Assembly: GCA_000002445.1 (NCBI GenBank) | Contig: CP000071.1 | Location: 1,440,001-1,504,000, forward strand | Length of the DNA: 64,000 nucleotides | Direction: 5' to 3' | Origin: Trypanosoma brucei | Lineage: Eukaryota | In this document: positions 1 through 64,000 of the stretch, piece after piece | Position numbering within the stretch: the first letter of the stretch is position 1 | Layout: each line of letters opens with the position of its first letter | Notes under the pieces: generated by a model | The model's input: the letters and a program-made list of their open reading frames with translations, nothing else | What the model was told of the DNA's origin: nothing | Database searches by the model: none | Position numbers and translations under genes: made by a program

Positions 1-1508
1 TGCACTCCAGGCATGCGCTTCGACAAACAGTAAGTCTCTAAATCTAATGGGAGAGGAGCATCCGGTGATAATTGCCGCACGCCAGTGAAGCACTCCGTAA
101 TGTTAGGTTTTCTCTCTCCATCAATCGAGACGTCGCCATACAATGCAATCGATGCAGCGATCACTTCGTTTTTCACCCCATCGCTGTCAAGCTGGGCGTG
201 AAGTTGGATACTCGCAACCGTAAACGGTGGTGGTGGCTTTGATGAATTGTAAACTTTTATGTCTTTAGGCGAGGGCACCAAAAACTCTGTTTTACAGTGA
301 GAAACACGGTCCATCGCGGTAACAAGATGCTCAATTTCGAGGTACGATGGCCCCATTAGTCTCTTCTTTATGAGAAAGAGTTCAAGGAGAGAGCGAGACG
401 CGCCGACGACAACTTGGACATGTGTTAACCCTCCCTTGTTTGGAAACGGGGGGTATCTGCCCGGGTAAACGAGTTTCGCCCAGCGATTTTTTTCCCGAGG
501 AACACCCGGTTCCTCAAAGGCATAATACCGCTCAACAAATTTGATTCGCCGCTCCTCTATGCCACTACCACGGCAAATAGCATTAATTTCCTGGACGACC
601 TCAGCATCTGTTGAGCCCTCTTTCGGAAGGAGAAAGACGTTCCGATGAACATGTTGTATTCTCACGCAGCATGAGCGAAACTCCTCATCTTCCTCGTTCA
701 CGCACACCTTACCAAAGAGAAGTATCGTTCCGGGAGCTGTCAATGTGTGGGGTTGTTCTTTTGCGTCAAACCAGTAAAACAACGCCTTGGGGGGACACCC
801 GTTCAAAAAGTCAGTGCTCGCATGTTGAGACCCAGTACGTACCTCAACTGGTAAATCCGTGACGACGTTCAACTCCTCCACGACAGTCTCCTTAATCACA
901 TAGTTCGCGCCAGCCTTATTGGTGCGTTTCTCCTTGTTGCGGGGAGTTTTCTTGACAGCTGCTTCATTTTCGTAAGTAAAAACCTCGTCATTAAGATTTG
1001 CCAACGGAAAACTGTCAGCCAACTCTTCAGTTTTATTAGTATCAGCACTTCTTCCGCTTATTAAAGAGGACAAAAGCTCGGTGGCAGTTACGGAAGGTCC
1101 CTCACCATCTTCGCTGTCGACTCCATCATCTTGTAGAAACTTTGTGATATCCACATCCACTTCGTCCTCCTCCTCGGCAGAGATATTGCGATATTGTTTT
1201 AGGAGATTCTCCATATCATATGTACTTAAAGACTTTGTCAGTTTTTGCTGGTGTCTATGTTGATTCTGCGGCTGCGCGCACTTCTGAGTGGCAATTACCT
1301 TCCCAGATTTTCTCGGTTTGCGCCTCTTCGCCTCTGCGAGCACGACGGCACCCTCATCACCAGCAGCACCCTCACTATCATCTGAATCTATCATAGCCTC
1401 TTCCTTCAGCTTGCGCCACTGCTCCTCTTCCGACTCATCAAAGGTAGATTGTCCTTTTTCTCCACATCTTTTCTGCTCTTCGGAACGGCAGCTAACCCAA
1501 TCCTCCAT
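1..1508 (-). CDS. POLA1: DNA polymerase alpha catalytic subunit, N-terminal part; 3' part of gene lies beyond window start
   Basis: Own minus-strand translation. The ATG is at 1508-1506, with an in-frame stop just upstream at 1530-1532, and the frame stays open to position 1. It is absent from the ORF track because no stop lies inside the window. The product carries family-B pol-alpha N-terminal and pre-exonuclease motifs: GTILLFGKVCV..EFRSCCV, YAFEEPGVP, SLLELFLIKKRLMGPSYLEIE, PPPPFTVASIQLH, NEVIIAASIALYG-like. These align colinearly to human POLA1 around aa 340-560. Confidence 0.8.
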   Translation of the reverse strand, partial: MEDWVSCRSEEQKRCGEKGQSTFDESEEEQWRKLKEEAMIDSDDSEGAAGDEGAVVLAEAKRRKPRKSGKVIATQKCAQPQNQHRHQQKLTKSLSTYDMENLLKQYRNISAEEEDEVDVDITKFLQDDGVDSEDGEGPSVTATELLSSLISGRSADTNKTEELADSFPLANLNDEVFTYENEAAVKKTPRNKEKRTNKAGANYVIKETVVEELNVVTDLPVEVRTGSQHASTDFLNGCPPKALFYWFDAKEQPHTLTAPGTILLFGKVCVNEEDEEFRSCCVRIQHVHRNVFLLPKEGSTDAEVVQEINAICRGSGIEERRIKFVERYYAFEEPGVPREKNRWAKLVYPGRYPPFPNKGGLTHVQVVVGASRSLLELFLIKKRLMGPSYLEIEHLVTAMDRVSHCKTEFLVPSPKDIKVYNSSKPPPPFTVASIQLHAQLDSDGVKNEVIAASIALYGDVSIDGERKPNITECFTGVRQLSPDAPLPLDLETYCLSKRMPGV

Positions 1509-1901
1509 CTCACTTAAAACACTATGACTTTACAGCGATTACCCAAGAGTGAAAGAACTAAATCATGATGAATACATTAAAGCAAAACGAAACAAAACAA
1601 TGGTTTGCAAAAAAAAAAAGTAATATGCGTTGATCAGCAACCGGCAACGAACTCTAAAATCTCTTTATACGATGTAGAGCACCACTGCGCAAAGTAATCA
1701 CTAACAAAGTAAATCTGACTTTCTTTTTTTTTTTTGATTTGTTCCCCAGTAAGTGGATATTAGTGTAGTCATTCCCTTCAATGTGCAGGTAGTGTGTTCT
1801 CTTAATAGTCACCAGAGATTTACTCCCCCGTTTCGCACCTCGTCACTATATAAGGCTTTAAATTGAACGTCCTACCCCACCAACTTTGTGCAAGCAGACA
1901 A

Positions 1902-3230
1902 TCAACTCATAGCCGTGTAATTGAATTTTTCGCACACAGCAGCTAGTGAACGAACATTTTTAACAGAAATGGCAAGTTGCCGCGCAAAATTTATAAGGGC
2001 AACTCTCTCTCCTCTGTTTAGTTCCACCACATTCTCAGCGGAACCGAAGACAATTTTCAACGCGGTGGCAAGAGCAGCTGTTTCCAACTTCCCCCAAGCG
2101 CGGCACTTTTCACACGTGACGCAATCCATGAGAGTTGTAACATTGTGCACCACGCGCTTCATTTGCCGAACCAGTAGGTGCGCACCCGGAGACTCAAAAA
2201 ATTTTTGCTCGTCGAAAGTTGCTACGCGGAATAGCTTGCTGCTAAAAAGTTCCCCAATATTGCTGTAGAGACGCACATCTCCATCTGTAGCAGCGCCGTT
2301 GAAGCCAGAGTTATACAAACTTGAGTTAGCAAGAAATGCACGTTTGGTCTTCGCCAGAGCGCGAAGGACAAACTGGTAGACAACAAAAAGGTTCCTTATG
2401 AATTCGTCATTCTTAACGATGCGGCGGAACATGCCACAGTTAGGATAGAAAGATATATTGGGATTATTTAGCACACCTAGGCTGCGCAGCGGAGAGTCAC
2501 CCTTCGTATCATTATAAAAGAAAGCAGCCACATGCATGGTTATAGAAGTATGGAGCCCACTTAGAAGCTGCCGAAGTAAAGCCTTCTCTCTGTTTTCTAC
2601 ACCAGCCGTATCATTACTTGGAAGTCCGTCAATATTGCAGTTGTTATATACAGCCTGCCAAACCCGCGCTGCTTTCGGTCCCGAATATCCGGTGTTTGCC
2701 TCTGGGTTTTGGAGAAGATCCACATATGTTGCATCTCTATCTGGGTCGATCGGCTTGATCTCGTCCTCGAAACCTTTTGCTGCATGTTTGTCAGGGGCCG
2801 CACGACGTTCAACCGTGGAAACATCACTCATATCGTATGGGTATTTTAGTGTTTCGGGAATTCCACTGTCATCACAAGTGCAGATCTGGCATCCATTTGA
2901 ATCACATGTACAACTAGCCTCAGCGACCCAGTAACGACATTCCCTGTCCAGATTTACTTTAAAGTACCGAAAGTATGGGTGACTCGTTATGTTGTTAAGA
3001 AGGCCTGTAATACCCTCAGTGTTCTGACTGACCTCATCCATGGTAAGGGAACAAAACCCCTCCTTAAGGGCATTTCCTTTCTTGGTCCTTACATATGAGC
3101 CAGCCCCGGAATTGTTGGCTGAAATGTACATCCCAAAAAAAGAAACACCATCCAATTCAGCACGAAGTAAAATTTGCCAAACAAGTCCTAGAAGAACAGG
3201 AACTACTATCAATAATCGCATCTTCAACAT
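1902..3230 (-). CDS. ERO1: Endoplasmic reticulum oxidoreductin ERO1 (FAD-dependent thiol oxidase)
   Basis: ORF-track 442-aa ORF. The start codon is ATG (MLKM, reverse complement CATCTTCAACAT seen in the sequence). It has an N-terminal signal or TM segment. Diagnostic ERO1 motifs are present: FRYFKVNL, the CxxCxxC shuttle-loop region (CTCDSNGCQICTC), and the C-terminal active-site block CVTCEKCRAWGKLETAALATALKI, comparable to [25 protein letters not shown]. Confidence 0.85.
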   Translation of the reverse strand: MLKMRLLIVVPVLLGLVWQILLRAELDGVSFFGMYISANNSGAGSYVRTKKGNALKEGFCSLTMDEVSQNTEGITGLLNNITSHPYFRYFKVNLDRECRYWVAEASCTCDSNGCQICTCDDSGIPETLKYPYDMSDVSTVERRAAPDKHAAKGFEDEIKPIDPDRDATYVDLLQNPEANTGYSGPKAARVWQAVYNNCNIDGLPSNDTAGVENREKALLRQLLSGLHTSITMHVAAFFYNDTKGDSPLRSLGVLNNPNISFYPNCGMFRRIVKNDEFIRNLFVVYQFVLRALAKTKRAFLANSSLYNSGFNGAATDGDVRLYSNIGELFSSKLFRVATFDEQKFFESPGAHLLVRQMKRVVHNVTTLMDCVTCEKCRAWGKLETAALATALKIVFGSAENVVELNRGERVALINFARQLAISVKNVRSLAAVCEKFNYTAMS

Positions 3231-4192
3231 CTCCCGATGTGAATAGTACGATTAACCTACACGAACCACAGATAAAGAATTTAAAAAAAGGGTATCTATT
3301 TTTTAAAAAAAAATCGGATGCAGAGAGGTACCGTCATCAATTGCGGTCCCCAACAACTTTAAAAAACAGTAAAAGGTAACGACCTAGGAAACCCCTCTGA
3401 GTGAAGCTACATAATTGAATGGAAGTGCAACTGATGTCCCCCTCTGACATTCTGAAACGGTAGTCACTTTTAGGCCACGCGGCGACATATCCTAAAAGGA
3501 CGGTGATTGACAACAGAAAACTGATATCAAGCAACGTACAGTTTTAATTCACCAAACTGGGCATCATCACTTCCACCCAACAGTAAAGAAAAAAAATTCA
3601 GTGATGCGATGCCGGAACTTCTGCGGAAGGAAATGTTTAAGTAAGTTGCTCAATTTAAAAAAAAAAGTGGAAATTGTACTGGATTTTTAGAAAATGTCCT
3701 TAAGCATGTCACTCCGTTCGCCCAACATACCCCGGCCTTAGTACCAGGGTTGAAGTTGATTAAGTTTGCGGCGCCGTGACTTCTGTAACGATAGCACAGC
3801 ATATCTTCGACTCTGTCAACTGTGGTGCCACCGCTCCTCCACACGATGCGGCCACCACGCCACTGTTTCGAGTCCGGCTAAAAATAAAAAAACGAACACG
3901 GCTTTCCAAGGTGAGCCACCCCTTCCTTAAAGAGTTACCAGACAGTAGAGTTGGGTGGGCAGACATTGCAGTCGCCATAATGGCCAGCGCCTCAATCCGA
4001 CATAAGTACTAGTTTGTGTTTACCAACAGTCGCAGCCACACTCAGCACCACCCACCCATAATGGCAATTAGATGCGCAACACCGGCCTCAGCAGCACCAC
4101 CACTCAGGCATCCCCCTGAGTCGACGAAAGTTAAGCCCACATCTGCAATCGCGCACAACAAAGTCCCACGGACAGCCCGTGACGAAATATAG

Positions 4193-4206
4193 CCCCCCCC
4201 CCCCCC
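4193..4206 (+). repeat. C14 homopolymer (G14 on minus strand) in strand-switch region; a second C13 run lies at 4415-4427
   Basis: Direct read. Confidence 0.9.
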
Positions 4207-7200
4207 GATCGGCACTGCCACAATGTGAGGTAGTGCGACGCCACCAAAAACATTGAAGCGGCCCACCAGACACCCTCGGCCGGCTCGTCTGCTGGACCCC
4301 TTGTCTCCGTTTCCCCGCATTCATTGTTCACAAATGGGGTCCGTCAACACCACCTCCACCACGTCGCGCTTTCACTTGGTGACCGCATCCGTGCTCTCAC
4401 AGTGCCCATCGCCACCCCCCCCCCCCCTTGTCTACTACACGGAAACGGAGGGCCACCCCTCCCGATCAATCGAAAACAGTGAAGAAACATCAACACCAGT
4501 TTGCGCGACAAGGGGGGAAAGTCAGCACCACACCCCCTTTTGAGAAGCTCAGCCACAGGCTAACCCCTCCTCGCTCAAAGCCCTCAAACCATGGGGGCGC
4601 CCTCGCAGCCCGTCCCACCCACATCTCACAGTCACTGTTCTCGGGCAACATCCGGGCCGCCAGGAGCAAAGACAATGATAAAAAAAAATAAACCAGCAAA
4701 CCCTAAGGGCAGCAGCCCCCTTCGATCGAAAGAGCGGAAATACTTCGAATCAAACCAAAGCAATACGCAAGCATTTGTACCGACGCCCTGCCCCCACGTT
4801 CCATCTACCATCAACCGTCGGTACGTCGAACGGTGACAGACAGCTCGGCCTTTTCGCATTCTCTGTTGATTAGCATCTTCAACGGTACAAGCTTACACCT
4901 CCACTAACTATGGGAAAACGGCAACGCTACAACAAGAAATAGATCATCAGCCCGGGGACCCTAGTCATCCTTTGCTTGGACCGAAGCAAAGTTACACCAG
5001 GCCTTTCGAAGAGGCACCAGCGGCCCTTGAAGGCTCCCCGTCCACACACCCCAAAGACACTTCAGGCATTAGCTGGGAAACCGCCCTCTACATCTCAACA
5101 ACTCCCCCCTAGCATGCATGTAGCGTACGTCTCCTCCAACGTGTTGCGGGTGCCTCAACAGCGCATCTTAGAACTTTCGCCCCATTGGAAGAAGGCGGCC
5201 GTCCCGTAAAAGAGCCAGGTACTAGCGCTGAGAGGCGGCCGGAGACGCCGGGGGGCTAATCCTCACCTCGAAATAAGCCATCGTGACGCCAGCTACTTCA
5301 TTAAGGCGGTGGGATCCCATACTTCTCTTTTTTTATTGAGGGGAGCAGAGAAATGGCCATGTTCTACAAGTGCGCAAAACGGTTGACTGTGCCTGGGCCG
5401 AGCTGTCTTACGGTGCGTGGACTCCGTGGGTCACAATAATTCTCCGTTTTCCCATGGGCACATCCGATCGTGCCATAGGCATCTTGAACCGTACAATTGC
5501 AGTGACGAAATATTTTGGCACCCTGCGGTTCCCCACAACCGCCGCCTCGTTATGATGCAGTTCTAACAAAACCATGAAGAAAAGGTTTTTTTTAAAAAAA
5601 GAAAACATTATTATTATTTTTTTTTAGGGGGGTGGGTCCTGCGACGGGAGTGACTAGGCCCTACTGAATAAATTATTATATGCTATCCTCCTTAATTTTT
5701 TAATACAAACGGATAGCGAAGGTAAGTTTTCCTCAACTTCAACATGTAGATTAGCCTCTCTTTTTTTTTTCTGTGAACGTATTATTTGTTGTCCAAAAGT
5801 GCAGGAACAACTTGTTTGTCGTTTTCCTTCCAGACGGTTTTTCTCCATTTTGGAGTAGGGCAGGCGAGGCACTGACCGTTCCCTGTAAAAACACATCCTC
5901 AGGACCTGGTCTGTCAGGGGCCCTCGGCATGTCGACACCGCCTTTCACATCTGCCAGCCAGCCGGCCCACAATGTCTAAAAACTGCTGGCGCTGAGGATG
6001 GCTCGTGTGAGGCTGGATGGCGCGCACCGGCAACCCCCGTCAGATATATCATTGGGGACGTCCTCAAACACCCAAGAGGCCGACTATCCTAACGTGGTGT
6101 GGCAAGTTGGCGCCCCGCTGGAGGGGAAGAGAAGAGCCGAACCTCCATTCGTGATTTCAGGGCGAAGTTGGAAATCCAGAAATGGAAATGTGAGCGATCA
6201 TGCGCAACACTACTGGGACTCCGGGAAGAAAGTGTGTTTTCTGAGTGATGGCGCCTGAAAATACAAACTTTCACTTGCTTTCGGTGTCAATTGAATCTTA
6301 TTTCTCCTTAACAAGGATGCAGAACAGATTCCTCATCCCATTCTCTATGGAGATTAACGAAATGTGAGGTCTCTCAGTCATAAAAAGGTTGCTTCTCTTG
6401 AAAGCGCCTCATGGGGACACGGCGGCCTTTCGCCTTCCTTAATAGACGCTCATGAAGGTTGAGGAAGGCAGAATGAAGGCTTGCGCCCATTATCAATACA
6501 TAGTGTTGCCTTGCTGTAAAATGAAGAGTAACAGCGTATCAATATTCATTCGAAACAAGATATGAGTAATTGACGCTCCAAAAAATTATTATAGTCTTAG
6601 AAAGCATAACCATTACGGTGACGCCTGAAAATGGTGAACAGCTCGGTGTGGCATTTGCCTGCCTTCCCAATAACTCTAATGTAAGCATGTAAAGGTTGTA
6701 GCAATTAAAAGCGAGGATCAAGATTCAGTAGCCGTCGGAGCTGACGTAAAACAGCACTATTTTGCTTGAGACATCCGCATCGCAGAGGAGAACGGTGATG
6801 AAGCTGACGTTGAATTGATAGCTGTAGAAGAGTTTAACAGTTACCAACAATGAAACCCCAATTTGATATACAGCATTCGGAGGCGCACTGCTTTCAATAG
6901 AAGTTACCTGTTTTACGCACAGCAATGTAACATTTTGGAAAGCGATGCGAAACTTTTGCGGTTATTGTAGTTGGATATTGCTCAATGTAGCATTATAAAG
7001 GGATATGAAGAAAATTGTGGATTGTCCAAATTTTCCAAAACATTGTGTGCCAGAACTCGGTAAATAGGTAAAAACACGTGTCGATGGCAGTTGAAAACAT
7101 CAATGATGCCATTACATCTGTAGTGGATTAGACAGCACCAAAAAACAATTCATAGGAAGAAAATGTTGTTCCTCCTTCATTAGAGAAAGGAGGGTGTTGA

Positions 7201-7610
7201 ATATAACAGCTGTGAGGACATGCAGGAAGATGCACTTCAAAACTGCTAATGGATGAGACAAAGAAAAACTTCGTACCTTATTGAAAGAATTATTCACAGC
7301 ACCATTATTATAGATTCCTACCCTAATAATGGAAGAGGAACCCACCGAAAGAAAAGGGGAGCGAAGTCGCAGATCTTAATGAATATGTAAGCGAATCAGT
7401 CTACAAGAAGTCCAACAACTGAATTGAAGAGCACCTGTTGGCCAAAGAGCCTCTTTTTAAAACTGTTTATCGCTGCTAAACTGATAAATGCGGTAAAATA
7501 ATCATTGTCATGGAAAACGGTAGTGGGGAAGAAATTAACTACGAGAGATCAAAGGTGATGTTTACTTCAACTCTGCAGCTTCTTCCGAAGATGAGGCACC
7601 CTTTCTGATC

Positions 7611-7612
<2 letters not shown>

Positions 7613-7652
<40 letters not shown>
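7613..7652. repeat. (TG)n dinucleotide microsatellite, about 20 units, inside the strand-switch region
   Basis: Direct read: tgtgtg... uninterrupted. The ORF 7614-8264, which starts MCVCVCV, is an artefact of this repeat. Confidence 0.95.
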
Positions 7653-7653
<1 letters not shown>

Positions 7654-10600
7654 AACATCATTCCACCACTCTCGAACAAAAGAATCAGCTAAAGACGTTG
7701 AACAATCTGGGCTGCTGGAACCAACGGGTGCTGTGTGTGAATTCATCGAGAGAGCACAGCTTAAGGGGCCTAAAAACTGGGTTCGAGAGCGACACAGCTA
7801 CGACGGTCAGGTTTCCGACAGGGGGACGCAGCACTAGCTCTGTTTTAGAGGTACAGAGCGCAATCGAGGCAGTGGAGAAACGCACCCGAAGCGTAGCAGC
7901 GTTTATAGACTATGTTAGGGCATTTGGCCAGGTGCAGCGCAACTGTGGCGTTCGAACGCTAGGGTGTTTCGGAGTGCTTATCACACTCGATATGGTAGAT
8001 AGGCAACTTCTCGCCACACGGAACAAAAATGTCCAGAATGCACAGTGTGCAGGCCGACGGTGCCAGGCGACGCACGGCACGCTGCGGGATTCGTTGTTTT
8101 GCAAGACCCTATTCTCCGGGGCAACAGAATGGGTGAGCGCGAAACCGAATAAGATCCCTGGACTCAGGGATAGTTTGTTTACCGGTATTATGGCCCTCAA
8201 ACCGTTGGGCTCGGAAAAGGCAGAACGGAGAGATACGCAGCAAAGGTGGAAGCTGGGGGTTTGATGACGATTGTTTCAAAGACGCTTTATAGAGTACCGG
8301 TAGAGAAAAAAAGGGTATCACCCGCATGGCGTGCGCACTGGGGACTCACTGCACCTTCGGGGTCCAGGATAAAAGATTAACGATACGAAGGCCTAAAACC
8401 CTTGAACCTCGGTTTTCAGTAAAAACAAAAACACAATTATCGCTTCTTTATCAGTTGCAGTAGCTCTTCCCATGTTATTTTCCAATTATTTTTATTATTA
8501 TTTTTATTATTATTATTTTTAATTTTTGCCGATTTGACCCCTCTAAGGGTGCAAAAGGTTACTCCAACCCTCTGGATATACCTACGAGGACAAATCTCTT
8601 CGGCGCTGAAAAGGCCGCCGGCATTTCACTGAGCTCTTTAGGCACTAAGGGTTGGGTTTGGCTCAAAATCTCTGCATAAAATTAAGGGAGGATAGAAAAC
8701 CCTCGTTGGGGCAGGTTGGAACGATGCTTTGCTGGGTCTGAGTCTCTTTTTTTCGCCCCAGCACAATACTGTTCCATTCTTTTGACCCACAGCAGGGACC
8801 ACAACGCCGGTAGCATCCCAGTTTCACGAGAAAAGCACGTGGAGCCAGCTTGCTATCCATCTGGAAAGTGTGTACTTTTTTGAAACACGGCGAACGAACT
8901 GGTGCTGCCTTGGAAAAGGCGCTTCACATGCAGCCGCTTAGGTAAATTTCTATTCCGTTTCTGGGGGAAGCGGTTTATGTGCAATCACAGGCTTCGTAAA
9001 ATAACCTCTTACAGAGTAAATAGGTGAAAGTACATCCTGCTATCTAAAAAACTATTTTTCTTTTTTTTTTTTGATAGCTGATTGTGTATAATTACAAAGA
9101 AACGTAAACGTATTCACATACCTGCGGGTGTGGACCCACCCTTCTCTAGTGGAAAGGATGAAGTGGGTGTGAGGTTTTACGCCTTAAAACAGGTAGAAAA
9201 CAGAAAGTGTTGGCCCACTTCCGATTTCCGATGTTATGTCCTTTTAATTGATAACATCGTCCTCTCACCACCGCAGTCCAAGTGCTTTGAGGAGAACCGT
9301 GAAACCTCCACGTCTTAGCAGAGCTGTTATTCCAATGCGGCCGTGCGGCTCGTTTCACCCCTCACACTTGGAGGCTCGGGGTGTCCAGACCCAGGGGCAG
9401 GTGACTTCTCACGCTAAGGTGCTAGTCGGCTCCCGGTCCCCCTTCGCACCAGGCTGTGTTCGTGTGGTAGGTCTCCAGTCGGTCCAGCTTTCCCTAGAAT
9501 GCTGTTTTGAGTGCATTTCGCAGCCACGTAAAACCACTGCCTTGTTCCGTTCCATTGCTATCCAGTCCGGGGAATTTGTGAAGCCGGTAGCGCTATCGGG
9601 GTGATGCTTCTGGCGGTGACGGTCTACCGCATGCCGGCCCTGTGATTCTCATAAAGCTCACCGCGCATAATAGGTTCCACTGGAAGATTGTTTTGGGGTG
9701 GGGATTGTCACTGCCTCCACGCCTACTTTCCCACTTATCATCCCTGTGGCACTGCCTTCAGTCCATCATCGCCCCCCTGACGGGCTGTTTTTTTTTTTTC
9801 CTTTCCCGATGGAGTGAACGGGGAACCACCTTCGATCTAGAGAATAGCTTTGCTAGAGAACGGTTTTCGCCTTATGGTGCTGAAAGCTGTGGTGGGAGGT
9901 GTGTGTGTGCATGTGTAACTACGTTGCTGACCCTCGCGAGCGGCGCCGCACATACTCTGCTCTGCCCCAATTCGCCGGTCCGGCCTCCGAGGAGTGCCCT
10001 TTGGTGAGGACTGGAGTGACTAGACGTGACCACGGCTGGGGTTGAGTCCCTTCCACGAGGAAATGATGGTTCGTGGCGCTTGGTATCGTTAATTTTTACC
10101 AGGTTGTACGCGTTGAGTGGATCTGCGTAAGCTTTGAGCCGTGGAGCGGTCCGTTGCCCCTCCCATTGGTAAAGCGGCTGTCGTTGACCACGTGATGCCC
10201 CTTTTGGCACTAGGTATATCGTGTGCCGGCGGGTGGTGTTTATGATTTCACTTGCGGTAGTTTGCGGGTCTCACATTGATGGTGTCTTGGGGGCGCGTGA
10301 GAAATCGCGTTGCGGCGTACTGCTGCCTGATCTGGCAACCTTTTTGTGTTTGACGCTGAGGGCAAGCGTGCCTATATTTTTCTAAACATGGGAGAGGTTT
10401 GTTTGCTTCCTTTTTTCCCAACTGTTGCGGCGCATGTTTTATTCGGGCTATGCTTGTGCAATGAATTCTTGTCCGCTTTCCGTCTGGGTTTACCCATCGT
10501 GCTTTAGGTATTTAAAGCGATGACGTTTAAATTCTTTTACAATGTGCCGAGGCAGGTGCACTCTTTTAGAGGCGGGTCGCGCGGACCTCGCCGGGCAGAG

Positions 10601-12351
10601 GTGTTCAATCGCCTAACGCGTCAGCAGTTTCGACGGAGGTTGATGAGCGGAACCGCTGCTTCTAATGCCAAGAGCTGGGATGCACTGGACCGAAAGAGAA
10701 TGCAGCGAGACTCCGTTGTTGAGCATCGTCGGCTTAACGTTGCCCGCATGCCAGCGGCGGTGATAAGGCAGAAACTAAAAAGGGGGCCACCCCACAAAGG
10801 CGATGATAAGTATTTACTTCGACCTTAGCCATCGGGCTGCCATTTGTTGACGCGATCAACTCGTTATTCGGCTGACTGGATACATGCGGACGCTGTATGT
10901 TTTGGCTAACTACATTATTCCTTTTCTCTTTCCACGCACTTTGCTTACTATCTGTTCGGGGGGTTTCCTCGTTGGCATCTTACACGGAGGTTGATCTGGA
11001 AAGTAAATTTGTTGGACGTCTCCGGGAGATATGTACAATGCGGCTTTAGTGGAATGTAAGCGTATTTAGTTTTTATCGTGATGGACAAATGCATTTGTTT
11101 GTCTTGAATTATTGGGTGTGGTTGTGAACCATATGATGATTGTTGTTTTTCTCTAATCATTACTCTTGTGATGCAGGGATGTTGTGCATTGTCGGCTAAC
11201 TGCCATTGTTTCCTTTACAAGGGTTATTTCAAATCGTTGGTGTTTATTGCAAAGGTCGTTACGGCCGGGGTGGAGGTTAATGGAGCTTCTCTTTCAGCTT
11301 AATAACCAAAAAAAGAGGAGTATGCGTCACCTTTTTTGCTGCGTCATCAACACATCTTGTAGGAAATGTAGGGAATGACGTTATTATGTAGTTTGACGGA
11401 ATATTGTGAGGTTAACGCCATTTGACCAGGACAACCATTTTTGCTTTCTTGTTCACTTGCCTATTCTTTTCAAAGGGTTGCATGAAGGATGTATATTTAG
11501 ATCTGTTTTTATTTATGTTACGAGACTCCACCCCATTATAGAGTTTACGGGTCTTTCAAAGTAGCAAGATACCGATATAAAGACATTGGCATTGTGACGC
11601 ACAAGAGCGTCGTTGGTCTTAGTTTCGAGCGGGGTCCTTATGTTTTATGATTTGTTGACCGTGTGAGCAACTACTTGTTTCTCACAGTTGTAACGACTTA
11701 ATTGTTATTACTATTTTGTCGGGTGCTTTGTTCGATTGCCCACACATATTTTGAATCTGGTGATCACCAAGAAATGGCAAAACGAATCAAAAATTCCGTA
11801 TTTGGTTGTGTAAACTAATTTGCTGTCGAAGAAAGTATACACCGTAGATGAAACCTTCTCTATCTCTCCCTTAAATACACCGTACCGTACATTTTTTTTT
11901 TCAGATTTAGCTTGTGGACATATTTGGCTGAACATATGTGTGGAGTATGATGCAGCGTTGGAGATCCGATTTCTTCACTGATTTTGTTTGTGAAGGTTTC
12001 CGTCCATTTATTCTTACATGCAACATCGCGGAAGAGTGATTAAGTTTTTTCATTGTATCTTTAACTTTCATTTCTATTTTGGTTAAAAAATGAATAGATG
12101 AGTTGCGGTGGCGATGTGACAGAGGGACGATTGTGTTTTTTTATTTCTTATGTTGCTTTTTTAATTTTTTTGCCGCGATGTCAGTGTACACATATTAAAA
12201 TTCATATTAGTTTTGTTTGAGCACGACTTTATATTTTACTGAGTGGACTACTTGGATGGTTGGTTGTTTCTTCACTGTTGTGGCCAACGACTTTTTATAT
12301 CTTGCACTCACTCTGCACTGGGTTGTGGATTTACATTTTTAGACACAGTTA

Positions 12352-15300
12352 ATGTCTTCGGAGGCGGTAAAAAGACATATATTGGCTGCGATTCATACCC
12401 TGAATATTCCCTTGGACCTAGCACCAAGTTCGACCAAGGTGGATGAGGTTTGTTCTGCAGCGAAACTGCTTCGTAATCGCGTTCTTCGAGAAATCGCACG
12501 TGTTGAAAAGTCAATAGAAATGTTAAAGCAGAGGCAGTACGGTGACGCTGATGAGAGCGAGATGGACGAAGAGGCTATATCTGAAAATGTGGGGAGCTCA
12601 ATAGACACACATAATCTTACCAGGTACGATTTTATGTTTATAAGCGAAATGATGGTTATGGAAAATCTTGTTGTTCCGTTATTACTGGCTCACGGGATGA
12701 ACTTTGCGACTTCGCTTTTGCCACAACTGCTAAAGCTTCTCGCAGTAATGCTTCTACCTATTATACCGTGTTCTCATGAGGTACCACGTCAGCTAGATTA
12801 TGTTCGTCGTCTAATCGAGCGGTGTGGAACAGATGACTTTTTCTGGCTCTTGATTCAGTGTATTGTTCCGGTCACGGAGAAGCGCTCCAAAGGTGAAGCC
12901 CGAAAAGAAGACTCTATTCTTCTTGAAATTGTGCTAAAGATGATTGCTCTGTTTTTTACGGGTCCAAGAGAAAGTGTTGCGCAAGTTATCGGTGCCTTTG
13001 GCCGAAACCATGGGATCGAGCTGTTTCTTGTGGTACTGAATCAGAATTATGCTCGGTATGAACATAGAAATAACAAAGATAGCAATGATGTAGCGGTCGA
13101 TCCCATATCTCCCTCAGCCGGTACGAGTAATACAGAACGCTCTGGCGTGATTGTTCTTGATGGTGACACAGATGAGGAAGATGCGGTGGATTTGTCTGGG
13201 GAAAGCAACTCTGGGGAGGAATCAAGCGATACGGGATCCACTAATTCTGAGAGGTTTGGTCGAGTTTCAAACCACCTTAACGTTGATGATCAATACAGCG
13301 CGCGGATTGTCGAAATACTTGAAAGTGATGACCAGTTATGGAAGTGGAACACCCACATCATTACCGCGATGTCTGCAATACTTCGCTGTGCGCAATCGGC
13401 TGAACTTGCAAAACTAATATTTACCTCGAAATTCCGTCAGGGGTCATCCCAGCAGTTAGCTTCTCTGGCAGAAAATTCCAAGCGGTTTCGGGAATTTACG
13501 TCTGAGTCGAAGAAATGGAGACATGTTGCAAGAAGCAGGAATGGTGCCGTGAGTTCCAATGGTTTGCTTGTGCGTGGTACATCTTCACATCTGCAGGGAG
13601 AGGGAGGTGTGATTGGATACACGTCAACACTTCTAGGTTATCGAACAAAAGATCCTATTGAAAAGGTCCGTGAAATTGACTCAAAAAAAAGAGGCCGTTA
13701 TGTAAAAGGAACGTCTGACGATGCTTCCATCATATGTAACCTTTCTCTACCGACGAAAATTCAGTTGGCAGAACAATGTCTCTCGTTTATATGCTATGGA
13801 TTTGAACCCTTAAGCATTATGGTTTGGGATCGTCTGGCTAAATCGATTGCCTCCTTTAGAGACGCTGTGTGTGAACGGAAAGAGTTCATAGCGGGACGCA
13901 AATCGTCTGGGGAGGATGTTGAACTTCCGTCAGAGTTCGAGAAAAGTGTATACGAGTCGATGCAACAAGTTCTAAATTACCTGGAAATGTGTACCTCATT
14001 ACTACGTTACACCAGGGAAGCTGTTCGTTTGAAAAAAGAGGGAATCGATGATGAGCCTTCTCAGTTTTTTAATCAGCAGTGGAAGTGCATTTCAAGTGTA
14101 ATAACTCTTGAGCACATATTTAGCGGCTTTGAGCTGCTGCGTGTACTTTTAATGTCTCCAGATTTGAGGCGGCGGTTCGGCGTATGGACTGTGGCGAACT
14201 ATCTTGCCGAACTTTTTATGACTCTGAACCACCTGGTGGACGGCGACATAGTGGAGGACCCTCATGTGATTGGCGCCGCGCATGCTTTAGTCTCTTCAGT
14301 ACTTTACAAGGAGGAATATGTCCAGTTGGTGTTCGATACCATATCGAAGACGTCAACCAAGCCCATTTCTCCATACCGTGCCAGTGTGCTAGTATTACTG
14401 CTTTACTCCGTGTTGCGACTTATGGAGAAATGTAGTTTCGGCGGCCGTTTGTTATTTCCACGAAGGAAGAAGAAAGCGAGCAAATTCGTTGTTCATGAGA
14501 CGGAGGACAATGTAGGCATATGTTTTAATGAAGCAGATATGCCAATTGTTGAGTGTGACCCTCATGTTTCGTCCGAAGCAGTTAAAGATCGGCCAATCGC
14601 TAATGGAGAGATAACCGACCCATCAACTATTTCGTCATTGCAAATATCTTCAAATGTTATTTCGATGAATGAAGTGCCTGAGGGCAGCGGCAGAGTTGAG
14701 GAGTTATGCGCCGGAGACCGATCCGTTGCAGGTGAAAGTTGGGTTAACTCGACTCACAATGGCGAAAGGGAAGTGAACATGCGTCAATACTTCAAGCGCC
14801 TTTCCACCGGACAAAATGTTTCTGTATTGCTTTCGTCACTTTGTCACTGGAGAGCGAACGATTCGGATGTAAACGAGGGGTTGGAATTTTTGATTCGCTC
14901 CTTTATGGCCGAAGGTTGTGTTACCACATTGTTTAGTGCATCCTTCCTTATTACCATGAGGGATATTTTGACCAATGGTAGCGAAACACACCGTGGGTTG
15001 TATGAGGCATGTGACGAAGTTATTTATTTGTTTTTTAATCCCCCTTCTGCCAAGTTTTTTGACGAACGGAAGGAAATCGAGTTCGCGTCTTCTTCTGGTA
15101 TTTTACAGGGATCTGAATCATTTCTGGGATTTGAAGTGTCGTTGCGATGTGCCCGATCATTATTCTGCTTTAGTTCGACAGAGTACATGATTTTAGAGGA
15201 AAAGGGGTTTCCTGACTTCAGAGATTCCACTGTTATTCCCTTAGCGAGTGAGGGCACAGTGGTCAACGGCTCAGGGAAAGAAAGTGTCGAACTCGGTGTT

Positions 15301-15438
15301 TTCAGCACAAAGAAACCTCGGGACAAACGAGAGTCGTTGTCAAGACAAAAGGGAGGAAAACGAAGGAAATTCGACGATGAAAACGTGGATGTTTCCATAG
15401 ATGAACAGGCCGATATTGCTGTCGGTCTAGAAGTTTAA
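12352..15438 (+). CDS. Conserved hypothetical protein, 1028 aa; first long gene of the plus-strand cluster
   Basis: ATG verified at 12352 (aatgtcttcggaggcg = MSSEA). Long uninterrupted ORF with an acidic low-complexity stretch (DTDEEDAVDLSGESNSGEESSD). I recognise no domain. Confidence 0.7.
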   Translation: MSSEAVKRHILAAIHTLNIPLDLAPSSTKVDEVCSAAKLLRNRVLREIARVEKSIEMLKQRQYGDADESEMDEEAISENVGSSIDTHNLTRYDFMFISEMMVMENLVVPLLLAHGMNFATSLLPQLLKLLAVMLLPIIPCSHEVPRQLDYVRRLIERCGTDDFFWLLIQCIVPVTEKRSKGEARKEDSILLEIVLKMIALFFTGPRESVAQVIGAFGRNHGIELFLVVLNQNYARYEHRNNKDSNDVAVDPISPSAGTSNTERSGVIVLDGDTDEEDAVDLSGESNSGEESSDTGSTNSERFGRVSNHLNVDDQYSARIVEILESDDQLWKWNTHIITAMSAILRCAQSAELAKLIFTSKFRQGSSQQLASLAENSKRFREFTSESKKWRHVARSRNGAVSSNGLLVRGTSSHLQGEGGVIGYTSTLLGYRTKDPIEKVREIDSKKRGRYVKGTSDDASIICNLSLPTKIQLAEQCLSFICYGFEPLSIMVWDRLAKSIASFRDAVCERKEFIAGRKSSGEDVELPSEFEKSVYESMQQVLNYLEMCTSLLRYTREAVRLKKEGIDDEPSQFFNQQWKCISSVITLEHIFSGFELLRVLLMSPDLRRRFGVWTVANYLAELFMTLNHLVDGDIVEDPHVIGAAHALVSSVLYKEEYVQLVFDTISKTSTKPISPYRASVLVLLLYSVLRLMEKCSFGGRLLFPRRKKKASKFVVHETEDNVGICFNEADMPIVECDPHVSSEAVKDRPIANGEITDPSTISSLQISSNVISMNEVPEGSGRVEELCAGDRSVAGESWVNSTHNGEREVNMRQYFKRLSTGQNVSVLLSSLCHWRANDSDVNEGLEFLIRSFMAEGCVTTLFSASFLITMRDILTNGSETHRGLYEACDEVIYLFFNPPSAKFFDERKEIEFASSSGILQGSESFLGFEVSLRCARSLFCFSSTEYMILEEKGFPDFRDSTVIPLASEGTVVNGSGKESVELGVFSTKKPRDKRESLSRQKGGKRRKFDDENVDVSIDEQADIAVGLEV

Positions 15439-15684
15439 TAGAATTACAATGAACCAGTGGTATAAAACCTAATAAAAATGACGTAGTGTTAGGGTTACGT
15501 ACGGATGTGAATGCTGGTCGTTAGGTTGCAGGATTCCTCATTTCCTTTGCCAAATGGTGCCTCTAACACCTTCTATTCTTTACTTTTGTTATTTCCCTTT
15601 GTAGTTGTAGGAATTTTGACGTTCTTCAATCAACGCGTTTCTTCGACTTTCCTCCCCAAGTGAACACGATTGCTCGTATTGAAA

Positions 15685-16029
15685 ATGCCCGCCAGACCCA
15701 ATGAAGAACAGTATACTCCGGAGATGTTGCAGCTTCGCGTGAAGCAAGGACTCCAAAAGCGCAAGAAGTGCGCTCTTTGTCTGCATGTGTTTCATGTCAA
15801 CGAACTGCCTGGAGCTATCACTCACAAATCTATACTGGAACTTCGGAAAAAATGGGGGTTAGACGTAAGGCGCGGTGACCGCATGCCTCCCCCCTCGCAG
15901 TTGTACAAAAGAGAGGAGTTGTGCGTCTTTTGCATGCAGTTCTTCGGTACGAGTGGTAGCACACAATCTCAGCAACAACTTCTGGCTTCCACACGTGGAG
16001 GAATGCCGGCTCGTTTAACCCTCCGTTAG
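15685..16029 (+). CDS. Small hypothetical protein (~114 aa) with paired CxxC motifs (CALC ... CVFC), possible zinc ribbon
   Basis: Track ORF 15670-16029 begins with TTG. The first in-frame ATG is at 15685 (atgcccgccagaccc = MPARP). Two CxxC pairs sit about 60 aa apart. Assignment as a real gene rests mainly on same-strand position within the cluster. Confidence 0.4.
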   Translation: MPARPNEEQYTPEMLQLRVKQGLQKRKKCALCLHVFHVNELPGAITHKSILELRKKWGLDVRRGDRMPPPSQLYKREELCVFCMQFFGTSGSTQSQQQLLASTRGGMPARLTLR

Positions 16030-17054
16030 AGATGAAAGGGATACCCAATCTTTTTGCGTTTCTTCCTTTTTTGTAGCTCAACCAACAGCATATATAGTAT
16101 GTACAAATATTTGCTTGTGGGATGACTTGGATCCCTTCTACACGGGCGTGTATCGTGTCTATGTATCTACCTTCCCCCCTTTTGCTCTACTTAACTTTGA
16201 CATGTCAATGTTACATTCCCTTCTACTCTTTTTGTTCCTGGTGGTGGCCTTGCTGCTCATAGACCCAAAGGACAACTTCAAAATGACTTCAGGCCGGAGG
16301 ATACCACGGAAATTGCCACCTTATGGATCTGATGGTCAGTTGTGGCGGACGAGTTGGTGAGAATGCATTTCGTTTGTGGTGCGACATTGTTTTTATGAAA
16401 GTTGTTCGGAACTTCCTGTAGGCGCGAGTGTGCCTGCATGTGGCGTTGCGAAGCGTAAGATGTGAAGATGCAACCACGTAGCGTGAGCTGCGAGTGGTTT
16501 GACGTTCTGGGTATCAGTTGTTGGTAAGTGGACATGGGGGGGGGCATTCCTTCCCTAGCTCCCCATCAGCGTCCGTCCGGGGACGTTGGGCGTTAGTTTA
16601 TACAAGCCGCAAAGTTGGTGCCTTTGCCATGTTTCCCTCGGTCATGTGGACAGTGTGTGAGTTGGCTGTTAGTTGGCAATAGGGTTGACATCGGTTGATA
16701 TGCAGATGCTACGGAAGGTGCCGAACGTCCTTTGAAACCCTGAGTTTTTGCGTTATACACGAAACTCCCTTGTTGGGCGCTCTTTTCTTTTTTGCTTTCT
16801 TACGACCTTGCTGACTTCGACTGGCGTTTGGCGGGAGAGGATGGGCACCTTCTGTTCGGGCATGTACCGGGTAATATCAGGCTTTTCCGCAGAACAAAAA
16901 AAACTCTGGGGCGATGTTGAAAGATTTTTGTAAGTGTCATGTTAATTGGCTTCACTATACCTTTACTCTTGTTGTGCTGTTTCCCTTCCTTGCCACCAAC
17001 ATTCGCACGAATGGAAAAAATTAAGTGGAAAAATCTGTGCTCAAAGGTTGAGCA

Positions 17055-18620
17055 ATGTTCCAACTGACCTTGCGCCACCATAGCAAACGCACGCCCGGTT
17101 ATGTGTTTTGGCGGCAGAGTACTCTGGTTGAACTTGAACATGCTAGGCGGAATTATCTGTTGTCAGAGCGGCCCCTTCCAATCGCTGACGTTGCGCGTCG
17201 GATGGTGCGTGTGAAGTCACGATATCTGGACACGAAAGACTTCAACGAGAAGAGCCTACTGCGGGGCGAGTACAAGTACTTTTCCGGGAAATCTTGTGAC
17301 ATCCGGCATGCACGACCCGAAGACCTGGTTGCTTATGTTGAATGTGGCTCTTTCTTCGGTTTTTGGGACGCGGCTCAAATGAATCGCATCCTTCAAGAGC
17401 TGTTGCTGAAGCTTGATGAGCTGGGTGCTGCGGAACTCTTTCACCTCTTTACTTCGCTTCCATCACTGCGAAAGCAGACGGGCGAGTTGCATTTCTGCGT
17501 GGCCCGCCGTCTTGTCGATGAAATATCGAATCTCACAGTAGATGAGTGTATCCACGTTTGTGCGGCATGCGATCAGGCAACGCCGCGCGAGCTTGTGCGG
17601 GGCTTGGTCCAAATGATTGGACCGATGGTTTCTAACCGTGCACTTAGCGCAGCGCAGTGTGTTGAGATAATGGACACACTTGGCGCTTGTTGCCTTCCGG
17701 GGGAGAACCGTGAGTTTGATCTGTTTTTTAAGGATACAAAAGAAGTTGTGGTTTTGGGGATGACTACTTTGGGCGTGATGGACATCGCTGTTGCCTGCAC
17801 CTCAATGAGGCTCCTTGGTATTTTGGATGCCATCACAGAGAAGGAGGCAGTTCGTTTGTTTACGTCTCGCTTGAATGAGACATGTGCGAGTTCGATGGCT
17901 ATGATGTTCTCGGCTGTTGGGAGCGATTTTATCTTCTGCCAAGCTGTTGGGGAGAGAGTCGTTTACCTAGCCACAGACTTCACACCAAGCGAAATGCTTA
18001 GCATTTTTGCAGTGTACTTGACCAACATCGTTTCACTCTGCCCGGCGTCTAGTGGAGGAGTCGCCATCGGTGACAGTGCATGTGAGATGCCGCAGGAGGA
18101 GTGGACCGCGGGTCGCGGTGTTGGCGAGCGACATTTTGCTCATCAGCGTCGAAATGACCTCCTCAATGTGATTAGGGAGTTGATGGACCAGACATTGTCG
18201 TTACTCGAGTCGGCTTCAGCCTACGTGTCACCAGTTTCTCAGCTCCAGTTCGTGGCGGTGTTCCACCGTGCTGTTGAAAATCTCTGTGGTGATGTGGAGC
18301 AGCTTTTGAATTTTCTTCCTTCTCTGAACCGTTGCATGCAGCTGCTTTCCGCAAAACTGATTGCATCCCTCACGCAGTACACATATTCTGAACTGATTGT
18401 GCTGCTGCAAATGTGCAATCCACTAGGCAGACTGCTGACAAACGCCGCGGTTGGAGCAGTCGTACATGAACTCCTCCGGCGGGAGGTCGGTGCTTCTGGG
18501 GGCGAAGCCATGTCAATCTACGCAACTCTTCGGCAGCTCACGGGGTTGCGAGCCGAGTATCGTGTCCGAATTGAAAGGGACCTCCTGCCAAGGTTGCTTG
18601 CCCGGTGCTCGCACACTTAA
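17055..18620 (+). CDS. Conserved hypothetical protein, 521 aa
   Basis: ATG verified at 17055 (atgttccaactgacc = MFQLT). Leucine-rich alpha-helical composition and a possible N-terminal organellar presequence (MFQLTLRHHSKRTPG). No confident domain call. Confidence 0.6.
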   Translation: MFQLTLRHHSKRTPGYVFWRQSTLVELEHARRNYLLSERPLPIADVARRMVRVKSRYLDTKDFNEKSLLRGEYKYFSGKSCDIRHARPEDLVAYVECGSFFGFWDAAQMNRILQELLLKLDELGAAELFHLFTSLPSLRKQTGELHFCVARRLVDEISNLTVDECIHVCAACDQATPRELVRGLVQMIGPMVSNRALSAAQCVEIMDTLGACCLPGENREFDLFFKDTKEVVVLGMTTLGVMDIAVACTSMRLLGILDAITEKEAVRLFTSRLNETCASSMAMMFSAVGSDFIFCQAVGERVVYLATDFTPSEMLSIFAVYLTNIVSLCPASSGGVAIGDSACEMPQEEWTAGRGVGERHFAHQRRNDLLNVIRELMDQTLSLLESASAYVSPVSQLQFVAVFHRAVENLCGDVEQLLNFLPSLNRCMQLLSAKLIASLTQYTYSELIVLLQMCNPLGRLLTNAAVGAVVHELLRREVGASGGEAMSIYATLRQLTGLRAEYRVRIERDLLPRLLARCSHT

Positions 18621-19001
18621 TGGAATTCGTGCGTCATGTCGTTGTGCCCTTCGACAGGCGCATACCACTCGTTTACGTCTAATGGCTGCATACTTGCTAG
18701 GCAATGCATGTGCATGCGTGCAAGGAGAACCTCCCTCTCGTTTTGCCGCCTCTGTGCCAATATTACAGTGTCCTTCTCTCCCCCATCTTGCTCATCGTTT
18801 TGCGTATGGTCGCTTGTCGGCGGGTTGCGGTGGCTCAATTTGTCGGTCATGCCACATACTTGTAGGGGAAGGCCGTTACGTGCCGATACATAAGCGATTT
18901 TTTTTTTTTTTGCGTGGTGAAGTGGTGCAACCCCACTGGTTCACGCGTTGTTTACCTCCGATAGGGGCTGTCACCTACGCGTAGGTTAATATATCGTGGG
19001 C

Positions 19002-19919
19002 ATGTTTCAGAGGGCTAGATTTCTCCTTTTACCAATAGATGATGTCTTGCCTGCCGGTAGTCGTTGGTCGCGTGTGACAGCACTGCCAACGTCGCATGCT
19101 CACCCTTCCGGTGCGTCTCGGGCTTCCCGTACAGGGCCGGTCACAGCCAATACCACCTCAGCGCTACCGCCAACGCCTTACATAACCTTCATACCCACCC
19201 TTCACGTGGCATCGGTGAAATTTTATGACGCCGTTCTTGATTACATGAGGGAATCCGTCGAAAAGAACAGTAATGTCGTCGTCCTATTGGAAGGTATCTG
19301 CGATAACAAGGAGGGAAGAATACAGCAGATGGACGAATACATGCAAATTTCACGGAGTGAGGAGTTACGTGCCGCCATGCTTGAGAAGGCTGAGAAAAAC
19401 ACACTGTACAATGACGAAACTATTCGTACAATTTGTGATGAGCTGGCTGTCAACTACGATGTTCTGAGCAGAGAGTTGGAAACAGTTCGTCTGCAGGAAT
19501 GCTACCTCCGCCCGAAAATGGCTGCCCTTATGGGGAAGAATCTTTGCAACGAAGCCGACATCGACATGGAGGAAGTTGAAGCCCTGATGTTGGAAGGGGA
19601 TAACAATGATCATAGTGGAAGCTATGGCGCTTGCGGCAGCGGGTCTGTCGTACCAATCACTAGCATCGGTTCCCATCCCGCGGTGCGCCGAAGTCGTGAG
19701 ATGAAAGTTGCGCGCAAAGCGCGTGCAACCTGTGTTGATTGGTTGAAGCATGGCGTGGCCGGTGAGGTAATTCTTCCCTGGGGAATATACCATGTTGAAG
19801 GCATACAGCGTAACGTGCTGTCGTTGAATGCGCAGGACGAGGGAATTGTATTCGTTGAGAGTGGTAACGATATTCGCCATGTGCCGTTTGGCATTCACAG
19901 AGATCTTTTGGTTTTGTGA
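19002..19919 (+). CDS. Hypothetical protein with candidate TraB/PrgY-family domain
   Basis: Track ORF starts with GTG at 18996. The first ATG is at 19002 (MFQRARFLL). An N-terminal block IPTLHVASVKFYDAVLDYMRE..VVVLLEG resembles the TraB GTAHVS..V..VVVELC motif. A C-terminal block ILPWGIYHVEGIQRNV resembles the TraB GxGHVxGIxxN motif. The family call is from memory of motifs only. Confidence 0.5.
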   Translation: MFQRARFLLLPIDDVLPAGSRWSRVTALPTSHAHPSGASRASRTGPVTANTTSALPPTPYITFIPTLHVASVKFYDAVLDYMRESVEKNSNVVVLLEGICDNKEGRIQQMDEYMQISRSEELRAAMLEKAEKNTLYNDETIRTICDELAVNYDVLSRELETVRLQECYLRPKMAALMGKNLCNEADIDMEEVEALMLEGDNNDHSGSYGACGSGSVVPITSIGSHPAVRRSREMKVARKARATCVDWLKHGVAGEVILPWGIYHVEGIQRNVLSLNAQDEGIVFVESGNDIRHVPFGIHRDLLVL

Positions 19920-20550
19920 GTGAAATATCTCTTTAAACCCTGCGTTCCTTCGACTCTCTTGCACCCCGTTTTCTGAAGTTTCAAAAGTTCATGTTTTTCA
20001 GCCTTATTAACGTGTTGCCGCAGGCTACGATGCATTATAGCAGACGGGCACAGTGCCGTATTTGTCGTTCCACATATGAGGTGGGGTGACGCGATCAAGT
20101 TTCCATCTACCTTTCCCAAGGGGAGTTTCTACTTGGCGGGCTGGTGGTCCGCCGGTTGCCTACCATTTTGTTGGTTCTGACATTATTTGGCATTGCTGTT
20201 TTATCTACTTTTTTTTTCACTTGTTGCTTTCCCCATGCTCCTTTCTACCTCTTTATATATGTGTGTCTACGTGTCCTCTGTGAACACGTGTCGCATACTT
20301 CGCTTGCTCATATGGTTGTAAGGGAATACTTATTTGGAGAGTCGCATCCCTCTACACGGACTTCGGGATCTGGTGACTCTGCCCGTCTTCTGGGGTTATT
20401 CAGTTCATTCCTTCGTCCCCGTAGGCACTTTGGACGGAAAAACAAGCCTTTCCCCCTTCTAAGGTTGTATTCCACCCTTCACATCGTCGTGTACATAAGG
20501 CGCGTCTTTGAGGGCTCCGCTCGCGTGCTTGCCCCTTTTCTTAACGGTTG

Positions 20551-22203
20551 ATGGGATCCTGCTGCGGAGCGAACGCGATGCCAGTGGTGGATAATAGTGA
20601 GAACTCTAAACCCCAACGGAAGCGCAATGTTACGTTTTCAACGTTTCCCGCCCTCGATATTGAAGTTCACCGACCCGGGGGGGATGCGGACAGTATGCTC
20701 AGTCTAACCCGCAGAAGCAGTACTTTTCCAATGGATCAGACCATGTACACTGTTAGTGAGTTCAACGCCACCTTAGCAGACACTGTGCGCAGTTTAAATC
20801 TAACTCCCCGGGATGATGTTGGTCGAAGCCTGGTGACGAACGGTCTGGATGAGGTTAGTGAGCGAGACGTTGACAGCTTCGTAGATGACGTTCTTCATAT
20901 AGGTCTGTTAGATTCACTTGTTACGGTTGAGGAGCGCGTCGGCAACGGTTACGGCCTTGGCAGCAGGTGCCTATCTCCCTCTGGGGGACTCGGAGGACCT
21001 GTGTGGCTTTCGAAGGAGCAGTTGCAGTACTTAGAGAGAGCTCCGGACACTTCAGAGCGACTTGCTCGTCTAGCAGAGCTTGAAGAAATGTCGCGCCAAG
21101 AGATTTTTGCGGCGTGGTTGATGAATTCTACCCTCCTGAAGATGGGGGCGGCACGGGTTATACCAACAATCCGGCGTTGCCGAGCGGCGAATGAGAAGGC
21201 GTCTAAGAATAGAGATGTCATCGTTATCCACGCCAAAGACATTAACGTGCGTGCTAACGACGATCCAGGCCTAGAGAGAAACTGGAACTCGCCCCGATTT
21301 GAGGCTCTTGGCCACACTGGCTCCTTTTCGCCTCCTGATGAGTCCGGTGTGGATGAACCGTCACCCGAAGTAACGGAGCATTACCAGATATTGGCGTTGA
21401 CGGGACGCGCCGTCAACGTAAAGAACAAGGTTCGTTCGCACATCGTATCGGATACGTGGGATTTCCTGTCGAGATGCGAAGCCTCCGAGGTTCTTAACAA
21501 GGGCGATGTGTTTTTTAGGTTCGTCTGTAGTCCGATTACGAACTTAAGTGAAGATAGTCTCAAAATTATCGACACCTTGATAAACCTGTCCAGCTTCAGA
21601 GATGAGTTGGGGGAGAACAACGTGCCAAGAGTAGATGTCTATTCTAATGAAGAGCAACGGAAATACGTCTCTATTTTGGTGAAAACGATGAATTTGTTAC
21701 CAGGTGTGTCTATTTCCAGCATAACACCCGAACTTGTTGCAAGCCTTGACTATCAGCGTAGCTGTCAGCCTGGTGAAAATAAGTTTGAACCGAGCGATGA
21801 CCCACACACTTTTAGGCAGGTCAAGACCTTGATTAGGTTTATATATAGTATAACCATTCAAATGAAGGTAAGCGAAATAACAGATTCCAACGTGCTCCTT
21901 AATCTCAAGGAGATTGATGGCATGGTTCCCGCCAAAGCGTTGATGCTGGAGCGAACAAAAAAAAACATAATGTCATCCGACTCCACGGTGAAGGTTCGTT
22001 CTTTTCTGCTGTATTATCCTGTGAATGAGGGCGTGCTCGTTAATAACCAAACCATTGTTATAAACAAGTCTCTCCCTCGTGTCGCTTCGAAGCTTCTCCA
22101 GACGTTTGGTTCCCAAGGCGCCTCGGATGCAGTGAAAACGGCTGTGCAAACACGAAATTACTTCTTTAATCGCTTCGGGGATGGCAGGACGGGGGGAATT
22201 TGA
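20551..22203 (+). CDS. Hypothetical protein, 550 aa, with N-terminal MGSCCG (predicted N-myristoylation plus S-palmitoylation signal)
   Basis: Track ORF starts with TTG at 20548. ATG at 20551 gives MGSCCGANAMP. Gly2 with Cys4/Cys5 matches the dual-acylation pattern of trypanosome flagellar-membrane proteins such as calflagins. Confidence 0.65.
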   Translation: MGSCCGANAMPVVDNSENSKPQRKRNVTFSTFPALDIEVHRPGGDADSMLSLTRRSSTFPMDQTMYTVSEFNATLADTVRSLNLTPRDDVGRSLVTNGLDEVSERDVDSFVDDVLHIGLLDSLVTVEERVGNGYGLGSRCLSPSGGLGGPVWLSKEQLQYLERAPDTSERLARLAELEEMSRQEIFAAWLMNSTLLKMGAARVIPTIRRCRAANEKASKNRDVIVIHAKDINVRANDDPGLERNWNSPRFEALGHTGSFSPPDESGVDEPSPEVTEHYQILALTGRAVNVKNKVRSHIVSDTWDFLSRCEASEVLNKGDVFFRFVCSPITNLSEDSLKIIDTLINLSSFRDELGENNVPRVDVYSNEEQRKYVSILVKTMNLLPGVSISSITPELVASLDYQRSCQPGENKFEPSDDPHTFRQVKTLIRFIYSITIQMKVSEITDSNVLLNLKEIDGMVPAKALMLERTKKNIMSSDSTVKVRSFLLYYPVNEGVLVNNQTIVINKSLPRVASKLLQTFGSQGASDAVKTAVQTRNYFFNRFGDGRTGGI

Positions 22204-22595
22204 TTGTTATATTATTATTATTATTTTTTTTTTTTTTTGGTACCCCCTTCATTCCCTCCAATTTTTTTTGTGTGTGTGCATAGACGTCTGATATTGTGCC
22301 AATGCAACCAGCTGATGGATGTAGCTCGCGGTACATACTTTGCGTGCACCGTGGTGGTGCCGCTACATGTAAGCAGAGGAATGGAGCGATGAGAAAACAA
22401 GCGAGCGAAGAAAAGGTAGAGGGCTATAGGTTATAGGAGTGGGGCAGATAATTCGTTATATTTATTTTTTGTTGTCAATATTGTTGTCTTTCTTTAGCGC
22501 TGTTGTGGATGCGTGGGTGGCTTCGGTCTTGTTGCTGATGGGTCCGAATGTGTTGTGCACGTTCTTACACATCCAATTGTTCTTTCGCTACGTAT

Positions 22596-22606
<11 letters not shown>

Positions 22607-22640
<34 letters not shown>
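22607..22640. repeat. (CA)n dinucleotide microsatellite in intergenic region
   Basis: Direct read: cacacaca... about 17 units. Confidence 0.9.
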
Positions 22641-22643
<3 letters not shown>

Positions 22644-23532
22644 ACATGTATGTATGCATGCATTCCTCCTTGCAGTACCTGAAGTCAGAGAATGTAACGA
22701 GTATACTGAATGAGGACCGTAAGGAAGGGGGTTAGGGGAGAAAGAATGGAGAAGCTTGAAGTTTGTACTCGCGTTGCGTGTTCATGCCGACGGGATGTGA
22801 ATGAGCACAATGCCGAGAGTTATTCGGATGCTACCGGCTATCATGAATCGGGGCCGTCGGTGGAGAATTAATTTCATGATGCTCACACGCTCGACTACGT
22901 GGTGGTAAGTGGTGGATGTGGAAGGAGTGCCCTTTGTGGTGTTTGGAGAACTTCACACCCTTCCCCTTCCTTCCTTCCGTTTATCTCACTATTACTTATC
23001 CATTGTTTGTGGTTTCATAGTTTCGCCTTTCAAAATATATTAAAGAATAGCAGGCTGACGGCTTGTGCTTCATATCCCTTTGGGATGCTCTTCGCTCTCC
23101 CCCCCTGTCGTCACTTGTCTTGACCCTCTCTTTCTACCACCCAAAAGCCCTGCGATTGCTTTTTGTACCGGTCTCCGACTCAGTCTGCTGAGACTACAGT
23201 TGCTGTCCGTTCTCAGGTGTCCTTTCATTCCCCTTTTGCACGTCTTTTTTTTTTTTTTAGCTAGCCGTCAAGTGGCGCAGTTTATTTACCGAGCAGTGCC
23301 CATTCTTCGTTGGCGTGCTGTGCAGGTCCACGCCCCACATCGTTCGAAGGCAAGGGGAGTGGAGTAGCGAAGAAGGAGCGGAAGAACACGAAAGAAAGGG
23401 CTTCACACACCTCATTGGAAATTTACTTCGGGGTGCTGTTTTCCCCGTCTTTACCTACCGACCACAAGTTTCCCTGCCAAATCTGGCCGCTGTGAGTGGA
23501 GAGAGCGATAAATTTTTGCTTTCTGAGGGATC

Positions 23533-26500
23533 ATGGAGTACAAGCGATGCAACTCAAGCCGCACGACGGCGAGCATCAGTCGATCTCCTCAGCTACGCAC
23601 ATCTGCCACGTCAACACCAGTGCGCAGCGCGACACCAATGCGTACCCCTACATCGGCACGGAGTGGTGCTTCGAGCGCGCGCCGTACCTTGACGGGTACA
23701 GGTACAGGGAGCGGAGCATTGAGAAGCGTAGGCTTGGATGGCGCCTCCCCGAGGGCGAAAGGACCTGGTTTACCACGACCCATTGCCTATAAACGTAGCG
23801 GGACAGCTACCAGCGGCGGTCAAGTGGACAGCGGCAACGATATGAGCATGGTTAGCAGCAGGAGTGCAATCGGCGACAGCCCCAAAGGAAAGCGCGGGGC
23901 GCACAAGCCCGCAGTGGCAAAAACCGGCGGAAACGGACGTGTCAACGTCTATGCTCGAGTGCGTGCCTTCTCTCCAGCTGAAACAGCGGATAATCAGCAT
24001 TCGGCGGTGCATCTGAGTGACAACAAGGTGGAGGTTGTTGTGTCCCCCAAGAGCGTTTACACTTTCATGCTTGACGGGTGCTTTTCGAGCACTGGTTCCC
24101 CGTCGGATGAGGGCTTCGCATCACAGAGCAGTGTTTTCGATGCCATTGGCCGGCCACTGGCTGAGAACGCTCTAGCAGGTTACAACGCCGCAATTATGGT
24201 TTACGGACAAACTGGAAGCGGCAAGACGTACACGATGTTCGGCCCTCCAAAATCGTTGGGGACGGAGGAGCAGGGCCTTGTGCCACGAGTGTGTAATATG
24301 ATCTTTGAGCGGGCTGATGCTTGCTTGCAGAAGGGCATCACATGCCGTGTGTGCGTGTCTATGCTTGAAGTGTATCTGGAAGACGTGTTTGATCTGTTCA
24401 GCAACCGCAAACAAGTGACAGTGCGGAAGGACTATTTGGACAATTCCTTTCATGTTGTTGGGGCTAAGTCCATCCCTGTGAGGCAGTATAAGGATGTTGA
24501 AGAACTGTTGCAAAGGGCGGAGGCACTTCGAACATTTGCTGCGACCGCCATTCACGCTCGCTCCTCTCGTGCGCACGCACTGTTTCAACTAGAGTTGTAC
24601 ACTACCTTCGAGTCGACAGACATCGCGCCTCGTACGGCTAAGATTCTTCTGGCCGACCTTGCTGGGTGCGAGCGTATTAAACTTGCCCAAACAGAGACAG
24701 GCATTCCCTTTGAGGAGGCTCGGAACATCAATCTTTCGCTACTTTCATTGGGTTCGTGCATTGAGGCTGTTACCATGCGTAAGGGATCAAGTCAAAACAT
24801 TCCTGAGTTCCGTAATAGTACTCTCACTAAGTTGTTGAAGGAATACTTGGGTGGAAACAGCGTGTCTTCTATCGTTGTAACCGTTGGACCCAGCGTGCGC
24901 GATGCTCGTCTCAGCGTGCAATCGCTTCGATTCGCTGACCGTGCCATGAAGGTCGTGACTCATGCTAAGATAAACACAGTGAAACCCATTACCGAGCTTG
25001 ATGATGCAGATGGTTCCGAAGACAAGGTGCGTGAGGCTTATAACAAAAAGAAAGAGGCATTACAGGTCGAGTTTCAGGTGCAGAGCGAGTTGCAGAAGCT
25101 GCAGAATAAGATCACAATTTTGGAGTGTCAGCTAATGAACTCTGTGGATGACGAAGTTGTCGCTCGACTCCAGGAGGAAATATCTACCTATCAGAAGTCG
25201 CTTGCTGATGCTGACTTAGAGCTGCAGCAGCAGCGTCGTGTATTGTATGACAGTGAGGTGATGCTAGAGGAGCAACTAAAGGAACTGAACACGAGGATGC
25301 AAGAAATGATAGAGGAAAACGAAGAGGCAACAGAAAACCTCTTGGCCGAATGTCGAAAAAAACACACGGAGCGGCTTGAGGTAGAACAAAAGCGGCACGA
25401 AGAGGAGGTGGATGTCCTTTTAAAGAGTCACGAATTCGAATTGGAGAGAATCAACCAGCTTCTTCAAGATTCTGACACGAAATGTGCCGAACTCACGACC
25501 ACCTTGTTCAAAACTAAAGAGGATCTTCGCAAAACAGACGGTCTGGTAGATGAAATGCAGATGGCACTTGAAGAGCTTGGGGACGCATCAAAGGCAACCG
25601 AGACTGAGCTTTACGGCTATGTCGAGCAGCTTCGCAGTGAAAACAGTCGATTAAGCACCGCAATAGACACTCTCCGCCAACAGTTGAAAGAATCTGAAGC
25701 ATCCGTTGAAGATCGTGACAATCGTCTAAAGGAACATGAGGAATCATTGGATACCCTCCGCCAACAGTTGAAAGAATCTGAAGCATCCGTTGAAGATCGT
25801 GACAATCGTCTAAAGGAACATGAGGAATCATTGAATACCCTCCGCCAACAGTTGAAAGAATCTGAAGCATCCGTTGAAGATCGTGACAATCGTCTAAAGG
25901 AACATGAGACATCATTGGATACCCTCCGCCAACAGTTGAAAGAATCTGAAGCATCCGTTGAAGATCGTGACAATCGTCTAAAGGAACATGAGGAATCATT
26001 GAATACCCTCCGCCAACAGTTGAAAGAATCTGAAGCATCCGTTGAAGATCGTGACAATCGTCTAAAGGAACATGAGACATCATTGGATACCCTCCGCCAA
26101 CAGTTGAAAGAATCTGAAGCATCCGTTGAAGATCGTGACAATCGTCTAAAGGAACATGAGACATCATTGAATACCCTCCGCCAACAGTTGAAAGAATCTG
26201 AAGCATCCGTTGAAGATCGTGACAATCGTCTAAAGGAACATGAGGAATCATTGAATACCCTCCGCCAACAGTTGAAAGAATCTGAAGCATCCGTTGAAAA
26301 TCGTGACAATCGTCTAAAGGAACATGAGGAATCATTGAATACCCTCCGCCAACAGTTGAAAGAATCTGAAGCATCCGTTGAAGATCGTGACAATCGTCTA
26401 AAGGAACATGAGGAATCATTGAATACCCTCCGCCAACAGTTGAAAGAATCTGAAGCATCCGTTGAAGATCGTGACAATCGTCTAAAGGAACATGAGGAAT

Positions 26501-27903
26501 CATTGAATACCCTCCGCCAACAGTTGAAAGAATCTGAAGCATCCGTTGAAGATCGTGACAATCGTCTAAAGGAACATGAGGAATCATTGAATACCCTCCG
26601 CCAACAGTTGAAAGAATCTGAAGCATCCGTTGAAGATCGTGACAATCGTCTAAAGGAACATGAGACATCATTGAATACCCTCCGCCAACAGTTGAAAGAA
26701 TCTGAAGCATCCGTTGAAGATCGTGACAATCGTCTAAAGGAACATGAGACATCATTGGATACCCTCCGCCAACAGTTGAAAGAATCTGAAGCATCCGTTG
26801 AAGATCGTGACAATCGTCTAAAGGAACATGAGGAATCATTGGATACCCTCCGCCAACAGTTGAAAGAATCTGAAGCATCCGTTGAAGATCGTGACAATCG
26901 TCTAAAGGAACATGAGGAATCATTGAATACCCTCCGCCAACAGTTGAAAGAATCTGAAGCATCCGTTGAAGATCGTGACAATCGTCTAAAGGAACATGAG
27001 GAATCATTGGATACCCTCCGCCAACAGTTGAAAGAATCTGAAGCATCCGTTGAAGATCGTGACAATCGTCTAAAGGAACATGAGACATCATTGGATACCC
27101 TCCGCCAACAGTTGAAAGAATCTGAAGCATCCGTTGAAGATCGTGACAATCGTCTAAAGGAACATGAGGAATCATTGAATACCCTCCGCCAACAGTTGAA
27201 AGAATCTGAAGCATCCGTTGAAGATCGTGACAATCGTCTAAAGGAACATGAGACATCATTGGATACCCTCCGCCAACAGTTGAAAGAATCTGAGACAACA
27301 GTGGTGGTTTTGACCGCTGACTTGAAGCAACTGGAGGAGGAAATGTTTATTGACCAAGCGGACCTGAAAGAAAGAATCGCTTTTCTCGAGGTTGAGTTGA
27401 AAAGGTGCGAAGAAAAGGGGGCTTATTATAGTGCACTGGTTGATGAAATGCAAGCGGAGTTGCATTGCGCCAATGAACGGGTTGCTGCAATGTCTGACCA
27501 AGTTCAAAATATGGAAGTGCGAGTTTTTGATGTGTGTGGATATATGTTTGAGGCTTTTAGCGTGAAATGCCAAGATACTGTTTCTGCTTTTGCTTCCTTT
27601 ACCAAAGGTGTCACGGAGGACCTTACCAAAGGTACCACTGAGCGACTTAGGCTTTTGGCTGAGGTGGTTGAATTACGGTCGTCCACAGTCGCAAGGAAGG
27701 CGGCAACCCAAAGACGTGCGTCTGCGGTTTCGTCTTTAGTACAGTCTGCGCAGGAAATTCTCTCAAAAATCGCGGACGAGGTTGAGGACGCCGATAATTT
27801 TTCCGATCGATCAGCTGTGGTGGCTTCATTTGTAAATTCTCCAAAGGAATCCTGGGGTGCGGACTTATCTCCTCGCTTTACTGAGGAGTCTCTGACCTGC
27901 TAG
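23533..27903 (+). CDS. Kinesin-like protein, 1456 aa. N-terminal S/T/R-rich extension, motor domain, then a long charged repeat stalk
   Basis: ATG verified at 23533. Motor motifs present: P-loop GQTGSGKTYTMFG, switch I ARSSRAH, switch II LADLAGCER. The stalk holds about 19.5 copies of a 28-aa unit (TLRQQLKESEASVEDRDNRLKEHE[E/T]SL[D/N]). This may correspond to an orphan kinesin described in T. brucei, but I cannot confirm its identity from the sequence alone. Confidence 0.85.
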   Translation: MEYKRCNSSRTTASISRSPQLRTSATSTPVRSATPMRTPTSARSGASSARRTLTGTGTGSGALRSVGLDGASPRAKGPGLPRPIAYKRSGTATSGGQVDSGNDMSMVSSRSAIGDSPKGKRGAHKPAVAKTGGNGRVNVYARVRAFSPAETADNQHSAVHLSDNKVEVVVSPKSVYTFMLDGCFSSTGSPSDEGFASQSSVFDAIGRPLAENALAGYNAAIMVYGQTGSGKTYTMFGPPKSLGTEEQGLVPRVCNMIFERADACLQKGITCRVCVSMLEVYLEDVFDLFSNRKQVTVRKDYLDNSFHVVGAKSIPVRQYKDVEELLQRAEALRTFAATAIHARSSRAHALFQLELYTTFESTDIAPRTAKILLADLAGCERIKLAQTETGIPFEEARNINLSLLSLGSCIEAVTMRKGSSQNIPEFRNSTLTKLLKEYLGGNSVSSIVVTVGPSVRDARLSVQSLRFADRAMKVVTHAKINTVKPITELDDADGSEDKVREAYNKKKEALQVEFQVQSELQKLQNKITILECQLMNSVDDEVVARLQEEISTYQKSLADADLELQQQRRVLYDSEVMLEEQLKELNTRMQEMIEENEEATENLLAECRKKHTERLEVEQKRHEEEVDVLLKSHEFELERINQLLQDSDTKCAELTTTLFKTKEDLRKTDGLVDEMQMALEELGDASKATETELYGYVEQLRSENSRLSTAIDTLRQQLKESEASVEDRDNRLKEHEESLDTLRQQLKESEASVEDRDNRLKEHEESLNTLRQQLKESEASVEDRDNRLKEHETSLDTLRQQLKESEASVEDRDNRLKEHEESLNTLRQQLKESEASVEDRDNRLKEHETSLDTLRQQLKESEASVEDRDNRLKEHETSLNTLRQQLKESEASVEDRDNRLKEHEESLNTLRQQLKESEASVENRDNRLKEHEESLNTLRQQLKESEASVEDRDNRLKEHEESLNTLRQQLKESEASVEDRDNRLKEHEESLNTLRQQLKESEASVEDRDNRLKEHEESLNTLRQQLKESEASVEDRDNRLKEHETSLNTLRQQLKESEASVEDRDNRLKEHETSLDTLRQQLKESEASVEDRDNRLKEHEESLDTLRQQLKESEASVEDRDNRLKEHEESLNTLRQQLKESEASVEDRDNRLKEHEESLDTLRQQLKESEASVEDRDNRLKEHETSLDTLRQQLKESEASVEDRDNRLKEHEESLNTLRQQLKESEASVEDRDNRLKEHETSLDTLRQQLKESETTVVVLTADLKQLEEEMFIDQADLKERIAFLEVELKRCEEKGAYYSALVDEMQAELHCANERVAAMSDQVQNMEVRVFDVCGYMFEAFSVKCQDTVSAFASFTKGVTEDLTKGTTERLRLLAEVVELRSSTVARKAATQRRASAVSSLVQSAQEILSKIADEVEDADNFSDRSAVVASFVNSPKESWGADLSPRFTEESLTC
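25664..27290 (+). repeat. About 19.5 tandem copies of an 84-bp coding repeat inside the kinesin gene
   Basis: Measured period: cagttgaaag recurs at 25681 and 25765, giving 84 bp = 28 codons. Units are near-identical at the nucleotide level. Two nucleotide variants alternate (gaa/aca = E/T; gat/aat = D/N), plus one gaa-gat to gaa-aat change (ED to EN) in unit 8. The minus-strand ORFs 25514-27298 and 25617-27233 are artefacts of this periodicity. Confidence 0.95.
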
Positions 27904-30222
27904 TTGGGAAACATACCAGCCTTCAAGTCAGGGTGGTCACTGAGTGAGTTGCTTACTTGGGAGGGAGTAATGCTGTCGTTGGATCGCTGAATGAGCCTTA
28001 TATGCAATATACCCAAGGAGGATCCTTTGCTACTTCGTTTCTGTACTGTACCTCCGCAATATTTACACACGTTTTGTCTTACCTTCGTTTTTACTTTTTA
28101 CGTGCTTTAACGAGGTTTCGGTATGGTGCAGTACGCAGTGGATTTTTTTTTGGGGGTAGTATGAAGCAGGGGAGTCAGTTGTCCCGCCGCATGGTGCTCG
28201 GTGCGAACTCCAATCGACTATTTAGTGTATGTACCTTCATGTGGTGGGTGCGGTTACAATGGTGAGGCCAAACTGCGTTAGGCAAAGGGTTCAAAAAATG
28301 GAAGGGGTGCGGCGTTTGGGAGATTGTTTTCACCATCTCCAGCGCTTAGGCCACCCCGCCACCTTTTTTGTGTAACTTTTTCTGCCGAAGACGCATCGTG
28401 GGGGAAACTCTACCGCCTCAGTGGTATCGACTACTGCGCTCCGGAGGAGGTCCTTGTGATGAACGCTTTTTGGGGGCTCAGCTCCGTCCCTCCCTATTTT
28501 CCATTTTCAGGTGTACCCATTGAGCTTTATTTTAATGCAAGTGCATGTTGAGGGAGTGTTCTTTTTTTTTTTTGTAACTCTTGTTTATTTGTAAGCTCCA
28601 CGAAGATGGATGATCGTACGATAGTGTTAACGGTGCGGTAGCATGTAGGGGAAGGATGGTGGAAAACAAAGAGGTAAAAACAAGCACCACAAATCAATGA
28701 AGTGAAAGCCATTGATAGTGAAAAGTGGCTGACACGACCCGGGTTCTTCGAATTTAACATTTATTTTTTTTTTATTTGTCTCATTCTTGTTTCCTTTGTA
28801 GATCACCTTAGCTCTCACAGAGGGTACTATTTTATCGGTATTTATTTGTAACTGGTTAGCAGTGCGTGCAGCAGACATCCTTAAGCGTAAGTACGCCTCC
28901 CTTGTATTCTTGTATCATTAATGCTGTCATTATCGTCGTATACATATTTATTACTGTTGTAATTCACGCGCACGCAGTGATAGTGCTGCGTCTTCCTTTC
29001 CCAATGTGCCACCTCAGACTGTCACCTTCGTGCACCGTTTACTGCTAGACGGCTTGACAGTGGAAGAATATGTATTGCCTTCCAGAGCCTAATATGCGAG
29101 GAAGAGCACTAAGTGCGTGTAAGAGAAAGTATCGTAAGGCATTGGGTGCGCTGCACATGCGTGTGTGAAGCCAGTAGTGATAAGAGATTTAACCCCAGGA
29201 GGGGTTACCAGCGTGAGTGTGTGGATGACAGCGTTTCCCTTGACGCGTCTTGCATTCGCTGCGTTGGTCTGTTGTTTTCTGGTTTCGGAGTATATCCAAC
29301 AAGGTCTTTGGATATCTGTCCTGTACTATTTCTCTTTCTTTGATTTTATCTGTTTATTTTTCTTTCGGTCGTATAATTCCCCCTCTTCCATGTACATCGG
29401 TTTACCGGGCTGTGTCCTTTTTATTTCGTCTCTCGGGGTGGCCCACTCGGGGGTCTCGGATTACATTAATGGTAGTTAAATGGGGTAGTTGTCCGTGTCT
29501 TACGTTTGCTTTACTCCGCCAAGTATATATATGTTTCCACGTTTGAATTCTCTCCACTTCTATTAATTTTCTCCGCATCTCTCTTCCTTGATTTTTCTTT
29601 CACTGCTGCGAGAGCATTGAAGCTCATGAGTCGCACGTTAGAATCGTAGTTGAACATAAGGCTTGCTGTTAAGGCAGCATATACGATTTTGTGGGGACCC
29701 GGGCGCTAAGATGGGATACGGGACCTCATCGGTAACACCATGGTTGAGGAAGTGCTGGGTGCCATGCGGTTGTTACCGCCGCGGGAGCCAGAGAGAGATA
29801 GAGAGGGGATTCTGGGGTGTCGGAAGGGTAGTTGTCTGCGTAGCTAACGAAGGTTTTCCCCCCTCGACCATTCTATTGTGAGTTGTTTCGCCGTGACCTC
29901 CGTTAATGGTCTACTACTCCCTGTCACAACACCATGCCTTGTCTAATCACTAACTGTGAAAAGGTGAATATCATGCAACACGTACCTGGCAGGGGGTGAG
30001 GAGACCGAGAGCTACTGTCCCACAGGTGTCACTTCATGTGGGACTAATCGAAGTTCTTTTTTTCTTTTCTGTCGAGATCACAATATTTATTTAGTTCTAT
30101 CGCTGTATTACGTCTACTGATTGCTGCGACTACTATTTCCCCTTGTTTTTGGATGTTAATTTTCACGCACATGTACATGTGTACATTACGAGTTCCACAC
30201 CGCGCATCTGAGGCGGCGTGTT

Positions 30223-33200
30223 ATGCTGCGGCATACGACGTCCATATTTGCCCCTACGTGTCGAACCGTCGTTTGCCGGACTTACAACCACCCGGTAGCG
30301 AGTAGGAGAAAGACCGGCAACAGACAAAAGAAGGGCGTTTGCGACAATGTTCGTGACATAATCGGCATGACCATCCCCGAGGCGCGGCTGCGTCGCGACC
30401 GTATTTCAGCAGCTTCCTTCGACCGTTGCATTGAGGAAAATGCTCGAAATATCATTGGCCTTGGCTCTAAAGAATCTCCTGGACTCGAGACCCGCTTCGG
30501 TGCTCGGTATGATCGTAGGGATGTGCGTTTTGTTGGTCGGGCCGATGACGTCCGGCGATTCACCGAGGAGGCGGCGAGGTCAAGCGCCGCCGGACATTGG
30601 CCAATGGGAGTGACATTCGTGCGGGGTGAGTTCGGTGCTGCATCCGGGGGCGATGGCCATCGGTTGAGCGCTGAACCAACGAGCCATGATTTGGGCCGCG
30701 CACCAATGGATGTGGCTAGCGAGGGAACTAATCCAATGCTGCGGCGTGTGTTGAGGCGGTGCAAAGAAGGGGTTTCCTCGTCACTGGCTGGAGTTCTTGC
30801 CGCTGCTGGCCCTGAGAAAGCACCGGCTGAAGGAACCACCTCTGAGATGAACCCTAGGAAGAACGTGGCACCGTCGACGGCTTCTACACGCCCACAAACG
30901 GCATCAGTAGTGAGTCCTGCGAGGCGGCGTGTCGAGAAGCGCTTACGGCGGCGATCAGCCGTGTTGTTGAGAGGCGGAGAATCGTTACACCCATGTTCCC
31001 TGCAGGGCGGATGCGGCTCACAGGGTGGCTCTTCGAACTGCGCGTTTGTTACACATCCATCTACCGCTTGCGTTCAGTGGTTGCGGCTGGGCCGTTGCGA
31101 GGAAGCGCGTCTATGTAGCTGCCCGTGGTGGCACCCTGCGGAGATGGAGGTACTGAAACCGGAGTTTCTTCACAGTTACTTCTTCGGCATTGCCGAAGGA
31201 GATGAGAGGGGGCTACGACCCTTGAGGGAAAGCTGTGCTGCGGTGGGGAGGCTCCTACAGATGTTTCTGGACATTATCGTTTCCACGATATTCGAAGCAT
31301 TGAGGATGGAGACGACAAATAACGAGGAGGTGGTGACGGTTGGGCGCGTTGAGGACCTTCTATCTCGTGCTGGTAAAGGGAAGGGTGGAAACTCCGCCTG
31401 CATTTGTAACCTAAAGGATGGTTTGCTCTCTGTGGAGCGGGAACTGTGCGTAAGTGCACTAATGGGTGATGATGAGGGGGTAACCTGCACGGAAAGTGCT
31501 GACGGCGAGACATCGGGGCCTCATTTCGATGGCGAGTCGACTTCTTTGCTCCGCAACATGGAACACTACCATAAGCTGCACGCCGATGCGGACAAAGAAG
31601 TGCGAAACCTCCTTGTTATATTTCGCGCGTACTTTACGATGTGTGATGAACGTGGGGGAAACAGTGGCCGCGTCATCGTGAGCGCTTCTCTTACTCAATG
31701 GCTGCTCAGGCACGCTGCGAGTTGTTGCAGTCAGGGAGAATGTTACTCGGCTGGACTGACCCCAATCAAGCTGTTTGAGGAGGCTTCAGTTGTATTATTG
31801 AAGGATAGACTTCATAGGTGTGGCATTGACATATGCGGCAGGAGTTGCAAGCAATCGAGCATCACACCTTCCGACCGTTCATCGCCGTTATTGTTGCTGC
31901 AACATGTCTCTTTATTGTCGAATATTGTAACGTTTGGTGCGAACGCAGATCAGGCGATGCTGACCGAGCCGGGGCAACAATCACTTTTGTATAGTGTCTT
32001 GCTTTGCCTTCAATCAGGTGGGGTGTCCTGTTGGCTTGGTGACTCTCCGCAGCAGCAGTACGTTAGTTGTTGGTTATTCATGCAATCTTTACTCTCGGTG
32101 GCTTCGGTATGCCTACTGCGGTTGGGCAGTCGAATCTTCTCGTTTGCACGCCCCGTGCTTGTGGAAGTCGGGCGGCGTTTGGCAAAGGATATTGAGGTCC
32201 AGTTCGAGGCGAAGTTGCTGCGGGCATCCGGATGGGCTCCGTGGACTGATGCACAGATGTTCGGTGAACAGCACCGGGCCATTTACACTGCGTCCGACTA
32301 CGCCCGGACGCACATGCCTGTCGTTGCTCGCGCATTCACAGCAGCAATGCTCAACATACTATTACTGAACACATTGAGAGCAGCGAACCGCGAGGTGAAT
32401 TTGTGTCGCAGTCCCGTTGCTGCCGTTATTTTCAGCGGGGAAAAGGCTGAGGAATACAAGGGCTGTGCAGTAAAAGGTGGATTAGACTCACCTATGGAGT
32501 GTGTTCAGCGCGAGTCGCAATTACGCGGTGGGCCCAGCGTGCGGCGCAGTATGCGTCCCTATGCACAAGAGGCCATGTCATTAATAGCTCTTTTGCATGA
32601 TGAAGGTACCCAAATGCTTGCTCGACGGCAGGCGCTCATGGAAGAGTTCTTGTGCAGGCGGAAAGATTTCGATGACTGTGGAGCAAACGAGCTCAACAAC
32701 CCCCAAAACCGAAGAAGAAGCTCCGGGGGCGTTATCTTGCCATCATTCCACGACGAAAAGATTCATGTTTTTGAGAAATTACTTCCACACGGGTCCATCT
32801 CCGTTTGTGGTGACGGTGTCGGATTGCTTCTTCGCGTGCTACTGGAGGGCGGGTCTGCATACGGGGCGTTGCGCCTCGCCGCATCTGCGGTTCACGTAGG
32901 AAGAGCGCTAAGGTTTGCGGCGCGCCAGCCCATGCCACACGTTCATCTAGGCGAAAAGGTAAAGCACAAACACATGCGAAACAGTAGAACAGGTCGCAAG
33001 TACACTGTTCGTGTCCGTGTCCCTGTTCTTCGTAGCACTGATCCCGACATGGAATGCCGAATGCACCGAAAGGGACAAAGTGGAGGAGCGCACCCCATTG
33101 CATTGTATTTGCGGCTCAACCAGCAAACAGTGGAAGAGATGGTCCGCCTCGCACTTCGCATGGGGGGCGCTGGAGAGCGTCTACTGAGCGGCGTAGTTGA

Positions 33201-34602
33201 CGACTGCGTACGGGGTTTACTCCTGGATTACGGGAAGTCACGCTGTTTACCTGCGGTAAAAGGCTCGGATGTGCACGATGATGGGGCGATTGCAGGAGAT
33301 TTAGGCGCACGCGAGCTGCAGGGAATCTTGTCCGTTGTAGTGGGTACCAACAGTAATTCGCAGCTTTTGTCCGTGGCTGATGAAGCCCAGCAGCGCGCCG
33401 TGGAGGGTTACCGTGTCCCTCCAACAGCATTGTTGGTCGAGCTCCTTGTGGCCCTTACACCTCAAGCGGGGCGCGGGGTGCACGAGCGGTGCACACGTTT
33501 ATGCGCAATGGACCCTCATCTAGTAAGCGAAAGAACACTCCTGGCGAAGCAGTGCCACACGGCAGGCGAAAGTTTTGCTAGGGCAAATGACGATGCTTCC
33601 GCGGCATGGTTGAGTTACCTCAACTCAGGAGTTGCTGTCGATTCAGGGGCGGTTAGTGTTTCGTTTCTCCGAAAGGAGGCTGAGCGACTACCTGTGGTTG
33701 ATAGTGTTGCTGCGTCGTTGAACAGGCCCCCGCTTCCTCGCAACGTAGAGGAGCTAAGAAGACAGCTCACGCAAACGGTTGATGCCGTCGGTTGTGCTCA
33801 GGACAGGCGACAAAACGAGGCAGCGTGGAGTTTGTCACGGGGGTTTGCCGTACGCGTGCAAGACCCAAACTCAATGCATGGAGTTTGGTGGGCTGTGATG
33901 TGTGGAGCAATTCTTGGTGCAAGCGACGACGCGCTGGCCGGCAAACAACGACCATGGGCACGGTTGCTTCTGCGCAACGCCTTCCACGTGGCCCAACAGT
34001 TCGCAGCACCACAGGATCGCGCCCGCTACGGCCAGGCAACGGTAAGGGCATTTATTCTCTCCGGCATATTTGAATTGACATCGACACCCCGTAGCCCTAC
34101 CGATGTTAGTTGTCGAAGGAAACACCTACCGTGGCAGCTCCCTGTAGTTCACGACCTCAACCTCTTTTTAGCTGCCCAGGTGCACCTCGCACAGCGGCTA
34201 CACAAACTGTATCCCAACAGTGTGATCACGAATGATTGTGGTATTAACAAACAACTGCAACTTTTTGGTCATCTAAAATTGTCGACAAAACTTGAAGACC
34301 ACCACATTGAGGCGACTGCGTGTTGGAGTCTACTTGAACCATTAACTGAACACAGCGAGTTAGCGATAACATGGCTGCAGGAATCACTGTTTCATACTCC
34401 TCAAGGACTGCTCGCATGGATCATCGCCTGCACTAACAACAATTGCAACCAAACGGCTTTTGTGATGGCCGCATGGGTGACACTTTTATGCCGCACTGAA
34501 AAGGTAGGTGGGACATTCAATAAACATGTCCAACAACATCTACGGTCCAAATGCACAAAAAAACAAGTGGAACAACTTCTGTTGCTTGATCACTGCAATT
34601 AA
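30223..34602 (+). CDS. Conserved hypothetical protein, 1459 aa
   Basis: ATG verified at 30223 (ttatgctgcgg = MLR). Long uninterrupted ORF in cluster orientation with no recognisable domain. An alternative downstream start, MTIPEARL (about aa 49), cannot be excluded. Confidence 0.6.
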   Translation: MLRHTTSIFAPTCRTVVCRTYNHPVASRRKTGNRQKKGVCDNVRDIIGMTIPEARLRRDRISAASFDRCIEENARNIIGLGSKESPGLETRFGARYDRRDVRFVGRADDVRRFTEEAARSSAAGHWPMGVTFVRGEFGAASGGDGHRLSAEPTSHDLGRAPMDVASEGTNPMLRRVLRRCKEGVSSSLAGVLAAAGPEKAPAEGTTSEMNPRKNVAPSTASTRPQTASVVSPARRRVEKRLRRRSAVLLRGGESLHPCSLQGGCGSQGGSSNCAFVTHPSTACVQWLRLGRCEEARLCSCPWWHPAEMEVLKPEFLHSYFFGIAEGDERGLRPLRESCAAVGRLLQMFLDIIVSTIFEALRMETTNNEEVVTVGRVEDLLSRAGKGKGGNSACICNLKDGLLSVERELCVSALMGDDEGVTCTESADGETSGPHFDGESTSLLRNMEHYHKLHADADKEVRNLLVIFRAYFTMCDERGGNSGRVIVSASLTQWLLRHAASCCSQGECYSAGLTPIKLFEEASVVLLKDRLHRCGIDICGRSCKQSSITPSDRSSPLLLLQHVSLLSNIVTFGANADQAMLTEPGQQSLLYSVLLCLQSGGVSCWLGDSPQQQYVSCWLFMQSLLSVASVCLLRLGSRIFSFARPVLVEVGRRLAKDIEVQFEAKLLRASGWAPWTDAQMFGEQHRAIYTASDYARTHMPVVARAFTAAMLNILLLNTLRAANREVNLCRSPVAAVIFSGEKAEEYKGCAVKGGLDSPMECVQRESQLRGGPSVRRSMRPYAQEAMSLIALLHDEGTQMLARRQALMEEFLCRRKDFDDCGANELNNPQNRRRSSGGVILPSFHDEKIHVFEKLLPHGSISVCGDGVGLLLRVLLEGGSAYGALRLAASAVHVGRALRFAARQPMPHVHLGEKVKHKHMRNSRTGRKYTVRVRVPVLRSTDPDMECRMHRKGQSGGAHPIALYLRLNQQTVEEMVRLALRMGGAGERLLSGVVDDCVRGLLLDYGKSRCLPAVKGSDVHDDGAIAGDLGARELQGILSVVVGTNSNSQLLSVADEAQQRAVEGYRVPPTALLVELLVALTPQAGRGVHERCTRLCAMDPHLVSERTLLAKQCHTAGESFARANDDASAAWLSYLNSGVAVDSGAVSVSFLRKEAERLPVVDSVAASLNRPPLPRNVEELRRQLTQTVDAVGCAQDRRQNEAAWSLSRGFAVRVQDPNSMHGVWWAVMCGAILGASDDALAGKQRPWARLLLRNAFHVAQQFAAPQDRARYGQATVRAFILSGIFELTSTPRSPTDVSCRRKHLPWQLPVVHDLNLFLAAQVHLAQRLHKLYPNSVITNDCGINKQLQLFGHLKLSTKLEDHHIEATACWSLLEPLTEHSELAITWLQESLFHTPQGLLAWIIACTNNNCNQTAFVMAAWVTLLCRTEKVGGTFNKHVQQHLRSKCTKKQVEQLLLLDHCN

Positions 34603-34817
34603 AATCCAAAGAAAGCGCGGACTTGCATAGGGCATCTACAAGGGAAAACGAAACGCATAAAAAAAATTAATTTTAAAAAAAAGAAATAACTTCCACAACC
34701 AAAATATAAAAAAAAACATGAATACCACCATATAAATCAATCACTTTTTTTCACCAACATATAGTATCAAATAATAAGAGAATTAACTTTGTAGATAAAG
34801 AAAGCAATAAAGCATCA

Positions 34818-36620
34818 ATGAGCGGAAAGGAAGTTGAAGGTGTTGTGAGTCCTGCGGACCAGCAGCAGCCAGCCGTCCCGGAGGTAACAGATATCACGCT
34901 GGAGGCCGCCCGCAAGCAGAAAATTCACAACCTGAAGTTGAAGACCGCCTGCCTTTCGAATGAGGAATATGTCCAGGACCTGCACGTATCCGAGTGGAGT
35001 GAGACGCAGAAGCAGAAGCTGCAGGCTGCACACGAGAAAGCGCATGAATTGCTTGCCTCAGTGGAGGGTGGGACGAAGTGGAGCCTGACAGAGGCGTATG
35101 ACATCAAGAAGCTGATGCGCGTCTGTGGTCTTGAGATGTCTGTGCGTGAACTGTACAAGCCGGAGGACAAGCCACAGTTCATGGAGATTGTTGCACTCAA
35201 GAAGACAATGAACGAACTGAAGCAACATCACAACAAGACTCGCACGGTGTCTTTCACCGGCATGATCGACAATGCCATCGCCAAACTGGAGAAAATCGAA
35301 GACGAACTGCGCCGGTCCCAGCTCGACGCTTCTGAGATGGCGCAAGTTCCTGTGGCTGCACTGAAGAATATTGAGGACACGATGAACGTGGCTGTTGTGC
35401 AGACGGCTCTTCTTGGGAACGAGGAGCAGATCAAAGCCCAACTTGCAGCCGTTGAGAAGGCGAACGAAATCCGTAATGTTGCCATTGCCGATGGTGAGAT
35501 GGCGATTGCTGAGGAACAGTATTACATTAAGGCGCAGCTGTTGGAGCACCTTGTGGAGCTTGTGGCCGACAAGTTTCGCATCATTGGGCAAACTGAGGAT
35601 GAGAATAAGAGCTTCAGTAAGATCCACGAGGTACAGAAGAAGTCATTTCAGGAATCTGCCTCAATCAAGGACGCGAAGCGCCGCCTTAAGCAACACTGCG
35701 AGGACGACCTACGTAACCTTCACGATGCCATCCAGAAAGCTGACTTGGAGGACGCCGAAGCCATGAAACGGTTCGCCACGCAGAAGGAGAAGTCGGAGCG
35801 GTTCATCCACGAGAACCTCGACAAACAGGACGAGGCATGGCGTCGCATTCAGGAACTGGAGCGCGTGTTGCAGCGCCTTGGGACGGAGCGTTTTGAAGAG
35901 GTGAAGCGCCGTATTGAGGAGAACGACCGCGAGGAGAAGCGTAAGGTGGAGTACCAACAGTTCCTCGATGTATGTGGCCAGCATAAAAAGCTGCTGGAAC
36001 TGTCTGTGTACAACTGCGACCTTGCGCTTCGCTGCATGGGTATGCTGGAGGAGATCGTAGCCGAGGGCTGCAGTGCCGTCAAGTCACGCCATGACAAGAC
36101 GAACGATGAGTTGTCTGACCTTCGGCTGCAGGTGCACCAGGAGTACCTGGAGGCATTCCGTCGCCTGTACAAAACTCTTGGCCAGCTTGTGTACAAGAAA
36201 GAAAAGCGCCTGGAGGAGATTGATCGCAACATCCGCACCACACACATTCAACTGGAGTTTGCCATTGAGACCTTTGACCCCAACGCGAAACTACACTCCG
36301 ACAAGAAGAAAGACCTATACAAACTTCGTGCGCAGGTGGAGGAAGAGTTGGAGATGCTGAAGGACAAGATGGCGCAGGCGTTGGAGATGTTTGGACCTAC
36401 TGAGGATGCGCTGAACCAGGCTGGTATCGATTTTGTTCACCCTGCTGAGGAGGTTGAGTCCGGCAACATGGATCGCCGCAGCAAGATGGTGGAGTACCGT
36501 GCACACCTGGCGAAGCAGGAGGAGGTGAAGATTGCCGCGGAGCGCGAGGAGCTGAAACGATCTAAGATGCTCCAGAGCCAGCAGTACCGCGGCCGCACGA
36601 TGCCGCAGATCACTCAGTAG
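34818..36620 (+). CDS. PFR2: Paraflagellar rod protein 2 (PFR2/PFR-A), copy 1
   Basis: The 600-aa product MSGKEVEGVVSPADQQQPAVPEV...QYRGRTMPQITQ is recognisable as the T. brucei 69-kDa major paraflagellar rod protein. ATG verified. Confidence 0.95.
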   Translation: MSGKEVEGVVSPADQQQPAVPEVTDITLEAARKQKIHNLKLKTACLSNEEYVQDLHVSEWSETQKQKLQAAHEKAHELLASVEGGTKWSLTEAYDIKKLMRVCGLEMSVRELYKPEDKPQFMEIVALKKTMNELKQHHNKTRTVSFTGMIDNAIAKLEKIEDELRRSQLDASEMAQVPVAALKNIEDTMNVAVVQTALLGNEEQIKAQLAAVEKANEIRNVAIADGEMAIAEEQYYIKAQLLEHLVELVADKFRIIGQTEDENKSFSKIHEVQKKSFQESASIKDAKRRLKQHCEDDLRNLHDAIQKADLEDAEAMKRFATQKEKSERFIHENLDKQDEAWRRIQELERVLQRLGTERFEEVKRRIEENDREEKRKVEYQQFLDVCGQHKKLLELSVYNCDLALRCMGMLEEIVAEGCSAVKSRHDKTNDELSDLRLQVHQEYLEAFRRLYKTLGQLVYKKEKRLEEIDRNIRTTHIQLEFAIETFDPNAKLHSDKKKDLYKLRAQVEEELEMLKDKMAQALEMFGPTEDALNQAGIDFVHPAEEVESGNMDRRSKMVEYRAHLAKQEEVKIAAEREELKRSKMLQSQQYRGRTMPQITQ

Positions 36621-36860
36621 CGCTGCGCTTAAATGTCTTTCATTATAATCAATGTATAACCTTTATGTAGTATTTCAATCTATGCCGCTGTGTACGTGCA
36701 CTGCGGTGCCTATCCTTCGGCATTAGAGAGTCACTGTTTGTGTAGATCGTAGCTGCATGTCTGACATCTGGTTCATTAGTGCCGTTTTGAGTCTGCACTG
36801 TTGTGCAACTTGATATGCATCACTGCACACCAACCGTGTGTTTCCTCCTTTGGGTGCACC

Positions 36861-36907
36861 CTTTAATCCTTGTCTTCTCCTTTTTTGTCTCTTTCCCCCT
36901 CGAAAAG
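36861..36907 (+). promoter_or_regulatory. Polypyrimidine tract plus AG dinucleotide: candidate trans-splicing acceptor region for the downstream PFR2 copy, repeated in every spacer at +2154n
   Basis: The tract ctttaatccttgtcttctccttttttgtctctttccccctc is followed by aaaag, about 65 nt upstream of the ATG. From established kinetoplastid mRNA processing, a polyY tract directs spliced-leader addition at a downstream AG and polyadenylation of the upstream mRNA. The exact acceptor AG is not determinable from sequence. Confidence 0.5.
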
Positions 36908-36971
36908 GTGTCAAACTACTGCCGCATAAACTACGGTTATCCCAAATTTAAGAGAAAGCAATAAAGCATCA

Positions 36972-38774
36972 ATGAGCGGAAAGGAAGTTGAAGGTGTTGT
37001 GAGTCCTGCGGACCAGCAGCAGCCAGCCGTCCCGGAGGTAACAGATATCACGCTGGAGGCCGCCCGCAAGCAGAAAATTCACAACCTGAAGTTGAAGACC
37101 GCCTGCCTTTCGAATGAGGAATATGTCCAGGACCTGCACGTATCCGAGTGGAGTGAGACGCAGAAGCAGAAGCTGCAGGCTGCACACGAGAAAGCGCATG
37201 AATTGCTTGCCTCAGTGGAGGGTGGGACGAAGTGGAGCCTGACAGAGGCGTATGACATCAAGAAGCTGATGCGCGTCTGTGGTCTTGAGATGTCTGTGCG
37301 TGAACTGTACAAGCCGGAGGACAAGCCACAGTTCATGGAGATTGTTGCACTCAAGAAGACAATGAACGAACTGAAGCAACATCACAACAAGACTCGCACG
37401 GTGTCTTTCACCGGCATGATCGACAATGCCATCGCCAAACTGGAGAAAATCGAAGACGAACTGCGCCGGTCCCAGCTCGACGCTTCTGAGATGGCGCAAG
37501 TTCCTGTGGCTGCACTGAAGAATATTGAGGACACGATGAACGTGGCTGTTGTGCAGACGGCTCTTCTTGGGAACGAGGAGCAGATCAAAGCCCAACTTGC
37601 AGCCGTTGAGAAGGCGAACGAAATCCGTAATGTTGCCATTGCCGATGGTGAGATGGCGATTGCTGAGGAACAGTATTACATTAAGGCGCAGCTGTTGGAG
37701 CACCTTGTGGAGCTTGTGGCCGACAAGTTTCGCATCATTGGGCAAACTGAGGATGAGAATAAGAGCTTCAGTAAGATCCACGAGGTACAGAAGAAGTCAT
37801 TTCAGGAATCTGCCTCAATCAAGGACGCGAAGCGCCGCCTTAAGCAACACTGCGAGGACGACCTACGTAACCTTCACGATGCCATCCAGAAAGCTGACTT
37901 GGAGGACGCCGAAGCCATGAAACGGTTCGCCACGCAGAAGGAGAAGTCGGAGCGGTTCATCCACGAGAACCTCGACAAACAGGACGAGGCATGGCGTCGC
38001 ATTCAGGAACTGGAGCGCGTGTTGCAGCGCCTTGGGACGGAGCGTTTTGAAGAGGTGAAGCGCCGTATTGAGGAGAACGACCGCGAGGAGAAGCGTAAGG
38101 TGGAGTACCAACAGTTCCTCGATGTATGTGGCCAGCATAAAAAGCTGCTGGAACTGTCTGTGTACAACTGCGACCTTGCGCTTCGCTGCATGGGTATGCT
38201 GGAGGAGATCGTAGCCGAGGGCTGCAGTGCCGTCAAGTCACGCCATGACAAGACGAACGATGAGTTGTCTGACCTTCGGCTGCAGGTGCACCAGGAGTAC
38301 CTGGAGGCATTCCGTCGCCTGTACAAAACTCTTGGCCAGCTTGTGTACAAGAAAGAAAAGCGCCTGGAGGAGATTGATCGCAACATCCGCACCACACACA
38401 TTCAACTGGAGTTTGCCATTGAGACCTTTGACCCCAACGCGAAACTACACTCCGACAAGAAGAAAGACCTATACAAACTTCGTGCGCAGGTGGAGGAAGA
38501 GTTGGAGATGCTGAAGGACAAGATGGCGCAGGCGTTGGAGATGTTTGGACCTACTGAGGATGCGCTGAACCAGGCTGGTATCGATTTTGTTCACCCTGCT
38601 GAGGAGGTTGAGTCCGGCAACATGGATCGCCGCAGCAAGATGGTGGAGTACCGTGCACACCTGGCGAAGCAGGAGGAGGTGAAGATTGCCGCGGAGCGCG
38701 AGGAGCTGAAACGATCTAAGATGCTCCAGAGCCAGCAGTACCGCGGCCGCACGATGCCGCAGATCACTCAGTAG
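36972..38774 (+). CDS. PFR2: Paraflagellar rod protein 2, copy 2
   Basis: Translation identical to copy 1. Confidence 0.95.
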   Translation: MSGKEVEGVVSPADQQQPAVPEVTDITLEAARKQKIHNLKLKTACLSNEEYVQDLHVSEWSETQKQKLQAAHEKAHELLASVEGGTKWSLTEAYDIKKLMRVCGLEMSVRELYKPEDKPQFMEIVALKKTMNELKQHHNKTRTVSFTGMIDNAIAKLEKIEDELRRSQLDASEMAQVPVAALKNIEDTMNVAVVQTALLGNEEQIKAQLAAVEKANEIRNVAIADGEMAIAEEQYYIKAQLLEHLVELVADKFRIIGQTEDENKSFSKIHEVQKKSFQESASIKDAKRRLKQHCEDDLRNLHDAIQKADLEDAEAMKRFATQKEKSERFIHENLDKQDEAWRRIQELERVLQRLGTERFEEVKRRIEENDREEKRKVEYQQFLDVCGQHKKLLELSVYNCDLALRCMGMLEEIVAEGCSAVKSRHDKTNDELSDLRLQVHQEYLEAFRRLYKTLGQLVYKKEKRLEEIDRNIRTTHIQLEFAIETFDPNAKLHSDKKKDLYKLRAQVEEELEMLKDKMAQALEMFGPTEDALNQAGIDFVHPAEEVESGNMDRRSKMVEYRAHLAKQEEVKIAAEREELKRSKMLQSQQYRGRTMPQITQ

Positions 38775-39125
38775 CGCTGCGCTTAAGTGTCTTTCATTAT
38801 AATCAATGTATAACCTTTATGTAGTATTTCAATCTATGCCGCTGTGTACGTGCACTGCGGTGCCTATCCTTCGGCATTAGAGAGTCACTGTTTGTGTAGA
38901 TCGTAGCTGCATGTCTGACATCTGGTTCATTAGTGCCGTTTTGAGTCTGCACTGTTGTGCAACTTGATATGCATCACTGCACACCAACCGTGTGTTTCCT
39001 CCTTTGGGTGCACCCTTTAATCCTTGTCTTCTCCTTTTTTGTCTCTTTCCCCCTCGAAAAGGTGTCAAACTACTGCCGCATAAACTACGGTTATCCCAAA
39101 TTTAAGAGAAAGCAATAAAGCATCA

Positions 39126-40928
39126 ATGAGCGGAAAGGAAGTTGAAGGTGTTGTGAGTCCTGCGGACCAGCAGCAGCCAGCCGTCCCGGAGGTAACAGAT
39201 ATCACGCTGGAGGCCGCCCGCAAGCAGAAAATTCACAACCTGAAGTTGAAGACCGCCTGCCTTTCGAATGAGGAATATGTCCAGGACCTGCACGTATCCG
39301 AGTGGAGTGAGACGCAGAAGCAGAAGCTGCAGGCTGCACACGAGAAAGCGCATGAATTGCTTGCCTCAGTGGAGGGTGGGACGAAGTGGAGCCTGACAGA
39401 GGCGTATGACATCAAGAAGCTGATGCGCGTCTGTGGTCTTGAGATGTCTGTGCGTGAACTGTACAAGCCGGAGGACAAGCCACAGTTCATGGAGATTGTT
39501 GCACTCAAGAAGACAATGAACGAACTGAAGCAACATCACAACAAGACTCGCACGGTGTCTTTCACCGGCATGATCGACAATGCCATCGCCAAACTGGAGA
39601 AAATCGAAGACGAACTGCGCCGGTCCCAGCTCGACGCTTCTGAGATGGCGCAAGTTCCTGTGGCTGCACTGAAGAATATTGAGGACACGATGAACGTGGC
39701 TGTTGTGCAGACGGCTCTTCTTGGGAACGAGGAGCAGATCAAAGCCCAACTTGCAGCCGTTGAGAAGGCGAACGAAATCCGTAATGTTGCCATTGCCGAT
39801 GGTGAGATGGCGATTGCTGAGGAACAGTATTACATTAAGGCGCAGCTGTTGGAGCACCTTGTGGAGCTTGTGGCCGACAAGTTTCGCATCATTGGGCAAA
39901 CTGAGGATGAGAATAAGAGCTTCAGTAAGATCCACGAGGTACAGAAGAAGTCATTTCAGGAATCTGCCTCAATCAAGGACGCGAAGCGCCGCCTTAAGCA
40001 ACACTGCGAGGACGACCTACGTAACCTTCACGATGCCATCCAGAAAGCTGACTTGGAGGACGCCGAAGCCATGAAACGGTTCGCCACGCAGAAGGAGAAG
40101 TCGGAGCGGTTCATCCACGAGAACCTCGACAAACAGGACGAGGCATGGCGTCGCATTCAGGAACTGGAGCGCGTGTTGCAGCGCCTTGGGACGGAGCGTT
40201 TTGAAGAGGTGAAGCGCCGTATTGAGGAGAACGACCGCGAGGAGAAGCGTAAGGTGGAGTACCAACAGTTCCTCGATGTATGTGGCCAGCATAAAAAGCT
40301 GCTGGAACTGTCTGTGTACAACTGCGACCTTGCGCTTCGCTGCATGGGTATGCTGGAGGAGATCGTAGCCGAGGGCTGCAGTGCCGTCAAGTCACGCCAT
40401 GACAAGACGAACGATGAGTTGTCTGACCTTCGGCTGCAGGTGCACCAGGAGTACCTGGAGGCATTCCGTCGCCTGTACAAAACTCTTGGCCAGCTTGTGT
40501 ACAAGAAAGAAAAGCGCCTGGAGGAGATTGATCGCAACATCCGCACCACACACATTCAACTGGAGTTTGCCATTGAGACCTTTGACCCCAACGCGAAACT
40601 ACACTCCGACAAGAAGAAAGACCTATACAAACTTCGTGCGCAGGTGGAGGAAGAGTTGGAGATGCTGAAGGACAAGATGGCGCAGGCGTTGGAGATGTTT
40701 GGACCTACTGAGGATGCGCTGAACCAGGCTGGTATCGATTTTGTTCACCCTGCTGAGGAGGTTGAGTCCGGCAACATGGATCGCCGCAGCAAGATGGTGG
40801 AGTACCGTGCACACCTGGCGAAGCAGGAGGAGGTGAAGATTGCCGCGGAGCGCGAGGAGCTGAAACGATCTAAGATGCTCCAGAGCCAGCAGTACCGCGG
40901 CCGCACGATGCCGCAGATCACTCAGTAG
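39126..40928 (+). CDS. PFR2: Paraflagellar rod protein 2, copy 3
   Basis: Translation identical to copy 1. Confidence 0.95.
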   Translation: MSGKEVEGVVSPADQQQPAVPEVTDITLEAARKQKIHNLKLKTACLSNEEYVQDLHVSEWSETQKQKLQAAHEKAHELLASVEGGTKWSLTEAYDIKKLMRVCGLEMSVRELYKPEDKPQFMEIVALKKTMNELKQHHNKTRTVSFTGMIDNAIAKLEKIEDELRRSQLDASEMAQVPVAALKNIEDTMNVAVVQTALLGNEEQIKAQLAAVEKANEIRNVAIADGEMAIAEEQYYIKAQLLEHLVELVADKFRIIGQTEDENKSFSKIHEVQKKSFQESASIKDAKRRLKQHCEDDLRNLHDAIQKADLEDAEAMKRFATQKEKSERFIHENLDKQDEAWRRIQELERVLQRLGTERFEEVKRRIEENDREEKRKVEYQQFLDVCGQHKKLLELSVYNCDLALRCMGMLEEIVAEGCSAVKSRHDKTNDELSDLRLQVHQEYLEAFRRLYKTLGQLVYKKEKRLEEIDRNIRTTHIQLEFAIETFDPNAKLHSDKKKDLYKLRAQVEEELEMLKDKMAQALEMFGPTEDALNQAGIDFVHPAEEVESGNMDRRSKMVEYRAHLAKQEEVKIAAEREELKRSKMLQSQQYRGRTMPQITQ

Positions 40929-41279
40929 CGCTGCGCTTAAGTGTCTTTCATTATAATCAATGTATAACCTTTATGTAGTATTTCAATCTATGCCGCTGTG
41001 TACGTGCACTGCGGTGCCTATCCTTCGGCATTAGAGAGTCACTGTTTGTGTAGATCGTAGCTGCATGTCTGACATCTGGTTCATTAGTGCCGTTTTGAGT
41101 CTGCACTGTTGTGCAACTTGATATGCATCACTGCACACCAACCGTGTGTTTCCTCCTTTGGGTGCACCCTTTAATCCTTGTCTTCTCCTTTTTTGTCTCT
41201 TTCCCCCTCGAAAAGGTGTCAAACTACTGCCGCATAAACTACGGTTATCCCAAATTTAAGAGAAAGCAATAAAGCATCA

Positions 41280-43082
41280 ATGAGCGGAAAGGAAGTTGAA
41301 GGTGTTGTGAGTCCTGCGGACCAGCAGCAGCCAGCCGTCCCGGAGGTAACAGATATCACGCTGGAGGCCGCCCGCAAGCAGAAAATTCACAACCTGAAGT
41401 TGAAGACCGCCTGCCTTTCGAATGAGGAATATGTCCAGGACCTGCACGTATCCGAGTGGAGTGAGACGCAGAAGCAGAAGCTGCAGGCTGCACACGAGAA
41501 AGCGCATGAATTGCTTGCCTCAGTGGAGGGTGGGACGAAGTGGAGCCTGACAGAGGCGTATGACATCAAGAAGCTGATGCGCGTCTGTGGTCTTGAGATG
41601 TCTGTGCGTGAACTGTACAAGCCGGAGGACAAGCCACAGTTCATGGAGATTGTTGCACTCAAGAAGACAATGAACGAACTGAAGCAACATCACAACAAGA
41701 CTCGCACGGTGTCTTTCACCGGCATGATCGACAATGCCATCGCCAAACTGGAGAAAATCGAAGACGAACTGCGCCGGTCCCAGCTCGACGCTTCTGAGAT
41801 GGCGCAAGTTCCTGTGGCTGCACTGAAGAATATTGAGGACACGATGAACGTGGCTGTTGTGCAGACGGCTCTTCTTGGGAACGAGGAGCAGATCAAAGCC
41901 CAACTTGCAGCCGTTGAGAAGGCGAACGAAATCCGTAATGTTGCCATTGCCGATGGTGAGATGGCGATTGCTGAGGAACAGTATTACATTAAGGCGCAGC
42001 TGTTGGAGCACCTTGTGGAGCTTGTGGCCGACAAGTTTCGCATCATTGGGCAAACTGAGGATGAGAATAAGAGCTTCAGTAAGATCCACGAGGTACAGAA
42101 GAAGTCATTTCAGGAATCTGCCTCAATCAAGGACGCGAAGCGCCGCCTTAAGCAACACTGCGAGGACGACCTACGTAACCTTCACGATGCCATCCAGAAA
42201 GCTGACTTGGAGGACGCCGAAGCCATGAAACGGTTCGCCACGCAGAAGGAGAAGTCGGAGCGGTTCATCCACGAGAACCTCGACAAACAGGACGAGGCAT
42301 GGCGTCGCATTCAGGAACTGGAGCGCGTGTTGCAGCGCCTTGGGACGGAGCGTTTTGAAGAGGTGAAGCGCCGTATTGAGGAGAACGACCGCGAGGAGAA
42401 GCGTAAGGTGGAGTACCAACAGTTCCTCGATGTATGTGGCCAGCATAAAAAGCTGCTGGAACTGTCTGTGTACAACTGCGACCTTGCGCTTCGCTGCATG
42501 GGTATGCTGGAGGAGATCGTAGCCGAGGGCTGCAGTGCCGTCAAGTCACGCCATGACAAGACGAACGATGAGTTGTCTGACCTTCGGCTGCAGGTGCACC
42601 AGGAGTACCTGGAGGCATTCCGTCGCCTGTACAAAACTCTTGGCCAGCTTGTGTACAAGAAAGAAAAGCGCCTGGAGGAGATTGATCGCAACATCCGCAC
42701 CACACACATTCAACTGGAGTTTGCCATTGAGACCTTTGACCCCAACGCGAAACTACACTCCGACAAGAAGAAAGACCTATACAAACTTCGTGCGCAGGTG
42801 GAGGAAGAGTTGGAGATGCTGAAGGACAAGATGGCGCAGGCGTTGGAGATGTTTGGACCTACTGAGGATGCGCTGAACCAGGCTGGTATCGATTTTGTTC
42901 ACCCTGCTGAGGAGGTTGAGTCCGGCAACATGGATCGCCGCAGCAAGATGGTGGAGTACCGTGCACACCTGGCGAAGCAGGAGGAGGTGAAGATTGCCGC
43001 GGAGCGCGAGGAGCTGAAACGATCTAAGATGCTCCAGAGCCAGCAGTACCGCGGCCGCACGATGCCGCAGATCACTCAGTAG
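41280..43082 (+). CDS. PFR2: Paraflagellar rod protein 2, copy 4
   Basis: Translation identical to copy 1. Confidence 0.95.
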   Translation: MSGKEVEGVVSPADQQQPAVPEVTDITLEAARKQKIHNLKLKTACLSNEEYVQDLHVSEWSETQKQKLQAAHEKAHELLASVEGGTKWSLTEAYDIKKLMRVCGLEMSVRELYKPEDKPQFMEIVALKKTMNELKQHHNKTRTVSFTGMIDNAIAKLEKIEDELRRSQLDASEMAQVPVAALKNIEDTMNVAVVQTALLGNEEQIKAQLAAVEKANEIRNVAIADGEMAIAEEQYYIKAQLLEHLVELVADKFRIIGQTEDENKSFSKIHEVQKKSFQESASIKDAKRRLKQHCEDDLRNLHDAIQKADLEDAEAMKRFATQKEKSERFIHENLDKQDEAWRRIQELERVLQRLGTERFEEVKRRIEENDREEKRKVEYQQFLDVCGQHKKLLELSVYNCDLALRCMGMLEEIVAEGCSAVKSRHDKTNDELSDLRLQVHQEYLEAFRRLYKTLGQLVYKKEKRLEEIDRNIRTTHIQLEFAIETFDPNAKLHSDKKKDLYKLRAQVEEELEMLKDKMAQALEMFGPTEDALNQAGIDFVHPAEEVESGNMDRRSKMVEYRAHLAKQEEVKIAAEREELKRSKMLQSQQYRGRTMPQITQ

Positions 43083-43433
43083 CGCTGCGCTTAAATGTCT
43101 TTCATTATAATCAATGTATAACCTTTATGTAGTATTTCAATCTATGCCGCTGTGTACGTGCACTGCGGTGCCTATCCTTCGGCATTAGAGAGTCACTGTT
43201 TGTGTAGATCGTAGCTGCATGTCTGACATCTGGTTCATTAGTGCCGTTTTGAGTCTGCACTGTTGTGCAACTTGATATGCATCACTGCACACCAACCGTG
43301 TGTTTCCTCCTTTGGGTGCACCCTTTAATCCTTGTCTTCTCCTTTTTTGTCTCTTTCCCCCTCGAAAAGGTGTCAAACTACTGCCGCATAAACTACGGTT
43401 ATCCCAAATTTAAGAGAAAGCAATAAAGCATCA

Positions 43434-45236
43434 ATGAGCGGAAAGGAAGTTGAAGGTGTTGTGAGTCCTGCGGACCAGCAGCAGCCAGCCGTCCCGGAGG
43501 TAACAGATATCACGCTGGAGGCCGCCCGCAAGCAGAAAATTCACAACCTGAAGTTGAAGACCGCCTGCCTTTCGAATGAGGAATATGTCCAGGACCTGCA
43601 CGTATCCGAGTGGAGTGAGACGCAGAAGCAGAAGCTGCAGGCTGCACACGAGAAAGCGCATGAATTGCTTGCCTCAGTGGAGGGTGGGACGAAGTGGAGC
43701 CTGACAGAGGCGTATGACATCAAGAAGCTGATGCGCGTCTGTGGTCTTGAGATGTCTGTGCGTGAACTGTACAAGCCGGAGGACAAGCCACAGTTCATGG
43801 AGATTGTTGCACTCAAGAAGACAATGAACGAACTGAAGCAACATCACAACAAGACTCGCACGGTGTCTTTCACCGGCATGATCGACAATGCCATCGCCAA
43901 ACTGGAGAAAATCGAAGACGAACTGCGCCGGTCCCAGCTCGACGCTTCTGAGATGGCGCAAGTTCCTGTGGCTGCACTGAAGAATATTGAGGACACGATG
44001 AACGTGGCTGTTGTGCAGACGGCTCTTCTTGGGAACGAGGAGCAGATCAAAGCCCAACTTGCAGCCGTTGAGAAGGCGAACGAAATCCGTAATGTTGCCA
44101 TTGCCGATGGTGAGATGGCGATTGCTGAGGAACAGTATTACATTAAGGCGCAGCTGTTGGAGCACCTTGTGGAGCTTGTGGCCGACAAGTTTCGCATCAT
44201 TGGGCAAACTGAGGATGAGAATAAGAGCTTCAGTAAGATCCACGAGGTACAGAAGAAGTCATTTCAGGAATCTGCCTCAATCAAGGACGCGAAGCGCCGC
44301 CTTAAGCAACACTGCGAGGACGACCTACGTAACCTTCACGATGCCATCCAGAAAGCTGACTTGGAGGACGCCGAAGCCATGAAACGGTTCGCCACGCAGA
44401 AGGAGAAGTCGGAGCGGTTCATCCACGAGAACCTCGACAAACAGGACGAGGCATGGCGTCGCATTCAGGAACTGGAGCGCGTGTTGCAGCGCCTTGGGAC
44501 GGAGCGTTTTGAAGAGGTGAAGCGCCGTATTGAGGAGAACGACCGCGAGGAGAAGCGTAAGGTGGAGTACCAACAGTTCCTCGATGTATGTGGCCAGCAT
44601 AAAAAGCTGCTGGAACTGTCTGTGTACAACTGCGACCTTGCGCTTCGCTGCATGGGTATGCTGGAGGAGATCGTAGCCGAGGGCTGCAGTGCCGTCAAGT
44701 CACGCCATGACAAGACGAACGATGAGTTGTCTGACCTTCGGCTGCAGGTGCACCAGGAGTACCTGGAGGCATTCCGTCGCCTGTACAAAACTCTTGGCCA
44801 GCTTGTGTACAAGAAAGAAAAGCGCCTGGAGGAGATTGATCGCAACATCCGCACCACACACATTCAACTGGAGTTTGCCATTGAGACCTTTGACCCCAAC
44901 GCGAAACTACACTCCGACAAGAAGAAAGACCTATACAAACTTCGTGCGCAGGTGGAGGAAGAGTTGGAGATGCTGAAGGACAAGATGGCGCAGGCGTTGG
45001 AGATGTTTGGACCTACTGAGGATGCGCTGAACCAGGCTGGTATCGATTTTGTTCACCCTGCTGAGGAGGTTGAGTCCGGCAACATGGATCGCCGCAGCAA
45101 GATGGTGGAGTACCGTGCACACCTGGCGAAGCAGGAGGAGGTGAAGATTGCCGCGGAGCGCGAGGAGCTGAAACGATCTAAGATGCTCCAGAGCCAGCAG
45201 TACCGCGGCCGCACGATGCCGCAGATCACTCAGTAG
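43434..45236 (+). CDS. PFR2: Paraflagellar rod protein 2, copy 5
   Basis: Translation identical to copy 1; the downstream flank differs from the inter-copy spacer. Confidence 0.95.
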   Translation: MSGKEVEGVVSPADQQQPAVPEVTDITLEAARKQKIHNLKLKTACLSNEEYVQDLHVSEWSETQKQKLQAAHEKAHELLASVEGGTKWSLTEAYDIKKLMRVCGLEMSVRELYKPEDKPQFMEIVALKKTMNELKQHHNKTRTVSFTGMIDNAIAKLEKIEDELRRSQLDASEMAQVPVAALKNIEDTMNVAVVQTALLGNEEQIKAQLAAVEKANEIRNVAIADGEMAIAEEQYYIKAQLLEHLVELVADKFRIIGQTEDENKSFSKIHEVQKKSFQESASIKDAKRRLKQHCEDDLRNLHDAIQKADLEDAEAMKRFATQKEKSERFIHENLDKQDEAWRRIQELERVLQRLGTERFEEVKRRIEENDREEKRKVEYQQFLDVCGQHKKLLELSVYNCDLALRCMGMLEEIVAEGCSAVKSRHDKTNDELSDLRLQVHQEYLEAFRRLYKTLGQLVYKKEKRLEEIDRNIRTTHIQLEFAIETFDPNAKLHSDKKKDLYKLRAQVEEELEMLKDKMAQALEMFGPTEDALNQAGIDFVHPAEEVESGNMDRRSKMVEYRAHLAKQEEVKIAAEREELKRSKMLQSQQYRGRTMPQITQ

Positions 45237-46246
45237 GATTGTGTACTGTAATTGTATTTTTTGGGTTTTTTTTGAAAGTGGTAGTAGTATTTTAGAGTTG
45301 CTACTTACTTATGAGTTTGATATGTTTGTTTTTATGTATAATTTTTTTTTTGAGAAACTGATGTTTATATGTATGTGTATCTTCTTATTTGCGGTTAGAT
45401 TAGACGATTTTTAGTGTATTTTTATTTGGCTGGGGTTTATTTGGCTGCTATTTGTTGTAGGATGCGCCGTGCTGACGCTTCTTGCTCTTGTATGTCGCCG
45501 AGTTATGCTGATTGTTGCTCTCTCTATATTTCTTTTGTGCGGTGGTGTTGTTGAAAAATTTTGCTGCTAATATTGTTGTCATGTATTTTGTTGTTGTTAC
45601 TTGTCTGTGAGTGGTTTCTTTCTTTCTTTTTTCCACTGTGTTTTGTAATAGTGTCTTACTTTAGCTTAGGATTATAGGTATGGAGGGATGTGTTATTGCC
45701 TGATCAAATATTTCTGTTGGAGTTGTTAGGTTACTGTTGCACGTGACTTCCGTATATATCCGTGTTGGCTTTTTCTTTTTGAGTTAAAGTTCTTTTGTTT
45801 TGGTATAATCGTGTGTGTGGGATCTGCTGCATGTAATGTCCGGATGGTCGAGCCGACGTGGTACCTTTTTTGGGCTTTATCGTGTGGTGGTGAATGTTAC
45901 TTCTTTTGAGTTTGTTAGTGGCATTACCGCTGTTGTAAGCACAATTAAGTGTAGTGTATGAGTATATGCCCACGATCTGGGCTAAAGGCTTGTAGTTGAA
46001 CCGAGCCCGCCGATGTCCCATTTGTGGAGGAGTGGTGTATAACGTGAGCAACGTTAGAGGTTGGTTTTTACCTCATGGAGGTATTGTGTGTTGTACATTT
46101 CTTTTAAGTTGTATTACTGGTGTTCAACCGTATCTGCTCTTCTGTTTTGTTGGACGTATGCTTTGCGTTAACCACTTGTTATTAACGCCCGTGGGTATAT
46201 CCAACGCTGCTGAAATAATCATTAGTGCATTAGCTAACCGTTGACC

Positions 46247-47578
46247 ATGGAAATGGATAGGTTGACACGCCGGCAGGCGGACCGGATTGAGTACGTCATG
46301 CGGGATCTCTTACGCGATTTGCAACTCATAGCATTTCTTCCCGTAGACTTGTACCCCTGGACGCGTAGAAGCTGCCTTGAAGCGGCGCGGAACCTTTTGG
46401 CGGAGGCAAGCATGAATCAGGGTATGAATGGGGCGGCAGCGCAGATTTACGGAGAGGATGACAACTCAACATATGTTGCTCAGCTTATATATGGTCTTGC
46501 TGAGCGGTATGGTGACGCAACTGACGTTGATAATAATGAGTTACTTTTGCAAATGACTGAGTTCGCAGAATTAGAAAGGGAAATGCTAGACACCGCCACG
46601 TCGGTGGGCGCAGTGGATGAATACGATATTAACCGACACCACAAACTTTTTCGTGCGGTGTTGGACACCCTGCAGCAAGAGGGCTACACAGAGCTTGTTG
46701 CTCACTCGCTGAAGTGGGGAAGCGGTGACGACTCAGCTGTAGCACAACCACCGGGTGCTTATCCCATGGAGCCTAGCGTTTTCAATCGTTTAGTCGATCC
46801 TGGAATGTTGTCGCTGCAGCGCACCGTCGAGTGCCTATGTGAGCTGTTGGTTGTTCGCAACACCTCTACTGTAACTGAGGACATACACAACTATAAGATA
46901 TTGCATGAGGCGGTTAACAAAGAGAAGAGTTCATCCGCCGATGTGAAGGCTCTGAAACGTGAATACCATGAGATAAGGGAGGCACGTCGCACAGAAGTGG
47001 CTGCATTGCAGGCGGAGGTGCGCCAGTTAGAGGATGAGATCGAGTACACTCGTAGTGTGTTAGAACTCGAGCTGTCGGCTTTCGGCGAGGCAAATGCCAA
47101 ACTGGAAGAGGAACGCCAAGTGGAGGAGGAGGAGCGTATCAACGCACTGAAGGAGGAAGCGGAGCACTTAAAACAGAAACTCGATGGACTTATTGCGGCG
47201 AATCAAGGGGAGGCCGCAACGCTTCGCACTCAGCGAGCAAAGAAGGAGGCGGCTGTGAGCGCCGCAATAACGGAGTACGACACTCAAATGGCCACTTTGC
47301 ATGCTGCATCTGTGGCGCTCAACAAGGAGACGGAGGAAGACACTGAGGCCATAGTTGCATTGGATGGTGAGTTGGGGGCACTATGTACCGAAAGGAATGA
47401 ATATGAACTAGAGAAATATATTGAAGAGATGCGCGAGAAGCATTATGAGCGCATGCACGAGCAGACGACGAGGTATGCCTCCACCATCCAGGCTTGCTTC
47501 CGCGCGTACCTCACGCGGGTGAACTTCGAAAGGGGACTGGCTAATTCTAAGCGAAAAAGGAAGCGGAAGAACAAATAG
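46247..47578 (+). CDS. Hypothetical coiled-coil protein (~443 aa) with C-terminal IQ calmodulin-binding-like motif
   Basis: Track ORF starts with TTG at 46241; the first ATG is at 46247 (MEMDRLTRRQ). The C-terminal half is heptad-rich and charged (EVRQLEDEIEYTRSVLELELSAF.. KLEEERQVEEEERINALKEEAEHLKQKL). The IQ-like segment is IQACFRAYLTRVNFERG, followed by a basic tail. Confidence 0.6.
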   Translation: MEMDRLTRRQADRIEYVMRDLLRDLQLIAFLPVDLYPWTRRSCLEAARNLLAEASMNQGMNGAAAQIYGEDDNSTYVAQLIYGLAERYGDATDVDNNELLLQMTEFAELEREMLDTATSVGAVDEYDINRHHKLFRAVLDTLQQEGYTELVAHSLKWGSGDDSAVAQPPGAYPMEPSVFNRLVDPGMLSLQRTVECLCELLVVRNTSTVTEDIHNYKILHEAVNKEKSSSADVKALKREYHEIREARRTEVAALQAEVRQLEDEIEYTRSVLELELSAFGEANAKLEEERQVEEEERINALKEEAEHLKQKLDGLIAANQGEAATLRTQRAKKEAAVSAAITEYDTQMATLHAASVALNKETEEDTEAIVALDGELGALCTERNEYELEKYIEEMREKHYERMHEQTTRYASTIQACFRAYLTRVNFERGLANSKRKRKRKNK

Positions 47579-48023
47579 TGGGTGGTACAGTTGGAAGCTG
47601 ACAAGGAGGCGATTATGCATAAATATACATGTACTTCTTTTTTGAATTTGCCTTCTCTCCACCCCTTTCCCCTGACATTCCGTCGGCTGTCACATTTCAT
47701 GAAGTGAAAACAGTGTGCTGCCTTAGAGAGAAATTTGTGTAAGAGTATTGTTGGGGACGCGGTATGTATTCTAGCTGATCAACCCCACATGTCTTTGCAT
47801 TTGCCTTTTTACCTTTTTCCTTTCTCAGTACAAAAAAAAATGTATGTCGCTATTCATGTGTTTCACTGTGACGGGAAAGTTGCCTCTTACAGACAAAATT
47901 CCCGTCATCTTGGAATAGTACAACCATTCTGTGTATACCCCTTCTCTATTTTTTCCCCCCTGCACGCTAGCGTGAGTGCGTACAGTTTGGGAGCTAAGCT
48001 TTGACTCCTCTGCAACTGGGTTA

Positions 48024-48038
48024 GGGGGGGGGGGGGGG
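48024..48038 (+). repeat. G15 homopolymer in intergenic region. Similar G runs at 60681-60690 (G10) and 62132-62149 (G9 then TGGGG)
   Basis: Direct read; all lie between plus-strand genes on the sense strand. Confidence 0.9.
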
Positions 48039-48406
48039 AAGATGCGAATTCCTCTGCTGTCCGGGCGGAGGTATGCCCTTGTCCGCATTTTGAAGCTGCA
48101 TTCCTCTCCTTTTCTTTTGTTGAATTCTGGGTGTTTCAACGGGACATACAAGGGGATAGAGAGGGGAGCAGGGGTGAAGAGGGGGGAGGGGAGAGCGCCT
48201 GATAGTGTGTATATAAATATAATTCAGATATGTTTGAGATTCACAACCAAACTTATCAGTAACACATACGAGTAGACTGCGCTCCATCAATCATTGTGCG
48301 TTTCTTCTTTTGGTTCTTGGAGTAATCGAAGTAGGAATTAAAGAAGCTAAGGTTACAGGTAATTATTCTTGCGCTTGCCGTCGCTGAGAGAGAGTAGTAG
48401 TGCCTC

Positions 48407-48988
48407 ATGTCCCAACAGCGGCAGGTTGCTGCCAAATTGGGTGAAGTGGCCTTCGATAGTGGCGAGAAGGCAAGCGCTGAATTTTTCGCCATTACGTACG
48501 GCGCGCTTGTCCAGCAGATGATTACGGACCTTCCCCAAGCCGATGATGTAGAGGTTGTCAATCAGCAACTGGACACGATGGGCCGGCGGATTGGCTCGCG
48601 ACTGGTGGAAGAATACAGCGCCCGGAGCGGCGCCCCCGCCTGTCGCACGTTTGCGCAAGCGGCAGATGCTGTTGCAATTGTAGGAATAAAAATGTTTCTT
48701 AATGTTAACGCAACGGTACAACCTGCGGAGGAAAGTGGGGGTGACACATTTACGTTAACTTTTGCAGATAACCCGCTTGCGCTCTTTGTGGAACTGCCTG
48801 AGGGTCCTGTGCGTCAGCGCTTGTGGTATTCGAATGTTATTTGTGGTGTTATTGTCGGTGCGCTTTCTATGGTAGGGTTTATTGCAGAAGCGACGTTTGT
48901 AAGGGACACCCTGCGCGGTGATGCAACGAATGAGATACTACTGTCCTTCAAGGGGAGGGAGAAGGAAACCTTTAAGGTTGAACAATAG
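48407..48988 (+). CDS. BET3: TRAPP complex subunit 3 (Bet3 family)
   Basis: ATG verified at 48407. The 193-aa product aligns along its whole length to human TRAPPC3: EFFAITYGALVQQM vs ELFTLTYGALVTQL, VNQQLDTMGRRIGSRLVEEY vs VNKQLDKMGFNIGVRLIEDF, NPLALFVELP vs NPLVDFVELP, YSNVICGVIVGALSMV vs YSNLLCGVLRGALEMV, FVRDTLRGDATNEI vs FVQDTLKGDGVTEI. Confidence 0.85.
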   Translation: MSQQRQVAAKLGEVAFDSGEKASAEFFAITYGALVQQMITDLPQADDVEVVNQQLDTMGRRIGSRLVEEYSARSGAPACRTFAQAADAVAIVGIKMFLNVNATVQPAEESGGDTFTLTFADNPLALFVELPEGPVRQRLWYSNVICGVIVGALSMVGFIAEATFVRDTLRGDATNEILLSFKGREKETFKVEQ

Positions 48989-49697
48989 TTGTTGGGTTGT
49001 GTTGCACTTCCTCTTGTCACTACTTCCCTTTGATATCTGTTGATTTTTTTGACATCACTATCTGACCGATCTGGATCAACGTCGACGTTGGTTCCGTTTT
49101 CTCGTTTGCCGTATTACCACGGGTGAGCACTCACTCACCGACTCATCTATGCGTCGTGCTCGAGTGAGCATTTTTAAATTCATAGCGGGCTGGGGCGGTT
49201 GCATTATCATCTGAAGTACCTTTGGCCATATTGTGTCTGCTTTCCTCCCCCTTTTTTATATTTTTTCTTGCTGGCTTTCTGTTGTGTGTGCTGATGTGTG
49301 ACATATTGTGGTTCCTCGTCCATTATTGTGTTCTCTTTTCTTGAATTTTCGTTGCCTTTCGTGTTACTGCCGGCGCTAACTTTACCTGAGCTGGGAAAGG
49401 ACGCACACGCGCCGGTGTGATCATAGGGGAGGAAAGAAGCTCAAGCTTGACTGACCTTCTATCGAATAGGAGCAGGGGGAAGAGGGTCGAATAGCGTTGG
49501 CGGCAGTGTTGTGGATCCTTTGACATCCGTGAAGTGAGCACGACCAAACACATCCGTTCCTGCGTGAAAATTGGCGAAACGCCTGTGGTTTTGTTACGGC
49601 AGCAGATTTGTGGGCTCTATTCTCACTTGAGCTGTGACGTCGGGCCAGCCGCGCTCTGTCCATTATTATCACTTTTGCTGCTCGCGTGTGTGTGTTA

Positions 49698-50534
49698 ATG
49701 GATTACCGACAGAAAGCTGCCCGGCTTCCCCGTTCGGCGGAGGAAAAAAGCCGGTGGCGCCGTGTCATTATAATCCTTGAGCACTGTCCTCTTGCCGTTG
49801 TGCGTGGTAAGTACGGCTTCGAACTGTTGGCTGAGCGACACCGCGCCCACCACGCACGTTACAAGCAGGATCCCGCGGAATGGCGGCCCGACGTTGTACA
49901 CCAAGCGTTGCTTCACTTGATGGATTCCCCACTCAATCGAGCTGGCATGCTACAGGTGTTCCTCCGTACGAAGAAGGGTGTTGTCATAGCAGTCGACCCG
50001 CGTCTTCGCGTTCCACGGCACATGCGTTTGTTTGAGAAGATGATGGTATCGTGCCTGTACCGCATGAAAGTTCGTGCAGCGAACGGCTCAGTATCGCTTC
50101 TGCGCGTGGTGAAGAACCCCGTGACGGACCACATTCCGGCGAACTGCACACTCATACGTGTTGAAAAGGACGGTGATGCCGTGCCTGATATCTTTGCGTA
50201 CTGTGCAACATGTGGGACTAATAGGCATGCTGATGGATCGACAAGCGAAAACGTTGGGACGGCGACGGCGTGCTCCTCCTCTGCAGGAAGCGATGCAAAG
50301 GAGCCGCACTTTGCCCAGAAGCACCGTGACCTGGCTGATGCAAAGCAGTTCAGGCCATTTGCATTTATTATTGGTGGTATGTCGAAAGGTGACGTGGACG
50401 CGCCGTACGCCCCGCGCGCCCAGGTGAAGAGTATACGTCTTGGCGACCGAGGCATGTCGGCTGCGGCCGCTTGCAGTGTCATCATACATGGTTTTGAGGA
50501 AGAGTGGCTGCGCGAGGATAACGAGGCGTGTTAG
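49698..50534 (+). CDS. EMG1: EMG1/NEP1 ribosome biogenesis pseudouridine-N1 methyltransferase (SPOUT fold)
   Basis: Track ORF starts with GTG at 49686; the first ATG is at 49698 (MDYRQKAARL). Family motifs present: RVIIILEHCPL, DPAEWRPDVVHQALLHLMDSPLNRAGMLQVFLRTKKGVVIAVDPRLRVPR, LLRVVKNPVTDHIP, and the C-terminal ACSVIIHGFEEEW (compare ACSKFCHGAEDAW). Confidence 0.85.
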   Translation: MDYRQKAARLPRSAEEKSRWRRVIIILEHCPLAVVRGKYGFELLAERHRAHHARYKQDPAEWRPDVVHQALLHLMDSPLNRAGMLQVFLRTKKGVVIAVDPRLRVPRHMRLFEKMMVSCLYRMKVRAANGSVSLLRVVKNPVTDHIPANCTLIRVEKDGDAVPDIFAYCATCGTNRHADGSTSENVGTATACSSSAGSDAKEPHFAQKHRDLADAKQFRPFAFIIGGMSKGDVDAPYAPRAQVKSIRLGDRGMSAAAACSVIIHGFEEEWLREDNEAC

Positions 50535-51896
50535 CGTATTTGTATTTCCTCTACCTTCTTGTGTTTTCCATCGATTAACTGCTCCCCCTTTTGTGCAGCC
50601 ACTGCCTCATGGGGTGGGAGCGAGCGGTGATTTTGCGCGAAGGGAGCAAAATTGCGCTTAGCGTGTAAATAAAAGAGTGCTGGTAACGTTTGTCGTAACC
50701 AAAAGTGTCAAACTTACACACAGGAACGCGTGCAATGCAAAGCGAAACGGTGAGGGTCGCGGAGTCTGAATTATCACCGGTGCCCGCCGCTGTGGAGGGG
50801 TTTGTGGTATCAAATAAAAGTAATATTACTTTCGAATAATAGTAATAATGGTGGGTGGTGGGAGTTATGGAGTCCGCGGGTCCCTTTTGTCCCGTCTGCT
50901 TCTGCACTAGCGCGGCACATTACCCACTTTTTTCCCTCTTGTCCTCTCATCACTGGTGTCGACAAAAAATTATCTTCCTCGTGCTTACAAGCATCTTTCT
51001 CACTCTCCCCCTTTCTCTCGATAATTGTAGCAAAAACTCTACAGATTTTTTTGATCTTTTTTTTTTGTTCTGCGCCTATTACCGTGCTCCCGGTTATCAG
51101 CCAAACAGCAAAGGAGATAATAAAAAGCATTATATATATATATATATAAATATATAAATAAAGAGTCAGTTTAATTACCTGTATCAACGACAAACGAAAC
51201 ATTGCTAGGAACTGAAGTCCGTAAGCTACTTGCTACAACCCGTCCATTAAGCGAGAGGGAAGGAAAGCTAAGGAAAAGCCGGCCCGACCAAACTCATTCG
51301 TCGGAGTGAGTGAGGGCAGAAGTTTAAGGGCTGTGTTTAATACACAGTACAACACAATACGATAGAAGGAGATTTCAGCAGTACTGAAGGTACAAAGAGT
51401 TGAAAAACAAAAGCGGAGGTTAAATATAATTACGACTATATCCGATAATAATATTGAAGAAAGGGGAATTACGTGCGCATAAGAGCACCTAAGGTGAAAA
51501 AGCGAAGAGTACTTTTGGAAAGCAGCGGGATAACATACCTATTTGCATCCACAAGTATTAAAAACAGTGGTAAATAACACAATCGGTACTTGAAAAGCAA
51601 AAGCAAACAAAGAAACAAACAAACAACCTTCCTTGCGTCAGGGCAGCACTGAGGCGCTATTATCATAAAGCGCGTGGTGGAGGCAGCGAGGTGTAAGTTG
51701 GGTGTTAAGAGAAGGAGAAGTAGTCTTCCTGAAAAACGAAAGCAACGTATAGAACTGAGGATAGAGAGTGAGTGAAAGTGATCCAAGGGTGAAAAAAGGT
51801 GGTGAGAAATCATTTTAGGGTTGGGGAAAGATACTAATAGAGAGCTAAGACGGATTGTAAAAAAGGGAAGTTTTGTTTTTTTAAAACTTTTAGCGC

Positions 51897-54137
51897 ATGG
51901 GTGCCTGTGTTTCAGATGGAAGCAAGCAGAAGCCCGACTTCGTAAATGTAGGTGGCCAGAGTGGTCCCTTTGCGCCAGTGACGGATCATATAGTGGGGAA
52001 CACCAACGGTCCTGCAACAGTGCCGCAGGTGAACAAAAAGTCTGCACCGACGGTGAAGGAACCCACTCTTCCGAGGATTAGGGTTTTTACGGAGGTGGAT
52101 GATTCTGAGGCCAACAATATCGACCTCGTCCCTGGTAGCGGTTGCAGTGTTGTGAAGGGCAAGTACCGAATGACGCCCATAGTAGCATTCAAACCTTTCG
52201 CCGCTAGGCGCTTGCGGGAGCGAGCTGTCAAGGTAATTCGAGGCAGTTACTACTCTGAAGAGGCCCATGAGGAGCCACCGCAAGCGTGTGCGGTGACAAG
52301 TTGCCCATTTGGCGATGAGGAAAAGGAGGGTGCGAGTGGTACCAAAAAATGCAATCAACCGGAGTTTTCATTCGCTCTGGATACGTCGACTGATACGGAA
52401 GAGGGGCTTTCGTCTGGCTGCGACACAAGTGCTTCACCGCGCGACCGGTCTTTGGCAATGTGTGGTGGAGAGAAGGGATGCAGGAACGAGCCGGCTGATG
52501 AGTGCACACCAAACAGGAGAGGCTCCCTGCCCAGTGGAGTGGGTGGTGACGGCCCACAGTCACATAAGAAGGGAATAGATGTTGTTGATAAGTTAAATAC
52601 TCCTGGAACTGCCCGGTCAGTCAATGCGATAACTACAGAGCCGAAGTCCACACCACGATTGAGCCGCGAGGACTTGATTCTTCTTGGTTCAAAACGCTTG
52701 AAAAAGCGTGTGGAAGACCTGCGGCTGATTGAGCACCAAATGAAGGATGACGGTAATTGCCAATTTCGTGCAATCTCACATCAAATATTTGGCTCTCAGG
52801 AGTACCATGAGCTTGTTCGGGTGCACGTGGTGACGTACATGAAGAGCGTTCGGGATTCGTTCGATTGCTTCCTCGGGACTACTGAGGACGCCGATCACTA
52901 TTATGCCGATATGCTCAAGAATGGGACATGGGGTGACGAGCTCACACTACGCGCTGCAAGTGATAGCCTTTTCATCAATATTCACATCCTTTCGTCGGAA
53001 GAGCAAAACTATTATATTACTTATAACCCTAGCCCAGATGCACCCACTCCCCCGGCATTTTTAGTTGACGTTGCAACGATGCGGCAGGATCGACAAGAGG
53101 CTTTCTCGACTTCAGTGGCTTCGGTTTGTGTCTCACCTTCTCTCAGTGCACGTGGTAGCTGGAATGGAGGCGGTGGAAAAAAATCTCTGGCTACACCGCG
53201 GGGCCCTGTGGATCAACTTGGCTTGGCAGGGATAAATAGGAACTTTCGACCTATCCACGAGGAGGTTAACGTTGTTGAGCTACAGCGGGAGGTACAGCGC
53301 AAACTGGCTGCAAGTACAATTCGGAATACCACTTTGCCGGTACCCGAACCCCTGTTACCTTTCAAGGCTGTTATTGAGCAGAATGTAGTGGTTCCACCAA
53401 CAGCGGCACCGCAGCCGAAGCCAACTTTTGTTGACGCGCCGAAGAGCCCTGTGAAAACTGTCAGGATTGAATTGTCGCCGCGCGAGGTGTCTTTTAATGC
53501 AAAAAATACAAGCGTGATCTTCGTGTGTGCAAGGAAGAAGCCCCGACGGAAACGGACGAGCCGAGGCAGGTCGAAGACTCGCGGCGGCAGAATAGTTGGT
53601 CTTCCAAAGAGGCACCCAATAATGAGACCAATTTCCTTTTCCTCGTCACCAATAACGGCACGGAGAAGGCCAAGGTGTAGGTCGGCGTTAGTGCGAAATC
53701 TTTCGCCAAGGCGAAGCAAAAAGTTGCGCTCCAAGTCGAGTGCGATGCCAGCGTCTCTTCAGCTCCCTCCTTTCGCTTCTCCGTCTGAGAGTCCCGTTAA
53801 TCCCCGTCTCTCTTCTCCTGAACCCGCTCCCGTCATCGAGTTACCAGGTACCGCAAGCTTTATTTTAGTTTCTCCACGGTCATCTGATAGCGATATGGTG
53901 AAGCGTCTGTCACTGGGAAGCGCGTCTGTGCCGCACTCCAGCCCGCCACCGCGTTCAGCCGTTTGTGAAGGAAGTGCCTCACCGAAGGTAAGTGTTAGTC
54001 CATCTGAGAAGGAGGAGTTGGAGTCGTGTTTTTTGTCGGAGGCTCCCAATGCGCCCATTGATATTTTTCTTTCATACCTCTCCCCTGTTCATTACAACGC
54101 GCTGAGCGTGGATACAATCTCGAGACCTGTTGAATAA
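51897..54137 (+). CDS. OTU-domain cysteine protease (putative deubiquitinase) with N-terminal MGACVS dual-acylation signal and S/P/R-rich C-terminal tail
   Basis: ATG verified at 51897 (atgggtgcctgtgtttca). The OTU core lies around nt 52730-53000: DDGNCQFRAISHQIFGSQEYHELVRVHVVTYM ... WGDELTLRAASDSLFINIHILS. This shows the Cys box (DGNC) and His box. The N-terminus has Gly2, Cys4 and Ser6. Confidence 0.75.
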   Translation: MGACVSDGSKQKPDFVNVGGQSGPFAPVTDHIVGNTNGPATVPQVNKKSAPTVKEPTLPRIRVFTEVDDSEANNIDLVPGSGCSVVKGKYRMTPIVAFKPFAARRLRERAVKVIRGSYYSEEAHEEPPQACAVTSCPFGDEEKEGASGTKKCNQPEFSFALDTSTDTEEGLSSGCDTSASPRDRSLAMCGGEKGCRNEPADECTPNRRGSLPSGVGGDGPQSHKKGIDVVDKLNTPGTARSVNAITTEPKSTPRLSREDLILLGSKRLKKRVEDLRLIEHQMKDDGNCQFRAISHQIFGSQEYHELVRVHVVTYMKSVRDSFDCFLGTTEDADHYYADMLKNGTWGDELTLRAASDSLFINIHILSSEEQNYYITYNPSPDAPTPPAFLVDVATMRQDRQEAFSTSVASVCVSPSLSARGSWNGGGGKKSLATPRGPVDQLGLAGINRNFRPIHEEVNVVELQREVQRKLAASTIRNTTLPVPEPLLPFKAVIEQNVVVPPTAAPQPKPTFVDAPKSPVKTVRIELSPREVSFNAKNTSVIFVCARKKPRRKRTSRGRSKTRGGRIVGLPKRHPIMRPISFSSSPITARRRPRCRSALVRNLSPRRSKKLRSKSSAMPASLQLPPFASPSESPVNPRLSSPEPAPVIELPGTASFILVSPRSSDSDMVKRLSLGSASVPHSSPPPRSAVCEGSASPKVSVSPSEKEELESCFLSEAPNAPIDIFLSYLSPVHYNALSVDTISRPVE

Positions 54138-55995
54138 AGGCACTGAAGAGCGGTGAGCTAAGAGAAAAGGAGTGCACACACATTTATATGCCTATGTTCC
54201 CCTTACGATTGTTGCTCTTGTGTGTACTCGTGTACCCCCATTCCAGTGCACGTAATTTTTTTGTTTTTAAAATTCTATTCCTGTTTTTTTCTTGCTGTTT
54301 TTACCCCTTCGTTTCCTTTTCTGAATTGAGTGCCCCGGTCGTTGGTTCCGTACCATATGGAAGTCCAGGCCGTGACACATTTGTTGGGTTTGACCTCACC
54401 ACTATCCTTTTCATTCGTCATTCGTTTGTTCGGTCCGTGAGTTTTCGCTGCCTTCTCTCCTTATTCTTCCCCCTTTTATCTTCTTTTTCCGTTTCTTACT
54501 ATTATTGTTACTTATCATTATTATTTCTGCCATATTGATTCGTCTTGTTTCCTCCCCTCCTCGGTAATTGGTAGCGGGGATCGGGGGTGGGGAAGGAAGT
54601 GTATATAATTCATGGGACTGGATGGTGAGGAAAAGAAAAGAAGGGGAGAGAAATCCGTGTACTTATCCGTACAGTTGGAAAAGGGGTATGTGCTGAGTTG
54701 AACCTTGTTTCTTCTTTTCTTTTTTTTTGTTTTCGAAACGAAGTGTGGATGTGTATTGGTTTGGTCGCGAGAACGGGATGCATGGACCGCCTTATTGTTA
54801 TTGTTATTATTCTCCCACTCGCTCTTTGCATATATATATATATATGAGCGCACATGTATTTTGCTTGAATGTAAATAAAAATATGTCAACATGCCGACGG
54901 CACAGTGCCATCACTGGAATAACTTCTGCCAGATGCGTGTGACGGTGGCTTTGCGCCGCGAGGAAAATATGAGGAAAGTAACGTTGCCGGTATGAGGGGC
55001 GATATACAACATGTTTAACAGCAACACGAAGGACGAATCTGTTGAATGTGAATTTACTGCTTTAAGGTATTTTAATGGACGCATCCGTGGCGTGTGCTAC
55101 TTCCTCTCGTTTTGCCTTTGGAAACTGCTTCCAGGAAAAATGGTGTGCATACGTACCCTGCTAACCGTATATAAGCAACAAATGTATTTTCTCTGATGTG
55201 TGCGGCTGCGTACACGTGAACACGAAGCTCTGTTTTCATTACCATTTTTTCCCCCTTTTCCCCTTTCCACTTTTTTTGATTTTTGTTTTTTACTAATTAT
55301 GTTACCCGGCGTTATGCCTATGTTTTCTTTCGTTTTTAGCTTTTTTCTCCTGATTCCGCGTTGTGCTGCTTTTCTCACACTCCTGCTCAATAGTAGCATT
55401 GCTCAGTTGAAGTGTGTGGCCTCGCAGCTGGCGACAGTCATATTACCCCTTCTGGTTACTTCGGTTTTTCTTGTACGTCCCCTGCATCATTCTTTTATCT
55501 CCATTTCTTTTCTGTCTTTTTTGTTTTGCCCCCATTTATGAGGGACTAAAAAAAAAAACGATGTGATACTTTTGTGTGAGTTACACGTATTGCTTAACTT
55601 GGTTCCTTTCACCATTGACATGGTTACTGTTGCTGCGTGCGCTGGTGTTGCCAGAACTGTTTAAAAATTATTAAAACTGTGGCTGAGCGTACCGGTTGGG
55701 TGCAGGGGGAAGAGAGTTTCCGGCCGTTCGTAATGCAGGAGTGGTTCGAGTATGTATTGACACATACAAAAATGTTGGGTAGACATAAAGAGCTGCAAAT
55801 GAGCGTATCTGCTGAAAAATTACTTTCCTCACTCCCATGTTTAATCCTTTTCGTAATTAAATAAGCGCGCCCGCACAGGTACGACCACACACCGGTGAAG
55901 GAGGAAAAAAAGACAACGACAACAACAACAACATCATTATCATTATCATTATCATTAGTATCAAAGAGGAGGAAGCAGAAGAAGCTACCGCGGCG

Positions 55996-56565
55996 ATGGG
56001 ACAATCCAAAACGAAGCTGCAAGTCGTCATGTGCGGGCTAGATAACAGTGGGAAAACTACAATTATTAACCAAGTGAAACCAGCACAGTCATCTAGCAAG
56101 CATATCACTGCCACTGTAGGATACAATGTTGAAACTTTCGAAAAGGGTCGTGTGGCCTTCACCGTCTTTGACATGGGTGGTGCGAAGAAGTTCCGCGGGT
56201 TGTGGGAGACATACTACGACAATATTGATGCGGTCATATTTGTTGTAGATAGCAGCGACCACTTGCGGCTTTGCGTAGTGAAGTCGGAGATTCAGGCCAT
56301 GCTCAAGCACGAGGACATCAGACGTGAGCTACCGGGTGGCGGTCGGGTGCCGTTTCTATTTTTTGCCAATAAAATGGATGCTGCCGGTGCCAAAACGGCC
56401 GCGGAACTTGTGGAAATTTTGGATCTTACGACTCTGATGGGGGACCATCCGTTTGTTATATTTGCCTCGAATGCACTGAAAGGAACAGGTGTGCACGAAG
56501 GTTTCAGTTGGCTTCAGGAGACTGCGTCGCGACAGAGTGGCAAAGCTGGGACGAAGAGGGGCTGA
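55996..56565 (+). CDS. ARL6: ADP-ribosylation factor-like GTPase 6 (ARL6/BBS3 orthologue)
   Basis: ATG verified at 55996; the N-terminus is MGQSKT. The 189-aa product aligns to human ARL6: [19 protein letters not shown] vs [40 protein letters not shown] vs [32 protein letters not shown] vs [20 protein letters not shown] identical, [19 protein letters not shown] vs ASDAIKGEGLQEGVDWLQD. Confidence 0.85.
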   Translation: [189 protein letters not shown]

Positions 56566-57533
56566 AAGCACAGCCACCGTTGGTAACCATTTCCTTTGCT
56601 CTTTTTTTTTGTTGATGTTGTTAACACTGCTGCCGCAGATTCTGTATACACGACCATTAGTTCAGCGGCAACTGTGGGTTTAATAGCTGCATGTGGATCA
56701 GGGTACTAGTGATTTTTTGGCGTGGGGGGGGAAGGAGTGGACCTTTGTTGGTGTTTTTTTTTTTAGGGGTGAAAAGTATTTTACTCACTCAAGTACCTAA
56801 ACTTCGCTGCGGTAGTCCGTGCTGTGAGCAGGTCCTTTGACACATGCCCCGCCTTTCACACAACATCATTTCTGCTTATTTGTGCACGGGTTCTCTCTTC
56901 TTCAACCTCGCCTCGTGTAGGGCTCCGTCATCCAAACTGTAGAAGGAATGCCAAATGTGTTCCCATGGGCACGTGTAGTATATGCATCACAGAAAAGTTT
57001 GTACTACTTTGGCTCTTTTTTGATTTGTCCTTCACTCCTTCAGCCGTGGGGATAGGTCACTTTCACGTACCGGATCTCATGATTCTGCTTTTTTTTTTTT
57101 CCTTTTTCAATTTGATGACGTTGTAGCGATGGTCCTTCAAACGCTTTCACTTTGTGCCTTTTTAAGCCTTGACTGCTTGGAAGGCAGAAGTGTAAAGAGT
57201 AATATCGGCAGCAGATGCGGCTACTGAGGTTGACTATCCCCGTATTTCTGGTTAGGGTTTACAAGCTGGGGACCTTAATCTCATTGTCACTCGCTTGTTT
57301 CTTTTGTAGTGTGACGGCTTGGTGATTTCATGTTCGTTCCTCCTCCCCCTTCTCCAATCTGTCTTCAATGCGACCCCCGTTTTTTATCGCAACTGTTTGA
57401 GTCACGACCCTCTTCTTGATAACATGGCGCACCCTTCTGTGCCTCACATCAGCTGTTAAGATGGACCTTTTGCCTGCATGTAAATTATCACCTCTCTAAA
57501 GGACTCGAAACCTCGCAAGAGTAGAAGGGGGTT

Positions 57534-57926
57534 ATGACGGAGGCGCAAATGGATAAGAGCAGCAAAAACTCCAACGGCAACAACAGGCATCGTTCACCGG
57601 CGCAGGAGCAAGGACAGAAGCAGCGAGGCCGACTTCAAAGGAAGGCTCAGGAGGCCGCCCCCAAAGTTTCAGAGGAGAAGCCCCATCCGTTTATTGGCCA
57701 GGAACTTCGTGTCGTGCTTGAAGATCAACGTGTTATTGTGGGAACACTCATTGCCTACTTGGGTCTCGGGGATTTGCTTTTGCAGGACGCCTTGGAAGAG
57801 CGCCGTTACGCTGATGGGGAATTGAACCACCGGCAACTTCGTTTGATAGCAATACCTTTCAAGCACGTGACGGCGATGCACCGGCGGCGCCCGGGAAATA
57901 CTCCCATCGCGCAGGTCGGGGCTTGA
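57534..57926 (+). CDS. Sm-like (LSm fold) protein with about 45-aa basic/Gln-rich N-terminal extension
   Basis: ATG verified at 57534. Sm1-like block ELRVVLEDQRVIVGTLIAYLGLGDLLLQDALE and Sm2-like block RQLRLIAIPFKHV. I cannot assign the specific Sm/LSm paralogue. Confidence 0.5.
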   Translation: MTEAQMDKSSKNSNGNNRHRSPAQEQGQKQRGRLQRKAQEAAPKVSEEKPHPFIGQELRVVLEDQRVIVGTLIAYLGLGDLLLQDALEERRYADGELNHRQLRLIAIPFKHVTAMHRRRPGNTPIAQVGA

Positions 57927-58757
57927 GGTATTGGATGGGAACAGTTGTCCATAAAAGTTGCAGGAAGAGGAAAAACAGTGCTCTAAGGGAACCGGATGGC
58001 ACAAAAGGCAAAAAAAAAAAGTAACGGAAAAAAAAGCAAGCTAAATGGGCGGGTATTTGAAGTGTGGATGGACCGTACGTGTATGTGCGTTTTTTTTTTT
58101 CGTTCGTTATGGCGAGCGGGTGAGAAGACATTAACGCCAGGTGGCATTTTGTGAACGGGATTGGGGTGGATGGGAGTGTTCGTGCGTTTGTGGAGCGGCA
58201 GGTGGCAAACCGTACAGCTGATTAAGCGCGGATCGTCAAGAAAGGGCGAAAAATTGTGTACCCCTGCGGTCCAACTCGGCTTCCACCACCGCAAGGCCTC
58301 TGTTATGGAGTAGCTGCAGTTTTTGAAAAGAAGTAATTTAACGAAAACGATGTGGAAGCGGGTGACCCGTGAAAGAAGGGAAGGGAAAGGGTGGTGGTGG
58401 TGACTTTATGCTGTTTGTTCCGATGTAGCTGCGTCCCACAGCCTTCACTCCCTGCTTTTCCCTCTTCATTCTCATTTTCTTCCGGAGCATTATTGCGTAC
58501 CCGCTCATGCGCTGAAGGAAGTGCCCCGGTGTCCGTGTGCTTCTGTTTGCAGCGACTGACGTCAACAGGAGCGAAGGAAGTGTGAACATTTTCGCCCCCT
58601 TGATTTGTAATGTGTATGAGTGTCAGCACAATGTTGGGTGAAGGGGGAAAACAAATTCTGCACCACAACTACCACTATATTTCTCTCCGCGTGGCGAAAA
58701 GGAAGTTCAAGAAACGAAGCGTCAGTAGCGATAATTGCGGTGACACGGGTGGCGGAA

Positions 58758-60545
58758 ATGCTTACTCTGGCTATCATATGTGTCAGCTCCGCGGCAGTTG
58801 CCGCTGCTTGTGCAGTTTGGTGGTTCCTTGGCACAATTCCCCTTGCCGCACTGCTCGTTTTGTATGCTTGCATGGCAAACCAGCTCTTCAGGGCGTGTCT
58901 TATGTCGGGCCCGAAGACATCACGCCAGGTACCACCAACGCCCATTGCGCCCTGCCAACGTCTCTCGGCTGTGCAACTCAGCAAGGCTTACAGGGAGGGT
59001 GTGTTGAGTTGCGAAGAGGTGACGCGCACATATATTGAGCATATTAAACGTGTTAACCCTTATATTAACGCTATGGTTTTTGAGTGTTTTGACGAAGCCA
59101 TTGCCGCCGCAGTGCAAGCTGACAAGGTTTGGGCCAAATGGCGTGCTAACCGCGGTAATGCGGAACCAAGTTGGCTTTTGGGAGTCCCGTGTACCATCAA
59201 AGAATCGATGTCAGTCACCGGTTGTCCGAACGCCAGCGGCCTGCCACAGAGGCGTCACATCATCTCACGCATGGATAGCCCAGTAGTGAAGAACTTCCGT
59301 GACGCCGGCGCTGTTATTCTTGGCGTAACAAACACGAGTGAACTCTGCATGTGGTACGAGAGCTCTAACTACGTCTATGGTATATCATGCAATCCATACG
59401 ACACCAGGTGCATTGTGGGTGGAAGCAGCGGCGGAGAGGGAGCCTCCGCCGGTGCCGTGTTCTCAACCTTCAGTTTGGGAAGTGATATCGGGGGCTCTAT
59501 ACGTATGCCAGCATTCTTCAATGGTGTCTTTGGCCACAAGGCGAGTCCACACTACATATCTAACCGGGGGCAACATCCCGCTCCAGTTGCGTCTACGAAT
59601 CACTACATGTCCACAGGGCCCATTAGCCGCTTTGCCGAAGATCTTGAGCCGCTTTGTCGGGTGGCCGCCCGCGGTGGGTTTCTTGAGGATGAAAAGAAGT
59701 TTCCACCGCGCCCACCACTTCGGCGGCTCCCCTGCATTGACGCGAGGAAGTCACTGCGGGTCTTTATCCTGGAAGACTTTGGCACCGTTTTGGCCCGTAC
59801 TTCGACGACTCAACTTGAGATTGTGAGGGAAGTGGGGCAGTATTTGGAGGAGCAATTCGGTGCCTTGGTGACATATGTGAACTTGCATACATGGAAGTGT
59901 TCTGGCGGAGGGGAGATATTGAAAGTGTTTAGGCCATTTTCGAAGAGTCTACGTTTGTGGTTGGGGGCTATGAGTAACGACAAGGAAGAGGTGGTGTTTA
60001 CAGATCTCATGGCAGAAGGTATGACCAGCTTCAGCCCATTGAAGGAAATATTTCTGTGGGTGATAGGACGTTCTCAGCACACACTTCCAGCCTTGAGCCT
60101 CACTGTGGTCGATGCAGTTCTGCAACATTTCCCAAAGTGGGGGCCTATGGGTACGGCAAATGATACCGTGCGGGAATTCAAGAAGTCTCTGGAGGAGTTG
60201 CTGAACGGTGATGGTGTCATCATTTCCCCAACGTTTCCCCGTGCCGCGCCGCGTCACCACCGGCCCATCTTTTCACCTTTCGACTTTCAGTACACCGCAG
60301 CCTTTAATGTGCTTCGGATGCCGGTGACATGTGTTCCCATTTGGCAAAAGGAGCTTCGTGGTGACATGAGGGTTCCAACAGTAGAGGAGGCAAAAGAACT
60401 TGCCGCTTCCGCGGACTACCACCTGCCGAAGGGAGTTCAAATCGCGTCCCGGGAAGGCAATGACGAACTGAGCCTCGCTGTGGCTCAGGTACTTGAGACT
60501 GCTTTCGGCGGCTATAAGTACCCTGGCTGGGCTATTCTCGAGTAA
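58758..60545 (+). CDS. Amidase-signature family enzyme (fatty-acid-amide-hydrolase-like) with N-terminal transmembrane helix
   Basis: Track ORF 58620-60545 starts with GTG (gtg tca gca = VSA). The first in-frame ATG is at 58758, giving MLTLAIICVSSAAVAAACAVWWFLGTIPLAALLVLYA (hydrophobic anchor). The amidase signature GGSSGGEGASAGAVFSTFSLGSDIGGSIRMPA is present, with the catalytic Ser-cisSer-Lys context (K in CTIKESMSVTG). Confidence 0.8.
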   Translation: MLTLAIICVSSAAVAAACAVWWFLGTIPLAALLVLYACMANQLFRACLMSGPKTSRQVPPTPIAPCQRLSAVQLSKAYREGVLSCEEVTRTYIEHIKRVNPYINAMVFECFDEAIAAAVQADKVWAKWRANRGNAEPSWLLGVPCTIKESMSVTGCPNASGLPQRRHIISRMDSPVVKNFRDAGAVILGVTNTSELCMWYESSNYVYGISCNPYDTRCIVGGSSGGEGASAGAVFSTFSLGSDIGGSIRMPAFFNGVFGHKASPHYISNRGQHPAPVASTNHYMSTGPISRFAEDLEPLCRVAARGGFLEDEKKFPPRPPLRRLPCIDARKSLRVFILEDFGTVLARTSTTQLEIVREVGQYLEEQFGALVTYVNLHTWKCSGGGEILKVFRPFSKSLRLWLGAMSNDKEEVVFTDLMAEGMTSFSPLKEIFLWVIGRSQHTLPALSLTVVDAVLQHFPKWGPMGTANDTVREFKKSLEELLNGDGVIISPTFPRAAPRHHRPIFSPFDFQYTAAFNVLRMPVTCVPIWQKELRGDMRVPTVEEAKELAASADYHLPKGVQIASREGNDELSLAVAQVLETAFGGYKYPGWAILE

Positions 60546-62732
60546 CCATGACACAATAGGAGCCTCCGGTCCGTGAAAACAGTGAAAGTAAAAAAAGGGG
60601 GGCATGCAACTATAAACTAAGTACACTATTGGGCTGGTAGAAGGAAAATCGAATGAATACACCAGTTTCTGGAAAATAAAGGGGGGGGGGATAAATCAAT
60701 CAGCTAATGAGTGCTGGTATAAGCAAACAAGTACGTATCCAAGCATGCAACATATACACTATATATACACATATATAAGTCGTACGTTCGCGAGTGGTTG
60801 GGGCTGGGGACTCACAGAATAATCCCACTCATGTCCACTGAATAGGTGTTTTCACGTATCTACACCATGTAGTTTAATAATTGCAGGTTCAATTAGCAGT
60901 ATCTGACTCACCTCCGTGGCAGGAGGGAAGAACTCCTACAATTTACTGCGTGTCGGATCACTTCGACTTCGTACGATGCGTTCTGGTCTGCGGGACATTT
61001 CGGGTGAAGGGGGTGTGCATGTGTAAAACTGAATAAACTTATTTTGTTTTCAAAGGCTTTATATGTTTTTTTCCCCCTTCGCTGTGGCTGCACGGAACCC
61101 GGTCAAGGAGAGGGTGACTGCCACAGTGAAACGCAACATGTGCGCGCATATATGTGCTCATCGGTATGGAGAAACTTTGGTAGAGGGTGCTGGTCGTCGT
61201 TTACTCGGCGGTGTCAGCTTTCCGCTTTCCTTTCCGACTTTCTTGTACTCGGTTATCGTTTTGTTTTTTTGCTTTGGTGTGCTATTGCTTCTTTTTTTGC
61301 TTTCTATTTGCACAAGAACGACGTTTTTTTTTTTTTTACATTTATCTCATCTTATTCAATATTTCCGTGTGTTATCCTGGTGAAGGCGCGGATCTGTTTT
61401 TTTTTCTACCTCCCCGCCGGCTGCAGCTGAAAATGTCGTTACCGGGTTACAGGGCGTTATGGTGGCACGTTGTTGTACTTGATCCTATTGTTTTTGTACG
61501 TGTTTCTGCGAAACGGGAGAGATGTGGAGAAAAGGTGGTGAAGTAGAGGAAATGGAAGGATTAGAAGCGAAAAAGATGCATGTGCGTATTTTGTGGTGGA
61601 TCCCATGGTTACTGCGGATGTCGCTTACTTTTTCCATTGTTTCTTTTGTGTTCATTTCATATTTCCATTTAAAATTTCGTTCTCTCACTTTGTTGCACCA
61701 AACACTGTCCCATATACCCGCAAATGGCGGACGGCTTTTGTTGTTTAGTTAGGTTCGGCCCTTTCTTTCTTCTTTTTCGTTTTTTATGTTTTTTTTTGTT
61801 GCGTGTGAAGGCCTTTTCCGCCTCTGTCTGAACCACACACCATTGACGACGCAACCTCGCGTCAGCACTGACTGAGCGACTGACTGGTTGGTTACTTCGG
61901 GGAAAATGTTTGATTTCTGTCGTTTCCTCGCGTGTTAGCTGTTTTCTCTTCTTTCAAGTGCTGAAGCAAGCGCAATCGTATATTCGCAAAAGGCAACAGG
62001 TGTTGTGAGTTGGCGCCCCCCTCCCGTCACGGCAATAATTGAGGCCGCATTTGGTTTAGAGCTGGACTGAAGCAGTAAAAAAAAAAAATTAGGCGGTGTG
62101 CTGACCACTCAGTGAAAGAGTAAGGAAGGGCGGGGGGGGGGGGTGGGGAGACAACGCTGAGCCTGCATAGCTATTTTTGTGTGTTGTAAGAAGAAAGCGG
62201 AGGGAAGAAATTGTAACTTATCAATAACCTTAACAACAAGGGCAAAAGAAAGAAAGAGGGAGGGTGGGACACACAACGTTGAGTAAGGGACCGGTGAATA
62301 ACAGAGGAGTGGCGATTACGACTTGGGAGTACTTTGAAGCCATAGCGGTGACATTCGTATATATATATAAATTTTTTTTTTGAGCTGCTACTGTAGAGGT
62401 ACCAGAGTAACGATCCGCTTTATTTATTCATTCTCGTTTGTAGCCGGTGTTTAGGAAGGATTAGAACCTGTTGCAGTCGTTAACTGCGATTAGCGGGTAG
62501 GCGAATAGTCCCGAAAGGCACTGCGTGGTGGAGCCGAGGCTGACGACACCGGGAGGAGGCTGAAGCACTGGAAATTGACGAAGTGTGCTCCCTGAAGACC
62601 GGTTACAGAACTATTGGCTGTGACTAATTTTTCTTCGGTTTTTTTTTGTTTTCTTCACGACTCCGTCCGTAGCGGCGTATTTCACGTACATATCCTCCTC
62701 TACTTAGGAACCCACTTTCACGCACAACTCCC

Positions 62733-64000
62733 ATGTCGCTCATTACAGACTTTCCATTCCATGCTTACTTGGGTGACCTGAAGACCCGCCGTGTGATGGG
62801 CGCCAAGGACGCCGTGTCCCTGTCTCTGCTTGCATCTGAGGATATGTCGGGGATCGCTTTCGTGGAGGTTCGCACGCGTGCCGGCCAGGAGGATCGTTCG
62901 GCACCTTGGCGTCCAGTTGTAAGAAATGGTGAGAATCACGCCACATTCTACGACACTCGAATGGGTAACTTCGACGCTAACCCGTTTCCACCACAGACAT
63001 GTCAAACGTGCGCAGCGAGCTTGACAGGAAAGTACGGCAATGAACGTTGTCACGGTCACTTTGGATTTGTTGGAATGCCGCGTATCCGCCCAGGCAGTGC
63101 GCATTCGGACTCCGATCGCCTTGTCGTTTTGAATCCGCACCTCGCGATGGATGCAGATCGTTTGTTCCGAGCGAAATGCTTCTTTTGTCACAAGTTTCGA
63201 GCACCAACATTTGATGTCGAACGATTCCGCCAGGCACTGGTTCTGGCCGACCATGGTTTACCAGGAGATGCGCTGCATCTTCTCGACACAGTGCCAACAG
63301 CGAAGGGTCACGATGCTATGCTGAACCACAGGCGCATGGCAAATGAGGAAATCGTCAACGATGTATCCATCCTTCAGTCGTATGTTGATCGTATCTTAAG
63401 GCAGCGCGCTAGTGGATGCAGTGAGGAGGATGCGAAAGCAAGAGTGACTATGGCACAGAAGGGAACTGTGGACGTTCGCAATGACATTTGCAACATGGCG
63501 ATTAGTCATCTAAGATCATTCAGTGGTCCTTGTAGCCACTGCACTGCTATTTCTCCGACCTTCTTGAAGCGCGGCGGTATTATTTTCTTTTTATTCAGGA
63601 AATCGAATCTTGTGACAAACATTGCCAAAGGATTCCTTACCCAGCAAGAGGTATCTGAGTGGGAGGCTGTCAACCGGCTGCATGGGAGGACTGGAACATA
63701 TTTTGATGGTCGTCAAATGCTTTTTCATATGAAAAACCTATTCGCAAAAGAGCAAGCTATCCTTGGTTTGCTGTACCCAAATCTTGGTGAACCGTCGGTT
63801 TTCACCAAAACCAACAAGGTTGTCCCAGCGAGTGAAAGGTACAAACTGTTCTTTTTGGACCGTATTCTCGTACCGCCATTACCCCTGAGGCTTTCGTCAG
63901 GCGTGAGAGTAAATGATAATGGTTTGATAATACCCGACGAGCAAACACGTGCTCTTTCCGATATATTGGGGTTTGTTGAGCAGATTGAGTGCTTCCACAC
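62733..64000 (+). CDS. RPA1: DNA-directed RNA polymerase largest subunit, N-terminal part; probably RNA polymerase I (RPA1). 3' part beyond window end
   Basis: Own translation from the ATG at about 62733 (ccATGtcgctcattaca = MSLIT) is open to the window end. It is not in the ORF track because there is no stop. The N-terminal zinc-binding clamp motif is CQTCAASLTGKYGNERCHGHFGFVGMP (compare the CxTC...CPGHFGHI motif of largest subunits), with a second Cys/His cluster CFFCHKF. The Pol I assignment rests on divergence from the canonical Pol II/III motif and on remembered synteny downstream of PFR2; it is not proven. Confidence 0.6.
   Translation, partial: MSLITDFPFHAYLGDLKTRRVMGAKDAVSLSLLASEDMSGIAFVEVRTRAGQEDRSAPWRPVVRNGENHATFYDTRMGNFDANPFPPQTCQTCAASLTGKYGNERCHGHFGFVGMPRIRPGSAHSDSDRLVVLNPHLAMDADRLFRAKCFFCHKFRAPTFDVERFRQALVLADHGLPGDALHLLDTVPTAKGHDAMLNHRRMANEEIVNDVSILQSYVDRILRQRASGCSEEDAKARVTMAQKGTVDVRNDICNMAISHLRSFSGPCSHCTAISPTFLKRGGIIFFLFRKSNLVTNIAKGFLTQQEVSEWEAVNRLHGRTGTYFDGRQMLFHMKNLFAKEQAILGLLYPNLGEPSVFTKTNKVVPASERYKLFFLDRILVPPLPLRLSSGVRVNDNGLIIPDEQTRALSDILGFVEQIECFH

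Follow-up and report, generated by a model that had tools for sequence, protein, structure and literature searches.

The locus and its flanking genes

The DNA analysed here, called the window, is a 64-kb stretch of chromosome 8 from the Trypanosoma brucei group, 99.1% identical to T. equiperdum and 97.4% identical to T. b. gambiense chromosome 8. On its left, the minus strand carries the ERO1 gene (1902-3230; Pfam ERO1, E=6.6e-84), the first gene of a leftward cluster. Its protein is identical to that of T. equiperdum, and its gene ID is Tb927.8.4890 (PMC8630539). With the ERO1 ORF bounded at 3230, the next long ORF on the plus strand begins at 12352 and extends to 15438, encoding a 1028-amino acid Timeless-N-terminal-domain-like protein, the name borne by its kinetoplastid orthologues. 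This arrangement supports the earlier note's reading of the interval as a divergent Pol II strand-switch region.

The same note described the interval as unusually long (9.1 kb) and gene-free, and neither description holds. Divergent switch regions in T. brucei are put at 5-10 kb (PMC11796357, PMC12227686), and 74 of them have been sorted into a narrow class (≤4 kb) and a broad one (>4 kb), in which the twin peaks of RPB9 scale with region width (PMC9508842). The interval also contains a conserved gene at 10520-10828 and a reverse-transcriptase pseudogene at 7824-8360. Because the rightward cluster really starts with the former, the gap proper measures 7.3 kb and not 9.1 kb. The 9-kb space between ERO1 and the Timeless-like gene is most likely an ordinary broad transcription start region, neither exceptional nor devoid of genes.

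The gene at 10520-10828 (plus strand), which opens the rightward cluster, encodes a basic protein of 102 amino acids. The annotations of T. equiperdum and T. b. gambiense include it as a gene; in the latter and in T. congolense it is labeled “hypothetical protein, unlikely.” Gap-free alignments are obtained with the equivalently placed ORFs of T. vivax, T. theileri, and T. cruzi, which are 101-102 amino acids long. HMMER retrieves a T. congolense homologue (E=4.7e-18) and the T. vivax protein (E=1.1e-6). Differences at the three codon positions number 291, 276, and 408, and are thus concentrated at the third. Of the four substitutions that separate the T. b. brucei ORF from that of T. b. gambiense, three are nonsynonymous, so recent constraint is not evident.

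Upstream of ERO1, positions 3231-3750 are AT-rich (GC 0.40-0.42) and contain plus-strand runs of A7, A9, A8, and A10 between 3283 and 3666. Read on the ERO1 coding strand these are T-runs, i.e., polypyrimidine tracts, and this minus-strand segment presumably holds the ERO1 5′ UTR and splice-acceptor zone. On the right, the spacer leading from the small gene to the Timeless-like gene (10829-12351, plus strand) is T-rich, with a GC content of 0.35-0.43, more T than A, and T10, T7, and T7 runs at 11892-12171.

Base composition and strand polarity

Three sub-domains had been proposed for the region, a division that is only approximately correct. The first, a CA-rich and GC-rich island, is borne out: at 3751-5000 GC content is 0.53-0.58 and the plus-strand G+T fraction 0.36-0.40, including the lowest value of all 500-bp windows (mean across the 64 kb, 0.524 ± 0.052). 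The second had been drawn as AT-rich from 5.3 to 8.3 kb, which is true of about 6.25-7.5 kb (GC 0.38-0.42) but not of 5751-6250 (0.53) or 7501-8250 (0.50-0.54). Likewise, the third is GC-rich over about 9.25-11.0 kb (0.51-0.56) and not over the full 8.3-10.9 kb, since GC content is 0.43-0.47 between 8.25 and 9.25 kb. The individual landmarks are present as listed (C14 at 4193-4206, C13 at 4415-4427, A9 at 4680-4688, and (TG)20 at 7613-7652), and a T7 run also exists, one base away from the 5327-5333 first given, at 5328-5334.

On the minus strand, which here carries the coding sequence, the GC-rich block at 3751-5350 is rich in G and T. Its plus-strand G+T fraction is 0.36-0.41 at 3751-5250, where the window's minimum lies, and rises to as much as 0.47 at 5001-5500. 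The homopolymers become G14 (4193-4206) and G13 (4415-4427), and two G-quadruplex motifs (4405-4427 and 4600-4620), of six found across the 64 kb, sit on this coding strand. GT-rich 10-mers on the minus strand span 2.75-5.3 kb and peak at 4.0-4.75 kb, around the two G-runs; at 4001-4750 there are 60-67 of them on the minus strand vs. 0-4 on the plus strand. Composition, 10-mers, G-runs, and quadruplex motifs together make this block a candidate dispersed promoter for leftward transcription.

Polarity reverses at 5250-5800, where GC skew, AT skew, 10-mer bias, and the type of homopolymer all change sign. Cumulative GC skew reaches its minimum at about 5.5-5.9 kb, and the 10-mer bias flips from minus to plus at 5251-5750. 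Left of 5.3 kb there are six A-runs and no T-run, and to the right three A-runs and ten T-runs (Fisher p ~0.003); within the region, all ten T-runs of at least seven bases lie at or beyond 5328. A-runs that give way rightward to T-runs, with G-quadruplex motifs nearby, could also describe a DNA replication origin, acting instead of a promoter or besides one. We consider it quite unlikely that this is the main role of the switch point: mapped origins are reported not to be enriched at transcription start, termination, or head-to-tail regions, and polypyrimidine tracts on each coding strand explain the A/T polarity equally well.

To the right of the switch, the first block with a plus-strand bias (5350-6250; GC 0.44-0.53) has 21-34 GT-rich 10-mers on the plus strand vs. 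11-18 on the minus strand, and probably represents the place where the rightward promoter zone originally began. The bias is much stronger at 8751-10519, with 24-42 such 10-mers on the plus strand vs. 0-7 on the minus strand, and it culminates at 9501-10500 (32-42 vs. 0). This block, which is GC-rich from 9251 onward (0.52-0.56) and has T12 runs at 9061-9072 and 9788-9799, is a candidate dispersed promoter for rightward transcription together with the upstream region of the first gene. The suggestion that the right-hand GC-rich block might be an initiation element therefore fits its 9.25-10.5 kb part, and GT-rich sequence in general makes the best candidate signal when it lies on the coding strand. 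What the note did not recognize is that the CA-rich island merely mirrors the right-hand block: on the strand that encodes the ERO1 cluster it is GT-rich and contains G14 and G13.

Other origins had been considered for this island. According to one, it would be a degenerate short retroposon of RIME or SIDER-like type, finishing in an A-rich tail. Switch regions do gather retroposons (PMC4748587, PMC4035085), two other retroposon fragments lie within the same gap, and there is the A9 run at 4680-4688. The island does not end there, however: A9 is internal, and the composition is unchanged for another 650 bp, to about 5.3 kb. Similarity searches against retroposons are negative for the island, as no Pr77 hallmark is found in the window (best local score 24, vs. 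94 for the T. congolense L1Tco positive control), alignment of both strands of 3700-5400 to the 4.4-kb L1Tco element scores inside the shuffle range, and neither a match to the T. equiperdum ingi fragment nor a six-frame protein-domain match is seen. A GC-rich block biased toward the same strand also occupies the equivalent position in three other species. A retroposon origin of the island is accordingly highly improbable.

The other proposal was that part of the island (~4.7-5.33 kb) is a Pol III-transcribed small RNA terminated by a T-run. Small-RNA genes transcribed by Pol III in trypanosomes depend on the A and B boxes of an adjacent tRNA gene, and a search of the 64 kb detects no tRNA gene. 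No Rfam family matches at gathering thresholds, nor does one within the region when the cutoff is relaxed to E≤1, the number of B-box-like matches is about what chance predicts (10 vs. 12.5 expected), and both strands fold worse than shuffled sequences (z = +2.3 and +1.5). The sole point in favor is the T7 run at 5328-5334, and T-runs of that length are common here. This proposal is almost certainly wrong.

The middle section and its retroposon remnants

Between the two rightward blocks, positions 6251-7612 are AT-rich (GC 0.38-0.42) with neutral 10-mer counts on the two strands. Homology searches return no match for this stretch, and 6501-7500 is a local hot spot with 40 substitutions vs. T. 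b. gambiense. It is possibly retroposon sequence that has decayed completely.

The (TG)20 tract comes next (7613-7652, plus strand). It had been put forward as an initiation element, and together with the GC-rich block to its right it might form a discrete, sequence-specific Pol II promoter. On the strand that encodes the rightward cluster the tract has no base other than G and T, it gives rise to a local maximum in GT-rich 10-mers (7251-8000), and initiation from GT-rich synthetic elements is possible (PMC5579346). Its copy number, however, differs among genomes that otherwise share 97-99% identity (20 in the window, 16 in T. equiperdum, and 5 in T. b. gambiense); this is the behavior of a length-polymorphic microsatellite. 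A (CA)21 repeat also occurs at 22599-22640 inside the plus-strand cluster, away from any switch, and the TG tract itself lies in the strand-neutral middle, 170 bp upstream of the reverse-transcriptase pseudogene. A scan for homopolymers in the orthologous regions of T. vivax, T. theileri, and T. cruzi shows no equivalent tract. The tract is thus a weak candidate, and a discrete promoter built on it is very unlikely.

That pseudogene (7824-8360, plus strand) is a degenerate reverse-transcriptase fragment of the ingi/L1Tc clade, lying in the frame of ORF 7614-8264. It aligns with residues 570-748 of T. congolense L1Tco ORF1 (tblastn, E=7e-10), is matched by ten T. vivax retroposon reverse-transcriptase proteins, and is detected by a custom HMM (i-E=1.1e-12). 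RT motif A is retained (FIDYVRAFG), but FTGI replaces FADD and there are three in-frame stops. A second fragment in the opposite orientation (8542-8694, minus strand) combines a 2A-like peptide (DFEPNP vs. DVERNPGP) with the start of an endonuclease domain (NAGGL). Its tblastn match is at E=0.005, and its nucleotide alignment to L1Tco scores 54, vs. 22.4 ± 2.7 (maximum 33) for shuffles. A degenerate retroposon thus does exist in the region as suspected, outside the CA-rich island.

[quoted passage not shown] The points in common are 27-31% amino-acid identity to the reverse transcriptases of active L1Tco and T. vivax elements, in-frame stops, a lost catalytic motif, a 2A-like/endonuclease N-terminal fragment, and the switch-region location. 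What differs is that only two short pieces (~540 and ~150 bp) in opposite orientations are present, and that neither has a detectable Pr77 hallmark, poly(A) tail, or target-site duplication. No nucleotide-level relation of the fragments to current ingi was found. About 0.7 kb of the middle section's roughly 2.5 kb is demonstrably retroposon-derived.

Orthologous gaps in other trypanosomes

The same genes flank the orthologous regions of T. cruzi, T. theileri, and T. vivax, and there too the small first gene precedes Timeless by about 1.4-1.9 kb (~1.4 kb in T. cruzi, counted from the conserved ATG at 8629). Each has one flip in GT bias, which falls either within a single GC-rich core or on its border. 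The gaps of the different species share no nucleotide similarity. Distances from ERO1 to the small gene are 7.3 kb in T. brucei, 6.3 kb in T. vivax, 0.8 kb in T. theileri, and ~0.45 kb in T. cruzi. The T. brucei region is longer than its T. cruzi and T. theileri orthologues by a factor of about 8-15. Retroposon pieces also occur in the T. vivax gap, including a near-intact copy on one contig. Because that gap is of similar length without having the same fragments, the expansions in T. vivax and T. brucei may be independent.

A model of the divergent start region

According to Wedel et al. (2017, PMC5579346), the 5′ end of start regions is enriched, on the coding strand, for 10-mers that are long runs of G or T, and synthetic elements rich in these two bases cause transcription in one direction and the deposition of H2A.Z. 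G-quadruplexes are also reported to be enriched at start sites (PMC13316426). The 10-mer pattern of the gap, common to all four species compared, matches this published signature of GT-rich dispersed promoters. Base composition, the polarity switch, homology to retroposons, conservation of the small gene, and the comparison among species are observed directly; promoter activity, chromatin marks, and exact start sites are what we infer here from base composition and by analogy to genome-wide results.

We propose, with a probability of roughly 75%, that this is an ordinary broad divergent Pol II start region with mirrored GT zones, a retroposon-bearing middle, and an overlooked small gene. Two opposed zones, each G- and T-rich on its own coding strand, extend leftward over 3.75-5.3 kb and rightward over 5.3-6.25 and 8.75-10.5 kb, meeting at a single polarity switch near 5.3 kb. 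Most likely they are dispersed promoters that give direction and draw in H2A.Z-type chromatin and polymerase II, on one side for the ERO1 cluster and on the other for the rightward one. The strand-neutral and mostly AT-rich middle (6.25-8.75 kb) divides the rightward zone in two; its content would be junk, accumulated where insertions break no transcription unit. Such insertions would explain part of the growth of the gap from less than 1 kb in T. cruzi and T. theileri to 6-7 kb in T. vivax and T. brucei. The GT bias could in part be a consequence and not a cause of transcription, because GT skew accompanies transcription generally, and the G+T fraction averages 0.53 over the entire plus-strand cluster.

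The proposed region is like the broad start regions already described in T. brucei (PMC5579346; Maree et al., 2022, PMC9508842) in having two divergent gene clusters, a scale of 5-10 kb, and G/T-rich 10-mers with long G and T runs on each coding strand. In sequence, nothing sets it demonstrably apart from them; its rightward GT-rich zone is split by a retroposon-bearing insert. The “furrow” between the RPB9 twin peaks of published broad regions would match the strand-neutral middle section of the gap.

Composition and class of the start region

Two gene clusters diverge from the 9.1 kb switch region at 3231-12351. Leftward run ERO1 (1902-3230, minus strand; Pfam E=6.6e-84), with the gene identifier Tb927.8.4890 (PMC8630539), a DNA polymerase gene and a WD-repeat gene. 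Rightward run a small ORF, a plus-strand ORF (12352-15438) for a kinetoplastid protein that several sources name as a Timeless N-terminal domain protein, and at least 20 more ORFs. Both flanking proteins are present letter for letter in T. equiperdum OVI, and across the 9.1 kb interval identity is 99.1% to T. equiperdum and 97.4% to chromosome 8 of T. b. gambiense, which places the window on chromosome 8 of the T. brucei group.

On each strand, a 10-mer was counted as GT-rich when nine or more of its bases were G or T. The minus strand is ahead from 2.75 to 5.3 kb, with a peak of 60-67 against 0-4 on the plus strand at 4001-4750. The bias changes sign at 5251-5750, and there is a modest plus-strand lead from 5.25 to 6.25 kb (21-34 versus 11-18). 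From 6.0 to 8.75 kb the counts are neutral, the TG tract excepted, and from 8.75 to 12.75 kb the plus strand is ahead again, reaching 32-42 versus 0 at 9501-10500. GC skew, AT skew and homopolymer type all change sign at the same place as the 10-mers: six A-runs and no T-runs lie to the left of 5.3 kb, and three A-runs and ten T-runs to the right. It is possible that this A/T polarity switch marks a replication origin, but start regions are reported without enrichment of mapped origins (PMC13179062).

The same polarity fits a divergent Pol II start region. Toward each 5' end, G/T-rich 10-mers that include long G or T stretches are found on the coding strand, with G14 and G13 on the minus strand in the left block and T12 runs on the plus strand. 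Cordon-Obras and colleagues reportedly described sequence-specific Pol II core promoters in 2022. [quoted passage not shown]

The earlier note had divided the region into three compositional sub-domains. The homopolymers that it listed are all located in the window, with C14 at 4193-4206, C13 at 4415-4427, A9 at 4680-4688 and T7 at 5328-5334, as is the (TG)20 tract at 7613-7652. Its CA-rich and GC-rich island (3750-5350), the candidate leftward promoter block, is also confirmed: at 3751-5000, GC is 0.53-0.58 and plus-strand G+T is 0.36-0.40, including the lowest G+T values of the 64 kb (window-wide 0.524 +/- 0.052). Two of the window's six G-quadruplex motifs lie here. Read on the strand that codes for the ERO1 cluster, the island is GT-rich and carries G14 and G13, making it the mirror image of the GC-rich block on the right. 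The other two sub-domains are merely approximate in the GC profile. The supposedly AT-rich section at 5.3-8.3 kb is mixed, with GC of 0.53 at 5751-6250, 0.38-0.42 at 6251-7500 and 0.50-0.54 at 7501-8250, while the block said to be GC-rich from 8.3 to 10.9 kb is so only from about 9.25 kb.

The region had also been called unusually long. It spans 9.1 kb from one long ORF to the other, or 7.3 kb if it is taken to end at the small gene; this is within the 5-10 kb given for T. brucei divergent switch regions (PMC11796357) and the 5-10 kbp given for promoter regions (PMC12227686). In one study the 74 divergent switch regions are divided at 4 kb, with those up to that width classed as narrow and wider ones as broad (PMC9508842); this one is an example of the broad class, not an outlier.

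The most economical account is that of a standard broad divergent start region, for which we infer promoter activity. A region of this class would be expected to be enriched in H2A.Z, H2B.V and H4K10ac and to show twin peaks of RPB9 and of 5'-triphosphate transcripts. In the proposed arrangement, two promoter zones, each GT-rich on its coding strand, would join near 5.3 kb, with the rightward one split by a neutral insert of ~2.5 kb that contains retroposon debris and a microsatellite, and a small conserved gene would open the right-hand cluster. Features of this kind are familiar in T. brucei, whose genome has been studied closely; about 70 divergent start regions have already been mapped across it, and this one is typical of them. 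The by-products of the analysis are at the level of annotation.

A small gene at the start of the right-hand cluster

The region is not gene-free, as had been claimed, since a conserved 102-aa ORF is present at 10520-10828 on the plus strand. It has a gene call in T. equiperdum and T. b. gambiense, and the small basic protein is labeled "hypothetical protein, unlikely" in T. b. gambiense and T. congolense. When translated pieces of the region were compared with the orthologous regions, it gave the sole strong match (E=1.9e-12; all others E>=1e-3), to T. vivax sequence that likewise lies upstream of Timeless at the corresponding place. There, T. vivax, T. theileri and T. cruzi each have an ORF of 101-102 aa; the ORFs align without gaps and share 13 invariant residues, and the gene is always the first after the switch. 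Over six species pairs there are 291, 276 and 408 differences at codon positions 1, 2 and 3, a pattern expected of coding sequence. A HMMER search against 1.8 billion representative proteins matched only T. b. gambiense, T. congolense (45% identity) and T. vivax, and sequence searches found neither a Pfam relative nor a PDB match. The 102-aa gene, despite its "unlikely" flag, should count as real. The right cluster then begins 1.8 kb farther upstream, and the true gap is 7.3 kb, at 3231-10519.

In T. theileri, the small gene and Timeless have a further ORF of 220 aa between them (contig L007, 8940-9602). T. cruzi has a partial, frame-broken homologue of it (contig L008, 9246-9634; E=4e-12), and it is absent from T. 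brucei and T. vivax.

Conservation of the polarity switch

The gap between ERO1 and the small gene is about 0.45 kb in T. cruzi, 0.8 kb in T. theileri, 6.3 kb in T. vivax and 7.3 kb in T. brucei, so that the 7.3/9.1 kb region is long only relative to its orthologues. In T. vivax, T. theileri and T. cruzi the orthologous region likewise flips once, within a GC-rich core or at its edge, and blastn finds no nucleotide similarity between these regions and that of T. brucei. We take this sharing of the flip without alignable DNA as the main support for a signature that would be functional, or at least linked to transcription. Across the four species, the polarity switch of composition survives a roughly 10-fold expansion of the spacer, which argues that strand-specific GT bias, rather than alignable sequence, would be the conserved feature of these promoters.

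The divergence profile between T. b. brucei, T. b. gambiense and T. equiperdum is too flat to reveal constraint. A cluster of substitutions occurs at 6501-7500 (40 versus T. b. gambiense and 32 versus T. equiperdum, where neighboring 500-bp bins have 0-14), and it looks like a divergent haplotype block inside the AT-rich middle section.

Retroposon remnants in the middle section

The earlier note had suggested a degenerate retroposon, and it was right about the kind of element but not about its place: remnants lie at 7824-8360 and 8542-8694, and not in the CA-rich island. Six-frame Pfam scans of 3700-10519 with stops masked returned nothing at E<=1. This is a failure of sensitivity, because the reverse-transcriptase remnant emerged with lineage-specific queries, namely L1Tco from T. 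congolense and many retroposon proteins from T. vivax, which were reached from a retroposon beside the T. vivax orthologous region. Residues 570-748 of L1Tco ORF1 match 7824-8360 on the plus strand (E=7e-10), as do ten T. vivax retroposon reverse-transcriptase proteins, making 11 independent queries in total, and an HMM built from the T. vivax proteins gives an i-E of 1.1e-12 at the same place. Reverse-transcriptase motif A is kept (FIDYVRAFG versus FIDYARAFD), FADD is replaced by FTGI, and there are three in-frame stops. The 216-aa ORF at 7614-8264 is in the frame of this fragment, and it is a reverse-transcriptase pseudogene rather than a gene. At 8542-8694 on the minus strand, a 2A-like peptide and the start of the endonuclease are matched (E=0.005). 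The nucleotide alignment score of this second fragment is 54 versus 22.4 +/- 2.7 for shuffles (z about 11), and it has two in-frame stops.

Both fragments have the similarity to ingi/L1Tc-clade polyproteins and the destroyed coding capacity of DIREs. The Pr77 hallmark, which belongs at the 5' end of such elements, was searched for with a query sequence from the supplement of PMC8190864 and was found with neither fragment: the best score in the window is 24 versus 94 for the L1Tco positive control, and a targeted search upstream of the minus-strand fragment gives 19 versus 21 +/- 2.5 for shuffles. As for a 3' poly(A) tail or a target-site duplication, there are just short A-rich stretches near the fragments (8306-8312 and about 8421-8436), with no flanking direct repeats found. 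Attempts to extend either fragment by nucleotide alignment to L1Tco gave nothing above shuffle scores, and an ingi fragment from T. equiperdum had no more than chance blastn matches in the window.

The orthologous gap in T. vivax has its own retroposon pieces, with a near-intact copy on one contig. The T. vivax contigs L004 (2-2359) and L005 (484-1806) differ to the left of position about 2390, one carrying ERO1 and the other a near-intact ingi-like retroposon, and are 99.7% identical rightward from there; the difference in this orthologous switch region reflects a polymorphic insertion or else a variant of the assembly. A short retroposon fragment is common to the two contigs at about 4450-4580.

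The salivarian expansion owes part of its length to retroposons that inserted and decayed; 6.25-7.6 kb and the extra length of T. vivax fall outside this part. It would be a long shot that the retroposon insert was co-opted as a promoter spacer in salivarians and that the 102-aa protein has a conserved promoter-proximal role. Spacer co-option, if true, would account for the gap of 6-7 kb that both T. brucei and T. vivax retain, against less than 1 kb in stercorarian species.

Other candidate elements

The CA-rich island (3750-5350) was considered as a RIME/SIDER element and judged unlikely to be one: it lacks the Pr77 hallmark, and it matches neither L1Tco on either strand nor a 2.5 kb ingi fragment, in a comparison with these two sequences that covered L1Tco for 4.4 kb from its 5' end (the 3' terminus is cut by the contig). 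The alternative proposal for this island, a Pol III small RNA gene ending at a T-run, finds no support either. The tRNA scan found no tRNA gene in the 64 kb. Rfam gave no matches in the window at gathering thresholds and none at E<=1 within the region, B-box-like matches in the region are at chance level, and both strands of 4690-5335 fold worse than shuffles.

The TG tract, put forward as a candidate initiation element, behaves as a microsatellite, with 20 copies here, 16 in T. equiperdum and five in T. b. gambiense. Repeat and tandem-repeat searches of the region returned only this tract and an ATT-rich low-complexity patch. A (CA)21 microsatellite, of the reverse-complement type, lies at 22599-22640 in an intergenic spacer of the plus-strand cluster. 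The TG tract may add local GT-richness; as a specific element, though, it is a weak candidate.

Farther along the window, five tandem paraflagellar-rod protein genes of 600 aa each are found at 34818-45236, with a period of 2154 bp. The top GT-rich stretch of the window (45251-46250, plus-strand G+T up to 0.72) comes directly after the last copy. Inside the rightward cluster, at 48018-48186 and 62128-62148 on the plus strand, there are runs of G15 and G12 together with three G-quadruplex motifs on that strand; they could be start sites internal to the cluster, as G-runs like these are a mark of start regions.

Follow-up and report, generated by a model that had tools for sequence, protein, structure and literature searches.

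Several kinetoplastid proteins, among them the calflagins of Trypanosoma brucei, FCaBP of T. cruzi, CAP5.5, HASPB and PPEF, are dually acylated at an N-terminus that begins with Met-Gly and carries a nearby Cys. In calflagins, FCaBP, CAP5.5 and HASPB the Cys beside the myristoylated Gly is the palmitoylated residue, and FCaBP starts with MGACGSK. The textbook SH4-type triple acylation signal of yeast Vac8 (MGSCCSCL), in which Gly2 is myristoylated and Cys4, Cys5 and Cys7 are palmitoylated, is attached to armadillo repeats. In the kinetoplastid proteins myristoylation is the first step, and the palmitoylation that follows fixes them stably on the inner leaflet, at the flagellar or the pellicular membrane (reported for calflagins and FCaBP by Godsel and Engman 1999, and for CAP5.5, HASPB and PPEF in PMC4372256). 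Among OTU-family deubiquitinases, Arabidopsis OTU11 and OTU12, compared here from their published description, act at the plasma membrane. There, anionic lipids enhance their K63-directed activity, and the enzymes modulate how surface cargo is degraded in endosomes. Gly2 is present in OTU12, but membrane binding of these proteins relies on polybasic motifs within the OTU domain, and myristoylation was considered unnecessary (PMC9653390).

In the 64,000-nucleotide stretch of T. brucei DNA analysed here (the window), two plus-strand genes flank the PFR2 array, one on each side. ORF and translation define Tb927.8.4940 (hereafter gene A; 20551..22203, stop included, 550 aa), whereas ORF, translation and Pfam define Tb927.8.5050 as an OTU-like cysteine protease (51897..54137, stop included, 746 aa; gene ID from PMC10998879 and PMC2771046). 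The proteins are identical in sequence to T. b. brucei TREU927 Q57UV8 and Q57UH7, respectively. Gene A starts with ttgATGggatcctgctgcgga, encoding MGSCCG (20551..20568, plus strand; Gly2 is a predicted N-myristoylation site, and Cys4/Cys5 are predicted S-palmitoylation sites), and the OTU gene with gcgcATGggtgcctgtgtttca, encoding MGACVS (51897..51914, plus strand; the predicted sites are Gly2 for N-myristoylation and Cys4 for S-palmitoylation, and Ser6 is a residue that NMT favours). The first five residues of gene A are those of Vac8, although the cargo is unrelated, and MGACVSD of the OTU protein is very close to the start of FCaBP. Unlike the calflagin-type proteins, which carry EF-hands, calpain-like domains or phosphatases, the two proteins bear a START-like domain and an OTU protease, and their lipidation is a prediction. 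Longer N-termini are ruled out for both, because in-frame stops lie 9 nt (TAA, gene A) and 6 nt (TAG, OTU gene) upstream of the ATG; no further ATG was found in ~240 nt and 300 nt upstream, respectively. Window sequence, ORFs and upstream stops thus confirm the two N-termini named in the original prediction. Together with ARL6, both fit the PROSITE-type N-myristoylation pattern G-{EDRKHPFYW}-x(2)-[STAGCN]-{P}. MG starts make up 5.26% of T. cruzi database proteins (PMC4974623); by our own estimate, MG followed by a Cys within a few positions is found in ~0.3-0.5% of proteins, and two among ~14 genes are therefore unusual.

The decisive argument for real signals in both genes, judged from alignments, is that a conserved motif stands beside non-conserved sequence. 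In 26 gene A orthologues, from Trypanosoma to Bodo saltans, conservation of M1, G2, C4 and C5 is 90% or higher, whereas the ~90 residues after the motif are poorly conserved. In the OTU protein, eight Trypanosoma species share an invariant M-G-x-C-x-S, with variation at positions 3 and 5 and from position 7 on. By this measure both motifs are under selection. Leishmaniinae OTU orthologues lack both Gly2 and the Cys, and on the sequences compared the OTU motif is specific to Trypanosoma among kinetoplastids; the proposed acylation pattern was thus right as to genuine, conserved signals but, for the OTU protein, has this narrower range. Beyond kinetoplastids, the nearest sequence relatives of the OTU domain, once its insert is spliced out, are uncharacterised, unsplit OTUs of ~300 aa (35-43% identity, 85-99% coverage) from green algae, diatoms, dinoflagellates, euglenids and metagenomic sequences, which lack the large insert and have a short N-region. 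Starts of the MGC..., MGxC... or MxCC type are frequent among them: 14 of the 55 begin with MG and Cys, including Chlorella (MGCCCGE) and a Noctiluca cluster (MGACSGS), in two more an MGC lies internally, after an annotated extension, and five have a Cys-rich start. Since these relatives very often begin with MGC, lipid anchoring in this OTU subfamily is probably ancient.

Published experiments by others bear on both proteins. Azidomyristate proteomics in T. cruzi captured both orthologues, each entered only as "uncharacterized". The OTU orthologue K4EC97 (TCSYLVIO_001019) was positive by LFQ and SILAC with 12 unique peptides, belonged to the consistently enriched azidomyristate set and was scored RELIABLE by the NMT predictor; Roberts and Fairlamb found no homologue of it in the published T. 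brucei enriched set. Azidomyristate enrichment of the gene A orthologue Q4DIG1 was reduced by an NMT inhibitor (Table S4, H/L -1.10 at 8xEC50 of DDD85646). Tb927.8.4940 itself is on the flagellar-pocket 'ring' list of TrypTag (Fig. 5i). Where the original prediction pointed to the flagellar or pellicular membrane, the documented site of gene A is the flagellar pocket rather than the flagellar membrane.

In the AF2 model of gene A, the acyl-anchor motif is followed by a mostly disordered linker of ~260 aa, which holds a long helix (residues 155-200), and by a C-terminal START-like domain (Bet v 1-like, SRPBCC fold; residues ~270-545, 21358..22185, plus strand). Neither a search of gene A against Pfam, START included, nor a profile comparison of the domain with PDB sequences gave a match; the model thus adds to the original prediction a START/Bet v 1-fold domain for which there is no Pfam model. 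The predicted domain has the helix-grip fold of START domains (CERT, STARD4/10, PCTP) and the SRPBCC/Bet v 1 superfamily, in which a β-sheet wraps a long C-terminal helix, although its sequence similarity to START families is undetectable. START proteins are lipid binders, and extra modules such as PH frequently direct them to membranes. Distant relatives of gene A join its type of domain to other elements that target membranes, namely MGCC, a transmembrane helix, FYVE, C2, PX or PH. Only one START protein is counted in a domain-based survey of the lipid-transfer proteins of L. donovani, which misses the gene A family.

The identity of Tb927.8.5050 as an OTU cysteine protease is upheld by its Pfam match (E 2.3e-14, residues 285-371) and by an invariant Asp/Cys/His set; these catalytic residues and the folds, like the motifs and their conservation, are derived from sequence. 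The N-terminal part of the domain (residues ~257-396, 52665..53084, plus strand; AF2 pLDDT 80-90) contains the Cys loop DDGNCQFRA (plus strand; Asp285, 52749-52751; Cys288, 52758-52760), of which D285, G286, N287 and C288 are invariant in 16 kinetoplastid orthologues. It is followed by an insert of ~320 aa (53085..54041, plus strand), predicted to be disordered (pLDDT < 50) with a single conserved helix (residues ~455-475), which in T. brucei is polybasic and S/P-rich. All 16 orthologues have this insert (295-494 aa); T. brucei and T. congolense alone reach a K+R content of 16-17%. The C-terminal strand (54042..54134, plus strand) carries the His loop PIDIFLSYLSPVHYNALS (His732, 54090-54092), and I721, D722, L725, S726, Y727, H732, Y733 and N734 are invariant in the same orthologues. 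The closest solved structures are those of human OTUD5/DUBA and also OTUD1 and OTUD3 (sequence E 8e-12, profile Prob 98.2%, fold E 2e-6, the last from a Foldseek match of the N-terminal part to OTUD5). OTUD5, a soluble, phosphorylation-activated enzyme that is not known to carry a lipid anchor, shares the motifs DGxCxFRA ... HYN, but its OTU domain is contiguous, whereas in the trypanosome protein the insert precedes the His strand. Once the insert is taken out, hhalign aligns the domain with the entire OTUD5 core (Prob 98.2, E 5.9e-14) and places SYLSPVHYNAL opposite SYHRNIHYNSV; the unsplit relatives align across the insert junction. The OTU domain is hence intact though split, a point that had not been part of the original prediction. 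The plant enzymes OTU11 and OTU12 (219-245 aa) are uninterrupted. Of the proposed membrane-proximal deubiquitinase class, it is correct that this OTU is uncharacterised in kinetoplastids, but membrane-associated OTU deubiquitinases are already known from plants.

It is very improbable that the MG...C N-termini are annotation artefacts or chance, with translation starting at Met10 in gene A and Met92 in the OTU protein and no lipid attached. Some automatic calls do begin gene A at MPVV/MPIV (P0001, P0006), and in the ~300 nt upstream of the OTU gene the sole pyrimidine-rich tract plus AG seen by eye directly precedes the ATG, so that the 5' UTR would be very short; when the stretch was scanned by script for tracts of 8 nt or more without interruption, a single further one appeared, ~270 nt upstream. 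However, the motif is kept in frame in more than 20 species. For gene A it lies outside or inside the annotated start in T. vivax, where MGICCGKHT is encoded immediately upstream of that start, and in L. donovani, and a start at Met10 is impossible in T. cruzi and T. conorhini, which have Leu at this position. The close upstream stops, with no ATG in between, and the capture of both T. cruzi orthologues argue in the same direction. The capture concerns a myristate analogue alone, and T. cruzi alone, and would also suit proteins whose nearby Cys stays unpalmitoylated, giving weak or reversible membrane binding or protein-protein contacts rather than a stable anchor. ARL6/BBS3 (Tb927.8.5060; 55996..56565, plus strand; MGQSKTK, no nearby Cys) is experimentally N-myristoylated and located on vesicles (PMC3793860), Tb927.8.5050 was detected near cytoplasmic Alba4, and the case of OTU12 points the same way. 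We nevertheless regard myristoylation only as unlikely: Cys4 of the OTU protein and Cys4/Cys5 of gene A are conserved equally with Gly2 while their flanks vary freely, relatives in both families repeatedly start with MGC/MGCC or with Cys only, gene A localises to a defined membrane domain, and the corresponding Cys of the calflagin-type proteins is palmitoylated.

Somewhat less remote, though still doubtful, is a pseudo-enzyme or non-deubiquitinase scaffold whose catalytic domain is disrupted by the insert and which only binds ubiquitin or a partner. AF2 left the His strand unassembled with the OTU core, several OTUs are inactive in vitro, including plant OTU11/12 in a first study, and T. brucei is reported to have a lipidated pseudopeptidase already, MCA4. 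Yet Asp285, Cys288, His732 and their surrounding motifs are invariant in 16/16 orthologues despite an unconserved insert of 300-500 residues, the spliced domain lines up in full with OTUD5 and with unsplit homologues, and OTU11/12 became active once lipids were supplied (PMC9653390). A functional flagellum/cilium gene cluster comprising PFR2, the kinesin, an IQ protein, ARL6 and the two acylated proteins is the least credible reading. Of the neighbours listed in the original prediction, Pfam supports PFR2 (with five copies), the kinesin and ARL6 (as an Arf-family member), but the IQ match is weak (18.1 bits, below the cut-off of 20.3). PFR2 and ARL6 are flagellum-related, and three of ~14 plus-strand genes start with MG, but 0.7-0.9 are expected and the excess is not significant. 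Against a cluster, the same stretch encodes TRAPP/Bet3, an EMG1/NEP1 methyltransferase and an amidase, the kinesin Tb927.8.4950 is described as a cytokinesis kinesin, and T. brucei ARL6 lies on vesicles across the whole cell body (PMC3793860). TrypTag finds organelle cohorts without enrichment in particular gene arrays, in agreement with the original caution that the flagellar theme, which looks coincidental, might be so.

Altogether, both proteins are very probably tethered to the inner face of membranes by conserved N-terminal fatty-acylation signals. The initiator Met would be removed and Gly2 acylated by N-myristoyltransferase; we infer that the weakly bound, otherwise cytosolic protein would then be S-palmitoylated by a DHHC palmitoyl transferase at Cys4/Cys5 in gene A and Cys4 in the OTU protein, making attachment to the inner leaflet stable. 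In gene A, a long flexible linker would keep the START/Bet v 1-fold domain at the membrane of the flagellar pocket, where the protein most likely serves to bind or sense a lipid or another hydrophobic ligand. Tb927.8.5050 would be a catalytically competent, OTUD5-like deubiquitinase, most likely acting on substrates close to membranes, for instance surface or endocytic cargo that carries ubiquitin. We consider this explanation as a whole, a lipid-anchored pocket START-like protein and a lipid-anchored, competent OTU deubiquitinase, to be reasonably probable. Published datasets already partly support the lipid anchoring, and the finding is thus solid but incremental.

Tb927.8.4940 (20551–22203, plus strand, 550 aa) and the OTU protease Tb927.8.5050 (51897–54137, plus strand, 746 aa) had been proposed in the original prediction to carry N-termini suited to dual acylation, i.e. 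N-myristoylation plus palmitoylation. At the DNA level both motifs are borne out: MGSCCG at position 20551 is encoded by ATG followed by GGA TCC TGC TGC GGA, and MGACVS at position 51897 by ATG followed by GGT GCC TGT GTT TCA. In-frame stop codons lie 9 nt (Tb927.8.4940) and 6 nt (OTU) upstream, the proximal upstream sequence holding no other ATG, and hence these ATGs are the earliest possible starts. Both N-termini fit the consensus of N-myristoyltransferase (NMT) in a PROSITE-type pattern, with an uncharged residue 3, a small residue or Ser/Thr at position 6 and no Pro at position 7. About 5% of trypanosome proteins begin with MG (PMC4974623), and we estimate that only a few proteins per thousand combine MG with a nearby Cys; the conservation of the motifs is the stronger argument against chance.

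In Tb927.8.4940, conservation of residues M1, G2, C4 and C5 reaches at least 90% across 26 orthologues, from Trypanosoma through Leishmaniinae to the free-living Bodo saltans, and the ~90 residues that follow the MGxCC motif are poorly conserved. The apparent exceptions are annotation errors: the L. donovani protein carries TMGVCCSDCK behind a 41-residue annotated extension, and in T. vivax the DNA reads MGICCGKHT in frame immediately 5' of the annotated MPIVDD start. Annotated start codons of this gene are misset too far downstream in T. vivax and too far upstream in several Leishmania species, which hides the MGxCC motif. In the OTU protease, the pattern M-G-x-C-x-S, including C4 and Ser6, is invariant in eight Trypanosoma species, with positions 3, 5 and 7 onward being variable.

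Experimental evidence for lipidation comes from the T. cruzi N-myristoylome (Roberts and Fairlamb 2016, PMC4974623), which includes K4EC97 (TCSYLVIO_001019, 847 aa, MGGCSSSQ..., containing DGNCQFRALAQQ), the T. cruzi orthologue of the OTU protease (cluster member P0097). Azidomyristate enriched K4EC97 in label-free as well as SILAC experiments (12 unique peptides; FDR-corrected p 0.011), and the protein counts among those consistently enriched; it is named there only as "Uncharacterized protein", predictions for it disagree (RELIABLE by the NMT predictor, negative by Myristoylator), and the cross-species table gives it no homologue in the enriched sets of T. brucei, L. donovani or P. falciparum (PMC4974623). 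For Q4DIG1, the T. cruzi orthologue of Tb927.8.4940, enrichment was lowered at 8xEC50 of the NMT inhibitor DDD85646 (H/L -1.10, flagged; a single peptide; PMC4974623). In the L. donovani YnMyr supplements, UniProt E9BD09 and E9BCZ8 and the likely gene identifiers LdBPK_161460/161560/161570 are absent; LdBPK_161580.1, a merely possible orthologue of Tb927.8.4940, is present and was left out of the evidence. A second deubiquitinase (DUB), the C19 ubiquitin hydrolase K4DVI8, likewise belongs to the T. cruzi proteins consistently enriched with azidomyristate (PMC4974623, Table S7), and lipid-anchored DUBs may form a small class in trypanosomes.

Tb927.8.5050 matches the OTU profile of Pfam (PF02338; MEROPS family C85) with 54.5 bits at a cut-off of 23.3, the match covering only profile positions 3–93 of 128. 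It is related to OTUD5 both by sequence (E 8e-12) and by Foldseek (E 2e-6), and the fold of its core matches those of OTUD5/DUBA, OTUD1 and OTUD3. The part of the profile missing from the Pfam match corresponds to the extreme OTU C-terminus, where the block PIDIFLSYLSPVHYNALS is located; within this block I721, D722, L725, S726, Y727, H732, Y733 and N734 are invariant in all 16 kinetoplastid orthologues, as are D285, G286, N287 and C288 further upstream. D285 and C288 thus supply the Asp and Cys of the D-x-x-C loop, and H732 the His of the C-terminal H-Y-(D/N) loop, which together are the catalytic residues expected of an OTU protease; OTUD5 and OTU proteins with an unsplit domain have His loops that align with this one.

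The catalytic domain is not contiguous and compact, as an insert (residues 397–715, window positions 53085–54041) is placed between β-strands before the His strand. This insert is found in 16 of 16 kinetoplastid orthologues, measures 295–494 aa, is poorly conserved and is predicted to be disordered. AF2 modelled the full-length protein with a mean pLDDT of 43 and the C-terminal His strand undocked, and Pfam matches of insert-deleted constructs still end at profile position 93–94. A kinetoplastid profile lacking the insert aligns by hhalign with the human OTUD5 core over positions 2–121 of 121 (Prob 98.2%, E 5.9e-14), pairing the kinetoplastid SYLSPVHYNAL with SYHRNIHYNSV of OTUD5. Furthermore, a query spliced at the point where the insert was removed retrieved 55 unsplit OTU proteins, mostly of ~280–320 aa, with 85–99% coverage across the junction. 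Because the hhalign alignment is collinear and unsplit homologues span the junction, the domain is, judged from sequence, an intact OTUD5-like OTU domain split by an insertion. Inside the insert, a single conserved helix (residues ~455–475, window ~53259–53321) shows the pattern EVD..ALQR.LQRKL..S.IR with D458, Q463 and L470 invariant; it loosely resembles a ubiquitin-interacting helix, the UIM consensus itself not being fitted. A strongly polybasic insert (K+R 16–17%, e.g. ARKKPRRKRTSRGRSKTRGGR) is confined to T. brucei and T. congolense, and this stretch could serve in binding to acidic lipids or as a nuclear localisation signal. The long N-terminal region contains a further conserved motif, Y..TP(I/V)V...PF....R (residues ~90–108, window ~52164–52220), in which T93, P94, V96 and R107 are invariant from Trypanosoma to Leishmania.

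The unsplit relatives stem from Tetraselmis, Chlorella, Chlamydomonas, Dunaliella, a diatom and Euglena, and their N-termini are informative on the origin of the anchor. Fourteen of the 55 begin with MG plus Cys (MGCSVDK, MGCVGSS, MGCQSSK, MGACSGS, MGCCCGE and others), one such cluster including Noctiluca; in two more the MGC is internal, preceded by an annotated extension, and five start with MxCC or similar. An acyl anchor is hence recurrent in this OTU subfamily and probably an ancestral trait, retained in Trypanosoma. In Leishmaniinae orthologues, M[LR]GGG is preceded by a conserved extension (MFNSL.D.P.PVT.RP...); having neither Gly2 nor Cys, these proteins are not NMT substrates, and the anchor was most likely lost in this lineage. 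The closest unsplit relative, P0247 (286 aa, metagenome-derived, MGCSVDK), carries an extra segment of ~25 aa at the position of the insert, which may represent an intermediate stage of insertion.

Tb927.8.4940 has no match in Pfam. In an AlphaFold model derived from aligned orthologues, residues ~270–545 are confidently predicted (pLDDT 85–94) and fold as a β-sheet with a long C-terminal helix, i.e. a helix-grip fold. Foldseek places this domain closest to the START domain of CERT (E 7e-6), followed by PYL receptors, STARD10 and PCTP. A profile search against PDB sequences gave no match even at E 10, and neither Tb927.8.4940 nor 72 relatives fall by sequence into a described domain family such as START (PF01852); a domain-based survey of L. 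donovani lipid-transfer proteins lists a single START protein, encoded elsewhere in the genome. Binding of a lipid or another hydrophobic ligand may be expected from this predicted fold. Five orthologues (P0004, P0005, P0008, P0009, P0081; L001 1475-1503), from T. cruzi, T. grayi, T. theileri, T. rangeli and T. conorhini, are named 'aspartate aminotransferase' and have no recorded Pfam domain, apparently a propagated misannotation.

A profile search of 1.8 billion cluster representatives yielded 209 relatives of the ~240-residue domain, the named ones coming from diplonemids, prokinetoplastids and a choanoflagellate. Among 130 Met-initiated representatives, 17 start with MG plus Cys (MGCCxS, MGSCS...), 13 have a hydrophobic helix at the N-terminus and ~4 a Cys-rich start (MACCVQLCPC, MLCCNIY...); accessory Pfam domains in 72 further members are limited to FYVE (3), C2 (2), PX (1) and PH (1). 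In many relatives the domain is thus coupled to a membrane-targeting device, no other type of accessory domain being seen, and this coupling supports both a genuine acyl anchor in Tb927.8.4940 and a function at a membrane surface.

Several alternatives have to be weighed against a dual acyl anchor on two functional proteins. That translation begins at a Met downstream of the MG motif in either gene, a possible objection to the original prediction, is very unlikely: the upstream stops, the cross-species conservation of the motifs and the capture of the T. cruzi orthologues all speak against it, and Met10 of Tb927.8.4940 is not the real start because position 10 is Leu in T. cruzi and T. conorhini. 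That both proteins are N-myristoylated but not palmitoylated is possible but fits poorly with the Cys, which is as strictly conserved as Gly2. The OTU protease could also be a pseudo-enzyme, which is less likely given that the triad has stayed invariant across about 500 residues of drift.

The neighbourhood of the two genes includes five tandem PFR2 genes (34818–45236; head-to-tail, each ORF 600 aa, 2154-bp period), which are the known PFR2 array. By ORF and Pfam analysis, a 1459-aa ORF (30223–34602, no Pfam match at E 0.01) and a kinesin lie 5' of the array, the former being located between the kinesin and the array and probably representing Tb927.8.4960, judged from its position in the gene numbering; the 550-aa ORF follows further upstream. 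On the 3' side lie a weak IQ-motif protein, a TRAPP/Bet3 subunit, an EMG1/NEP1 methyltransferase, the OTU protease, an Arf-like GTPase and an amidase. Published names exist for the OTU-like protease Tb927.8.5050, ARL6 (Tb927.8.5060) and the kinesin Tb927.8.4950 (PMC10998879, PMC2771046 and PMC3793860 among the sources), and the 550-aa gene was identified as Tb927.8.4940 by counting gene numbers from these named neighbours; the two proteins are identical to Q57UV8 (Tb927.8.4940) and Q57UH7 (OTU) of T. b. brucei TREU927. [quoted passage not shown] Including ARL6, three of the ~14 plus-strand genes in the window have MG starts, which is statistically unremarkable. The idea that this region forms a functional flagellar gene cluster is not supported and was rejected: according to Pfam, ribosome-biogenesis and trafficking genes are among the neighbours, and TrypTag finds no enrichment of organelle cohorts in gene arrays.

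Localisation data exist for one of the two proteins: the TrypTag lookup suggested in the original prediction placed Tb927.8.4940 in the flagellar-pocket 'ring' list (Fig. 5i source data), while the supplements have no entry for Tb927.8.5050. The supplements of a structure-based kinetoplastid annotation paper mention neither protein, and other literature on Tb927.8.5050 is confined to a 2.2-fold transcript difference between life-cycle stages and Alba4 proximity labelling in unstressed cells (PMC10998879, PMC2771046). In the mechanism that we propose, Gly2 of both proteins would be myristoylated co-translationally, and the adjacent Cys would then be palmitoylated at a membrane, yielding stable attachment to the inner leaflet. 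Tb927.8.4940 would thereby present its START-like domain on a mostly disordered tether of ~260 residues at the flagellar pocket membrane, and Tb927.8.5050 would be a membrane-proximal DUB acting on ubiquitylated membrane cargo. The latter role is suggested by comparison with Arabidopsis OTU11/12, which reside at the plasma membrane, become more active with anionic lipids and modulate how PIN2 is degraded in endosomes (PMC9653390), although the resemblance of Tb927.8.5050 to the plant OTU9-12 clade is functional only. A Brassica match (P0058) considered as an OTU9-12 relative was rejected, being an OTLD1/OTUD5-type protein.

Dual acylation is a classical targeting device in kinetoplastids, as in calflagins/FCaBP, CAP5.5, HASPB and PPEF; both proteins occur, unnamed, in large datasets, and membrane-associated OTUs are already known in plants. 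To our knowledge, neither the identity of K4EC97/Tb927.8.5050 as an OTU DUB of a widely acylated subfamily, nor its insert-split catalytic domain and the probable anchor loss in Leishmaniinae, nor the START-like fold of Tb927.8.4940 and the interchangeable membrane anchors of its domain family have been described. A survey of Leishmania DUBs covers families C12, C19 and C65 only, and the domain of Tb927.8.4940 has no Pfam model despite about 200 distinct relatives. The findings are no surprise and lead to clear, cheap experiments, and the split OTU domain is an unusual natural test of how far the OTU fold tolerates interruption.

Altogether, it is conceivable, though doubtful as a whole, that Tb927.8.5050 represents an ancient, widespread and undescribed subfamily of N-terminally acylated OTU DUBs (green algae, diatoms, dinoflagellates, Euglenozoa), which edit ubiquitin on cargo at the cytoplasmic membrane face and in trypanosomes govern how ubiquitylated proteins of the cell surface are turned over at endosomes and the flagellar pocket, and that Tb927.8.4940 belongs to a Pfam-less START-like lipid-binding family in which every member has one or another exchangeable membrane anchor (myristoyl/palmitoyl, transmembrane helix, FYVE, C2, PX, PH), and works at the pocket as a lipid sensor or transfer module on a tether. 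In trypanosomes NMT has been validated as a drug target, which makes it useful to know the substrates that matter, and two of them gain a predicted function here. Tb927.8.4940 is a candidate lipid-handling factor at the pocket that domain-based surveys have missed. In African trypanosomes, surface proteins are turned over at the flagellar pocket in a ubiquitin-dependent manner, with effects on drug uptake and immune evasion; a lipid-anchored DUB would be a direct candidate regulator of this process, with plant OTU11/12 as a precedent for membrane-bound OTUs performing this kind of job.

Follow-up and report, generated by a model that had tools for sequence, protein, structure and literature searches.

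Trypanosome cytokinesis runs without actomyosin, and the orphan kinesin KLIF is essential to complete it. In T. brucei, KLIF acts on microtubules at the cleavage furrow as it ingresses, bundling and sorting them; it is intracellular and concentrates at the tip of the new daughter and at the furrow. Two unusual substitutions in its kinesin motor, an RxRA motif (A145) and a switch-I His (H341), mark the protein; its N-terminal extension of 126 residues is a disordered second microtubule-binding region, and residues 1-672 dimerise in parallel, the dimer crosslinking microtubules and sliding them (bioRxiv 10.1101/2021.11.04.467292). The stalk's second half consists of amino-acid repeats according to published work, and one paper names this distal region 'tropomyosin domains'. 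Growth of KLIF 3′UTR RNAi cells is also reported to be restored by KLIF without its C-terminal 'TPM domains', in ectopic over-expression and procyclic culture only.

A repeat in another trypanosomatid kinesin, Leishmania K39, is a known antigen: the rK39 antigen holds 6.5 repeats of 39 residues, and the K39 repeat is polymorphic between strains. Here we describe the KLIF repeat array in a window of 64,000 nucleotides from T. brucei (GCA_000002445.1, contig CP000071.1, positions 1,440,001 to 1,504,000), the whole stretch of DNA that was analysed. The array is real, is already published as a repetitive stalk and is an ordinary feature. The four-heptad unit of 28 residues, the unit variants, the strain differences and the comparison across species go beyond published work.

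Results

Identity of the gene and its setting

The product of the large open reading frame shown in Table 1 matches the T. brucei brucei TREU927 protein encoded on chromosome 8 exactly, and the gene is Tb927.8.4950, encoding the orphan kinesin KLIF. An earlier sequence-only reading of the window had placed the repeat in a kinesin stalk, and this is correct, as the protein contains a Pfam Kinesin domain and is identical to T. brucei KLIF. Each of the residues specific to KLIF (A145, H341, A347 and C379) occurs at its published position. The switch-I His was found in all eight orthologues checked, from T. congolense to Bodo saltans, and the RxRA motif in seven of the eight; T. vivax carries RVRD instead, and Bodo saltans gave no match.

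Two genes downstream of KLIF lie five paraflagellar-rod genes (PF05149). The large open reading frames between 12352 and 60545 are all on the + strand save for two antisense frames over the array, which are not genes and arise mechanically from a repeat that lacks stops. The locus goes unmentioned in a T. brucei pangenome preprint.

Table 1. Parts of KLIF and overlapping open reading frames, in window coordinates
Feature	Coordinates	Strand	Basis
Complete CDS of KLIF (Tb927.8.4950), 1456 aa	23533-27903	+	ORF list; exact match to XP_847325.1/Q57UV7
N-terminal extension, aa 1-126, rich in P/S/T/G and basic residues	23533-23910	+	Composition
Kinesin motor domain, aa 142-474	23956-24954	+	Pfam PF00225, E=5.3e-77
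Proximal non-repetitive stalk, aa 475-712, kept among Trypanosoma orthologues	24955-25668	+	Orthologue sequences
Array core, 19 full 84-bp (28-aa) units, aa 713-1244	25669-27264	+	Tandem Repeats Finder, in-frame parse
Partial 20th unit, TLRQQLKESE, 10 aa; unit identity stops at nt 27293	27265-27294	+	In-frame parse
Non-repetitive distal segment, aa 1255-1424, kept in orthologues; one continuous predicted helix	27295-27804	+	AF2
C-terminal ~32 residues, predicted disordered	27805-27900	+	pLDDT <50, model residues 171-203
Antisense ORF, 594 aa	25514-27298	-	Solely reverse-complement repeat
Second antisense ORF, 538 aa	25617-27233	-	Solely reverse-complement repeat

Anatomy of the array

Tandem Repeats Finder reported one array at 25672-27293, with a period of 84, 19.3 copies, 98% matches and zero indels. 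The sequence-only reading had described a near-identical 84-bp repeat at 25664-27290, limits that lie at most 5 nt from those of our in-frame parse. The 19 full units and the 10-codon partial unit are all in frame, and their spacing is always exactly 28 residues. The consensus unit is TLRQQLKESEASVEDRDNRLKEHE(E/T)SL(D/N), and contains neither Pro nor Gly. Variation over the 1596 nt parsed is confined to four codons: codon 25 (GAA or ACA), codon 28 (GAT or AAT), codon 15, which changes from GAT to AAT in unit 8 only, and codon 1, which is ACT in place of ACC in unit 1. All other columns are invariant. Charged residues make up 46% of the array (about 50% per unit), and the net charge is -57 over 532 residues.

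Named by the residues at positions 25 and 28, the units run in the order ED EN TD EN TD TN EN EN EN EN EN TN TD ED EN ED TD EN TD. Both features described earlier, a run of EN from unit 7 to unit 11 and one VENRD unit, were seen. The interleaving of the four types had also been called non-random, a claim that gained no support from tests on the 19 units: permutation gave P=0.85 for neighbouring units of identical type, P=0.12 for the longest stretch of EN and P=0.06 for seven N28 units in a row, and Fisher's test gave P=0.07 for the association of E with N and T with D.

Heptad pattern and predicted structure

The 28-residue unit comprises exactly four heptads. All four 'a' positions (L6, V13, L20 and L27) are hydrophobic, so that L/V/L/L recurs at each seventh residue in every unit, and one of the four 'd' positions (L2, S9, R16 and H23) is hydrophobic. 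The hydrophobic periodicity of the array has its peak at exactly 3.5 and 7.0 residues, and strong hydrophobics, which account for 18% of residues, keep a strict 7-residue register. The variable residues all fall at outward heptad positions (25 at f, 28 at b and 15 at c).

Residues 650-964 were predicted by AF2 to form a single helix with a mean pLDDT of 85, residues 650-712 of the proximal stalk included; as the run was of a monomer, the model fits a coiled coil and a single alpha helix (SAH) alike. The heptad pattern and this model agree with the four heptads, helical structure and length of about 80 nm proposed previously, and disorder, then named as the alternative, was not what AF2 predicted. 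Beyond the array, an AF2 model of the distal segment, built from an alignment of nine sequences containing tails only, gave a helix at model residues 2-171 with pLDDT mostly >90.

Opposite-charge pairs in the array occur at 0.09 per residue for i/i+4 and 0.12 for i/i+3, equal to the GCN4 zipper. The corresponding values for idealised SAH sequences are 0.67-0.95 and about 0.7, making i/i+4 pairs 7-10 times rarer in the array. Same-charge pairs are about as common as opposite-charge pairs. The array is most likely a two-stranded parallel coiled coil of about 80 nm, as judged from its sequence. Such a two-stranded coiled coil would be marginally stable, as S, R and H, all polar or charged, fill three of its four 'd' positions.

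The 'tropomyosin domain' label

Pfam Tropomyosin (PF00261) stretches fall within the array at 75-78 bits, above the Pfam cut-off, and its only sequence matches in the PDB are tropomyosin coiled coils, at E about 1e-5. In all, the array matches about 35 coiled-coil families in Pfam. Unit shuffles (x19) that preserved heptad phase still matched about 30 coiled-coil families, with PF00261 at 19-40 bits (maximum 39.7), and plain unit shuffles (x19) matched none of those families. As the phase-preserving shuffles reproduce the family matches, we rejected the array as a specific tropomyosin homologue; the 'tropomyosin domains' label on KLIF is a generic coiled-coil match.

From the position of the Pfam Tropomyosin stretches within the array, we infer that the 'TPM domains' deleted in the rescue experiment are the 28-aa array. 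On that equivalence, the array is reported to be dispensable in culture, although it may have a role at other stages of the life cycle or when KLIF is expressed at its native level. The 1-672 construct also ends before the array, and includes part of the proximal stalk.

Orthologues

An array occupies the same stalk position in every kinetoplastid KLIF orthologue examined, including those of Angomonas, Novymonas, Lotmaria and Leptomonas. Orthologue periods of 60, 53, 46, 14, 49, 77/56/35 and 21 residues were found, all of them 0 or 4 modulo 7. The T. congolense unit has 60 residues and lies at the same place as the T. brucei array; Leishmania orthologues have a 14-residue unit of the LQETSAKLADTEET type. 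Between T. brucei and T. congolense, homology of the units goes further than the shared heptads (z=4.7, 0/2000 phase-preserving shuffles). Unit homology with T. vivax, T. cruzi, T. conorhini and L. tarentolae was not significant against heptad-phase-preserving shuffles. The motif (V/M)E(D/E)RDxR(L/I)xE was dropped as unproven evidence of unit homology across all Trypanosoma, as just the T. brucei/T. congolense pair is significant. Six repeat units, searched by themselves against a protein database, gave no match at E<=1e-5, which is uninformative and probably reflects composition filtering.

The sequence-only reading had left the array as either young or continuously homogenised. Because T. 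congolense has a homologous unit at the same place, homogenisation is favoured as the likelier history and youth disfavoured.

Differences between strains

Three Trypanozoon assemblies contain different numbers of full units: 19 in TREU927, 17 in DAL972, where the gene adjoins a 100-N gap, and 16 in T. b. equiperdum IVM-t1, whose copy carries single-base indels (19.3, 17.3 and 16.3 copies respectively). In T. equiperdum OVI the contig stops within the last unit. The 84-bp spacing holds in all three assemblies but for one unit, and the array flanks differ by just about 1%. Units of DAL972 include K25 (AAA) as well as AAG, a synonymous variant, and lack N28, which is present in 11 of the 19 TREU927 units. 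The unit counts, together with the strain-private variants, indicate length polymorphism, as had been anticipated, and concerted evolution.

Discussion

We consider it probable that the array is the coiled-coil distal half of the KLIF stalk, a homogenised and length-tolerant spacer. A four-heptad unit with hydrophobic 'a' positions, repeated 19 and a third times, would form an alpha-helical rod about 80 nm long, without interruption and strongly acidic. The rod most likely continues the parallel two-stranded coiled coil begun by the proximal stalk, and would hold the motor heads, together with the microtubule-binding extension at the N-terminus, apart from the distal helix and the disordered C-terminus. 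Unequal crossing-over or gene conversion could add, remove or overwrite whole units, and as 84 bp divides evenly into codons and into heptads, units could be swapped without breaking frame or register. Such exchange would keep units near-identical within a strain and let copy number and private variants diverge between strains; between species, unit length and sequence would turn over while the array stays put in the protein. The array would then act as a length-tolerant spacer or tether, and neither as a catalytic nor as an essential interaction module.

The coiled coil is favoured over an SAH domain, in which the array would be a monomeric, stiff helix stabilised by salt bridges and serving as spacer or lever. 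The two had been offered side by side in the sequence-only reading. Half or so of the residues are charged, AF2 predicts an uninterrupted single helix and most 'd' positions are polar, as an SAH would have it; nonetheless we regard this structure as quite unlikely, because the array lacks the i/i+4 salt-bridge network of SAH sequences. Its opposite-charge pairs are no commoner than same-charge pairs, it is far from neutral, L or V recurs every seven residues with no exception, and KLIF is a parallel dimer via its proximal stalk. The units might alternatively dock a partner, or zip KLIF dimers together through a 14-residue charge period, making the array a multivalent interaction or self-assembly module. 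Among the low-frequency charge harmonics of the unit, that of 14 residues is indeed the strongest, the array is kept at its position in all orthologues, and BioID identified many proximal cytoskeletal partners of KLIF. With heptad phase controlled, however, unit sequence is conserved just between T. brucei and T. congolense, the strongly negative net charge speaks against lateral packing, a repeat-less motor construct crosslinks and slides microtubules, and truncated KLIF is reported to rescue growth, all of which makes an interaction module very unlikely.

It is improbable that the array is kept as, or matters chiefly as, an immunodominant B-cell antigen. Being a tandem repeat in an intracellular cytoskeletal protein is a trait of K39-like antigens, the 6.5 x 39-aa rK39 likewise derives from a trypanosomatid kinesin stalk, and GM6-type tandem-repeat cytoskeletal antigens serve African trypanosome serology. 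Our literature search, however, found no report of antibodies to the KLIF repeat or of its peptide, KLIF is confined within the cell, and KLIF orthologues lack the K39 peptide (none of 123 retrieved homologues contains fragments of the K39 22-mer). Angomonas, Novymonas, Lotmaria and Leptomonas are known as insect-only trypanosomatids, and vertebrate immunity therefore could not explain the persistence of their arrays. A full-text search for LinJ16.1750, a Leishmania tandem-repeat antigen, found nothing. A separate concern is that the precise number of copies and the order of units in the window are an assembly construct, produced by collapse, expansion or a mosaic of two alleles. This is unlikely but carries appreciable weight, as an array of 1.6 kb in which just four columns are informative poses difficulties for assembly, and the gap, contig end and indels noted above point the same way. 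Against it, three independent assemblies hold the array at the same place with similar sizes and 84-bp spacing; the array is therefore real, and just its exact count is uncertain.

A point against the length-tolerant spacer is the persistence of an array in every orthologue examined, which argues for selection on some property of a long distal rod. A stronger version, which we think doubtful, is that the long repetitive rod is a selected, rapidly tunable trait of all KLIF orthologues, its length or periodic acidic charge setting reach or lateral packing at the furrow. If so, over-expression rescue in procyclic culture would miss such a role.

The array makes up more than a third of KLIF, and its reading as a heptad-phased coiled-coil spacer, in preference to a single helix, would correct the 'tropomyosin domains' annotation in the literature. 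It also yields a design rule for truncations or length swaps, namely to take out whole 28-aa units. The strain differences give the array potential as a typing marker and warn of gene models that break at it; for serology it is at most a possible lead. Understanding of such features as a kind is unchanged.

Like Leishmania K39 (LcKin), the KLIF array is a tandem, charged, helical and strain-polymorphic repeat in a trypanosomatid kinesin stalk. K39 is nevertheless another kinesin, with a 39-aa unit that is no multiple of 7, and its repeat has neither homology to the array nor a peptide in common with it; the seroreactivity of K39 is proven. With tropomyosin and similar long rods of two-stranded coiled coil the array shares heptads unbroken over hundreds of residues, but three-quarters of its 'd' positions are polar, and the sequence match is no evidence of homology. 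Like the E/K/R-rich SAH domains it is long, highly charged, predicted to be an unbroken helix and possibly a spacer, but it has a hydrophobic seam in place of their dense i/i+4 E-K/R network and charge balance.

The array lies in the gene for KLIF

The 1456-residue reading frame that contains the array encodes a kinesin motor at amino acids 142–474 (Pfam, E=5e-77), and its product is an exact match to XP_847325.1/Q57UV7, encoded on chromosome 8 of T. brucei brucei TREU927. KLIF (Tb927.8.4950), the orphan kinesin of the ingressing cleavage furrow, has been described as having the unusual residues A145, H341, A347 and C379 and a disordered N-terminal extension of 126 amino acids rich in Pro, Ser, Thr and basic residues (bioRxiv 10.1101/2021.11.04.467292). 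All four residues are found at the published positions in the window protein, and the composition of its N-terminus fits. The gene is KLIF; it is already characterised, and the repetitive character of its stalk is noted in the literature.

According to the same preprint, about 800 residues predicted as coiled coil follow the motor, the repeats were left out to simplify the biophysics, and a 1–672 construct without them forms a parallel dimer, crosslinking microtubules and sliding them. A second study assigned KLIF 'two putative tropomyosin (TPM) domains' (PMC9117871). An ectopic mutant without these domains restored growth of procyclic cells undergoing KLIF 3′UTR RNAi, and a motor-dead mutant gave no growth rescue (PMC9117871). 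In our Pfam scans the Tropomyosin stretches (PF00261) fell inside the array, within the 19 complete units, and we infer that the TPM domains deleted in that work are the array. The published experiments indicate that the array is dispensable for dimerisation, microtubule crosslinking and growth in procyclic culture.

Five large plus-strand reading frames flanking KLIF (1028, 521, 307, 551 and 1459 amino acids; 12352–22203 and 30223–34602) gave no Pfam match at E≤0.001. A perfect (CA)21.5 microsatellite lies in intergenic DNA upstream of the gene (22599–22641). Two genes downstream begin five paraflagellar-rod genes, whose coding sequences have 100% nucleotide identity to one another and whose four spacers, of 351 bp each, exist in only two versions. 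The layout is presumably that of the chromosome 8 PFR2 locus.

Features of KLIF and its surroundings in the window, and repeat units of KLIF orthologues
Feature	Window position	Protein position (aa)	Strand	Unit or period	Basis or remark
KLIF reading frame	23533–27903		+		ORF list
Tandem array	25672–27293			84 bp	Tandem Repeats Finder (TRF); 19.3 copies, 98% matches, no indels
19 complete units	25669–27264	713–1244	+	28 aa	In-frame parsing
Partial 20th unit	ends 27294		+		First ten codons; in-frame parsing
Region after array	27295–27900	1255–1456			
Five tandem 600-aa paraflagellar-rod genes (PF05149)	34818–45236			2154 bp	
T. congolense				60 aa	
T. vivax				53 aa	
T. cruzi				46 and 53 aa	Seven-residue difference is a duplicated GQIEQLE
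T. theileri, T. conorhini				46 aa	
Leishmania, Novymonas				14 aa	
Angomonas				49 aa and 77/56/35 aa	
Leptomonas seymouri				21 aa	

Anatomy of the array

TRF and in-frame parsing agreed on a single array, spaced at exactly 28 amino acids throughout, and bore out the description and coordinates given in the sequence-only reading. Variation among the 19 units is confined to four nucleotide columns, in three codons: codon 25 is GAA or ACA, codon 28 is GAT or AAT (N28 in 11 of the 19 TREU927 units), and codon 15 changes once, in unit 8, from GAT to AAT. The first codon of unit 1 is ACT, and ACC otherwise. Named by residues 25 and 28, the units run ED EN TD EN TD TN EN EN EN EN EN TN TD ED EN ED TD EN TD. 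This order had been called non-random, which permutation tests did not support at the low power that 19 units allow (neighbouring types, P=0.85; longest stretch of EN, P=0.12; N28 in seven consecutive units, P=0.06), and the association of E with N and T with D was not significant (Fisher's test, P=0.07). Antisense reading frames of 594 and 538 amino acids overlie the array; these are by-products of a stop-free repeat.

The unit follows a heptad pattern

One heptad phase of the unit consists of L6, V13, L20 and L27, the phase three residues on is L2, S9, R16 and H23, and the remaining phases are polar only. Hydrophobic periodicity along the array peaked at exactly 3.5 and 7.0 residues and, because 28 is four times seven, the heptad register is unbroken over 542 residues. 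The variable residues 25, 28 and 15 occupy heptad positions f, b and c, which would point outwards in a coiled coil, though three sites make this no more than suggestive.

Among PDB sequences, tropomyosin chains alone gave matches, with E about 1e-5. As a control, the unit was permuted within heptad phases, repeated 19 times and scanned against Pfam, with plain shuffles for comparison. Phase-preserving shuffles still matched about 30 coiled-coil families (Tropomyosin at up to 39.7 bits, TMF_DNA_bd at 74.7 bits), and plain shuffles matched none of them. The heptad pattern thus accounts for the 'tropomyosin' label, which is a generic coiled-coil match and was rejected as a statement of homology. 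It is also this pattern that gives the array its coiled-coil-like character.

Amino acids 650–964 were modelled by AF2 as a single unbroken helix (mean pLDDT 85), in a single-sequence monomer run that cannot separate a coiled coil from a single alpha-helix; the disorder that the sequence-only reading had set against its proposal was not what the model gave. A rise of 0.1485 nm per residue gives the array a calculated length of 80.5 nm. Beyond it, amino acids 1255–1424 were predicted to form one continuous helix of 170 residues, with pLDDT mostly above 90, followed by about 32 disordered residues (AF2, nine-sequence alignment). This region has been published as a 'small globular tail', which was not evident in the monomer model; in that model the rod may simply continue to near the C-terminus, and the whole KLIF rod would be about 140 nm long.

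Arrays differ between Trypanozoon strains

Array DNA was compared in two further Trypanozoon assemblies. In T. b. gambiense DAL972 the array has 17 full units, in the order ED, nine TD, two KD, TD, ED, ED, TD, ED, and T. b. equiperdum IVM-t1 has 16 (16.3 copies by TRF); all such counts are assembly-based and, with a gap abutting the DAL972 gene and indels in the IVM-t1 copy, provisional. N28 is absent from both. In DAL972 the adjoining units 11 and 12 (5173–5340 of the DAL972 locus) have AAA (Lys) as codon 25, and a synonymous AAG occurs in three adjacent units. AAA is a one-step intermediate between GAA and ACA, which explains the two-nucleotide toggle seen at this codon in the window. Strain-private variants fill many units despite a difference of only about 1% between TREU927 and DAL972 in flanking coding sequence (14/1332 and 5/609 positions). 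This is the mark that unequal exchange or gene conversion has left on the array since the strains diverged. The proposal that it is homogenised and length-polymorphic was thus supported by the private variants and by 19, 17 and 16 full units across assemblies.

The DAL972 gene model is a fragment following a 100-N gap (2900–2999 of the locus), and single-base indels in IVM-t1 split the gene into reading frames of 524 and 519 amino acids (6001–9560 of its locus). A T. equiperdum OVI contig terminates within the last repeat unit (positions 1–30 of its locus).

Orthologous arrays are quantised in heptads

With the non-repeat half of KLIF as query, clear orthologues were found throughout the kinetoplastids. 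The switch-I His was present in all of those checked and the RxRA motif in most. Many carry a tandem array close behind a conserved block of the stalk that they share; several more are cut short or have no clear array. All unit lengths are 0 or 4 modulo 7, so that each unit holds either complete heptads only or complete heptads with a single four-residue stutter, and the hydrophobic harmonics lie at 3.5–3.54 residues. Under a uniform null, with about five lineages whose independence is debatable, chance would by our estimate give such lengths with a probability of roughly (2/7)^5, or about 0.002.

The T. brucei and T. congolense units are similar beyond the heptad pattern (z=4.7; 0/2000 phase-preserving shuffles), which puts the origin of the array no later than the split of these species. 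The same shuffles revealed no such similarity to the units of T. vivax, T. cruzi, T. conorhini or L. tarentolae. Of the earlier alternatives, young or continuously homogenised, the second, within each species, is thus favoured over the first.

In T. cruzi the units of both lengths lie around amino acids 718–890 of two orthologues (P0008 and P0006), and entries span 785 to 1233 amino acids, which suggests collapsed or haplotype-variable arrays. Towards the C-terminus of an annotated L. infantum orthologue (P0015), in its last 130 or so amino acids, a few LQETSAKLADTEET units give way to repetitive SPTPRRRCRRRPPS; the latter looks like the same DNA repeat in another frame, through a possible frameshift in the assembly or gene model.

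Role of the array

We favour a model in which the array would form a two-stranded parallel coiled coil continuing the dimeric proximal stalk, one that should be weak owing to its polar 'd' layer. It would act as an in-frame, in-register, length-tolerant spacer that makes up the KLIF rod's distal half. An 84-bp unit would be neutral to expansion and contraction, and such neutrality would account for an array that is both uniform and variable. What the analysis adds is description: the unit's heptad logic, a corrected tropomyosin label, the differences between strains, and unit lengths that across species are quantised in heptads.

That the array is instead a single alpha-helix domain, a reading equally served by the AF2 helix, we consider improbable: opposite-charge i/i+4 pairs occur at 0.09 per residue, the same as in the GCN4 zipper and 7–10 times below idealised single alpha-helix sequences, and same-charge pairs are about as common, with a net charge of −57. 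A multivalent docking or self-assembly module seems very unlikely. Separately, there is some chance, though not a large one, that the exact copy number is a construct of the assembly.

It is also quite unlikely that a role as antigen is the main significance of the array. A literature search for antibodies to the 28-residue KLIF repeat found no report. Arrays are present in the orthologues of Angomonas, Novymonas, Lotmaria and Leptomonas, presumably insect-only trypanosomatids; if so, vertebrate immunity would not account for their persistence there. Fragments of the Leishmania K39 peptide were absent from the KLIF homologues retrieved. K39 has a 39-residue repeat and belongs to a different kinesin, and its likeness to the KLIF array is one of analogy only.

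Follow-up and report, generated by a model that had tools for sequence, protein, structure and literature searches.

Array structure and identity

The window, a 64-kb stretch of Trypanosoma brucei DNA analyzed as a whole, carries five 1803-nt PFR2 coding sequences lying head to tail with a period of 2154 nt, as found in the ORF list and by direct comparison. The array occupies 34799..45236 of the + strand, which also carries all features below unless noted, and consists of four full 2154-nt units and a fifth that ends at its stop codon. We mapped the repeat by direct-repeat search and direct comparison of the copies. Tandem Repeats Finder (longest period 500 nt, versus a unit of 2154 nt) returned nothing in the window. 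Units of 2154 nt with 100% identity cannot be put down to chance.

Copy 1 (34818..36620) encodes 600 aa and is supported by the ORF list, Pfam and a protein match. Copies 2 to 5 lie at 36972..38774, 39126..40928, 41280..43082 and 43434..45236, and each has 0 nucleotide differences from copy 1. A preliminary description had reported identical translations for the five genes; the identity extends to every nucleotide. The four spacers of 351 nt (36621..36971, 38775..39125, 40929..41279 and 43083..43433), which hold a shared 3′UTR, processing signals and a shared 5′UTR, differ at a single site, and the four full units differ pairwise by 0.0003 per site on average. The variable base reads A, G, G, A along the array, in the order previously described, and falls at position 13 after the stop codon (36633 A, 38787 G, 40941 G, 43095 A); the position first given, 9, is where the quoted 9-mer begins. 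G at +13 creates an AflII site (CTTAAG) in spacers 2 and 3, at 38782 and 40936.

The repeat ends abruptly on both sides. Its 5′ edge is at 34799, 19 nt before the first ATG and one base inside the start first reported (34798). On the 3′ side it stops exactly at copy 5’s stop codon, extending 0 nt beyond. A unique A-rich region precedes copy 1 (34603..34798) and does not align with the spacer. Nor do the 351 nt that follow copy 5, which belong to a unique T-rich region (45237..46246) containing that copy’s own 3′UTR and the intergenic sequence leading to the next gene. The description of the array as perfectly homogenized holds for the five coding sequences and the four internal spacers, but not for the 5′ flank of copy 1, upstream of −19, or the 3′ flank of copy 5.

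Copy 1 matches the Pfam profile PF05149 (Flagellar_rod) at 356.7 bits (E = 1.3e-106; cut-off 23.4) over profile positions 5–287 of 287. The protein is an exact match to the Trypanozoon 69 kDa paraflagellar rod protein PFR1_TRYBB, with consecutive accessions AAZ13261-4, and the gene upstream of the array is AAZ13260/XP_847326 of TREU927. The best matches are named PFR2 in T. cruzi (90% identity) and PFR2C in L. major (84%); identity is 92% to T. vivax and ~70% to diplonemid and euglenid proteins. These matches point to orthology with the characterized PFR2 rather than with PFR1. PFR2 is Tb927.8.4970 (PMC2813431), and both its localization to the paraflagellar rod and the rod’s need for it are known from the literature (PMC2813431, PMC549545). 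We consider it very probable that the window holds the PFR2 array annotated on chromosome 8 of T. b. brucei TREU927 (Tb927.8.4970 to Tb927.8.5010, formerly PFR-A), a judgment that extends to the full account given here, including mechanism.

An antisense 189-aa ORF is present in every PFR2 copy; having no independent support, it was attributed to composition and set aside. Neither the Rfam nor the tRNA scan of the complete 64-kb window gave any matches, so the spacers conceal no small-RNA gene.

Transcription and mRNA processing

Between 7.6 and 60.5 kb of the window all long ORFs are on the + strand, as is every Pfam-supported gene from ~23.5 kb on. ERO1 (1902-3230) is on the − strand, whereas all other Pfam-supported genes of the window are on the + strand, and the GC skew changes sign near 6 kb. 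A long run of genes on one strand follows a strand-switch region, as in kinetoplastid polycistronic units, and the PFR2 array lies ~27 kb inside a polycistronic transcription unit of the + strand. T. brucei is not known to have gene-specific promoters.

Each spacer contains a candidate processing site. In the first, a 35-nt polypyrimidine tract (36867-36901) is followed by its first downstream AG at 36906, and the two form a predicted trans-splice acceptor (36867..36907) that repeats at +2154 steps and would serve copies 2–5, giving each a predicted 5′UTR of ~64 nt. Its function is assigned from established kinetoplastid mRNA processing. The 215-nt intergenic stretch 5′ of copy 1 has no polypyrimidine tract of at least 12 nt, and the combination of tract and AG is thus a feature of the spacers only.

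Established knowledge and the papers cited below suggest how the array is expressed. RNA polymerase II would read through it, and in each spacer the transcript would be polyadenylated for the copy before it and trans-spliced to the spliced leader, at the 35-nt tract and AG, for the copy after it; both the polyadenylation and the trans-splice sites are predictions. Three mRNA types would result: copy 1 with a unique 5′UTR, copies 2–4 with shared UTRs and copy 5 with a unique 3′UTR. Rusconi (2005; PMC549545) described this pattern in strain 427, where four copies have identical intergenic UTRs, unique terminal UTRs and three mRNA types. The abstract of Schlaeppi (1989) reports the mini-exon on both mRNAs and identical tandem genes. 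With read-through and processing at every spacer, PFR2 mRNA output would scale with copy number rather than depend on a gene promoter. The earlier proposal that dosage is achieved by amplification inside a polycistron fits both the + strand gene context and Rusconi (2005; PMC549545).

The two kinds of PFR2 3′UTR have an AUGUAUA-type motif in common. ATGTATA occurs at +32 in the shared 3′UTR (36652..36658, and again at 38806, 40960 and 43114) and, independently, at +98 after copy 5, whose 3′ flank is unrelated (45334..45340). On the + strand of the 64 kb, five of its six matches lie just 3′ of a PFR2 stop codon. The motif agrees with the published flagellar-regulon motif AUGUAU*U and with the Leishmania PRE, AUGUAUAGUU (PMC3069104).

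The variable spacer site and copy number

In DAL972, T. b. equiperdum IVM-t1 and T. equiperdum OVI, every spacer has A at +13 and none has the G; a search for Logan/short-read contigs with the exact PFR2 protein returned none. On this comparison the G appears to be a young variant private to this assembly. In the simplest scenario, A changed to G once and the change was then copied to a neighboring unit by a one-unit duplication or a short conversion. We tentatively suggest that the adjacent G spacers may record one recent one-unit expansion in the TREU927 lineage, from a four-copy A,G,A array to A,G,G,A, by unequal exchange between sister chromatids or homologues. If true, concerted evolution would have been caught here in a single dated step that can be observed directly, in an array whose unit otherwise shows 0 differences across Trypanozoon against 0.5–1% in the flanks.

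The A,G,G,A order had been proposed as a marker of conversion-tract history. As a signal in its own right we rejected it, since three of the six ways to place two Gs in four spacers put them side by side (probability 0.5), which gives the order no statistical weight. With only one variable site, moreover, a conversion tract cannot be delimited. The site does keep its value as a marker for phasing and counting units.

The five-unit count and the placement of the two Gs rest on an assembled consensus, and the pattern, possibly with the count, might instead be an assembly product, a reading we think doubtful though worth weighing. TREU927 might then carry a true four-unit A,G,A array, or reads from two differing homologues, one all-A and one G-bearing, might have been merged into a mosaic five-unit consensus. 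Across Trypanozoon assemblies the number of assembled PFR2 copies is 5 (the window), 4, 2 and 1. The single-copy scaffold, from T. equiperdum OVI, consists of a coding sequence, 332 nt of spacer, 10 N inside the unit and the last 31 nt of a coding sequence, and is visibly an assembly collapse. Assembled copy numbers of this array are unreliable and can be arbitrary, in agreement with an earlier warning that assemblies miscount the copies. Four copies are present both in strain 427 (PMC549545) and in a PacBio assembly of T. b. equiperdum. The arrangement of the bases also fits an assembly product: the 2154-nt units are longer than a Sanger read and the interior spacers are ~4 kb from unique sequence, so the order of the spacers may have been set by elimination. 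Placement by elimination predicts what is seen, with A in both anchorable outer spacers and G in both unanchorable interior ones. Pooling of reads into the consensus could also account for part of the identity between copies.

Against an assembly product, the TREU927 chromosomes were finished with manual curation. The G is present in two units, so one random base-call error does not explain it, and a difference of five versus four copies between strains is expected if the array undergoes unequal crossing-over.

Probable concerted evolution of the array

Syntenic PFR2 arrays are found in T. vivax (at least 6 copies), T. cruzi (at least 6) and L. major (at least 3). T. brucei and L. major have common neighbors, a gene of 1459/1465 aa upstream of the array and TRAPP downstream. 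Within arrays, the coding sequences differ by 0–1 nt in T. vivax, 0–6 nt in T. cruzi and 0–1 nt in L. major. Between species, dS is 0.45–1.2 (1.1 for the comparisons with T. vivax and T. cruzi). In the T. cruzi array, six of the seven variants common to at least two units are in contiguous units (P ~0.012, treating sites as independent), and such local spread of variants is typical.

On a shorter time scale, a comparison of assemblies gives 0 differences in the PFR2 unit between Trypanozoon subspecies, whose flanking coding sequences differ by 0.12–0.76%. Inter-strain mismatch over flanking genes and intergenic sequence together is mostly 0.1–1.0%; 5′ of the array, OVI shows almost none.

These patterns are best explained if misaligned units repeatedly undergo unequal crossing-over and gene conversion, which would keep the copies identical (concerted evolution). 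The earlier suggestion of such homogenization is supported by the contrast of 0–6 nt within arrays and dS of 0.45–1.2 between them, and Jackson (2007; PMC1855330) had already interpreted this array in that way: PFR2 (Tb73) was classed as ‘invariant’, with Ds=Dn=0, and ascribed to unequal crossing-over. GC3 is raised in the ‘invariant’ class (mean 0.676; Jackson, 2007, PMC1855330). By its sequence the array in the window appears to belong there as well, with near-zero divergence of coding sequences and spacers, paralogues closer to each other than to positional homologues, and elevated GC3.

It is improbable that the identity is instead due mainly to purifying selection on a highly expressed, codon-optimized gene with compact UTRs. 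Selection would fit the conservation of PFR2 (92% identity to T. vivax, ~70% to diplonemids and euglenids) and its GC3 of 0.697, above that of the ten neighboring ORFs (0.43–0.60). It would also fit a unit that is invariant between subspecies despite the divergence of flanking coding sequences: the Poisson probability of no differences, P(0), is 2e-5 at the mean rates of the neighbors and 3–7e-3 at the rates of the most conserved ones. However, synonymous sites are saturated between species (dS 1.1) and must be able to change given time, the invariance extends equally to the 351-nt spacers, and selection cannot account for paralogues clustering by species. Jackson (2007; PMC1855330) rejected selection on the same grounds. 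It may well add to homogenization by recombination.

Recent amplification from a single gene, independently in each lineage and with no continuing homogenization of an old array, predicts identity within and divergence between species equally well and suits repeat edges that are unlike between species (−19/0 nt in T. brucei, −70 nt in T. vivax, at least −135/+6 nt in L. major and, in T. cruzi, exactly −17 nt on the 5′ side with 3′ similarity continuing for ~66 nt), but it is very improbable, because each of the four species compared has an array at this syntenic position, Jackson (2007; PMC1855330) found the array in all six genomes compared and judged independent expansion in each species unparsimonious, and a unit identical across Trypanozoon lineages whose flanks diverge by 0.5–1% indicates an array that predates their split and yet has accrued no differences.

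Significance and comparison with known systems

The PFR2 array is a textbook case of concerted evolution with dosage by amplification. PFR2 is a common qPCR reference and flagellar marker. The five annotated genes are indistinguishable, which matters for read mapping, for CRISPR/RNAi reagents and for quantification of PFR2; only the terminal UTRs and the A/G at +13, an AflII polymorphism, tell transcripts or units apart. Beyond this, the practical value of the observation is limited. The finding is real, ordinary and already known, both homogenization and dosage having been published for this exact array.

The closest known system is the T. brucei PFR2 (PFR-A) locus itself. Rusconi (2005), the TREU927 annotation and the abstract of Schlaeppi (1989) agree with the window in the exact protein and in identical tandem genes and intergenic regions, and the locus of Rusconi (2005; PMC549545) likewise has a unique 5′UTR on the first copy and a unique 3′UTR on the last. 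Published copy numbers differ, with two in 1989 and four in strain 427, versus five in the window. The A/G variant at +13 is not mentioned in the papers on the locus compared here, Schlaeppi (1989) being represented by its abstract.

The ‘invariant’ class of Jackson (2007) comprises tubulin, histones H3/H4, PFR1, PFR2 (Tb73), cysteine peptidase and SAM synthetase. PFR2 shares with the class Ds=Dn=0, identical non-coding parts, species-monophyletic copies and a high GC3 (0.697 versus a mean of 0.676). Terminal UTRs in that study are generally identical to internal spacers but curtailed, and the array in the window is an extreme case, with 19 nt retained on the 5′ side and 0 nt on the 3′ side.

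Leishmania PFR2A/B/C (Mishra, 2003; Holzer, 2008; cited in PMC2813431 and PMC3069104) form a syntenic three-copy array of near-identical units, as in T. brucei, although the spacers are ~1570 nt there and 351 nt here. PRE function was demonstrated in L. mexicana amastigotes, whereas the T. brucei motif is a sequence match. The two systems are alike in combining read-through transcription with post-transcriptional control.

Array structure and setting

Five 600-aa ORFs lie head to tail on the forward strand, starting at 34818, 36972, 39126, 41280 and 43434 of the window, with a step of exactly 2154 nt. Each encodes the paraflagellar rod protein PFR2. The preliminary description reported identical translations; direct comparison of the five 1803 nt CDS shows that even their nucleotide sequences do not differ. 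The four 351 nt spacers have a single variable site, and the mean pairwise difference among full units in the window is 0.0003 per site. Repeat homology begins at 34799, 19 nt 5' of the first ATG, and ends exactly at the fifth stop codon, so the array spans 34799-45236. Neither the flank 5' of copy 1 nor the flank 3' of copy 5 aligns to the spacer. The 2154 nt unit exceeds the longest period (500) that Tandem Repeats Finder accepts, which alone explains why that program did not report the array. Each copy also contains a 189-aa antisense ORF with a GTG start (35058-35627 and at steps of +2154), which we rejected as a gene; it is a mechanical ORF without support.

The protein matches Pfam PF05149 (paraflagellar rod protein, E=1.3e-106) and is identical to UniProt PFR1_TRYBB, the Trypanozoon 69-kDa paraflagellar rod protein. 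The GenBank accessions of the exactly matching protein run consecutively (AAZ13261-AAZ13264). Since the 1459-aa gene upstream of the array exactly matches AAZ13260/XP_847326 of T. brucei brucei TREU927, the window is TREU927 chromosome 8. The array is real, was read correctly in the preliminary description, and is the PFR2 array annotated in the T. brucei reference genome. The labels Tb927.8.4970,.4990 and.5010 are all in use in the literature for PFR2/PFR.

Apart from ERO1 (1902-3230, reverse strand), all Pfam-supported genes (kinesin, the five PFR2 copies, TRAPP, EMG1 and OTU) are on the forward strand, as are the long ORFs between 7.6 kb and 60.5 kb, and the GC skew reverses its sign at about 6 kb. 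This layout fits a kinetoplastid polycistron. No Rfam families or tRNAs were found within the 64-kb window. A divergent strand-switch region at 3231-7613, between ERO1 and the first forward-strand ORF, reaches a G+C of 0.526 at 4-6 kb and is the probable transcription start region for the unit containing PFR2. The coiled-coil tail of the kinesin (PF00225; forward-strand ORF 23533-27903) contains an in-frame 84-nt (28-aa) tandem repeat at 25501-27480, with about 21 copies that are 95-99% alike. Its register and copy number vary between assemblies, and the T. b. equiperdum assembly has a 100-N gap there.

Copy number

As assembled, PFR2 has five copies in the window, four in T. b. equiperdum (GCA_003543875.1), two in T. 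b. gambiense DAL972 and one in T. equiperdum OVI. Four copies are reported for strain 427 (Rusconi, 2005; PMC549545), and two by Schlaeppi (1989). The single OVI copy is a plain collapse of the array; on its scaffold the CDS is followed by 332 nt of spacer and a run of 10 N, after which come the final 31 nt of a CDS and the unique 3' flank. The spread of counts and this collapse justify the earlier warning that assemblies can miscount the copies. Across the 7.5 kb before the array (27255-34798), OVI differs from the window by one mismatch, against 0.31% mismatches across the 9.7 kb after it (45237-54900). Its haplotype relationship therefore changes at the collapsed array and N gap, through a switch of haplotype in scaffolding or at a genuine recombination breakpoint.

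Probable concerted evolution

Syntenic PFR2 arrays were found in T. vivax (at least six copies), T. cruzi (six) and L. major (three), with within-array CDS differences of 0-1, 0-6 and 0-1 nt per 1.8 kb, respectively. Between species, dS is 0.45-1.2 and third positions differ by 25-42%. Judged from these sequences, near-zero divergence within arrays against high divergence between species bears the signature of concerted evolution. The contrast upholds the proposal of ongoing homogenisation by gene conversion or unequal crossing-over, and agrees with the classification of the PFR2 array as 'invariant' and its attribution to unequal crossing-over (Jackson, 2007; PMC1855330). In T. vivax GCA_021307395.1, contig SOPI01000504.1 has at least six copies at the syntenic position. 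Nearly all of a separate 31.5-kb contig, SOPI01000300.1, is made up of PFR2 units. Several carry frameshifts, apparently through long-read errors or pseudogenisation.

Between strains, the 2154-nt unit of the window is identical to DAL972 copy 2 and to the copies of T. b. equiperdum, and DAL972 copy 1 has one synonymous change (G1764A). Divergence between strains is 0.12-0.76% in flanking CDS and 0.6-1.0% in intergenic regions; overall, the flanks mostly have 0.1-1.0% mismatches, except that OVI is almost identical upstream of the array. If the unit changed at the mean rate of its neighbours, the Poisson probability of zero differences would be 2e-5; at the rates of the most conserved of them it would be 3-7e-3. 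Unit diversity between strains is thus below the neighbours' prediction, with immediate flanks differing by 0.5-1%. Homogenisation is probably supplemented by selection on the gene, which is highly expressed and codon-biased, and on its compact UTRs. Since synonymous changes have reached saturation between species, selection cannot take the place of homogenisation.

The variable spacer site

The preliminary description was right that one spacer site varies in the order A,G,G,A. Counted from the stop codon, the site is the 13th base (+13) and not the ninth, which is the first base of the 9-mer quoted there. The bases are A at 36633, G at 38787, G at 40941 and A at 43095. Every spacer of the other three Trypanozoon assemblies has A, so G is derived and private to the window assembly. 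The simplest history is a single A-to-G mutation in one spacer, after which G would have been copied once locally, through duplication of one unit or a short conversion. Local spread of variants is typical within PFR2 arrays. In T. cruzi, six of the seven variants common to at least two units sit in contiguous units, and one site reads A,G,G,A,A,A; the probability of this contiguity is about 0.012 assuming independent sites, which these are not fully. The T. cruzi array (GCA_003177095.1, 7776-20704 of the retrieved locus) has 16 substitution sites, a few indel columns and four distinct proteins.

The suggested use of A,G,G,A as a marker of conversion tracts fails. One site delimits no tract, and the order proves nothing because half of the possible arrangements of two Gs among four spacers put them side by side. 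The pattern could also be an assembly product, with G-bearing reads placed by elimination or two haplotypes merged. We consider this unlikely, although both edge spacers, which can be anchored to unique flanks, have A and both unanchorable interior spacers have G. G at +13 generates an AflII site. Another AflII site lies inside each CDS, so a G-bearing unit yields fragments of 943 and 1211 nt in place of 2154 nt. The variant is at most a counting and phasing marker.

mRNA architecture and comparison with known arrays

In trypanosomatid mRNA processing, a polypyrimidine tract followed by AG is the expected spliced-leader acceptor and also places upstream polyadenylation. Each spacer has a 35-nt tract (36867-36901, forward strand, in the first). 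The first AG after it, at 36906 and 64 nt 5' of the ATG, is the predicted acceptor and would set polyadenylation of the preceding copy. This predicted layout puts +13 within a 3'UTR common to copies 1-4. The 215-nt, A-rich region before copy 1 (34603-34817) has no polypyrimidine tract of at least 12 nt, and trans-splicing of copy 1 may be less efficient. The region 3' of copy 5 is T-rich and unrelated to the spacer.

Of the six ATGTATA occurrences on the forward strand of the window (64 kb), five lie shortly 3' of a PFR2 stop codon. Four are at +32 in the shared 3'UTR (36652, 38806, 40960 and 43114); the fifth, at +98 (45334), is an independent occurrence in copy 5, whose 3'UTR is unrelated. 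The heptamer agrees with the flagellar-regulon motif AUGUAU*U and the Leishmania PRE AUGUAUAGUU (Archer et al., 2011; PMC3069104).

For exactly this locus, the literature already covers the invariance, its mechanism, the architecture of the terminal UTRs and the dosage rationale; the +13 A/G (AflII) variant is the only detail for which we found no published report. GC3 is elevated both in the 'invariant' class (0.676; Jackson, 2007; PMC1855330) and in the window PFR2 (0.697, against 0.43-0.60 in ten neighbours). With distinct flanks 5' of copy 1 and 3' of copy 5, three PFR2 mRNA types are expected from the sequence. The strain 427 locus has exactly this architecture, with identical intergenic UTRs, a unique first-copy 5'UTR, a unique last-copy 3'UTR and three mRNA types (Rusconi, 2005; PMC549545).

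What the first reader, a model, noticed from the sequence alone, without database searches (positions are those of the whole stretch)
55996..56565. ARL6/BBS3 orthologue has the switch-II catalytic glutamine replaced by alanine (DMGGAKK instead of DxxGQ)
In Arf/Arl GTPases the G3 motif WDxGGQ supplies the glutamine needed for GTP hydrolysis. Human ARL6 reads DMSGQGRYR. In this otherwise well-conserved orthologue the aligned sequence is DMGGAKKFR, i.e. the Gln position is Ala. The P-loop (GLDNSGKTT) and NKxD (ANKMD) motifs are intact. This predicts a GTPase with intrinsically low or GAP-refractory hydrolysis. That would resemble a constitutively GTP-biased state, which matters for its proposed BBSome and flagellar trafficking role. 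The N-terminus MGQSKT is also a candidate N-myristoylation site.
Basis: seen in the sequence. Interest (0 to 1): 0.55.

Follow-up and report, generated by a model that had tools for sequence, protein, structure and literature searches.

The report
Known trypanosome ARL6 lacking catalytic glutamine

Summary
Window 55996-56565 (+) is a 189-aa Arf-family ORF. Codon 63 is GCG (56182-56184) and gives DMGGAKKFR. It aligns without gaps to DMSGQGRYR of human ARL6, so Ala63 sits at the catalytic Gln position.

The protein is exactly T. b. brucei TREU927 Tb927.8.5060 (Q57UH8) and differs at one residue from PDB 4BAS, the T. brucei ARL6 structure.

It is not new. Price et al. 2012 (PMC3793860) already report that Arf1 Gln71 is replaced by alanine (residue 63) in kinetoplastid ARL6. 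They also demonstrate N-myristoylation and measure nucleotide binding. Liu et al. 2021 (PMC7963478) note that BBS3 of several species has Ala at this position.

My alignments show the Ala in nearly all Euglenozoa-type relatives recovered. The same site is Q, A, S, G, E or H across the ARL6 family.

Chlamydomonas ARL6, which also has Ala, still hydrolyses GTP slowly and needs A73L to be locked. TbARL6 binds mant-GDP about 3-fold tighter than mant-GTP. Hydrolysis by TbARL6 itself appears unmeasured.

Verdict: real, ordinary, already known.

The parts
55996..56565 (+). Complete coding sequence of TbARL6/BBS3 (Tb927.8.5060), 189 aa plus TGA stop
   Evidence: ORF list. Pfam Arf PF00025, E = 3.6e-47. 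Exact match to Q57UH8_TRYB2 / XP_847336.1. 188/189 identical to PDB 4BAS.
55996..56013 (+). N-terminus MGQSKT: N-myristoylation signal (Gly2, Thr6). The N-terminus is about 9-10 residues shorter than in vertebrate ARL6.
   Evidence: Sequence. Alignment of N-termini. N-myristoylation shown experimentally in PMC3793860.
56035..56061 (+). G1/P-loop GLDNSGKTT (residues 14-22). Thr21 is the residue mutated in the published T21N mutant.
   Evidence: T21N is described in PMC3793860.
56113..56115 (+). Switch I threonine, Thr40 in ATVGY
   Evidence: Aligned to PTIGF/PTVGF of other ARL6 proteins.
56170..56184 (+). G3 motif DMGGA (residues 59-63), the start of switch II
56182..56184 (+). Codon 63, GCG = Ala, at the position of the catalytic Gln (Arf1 Gln71, human ARL6 Gln73)
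   Evidence: codon. (alignment). PMC3793860 section 4.6.
56329..56343 (+). LPGGG (residues 112-116), part of an insertion between helix alpha3 and strand beta5 that is seen only in Trypanosoma species
   Evidence: It is the only gap in the alignment with human ARL6. It is present in the Trypanosoma sequences displayed and absent from the displayed Leishmaniinae, Phytomonas, diplonemid and euglenid sequences; Angomonas has a shorter, different insertion.
56368..56379 (+). G4 motif NKMD (residues 125-128)
56464..56475 (+). G5 region ASNA (residues 157-160). Residue 160 is Ala here and Gly in T. b. gambiense and 4BAS.

Best explanation
This is the known single-copy ARL6/BBS3 gene of Trypanosoma brucei on chromosome 8 (Tb927.8.5060). 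It encodes an N-myristoylated Arf-like GTPase that is functionally linked to the BBSome subunit BBS1 and to flagellum length. Ala63 at the canonical catalytic-Gln position is real and ancient: it is shared by nearly all Euglenozoa-type relatives recovered. It is one of several residues the ARL6 family tolerates at this site.

The most likely working model has three parts, all inferred:
- The protein is still a nucleotide-dependent switch. Its intrinsic GTP hydrolysis is slow but not zero, as in Chlamydomonas ARL6, which also has Ala.
- Its nucleotide affinity is low (micromolar) and exchange is spontaneous on a timescale of minutes.
- Any fast inactivation must come from a partner that supplies the catalytic group in trans. 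An ARL6 GAP has not been identified in any organism (my own knowledge).

Shown: identity, motifs, conservation of Ala, myristoylation and nucleotide-binding constants (the last two from the literature). Inferred: slow residual hydrolysis and trans-catalysis in T. brucei.
For: Identity:
- Exact protein match to TREU927 and T. equiperdum records.
- 188/189 identity to PDB 4BAS.
- 99.68% DNA identity to a T. equiperdum contig, with the same order OTU protease, ARL6, amidase.
- ARL6 proteins are the best PDB matches: 164 and 152 bits, against 116 bits or less for Arf and other Arl proteins.

Conservation:
- Of the query plus 120 homologues, 62 have A, 54 Q, 3 S and 2 E at this column.
- Nearly all Euglenozoa-type hits carry DM[GA]GA: Trypanosoma, Leishmania, Leptomonas, Phytomonas, Angomonas, Diplonema and a Eutreptiella-labelled transcript. 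Three unnamed relatives have Ser.

Lability of the site:
- In 174 ARL6-like domains the counts are Q 91, A 73, S 4, E 3, G 2 and H 1.
- A rough NJ tree with Fitch parsimony needs about 15 state changes.

Literature:
- PMC3793860 reports Ala at residue 63, N-myristoylation, Kd of 4.35 uM (mant-GDP) and 13.7 uM (mant-GTP), kdiss of 0.004-0.009 per s, T21N mislocalisation and a functional link to BBS1.
- PMC7963478 reports that Chlamydomonas BBS3 has Ala73, has low but real GTPase activity, and that A73L abolishes hydrolysis and shifts the protein to the membrane.
Against: No GTP hydrolysis measurement for TbARL6 itself was found. PMC3793860 contains no 'GTPase activity' data, and only four papers in the library mention TbARL6. 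The Euglenozoan switch II (AKKFR) differs from the Chlamydomonas one (AGRYR), so transferring the Chlamydomonas kinetics is an inference. The published binding constants were obtained with His-tagged, non-myristoylated protein and mant-nucleotides without lipids, so affinities in the cell may differ.
Confidence: 0.7

Rival explanations
1. Without the Gln, TbARL6 is essentially hydrolysis-dead and GAP-refractory. It sits constitutively in the GTP form and is controlled by other means, such as myristoylation, expression or partner binding, like Arl13B or Rnd/RhoH-type atypical GTPases.
For: There is no Gln in the P-loop, the switch I core or switch II. Arl13B also lacks the catalytic Gln, has very low intrinsic hydrolysis and has been proposed to be mostly GTP-bound (PMC4868535). 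With the published Kd values and an assumed cellular GTP:GDP ratio of 10:1, about three quarters of a non-hydrolysing protein would be GTP-bound. That figure is my arithmetic and the ratio is an assumption. In Chlamydomonas the locked A73L form rescues PLD export, so cycling inside cilia is dispensable for that function.
Against: The Ala-type Chlamydomonas protein hydrolyses GTP measurably, and A73L is needed to lock it. Most of the wild-type protein is in the ciliary matrix while A73L is on the membrane, so the wild type is not locked in vivo. TbARL6 prefers mant-GDP about 3-fold. The TbARL6 P-loop mutant T21N localises differently from wild type.
Confidence: 0.22
2. Artefact: a sequencing error, a pseudogene or a misalignment hides a true Gln.
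For: None found.
Against: GCG to CAG or CAA needs two or more base changes. The same residue occurs in independent assemblies of T. brucei, T. b. gambiense and T. equiperdum, in the crystallised protein, and in more than 60 orthologues. The alignments have no gaps across this region. The ORF is intact and the protein has been detected, tagged and knocked down.
Confidence: 0.01
3. The gene is not an ARL6 orthologue but a lineage-specific Arl paralogue that merely resembles ARL6, so comparison with the ARL6 Gln is not meaningful.
For: The N-terminal amphipathic segment of other ARL6 proteins is missing, and the localisation reported in T. brucei is vesicular rather than ciliary.
Against: ARL6 proteins are clearly the best matches. 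The ARL6-typical GLDNSGK P-loop, DMxG and NKMD motifs are shared. BBS1 overexpression combined with ARL6 RNAi has a synergistic effect on growth (PMC3793860). Bona fide Chlamydomonas ARL6, crystallised with BBS1, has the same Ala.
Confidence: 0.03

Closest known systems
Trypanosoma brucei ARL6 (Tb927.8.5060; UniProt Q57UH8; PDB 4BAS), Price et al. 2012, PMC3793860
   Same: It is the same gene. The protein is identical to the TREU927 record and 188/189 identical to the 4BAS chain. Ala63, N-myristoylation, low nucleotide affinity and the link to BBS1 are all described there.
   Different: Only residue 160 differs: Ala in the window, Gly in 4BAS and T. b. gambiense.
Chlamydomonas reinhardtii ARL6/BBS3 (PDB 4V0K-4V0O)
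   Same: It is an ARL6 orthologue (152 bits) with Ala at the same position (DMSGAGRYR). It is documented as an active GTPase with low intrinsic activity, and A73L is used as the GTP-locked form.
   Different: It keeps the long N-terminal amphipathic segment and the GRYR switch II of Gln-type ARL6. The Euglenozoan proteins have a short myristoylated N-terminus and AKKFR. On the rough tree its type of Ala sequence groups apart from the Euglenozoan clade.
Human/bovine ARL6 (PDB 2H57, 6VBV)
   Same: Same family (E = 3.8e-47), same P-loop GLDNSGKTT and NKMD, and the same spacing from DMxG to RxLW.
   Different: It has Gln73 (DMSGQGRYR), lacks the LPGGG insertion, has a longer N-terminus and is not predicted to be myristoylated.
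Arl13B, a ciliary Arf-like GTPase without a catalytic Gln
   Same: It is a ciliary Arl protein whose active site lacks the catalytic Gln and whose intrinsic hydrolysis is very low. The same two options have been discussed for it: a GAP supplying residues in trans, or a mostly GTP-bound protein (PMC4868535).
   Different: [quoted passage not shown] This is an analogy of mechanism only, not membership.

Membership tests
Arf/Arl small GTPase family (Pfam PF00025) | Full-length match to the Arf profile above the curated cut-off | tested here: met
   160.5 bits against a cut-off of 22.3, covering residues 3-176.
Arf/Arl small GTPase family (Pfam PF00025) | G1 (GxxxxGKT), G3 (DxxG), G4 (NKxD) and G5 motifs | tested here: met
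   [12 protein letters not shown], NKMD and ASN are all present.
Arf/Arl small GTPase family (Pfam PF00025) | Catalytic Gln directly after DxxG | tested here: not met
   Ala63, codon GCG. This is not disqualifying for ARL6, because Chlamydomonas ARL6 and many other ARL6-like sequences also lack it.
ARL6/BBS3 orthologous group | ARL6 proteins are the best matches, clearly above other Arf/Arl paralogues | tested here: met
   Human/bovine ARL6 score 163.9 bits and Chlamydomonas ARL6 151.7 bits; the next best, Arf1, scores 115.9 bits. UniRef names the cluster ADP-ribosylation factor-like protein 6.
ARL6/BBS3 orthologous group | ARL6-typical motif set: GLDNSGK P-loop, DM[SGA]G, [FY]R-x-LW and NKMD | tested here: met
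   Shared with vertebrate, oomycete and algal ARL6. Arf and Arl1-type hits have LDAA or LDNA P-loops instead.
ARL6/BBS3 orthologous group | N-terminal amphipathic helix of about 15 residues for GTP-dependent membrane binding | tested here: not met
   The Euglenozoan N-termini are about 9-10 residues shorter (MGQSKTKL against MGLLDKLSGWLGLRKKEV) and carry a myristoylation signal instead. Myristoylation is shown in PMC3793860.
ARL6/BBS3 orthologous group | GTP-dependent binding to BBS1 and the BBSome | not testable with these tools
   The literature gives only a functional link: BBS1 overexpression combined with ARL6 RNAi is synergistic, and the BBSome was not recovered in affinity purification (PMC3793860).
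Atypical, hydrolysis-deficient small GTPases (Arl13B-like behaviour) | No detectable or very low intrinsic and GAP-stimulated GTP hydrolysis | not testable with these tools
   No hydrolysis data for TbARL6 were found. Ala-type Chlamydomonas ARL6 has low but real activity.

The most novel reading that the evidence does not exclude
The catalytic-Gln position is unusually labile across the whole ARL6 family. It is Q, A, S, G, E or H, with roughly 15 inferred changes in 173 sequences, whereas Arf and Arl1-type hits in the same searches are almost always Q. This would mean ARL6 does not use a cis-Gln for hydrolysis at all. The still-unidentified ARL6 GAP would supply the water-positioning residue in trans, in the manner of the RapGAP 'Asn thumb'. 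The Euglenozoan AKKFR variant, with its myristoyl anchor replacing the amphipathic helix, would be an extreme form of this. That idea would direct the search for the missing ARL6 GAP.
Probability: 0.25. Interest if true: 0.5.

Novelty: already known. Interest (0 to 1): 0.12.

Why it matters
ARL6/BBS3 recruits the BBSome to membranes, and its on/off cycle is central to ciliary trafficking and Bardet-Biedl syndrome. A natural orthologue without the catalytic Gln bears on how ARL6 is switched off, which is still unclear because no ARL6 GAP is known (my own knowledge). For T. brucei, however, the substitution, the lipid anchor, the nucleotide-binding constants and a crystal structure are already public, and the equivalent Chlamydomonas case has been tested biochemically. 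The window therefore adds no new fact. The remaining gap is a direct hydrolysis measurement for the trypanosome protein.

Tried and rejected
- **Sequencing error or misalignment:** rejected. The codon is GCG and is two changes from Gln. The alignments have no gaps in this region. The same residue is in independent assemblies and in 4BAS.
- **Ala restricted to kinetoplastids, or to T. brucei:** rejected. It is also in diplonemid and euglenid-type sequences and in several non-Euglenozoan ARL6-like sequences.
- **Primary sources not held in the library:** I tried to read Mourao et al. 2014 (PMC4255524) and Langousis et al. 2016 (PMC4725476). Neither is held. The Chlamydomonas GTPase statement is therefore cited second-hand from PMC7963478.
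- **A paper describing 4BAS:** the search found none.
- **The 50%-identity representative library:** it has no names and many fused or truncated gene models. I used it only to count motif states, not for taxonomy.
- **The NJ/Fitch count:** it is rough. It has no support values, the column itself was included in the distances, and sampling is biased towards relatives of an Ala-type query. It is offered only as an order of magnitude.
- **Structure prediction and fold search:** not run, because an experimental structure of essentially this protein already exists.

Full report
**1. Is the observation in the sequence?**

Yes. Window 55996-56565 on the + strand is an uninterrupted ORF of 189 codons plus TGA. 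It starts [26 protein letters not shown].

- The P-loop GLDNSGKTT is at residues 14-22.
- The G3 motif DMGGA is at residues 59-63.
- NKMD is at residues 125-128.
- Codon 63 is GCG at 56182-56184.

The real codon needs two substitutions to reach CAG, so a one-base read error cannot create or remove the Gln.

Pfam gives a full-length Arf-family match (PF00025, E = 3.6e-47).

**2. Is Ala63 truly at the catalytic position?**

Yes. HMMER alignments to human and bovine ARL6 (2H57, 6VBV; E = 3.8e-47) have no gap before residue 110, well past switch II. They put [20 protein letters not shown] opposite [20 protein letters not shown] with top posterior confidence.

The only gap is a five-residue insertion (LPGGG, residues 112-116), well after switch II. 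A MAFFT alignment of the query with 120 database homologues also has no gaps between the DMxG and RxLW anchors.

The P-loop, the switch I core ([10 protein letters not shown]) and switch II contain no Gln that could substitute.

**3. What is it?**

- **Protein identity.** The protein is, residue for residue, the record Q57UH8_TRYB2 / XP_847336.1 of T. b. brucei TREU927, and is also found in T. equiperdum.
- **Solved structure.** It differs at one residue (Ala160 against Gly160) from PDB 4BAS, the solved T. brucei protein, and from T. b. gambiense DAL972.
- **DNA and gene order.** The DNA around it is 99.68% identical to a T. equiperdum OVI contig with the same gene order: OTU protease, ARL6, amidase.
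- **Chromosomal setting.** Upstream lies a five-copy tandem array of a 600-aa paraflagellar-rod gene. Essentially all long ORFs from 12 kb onward are on the + strand, as in a kinetoplastid polycistronic unit.
- **Orthology.** Price et al. 2012 give the gene identifier as Tb927.8.5060. Orthology with ARL6 is supported by the ranking of solved structures: ARL6 proteins score 164 and 152 bits, and the next best, Arf1, scores 116 bits. It is also supported by the shared ARL6-type motif set GLDNSGK / DMxG / NKMD.

**4. Is it already known?**

Yes, explicitly. Price et al. [quoted passage not shown] They add that for this reason a GTP-locked mutant could not simply be designed.

The same paper reports the following:

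- N-myristoylation, shown by alkynyl-myristate labelling and a mislocalising G2A mutant.
- Kd of 4.35 uM for mant-GDP and 13.7 uM for mant-GTP.
- Dissociation rate constants of 0.004-0.009 per s.
- A mislocalising T21N mutant.
- Shortened flagella on RNAi.
- A synergistic growth defect when BBS1 overexpression is combined with ARL6 RNAi.

Liu et al. [quoted passage not shown] They also report the following:

- Chlamydomonas BBS3 (Ala73) is an active GTPase with low intrinsic activity, citing Mourao et al. 2014.
- A73L abolishes hydrolysis.
- A73L sits on the ciliary membrane, whereas most wild-type protein is in the matrix.

The PDB alignment confirms DMSGAGRYR in the Chlamydomonas chain.

**5.

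Among the query plus 120 homologues, the column holds A 62 times, Q 54, S 3 and E 2.

- **Ala in Euglenozoa.** Nearly all Euglenozoa-type hits have DM[GA]GA. Named examples are nine Trypanosoma species, Leishmania, Leptomonas, Novymonas, Porcisia, Phytomonas, Angomonas, Diplonema papillatum and a Eutreptiella-labelled transcript. Three unnamed relatives have Ser.
- **Other residues.** Vertebrates, a sea urchin and oomycetes have Q. Two Triparma species have E.
- **Wider count.** After adding 50%-identity cluster representatives, 174 ARL6-like domains give Q 91, A 73, S 4, E 3, G 2 and H 1. Arf-type (LDAA) hits are 26 Q to 1 other, and LDNA-type hits are 25 Q to 5 others.
- **Rough tree.** An NJ tree with Fitch parsimony needs about 15 changes at the site. 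It shows one large Ala clade of the Euglenozoan type and several small Ala groups nested among Q sequences.

This count is only indicative. The tree has no support values and the sampling is biased towards relatives of the query.

The observed residues connect by single-nucleotide steps, for example CAG-GAG-GCG and GCN-TCN or GCN-GGN. That fits a weakly constrained site; this is inference.

**6. How it most likely works**

- **Shown.** The protein is an intact, expressed, myristoylated ARL6 with complete nucleotide-binding motifs and micromolar nucleotide affinities.
- **Inferred.** As in Ala-type Chlamydomonas ARL6, intrinsic hydrolysis is probably slow but not absent, so the protein still cycles. 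Spontaneous exchange has a half-time of about 1.3-2.9 min (ln2/kdiss). Any rapid switch-off would need a partner supplying the catalytic group in trans.
- **Background.** No ARL6 GAP is known (my own knowledge). The 2023 BBSome review contains no occurrence of 'GAP'.

It remains a minority possibility. I found no hydrolysis assay for TbARL6. With the published Kd values and an assumed 10:1 GTP:GDP ratio, about 76% of a non-hydrolysing protein would be GTP-bound; this is my arithmetic. Arl13B is a ciliary precedent for that behaviour.

Against it stand the Chlamydomonas data, the roughly 3-fold preference for mant-GDP and the T21N phenotype.

**7. Verdict**

The myristoylation guess is right and already proven. 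The mechanistic inference is only partly supported. Nothing here is new: it is a textbook-level re-discovery of a feature published in 2012 and revisited in 2014 and 2021.

Interest is low. The only open point is the missing hydrolysis measurement for the trypanosome protein, together with the broader question of why the ARL6 family tolerates loss of the Gln.

Noticed in passing
window 34818-45236 (+): There are five head-to-tail copies of a 600-aa ORF with starts at 34818, 36972, 39126, 41280 and 43434 (period 2154 bp). The first copy, the only one scanned, matches the Pfam paraflagellar rod family (PF05149, E = 1.3e-106). This looks like a tandem paraflagellar-rod gene array of T. brucei.
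   Followed up: partly
window 56473-56475 (codon 160): There is a natural Ala/Gly polymorphism next to the G5 motif (ASN-A/G-LKG). Ala occurs in the window, TREU927 and T. equiperdum. Gly occurs in T. b. gambiense DAL972 and in the crystallised 4BAS protein.
   Followed up: yes
homologues P0011-P0023 (Leishmania, Leptomonas, Novymonas, Porcisia), aligned to window 56185-56187: Most Leishmaniinae-type ARL6 sequences read DMGGAQKFR. They have a Gln one residue downstream of the canonical catalytic position, where Trypanosoma has Lys (AKKFR). Whether this shifted Gln takes part in hydrolysis is unknown.
   Followed up: no
window 56329-56343 (residues 112-116) and neighbours: An insertion in the alpha3-beta5 loop (RELPGGG) is present in the Trypanosoma sequences displayed. 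It is absent from the displayed Leishmaniinae, Phytomonas, diplonemid, euglenid and non-Euglenozoan ARL6 sequences. Angomonas has a shorter, different insertion there.
   Followed up: partly
window 55996-56020 compared with homologues: Euglenozoan ARL6 N-termini are about 9-10 residues shorter than those of vertebrate and oomycete ARL6. They lack the amphipathic LLDKLSGWLGL-type segment. They keep Gly2 and a Ser/Thr at position 6 (MGQSKT, MGIFQS), so a myristoyl anchor appears to replace the helix across the lineage.
   Followed up: partly
window 55918-55960: A short microsatellite-like run, (CAA)n followed by (ATCATT)n, lies about 35-80 bp upstream of the ARL6 start codon, in the presumed 5' UTR or intergenic region.
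   Followed up: no
homologue P0006 (T. cruzi), aligned to window 56056-56058: The T. cruzi ARL6 P-loop reads GLDNSGKSS, with Ser where other sequences have the Thr corresponding to Arf1 Thr31. Price et al. 2012 also remark on this.
   Followed up: no
window 23533-27903, 30223-34602, 46241-47578, 48407-48988, 49686-50534, 51897-54137 and 58620-60545 (all +): Neighbouring ORFs on the same strand are: a 1456-aa kinesin with a long coiled coil, a 1459-aa ORF and a 445-aa ORF with no Pfam match, a TRAPP subunit, an EMG1/NEP1 methyltransferase, an OTU-like cysteine protease and an amidase. The arrangement fits one polycistronic transcription unit.
   Followed up: partly
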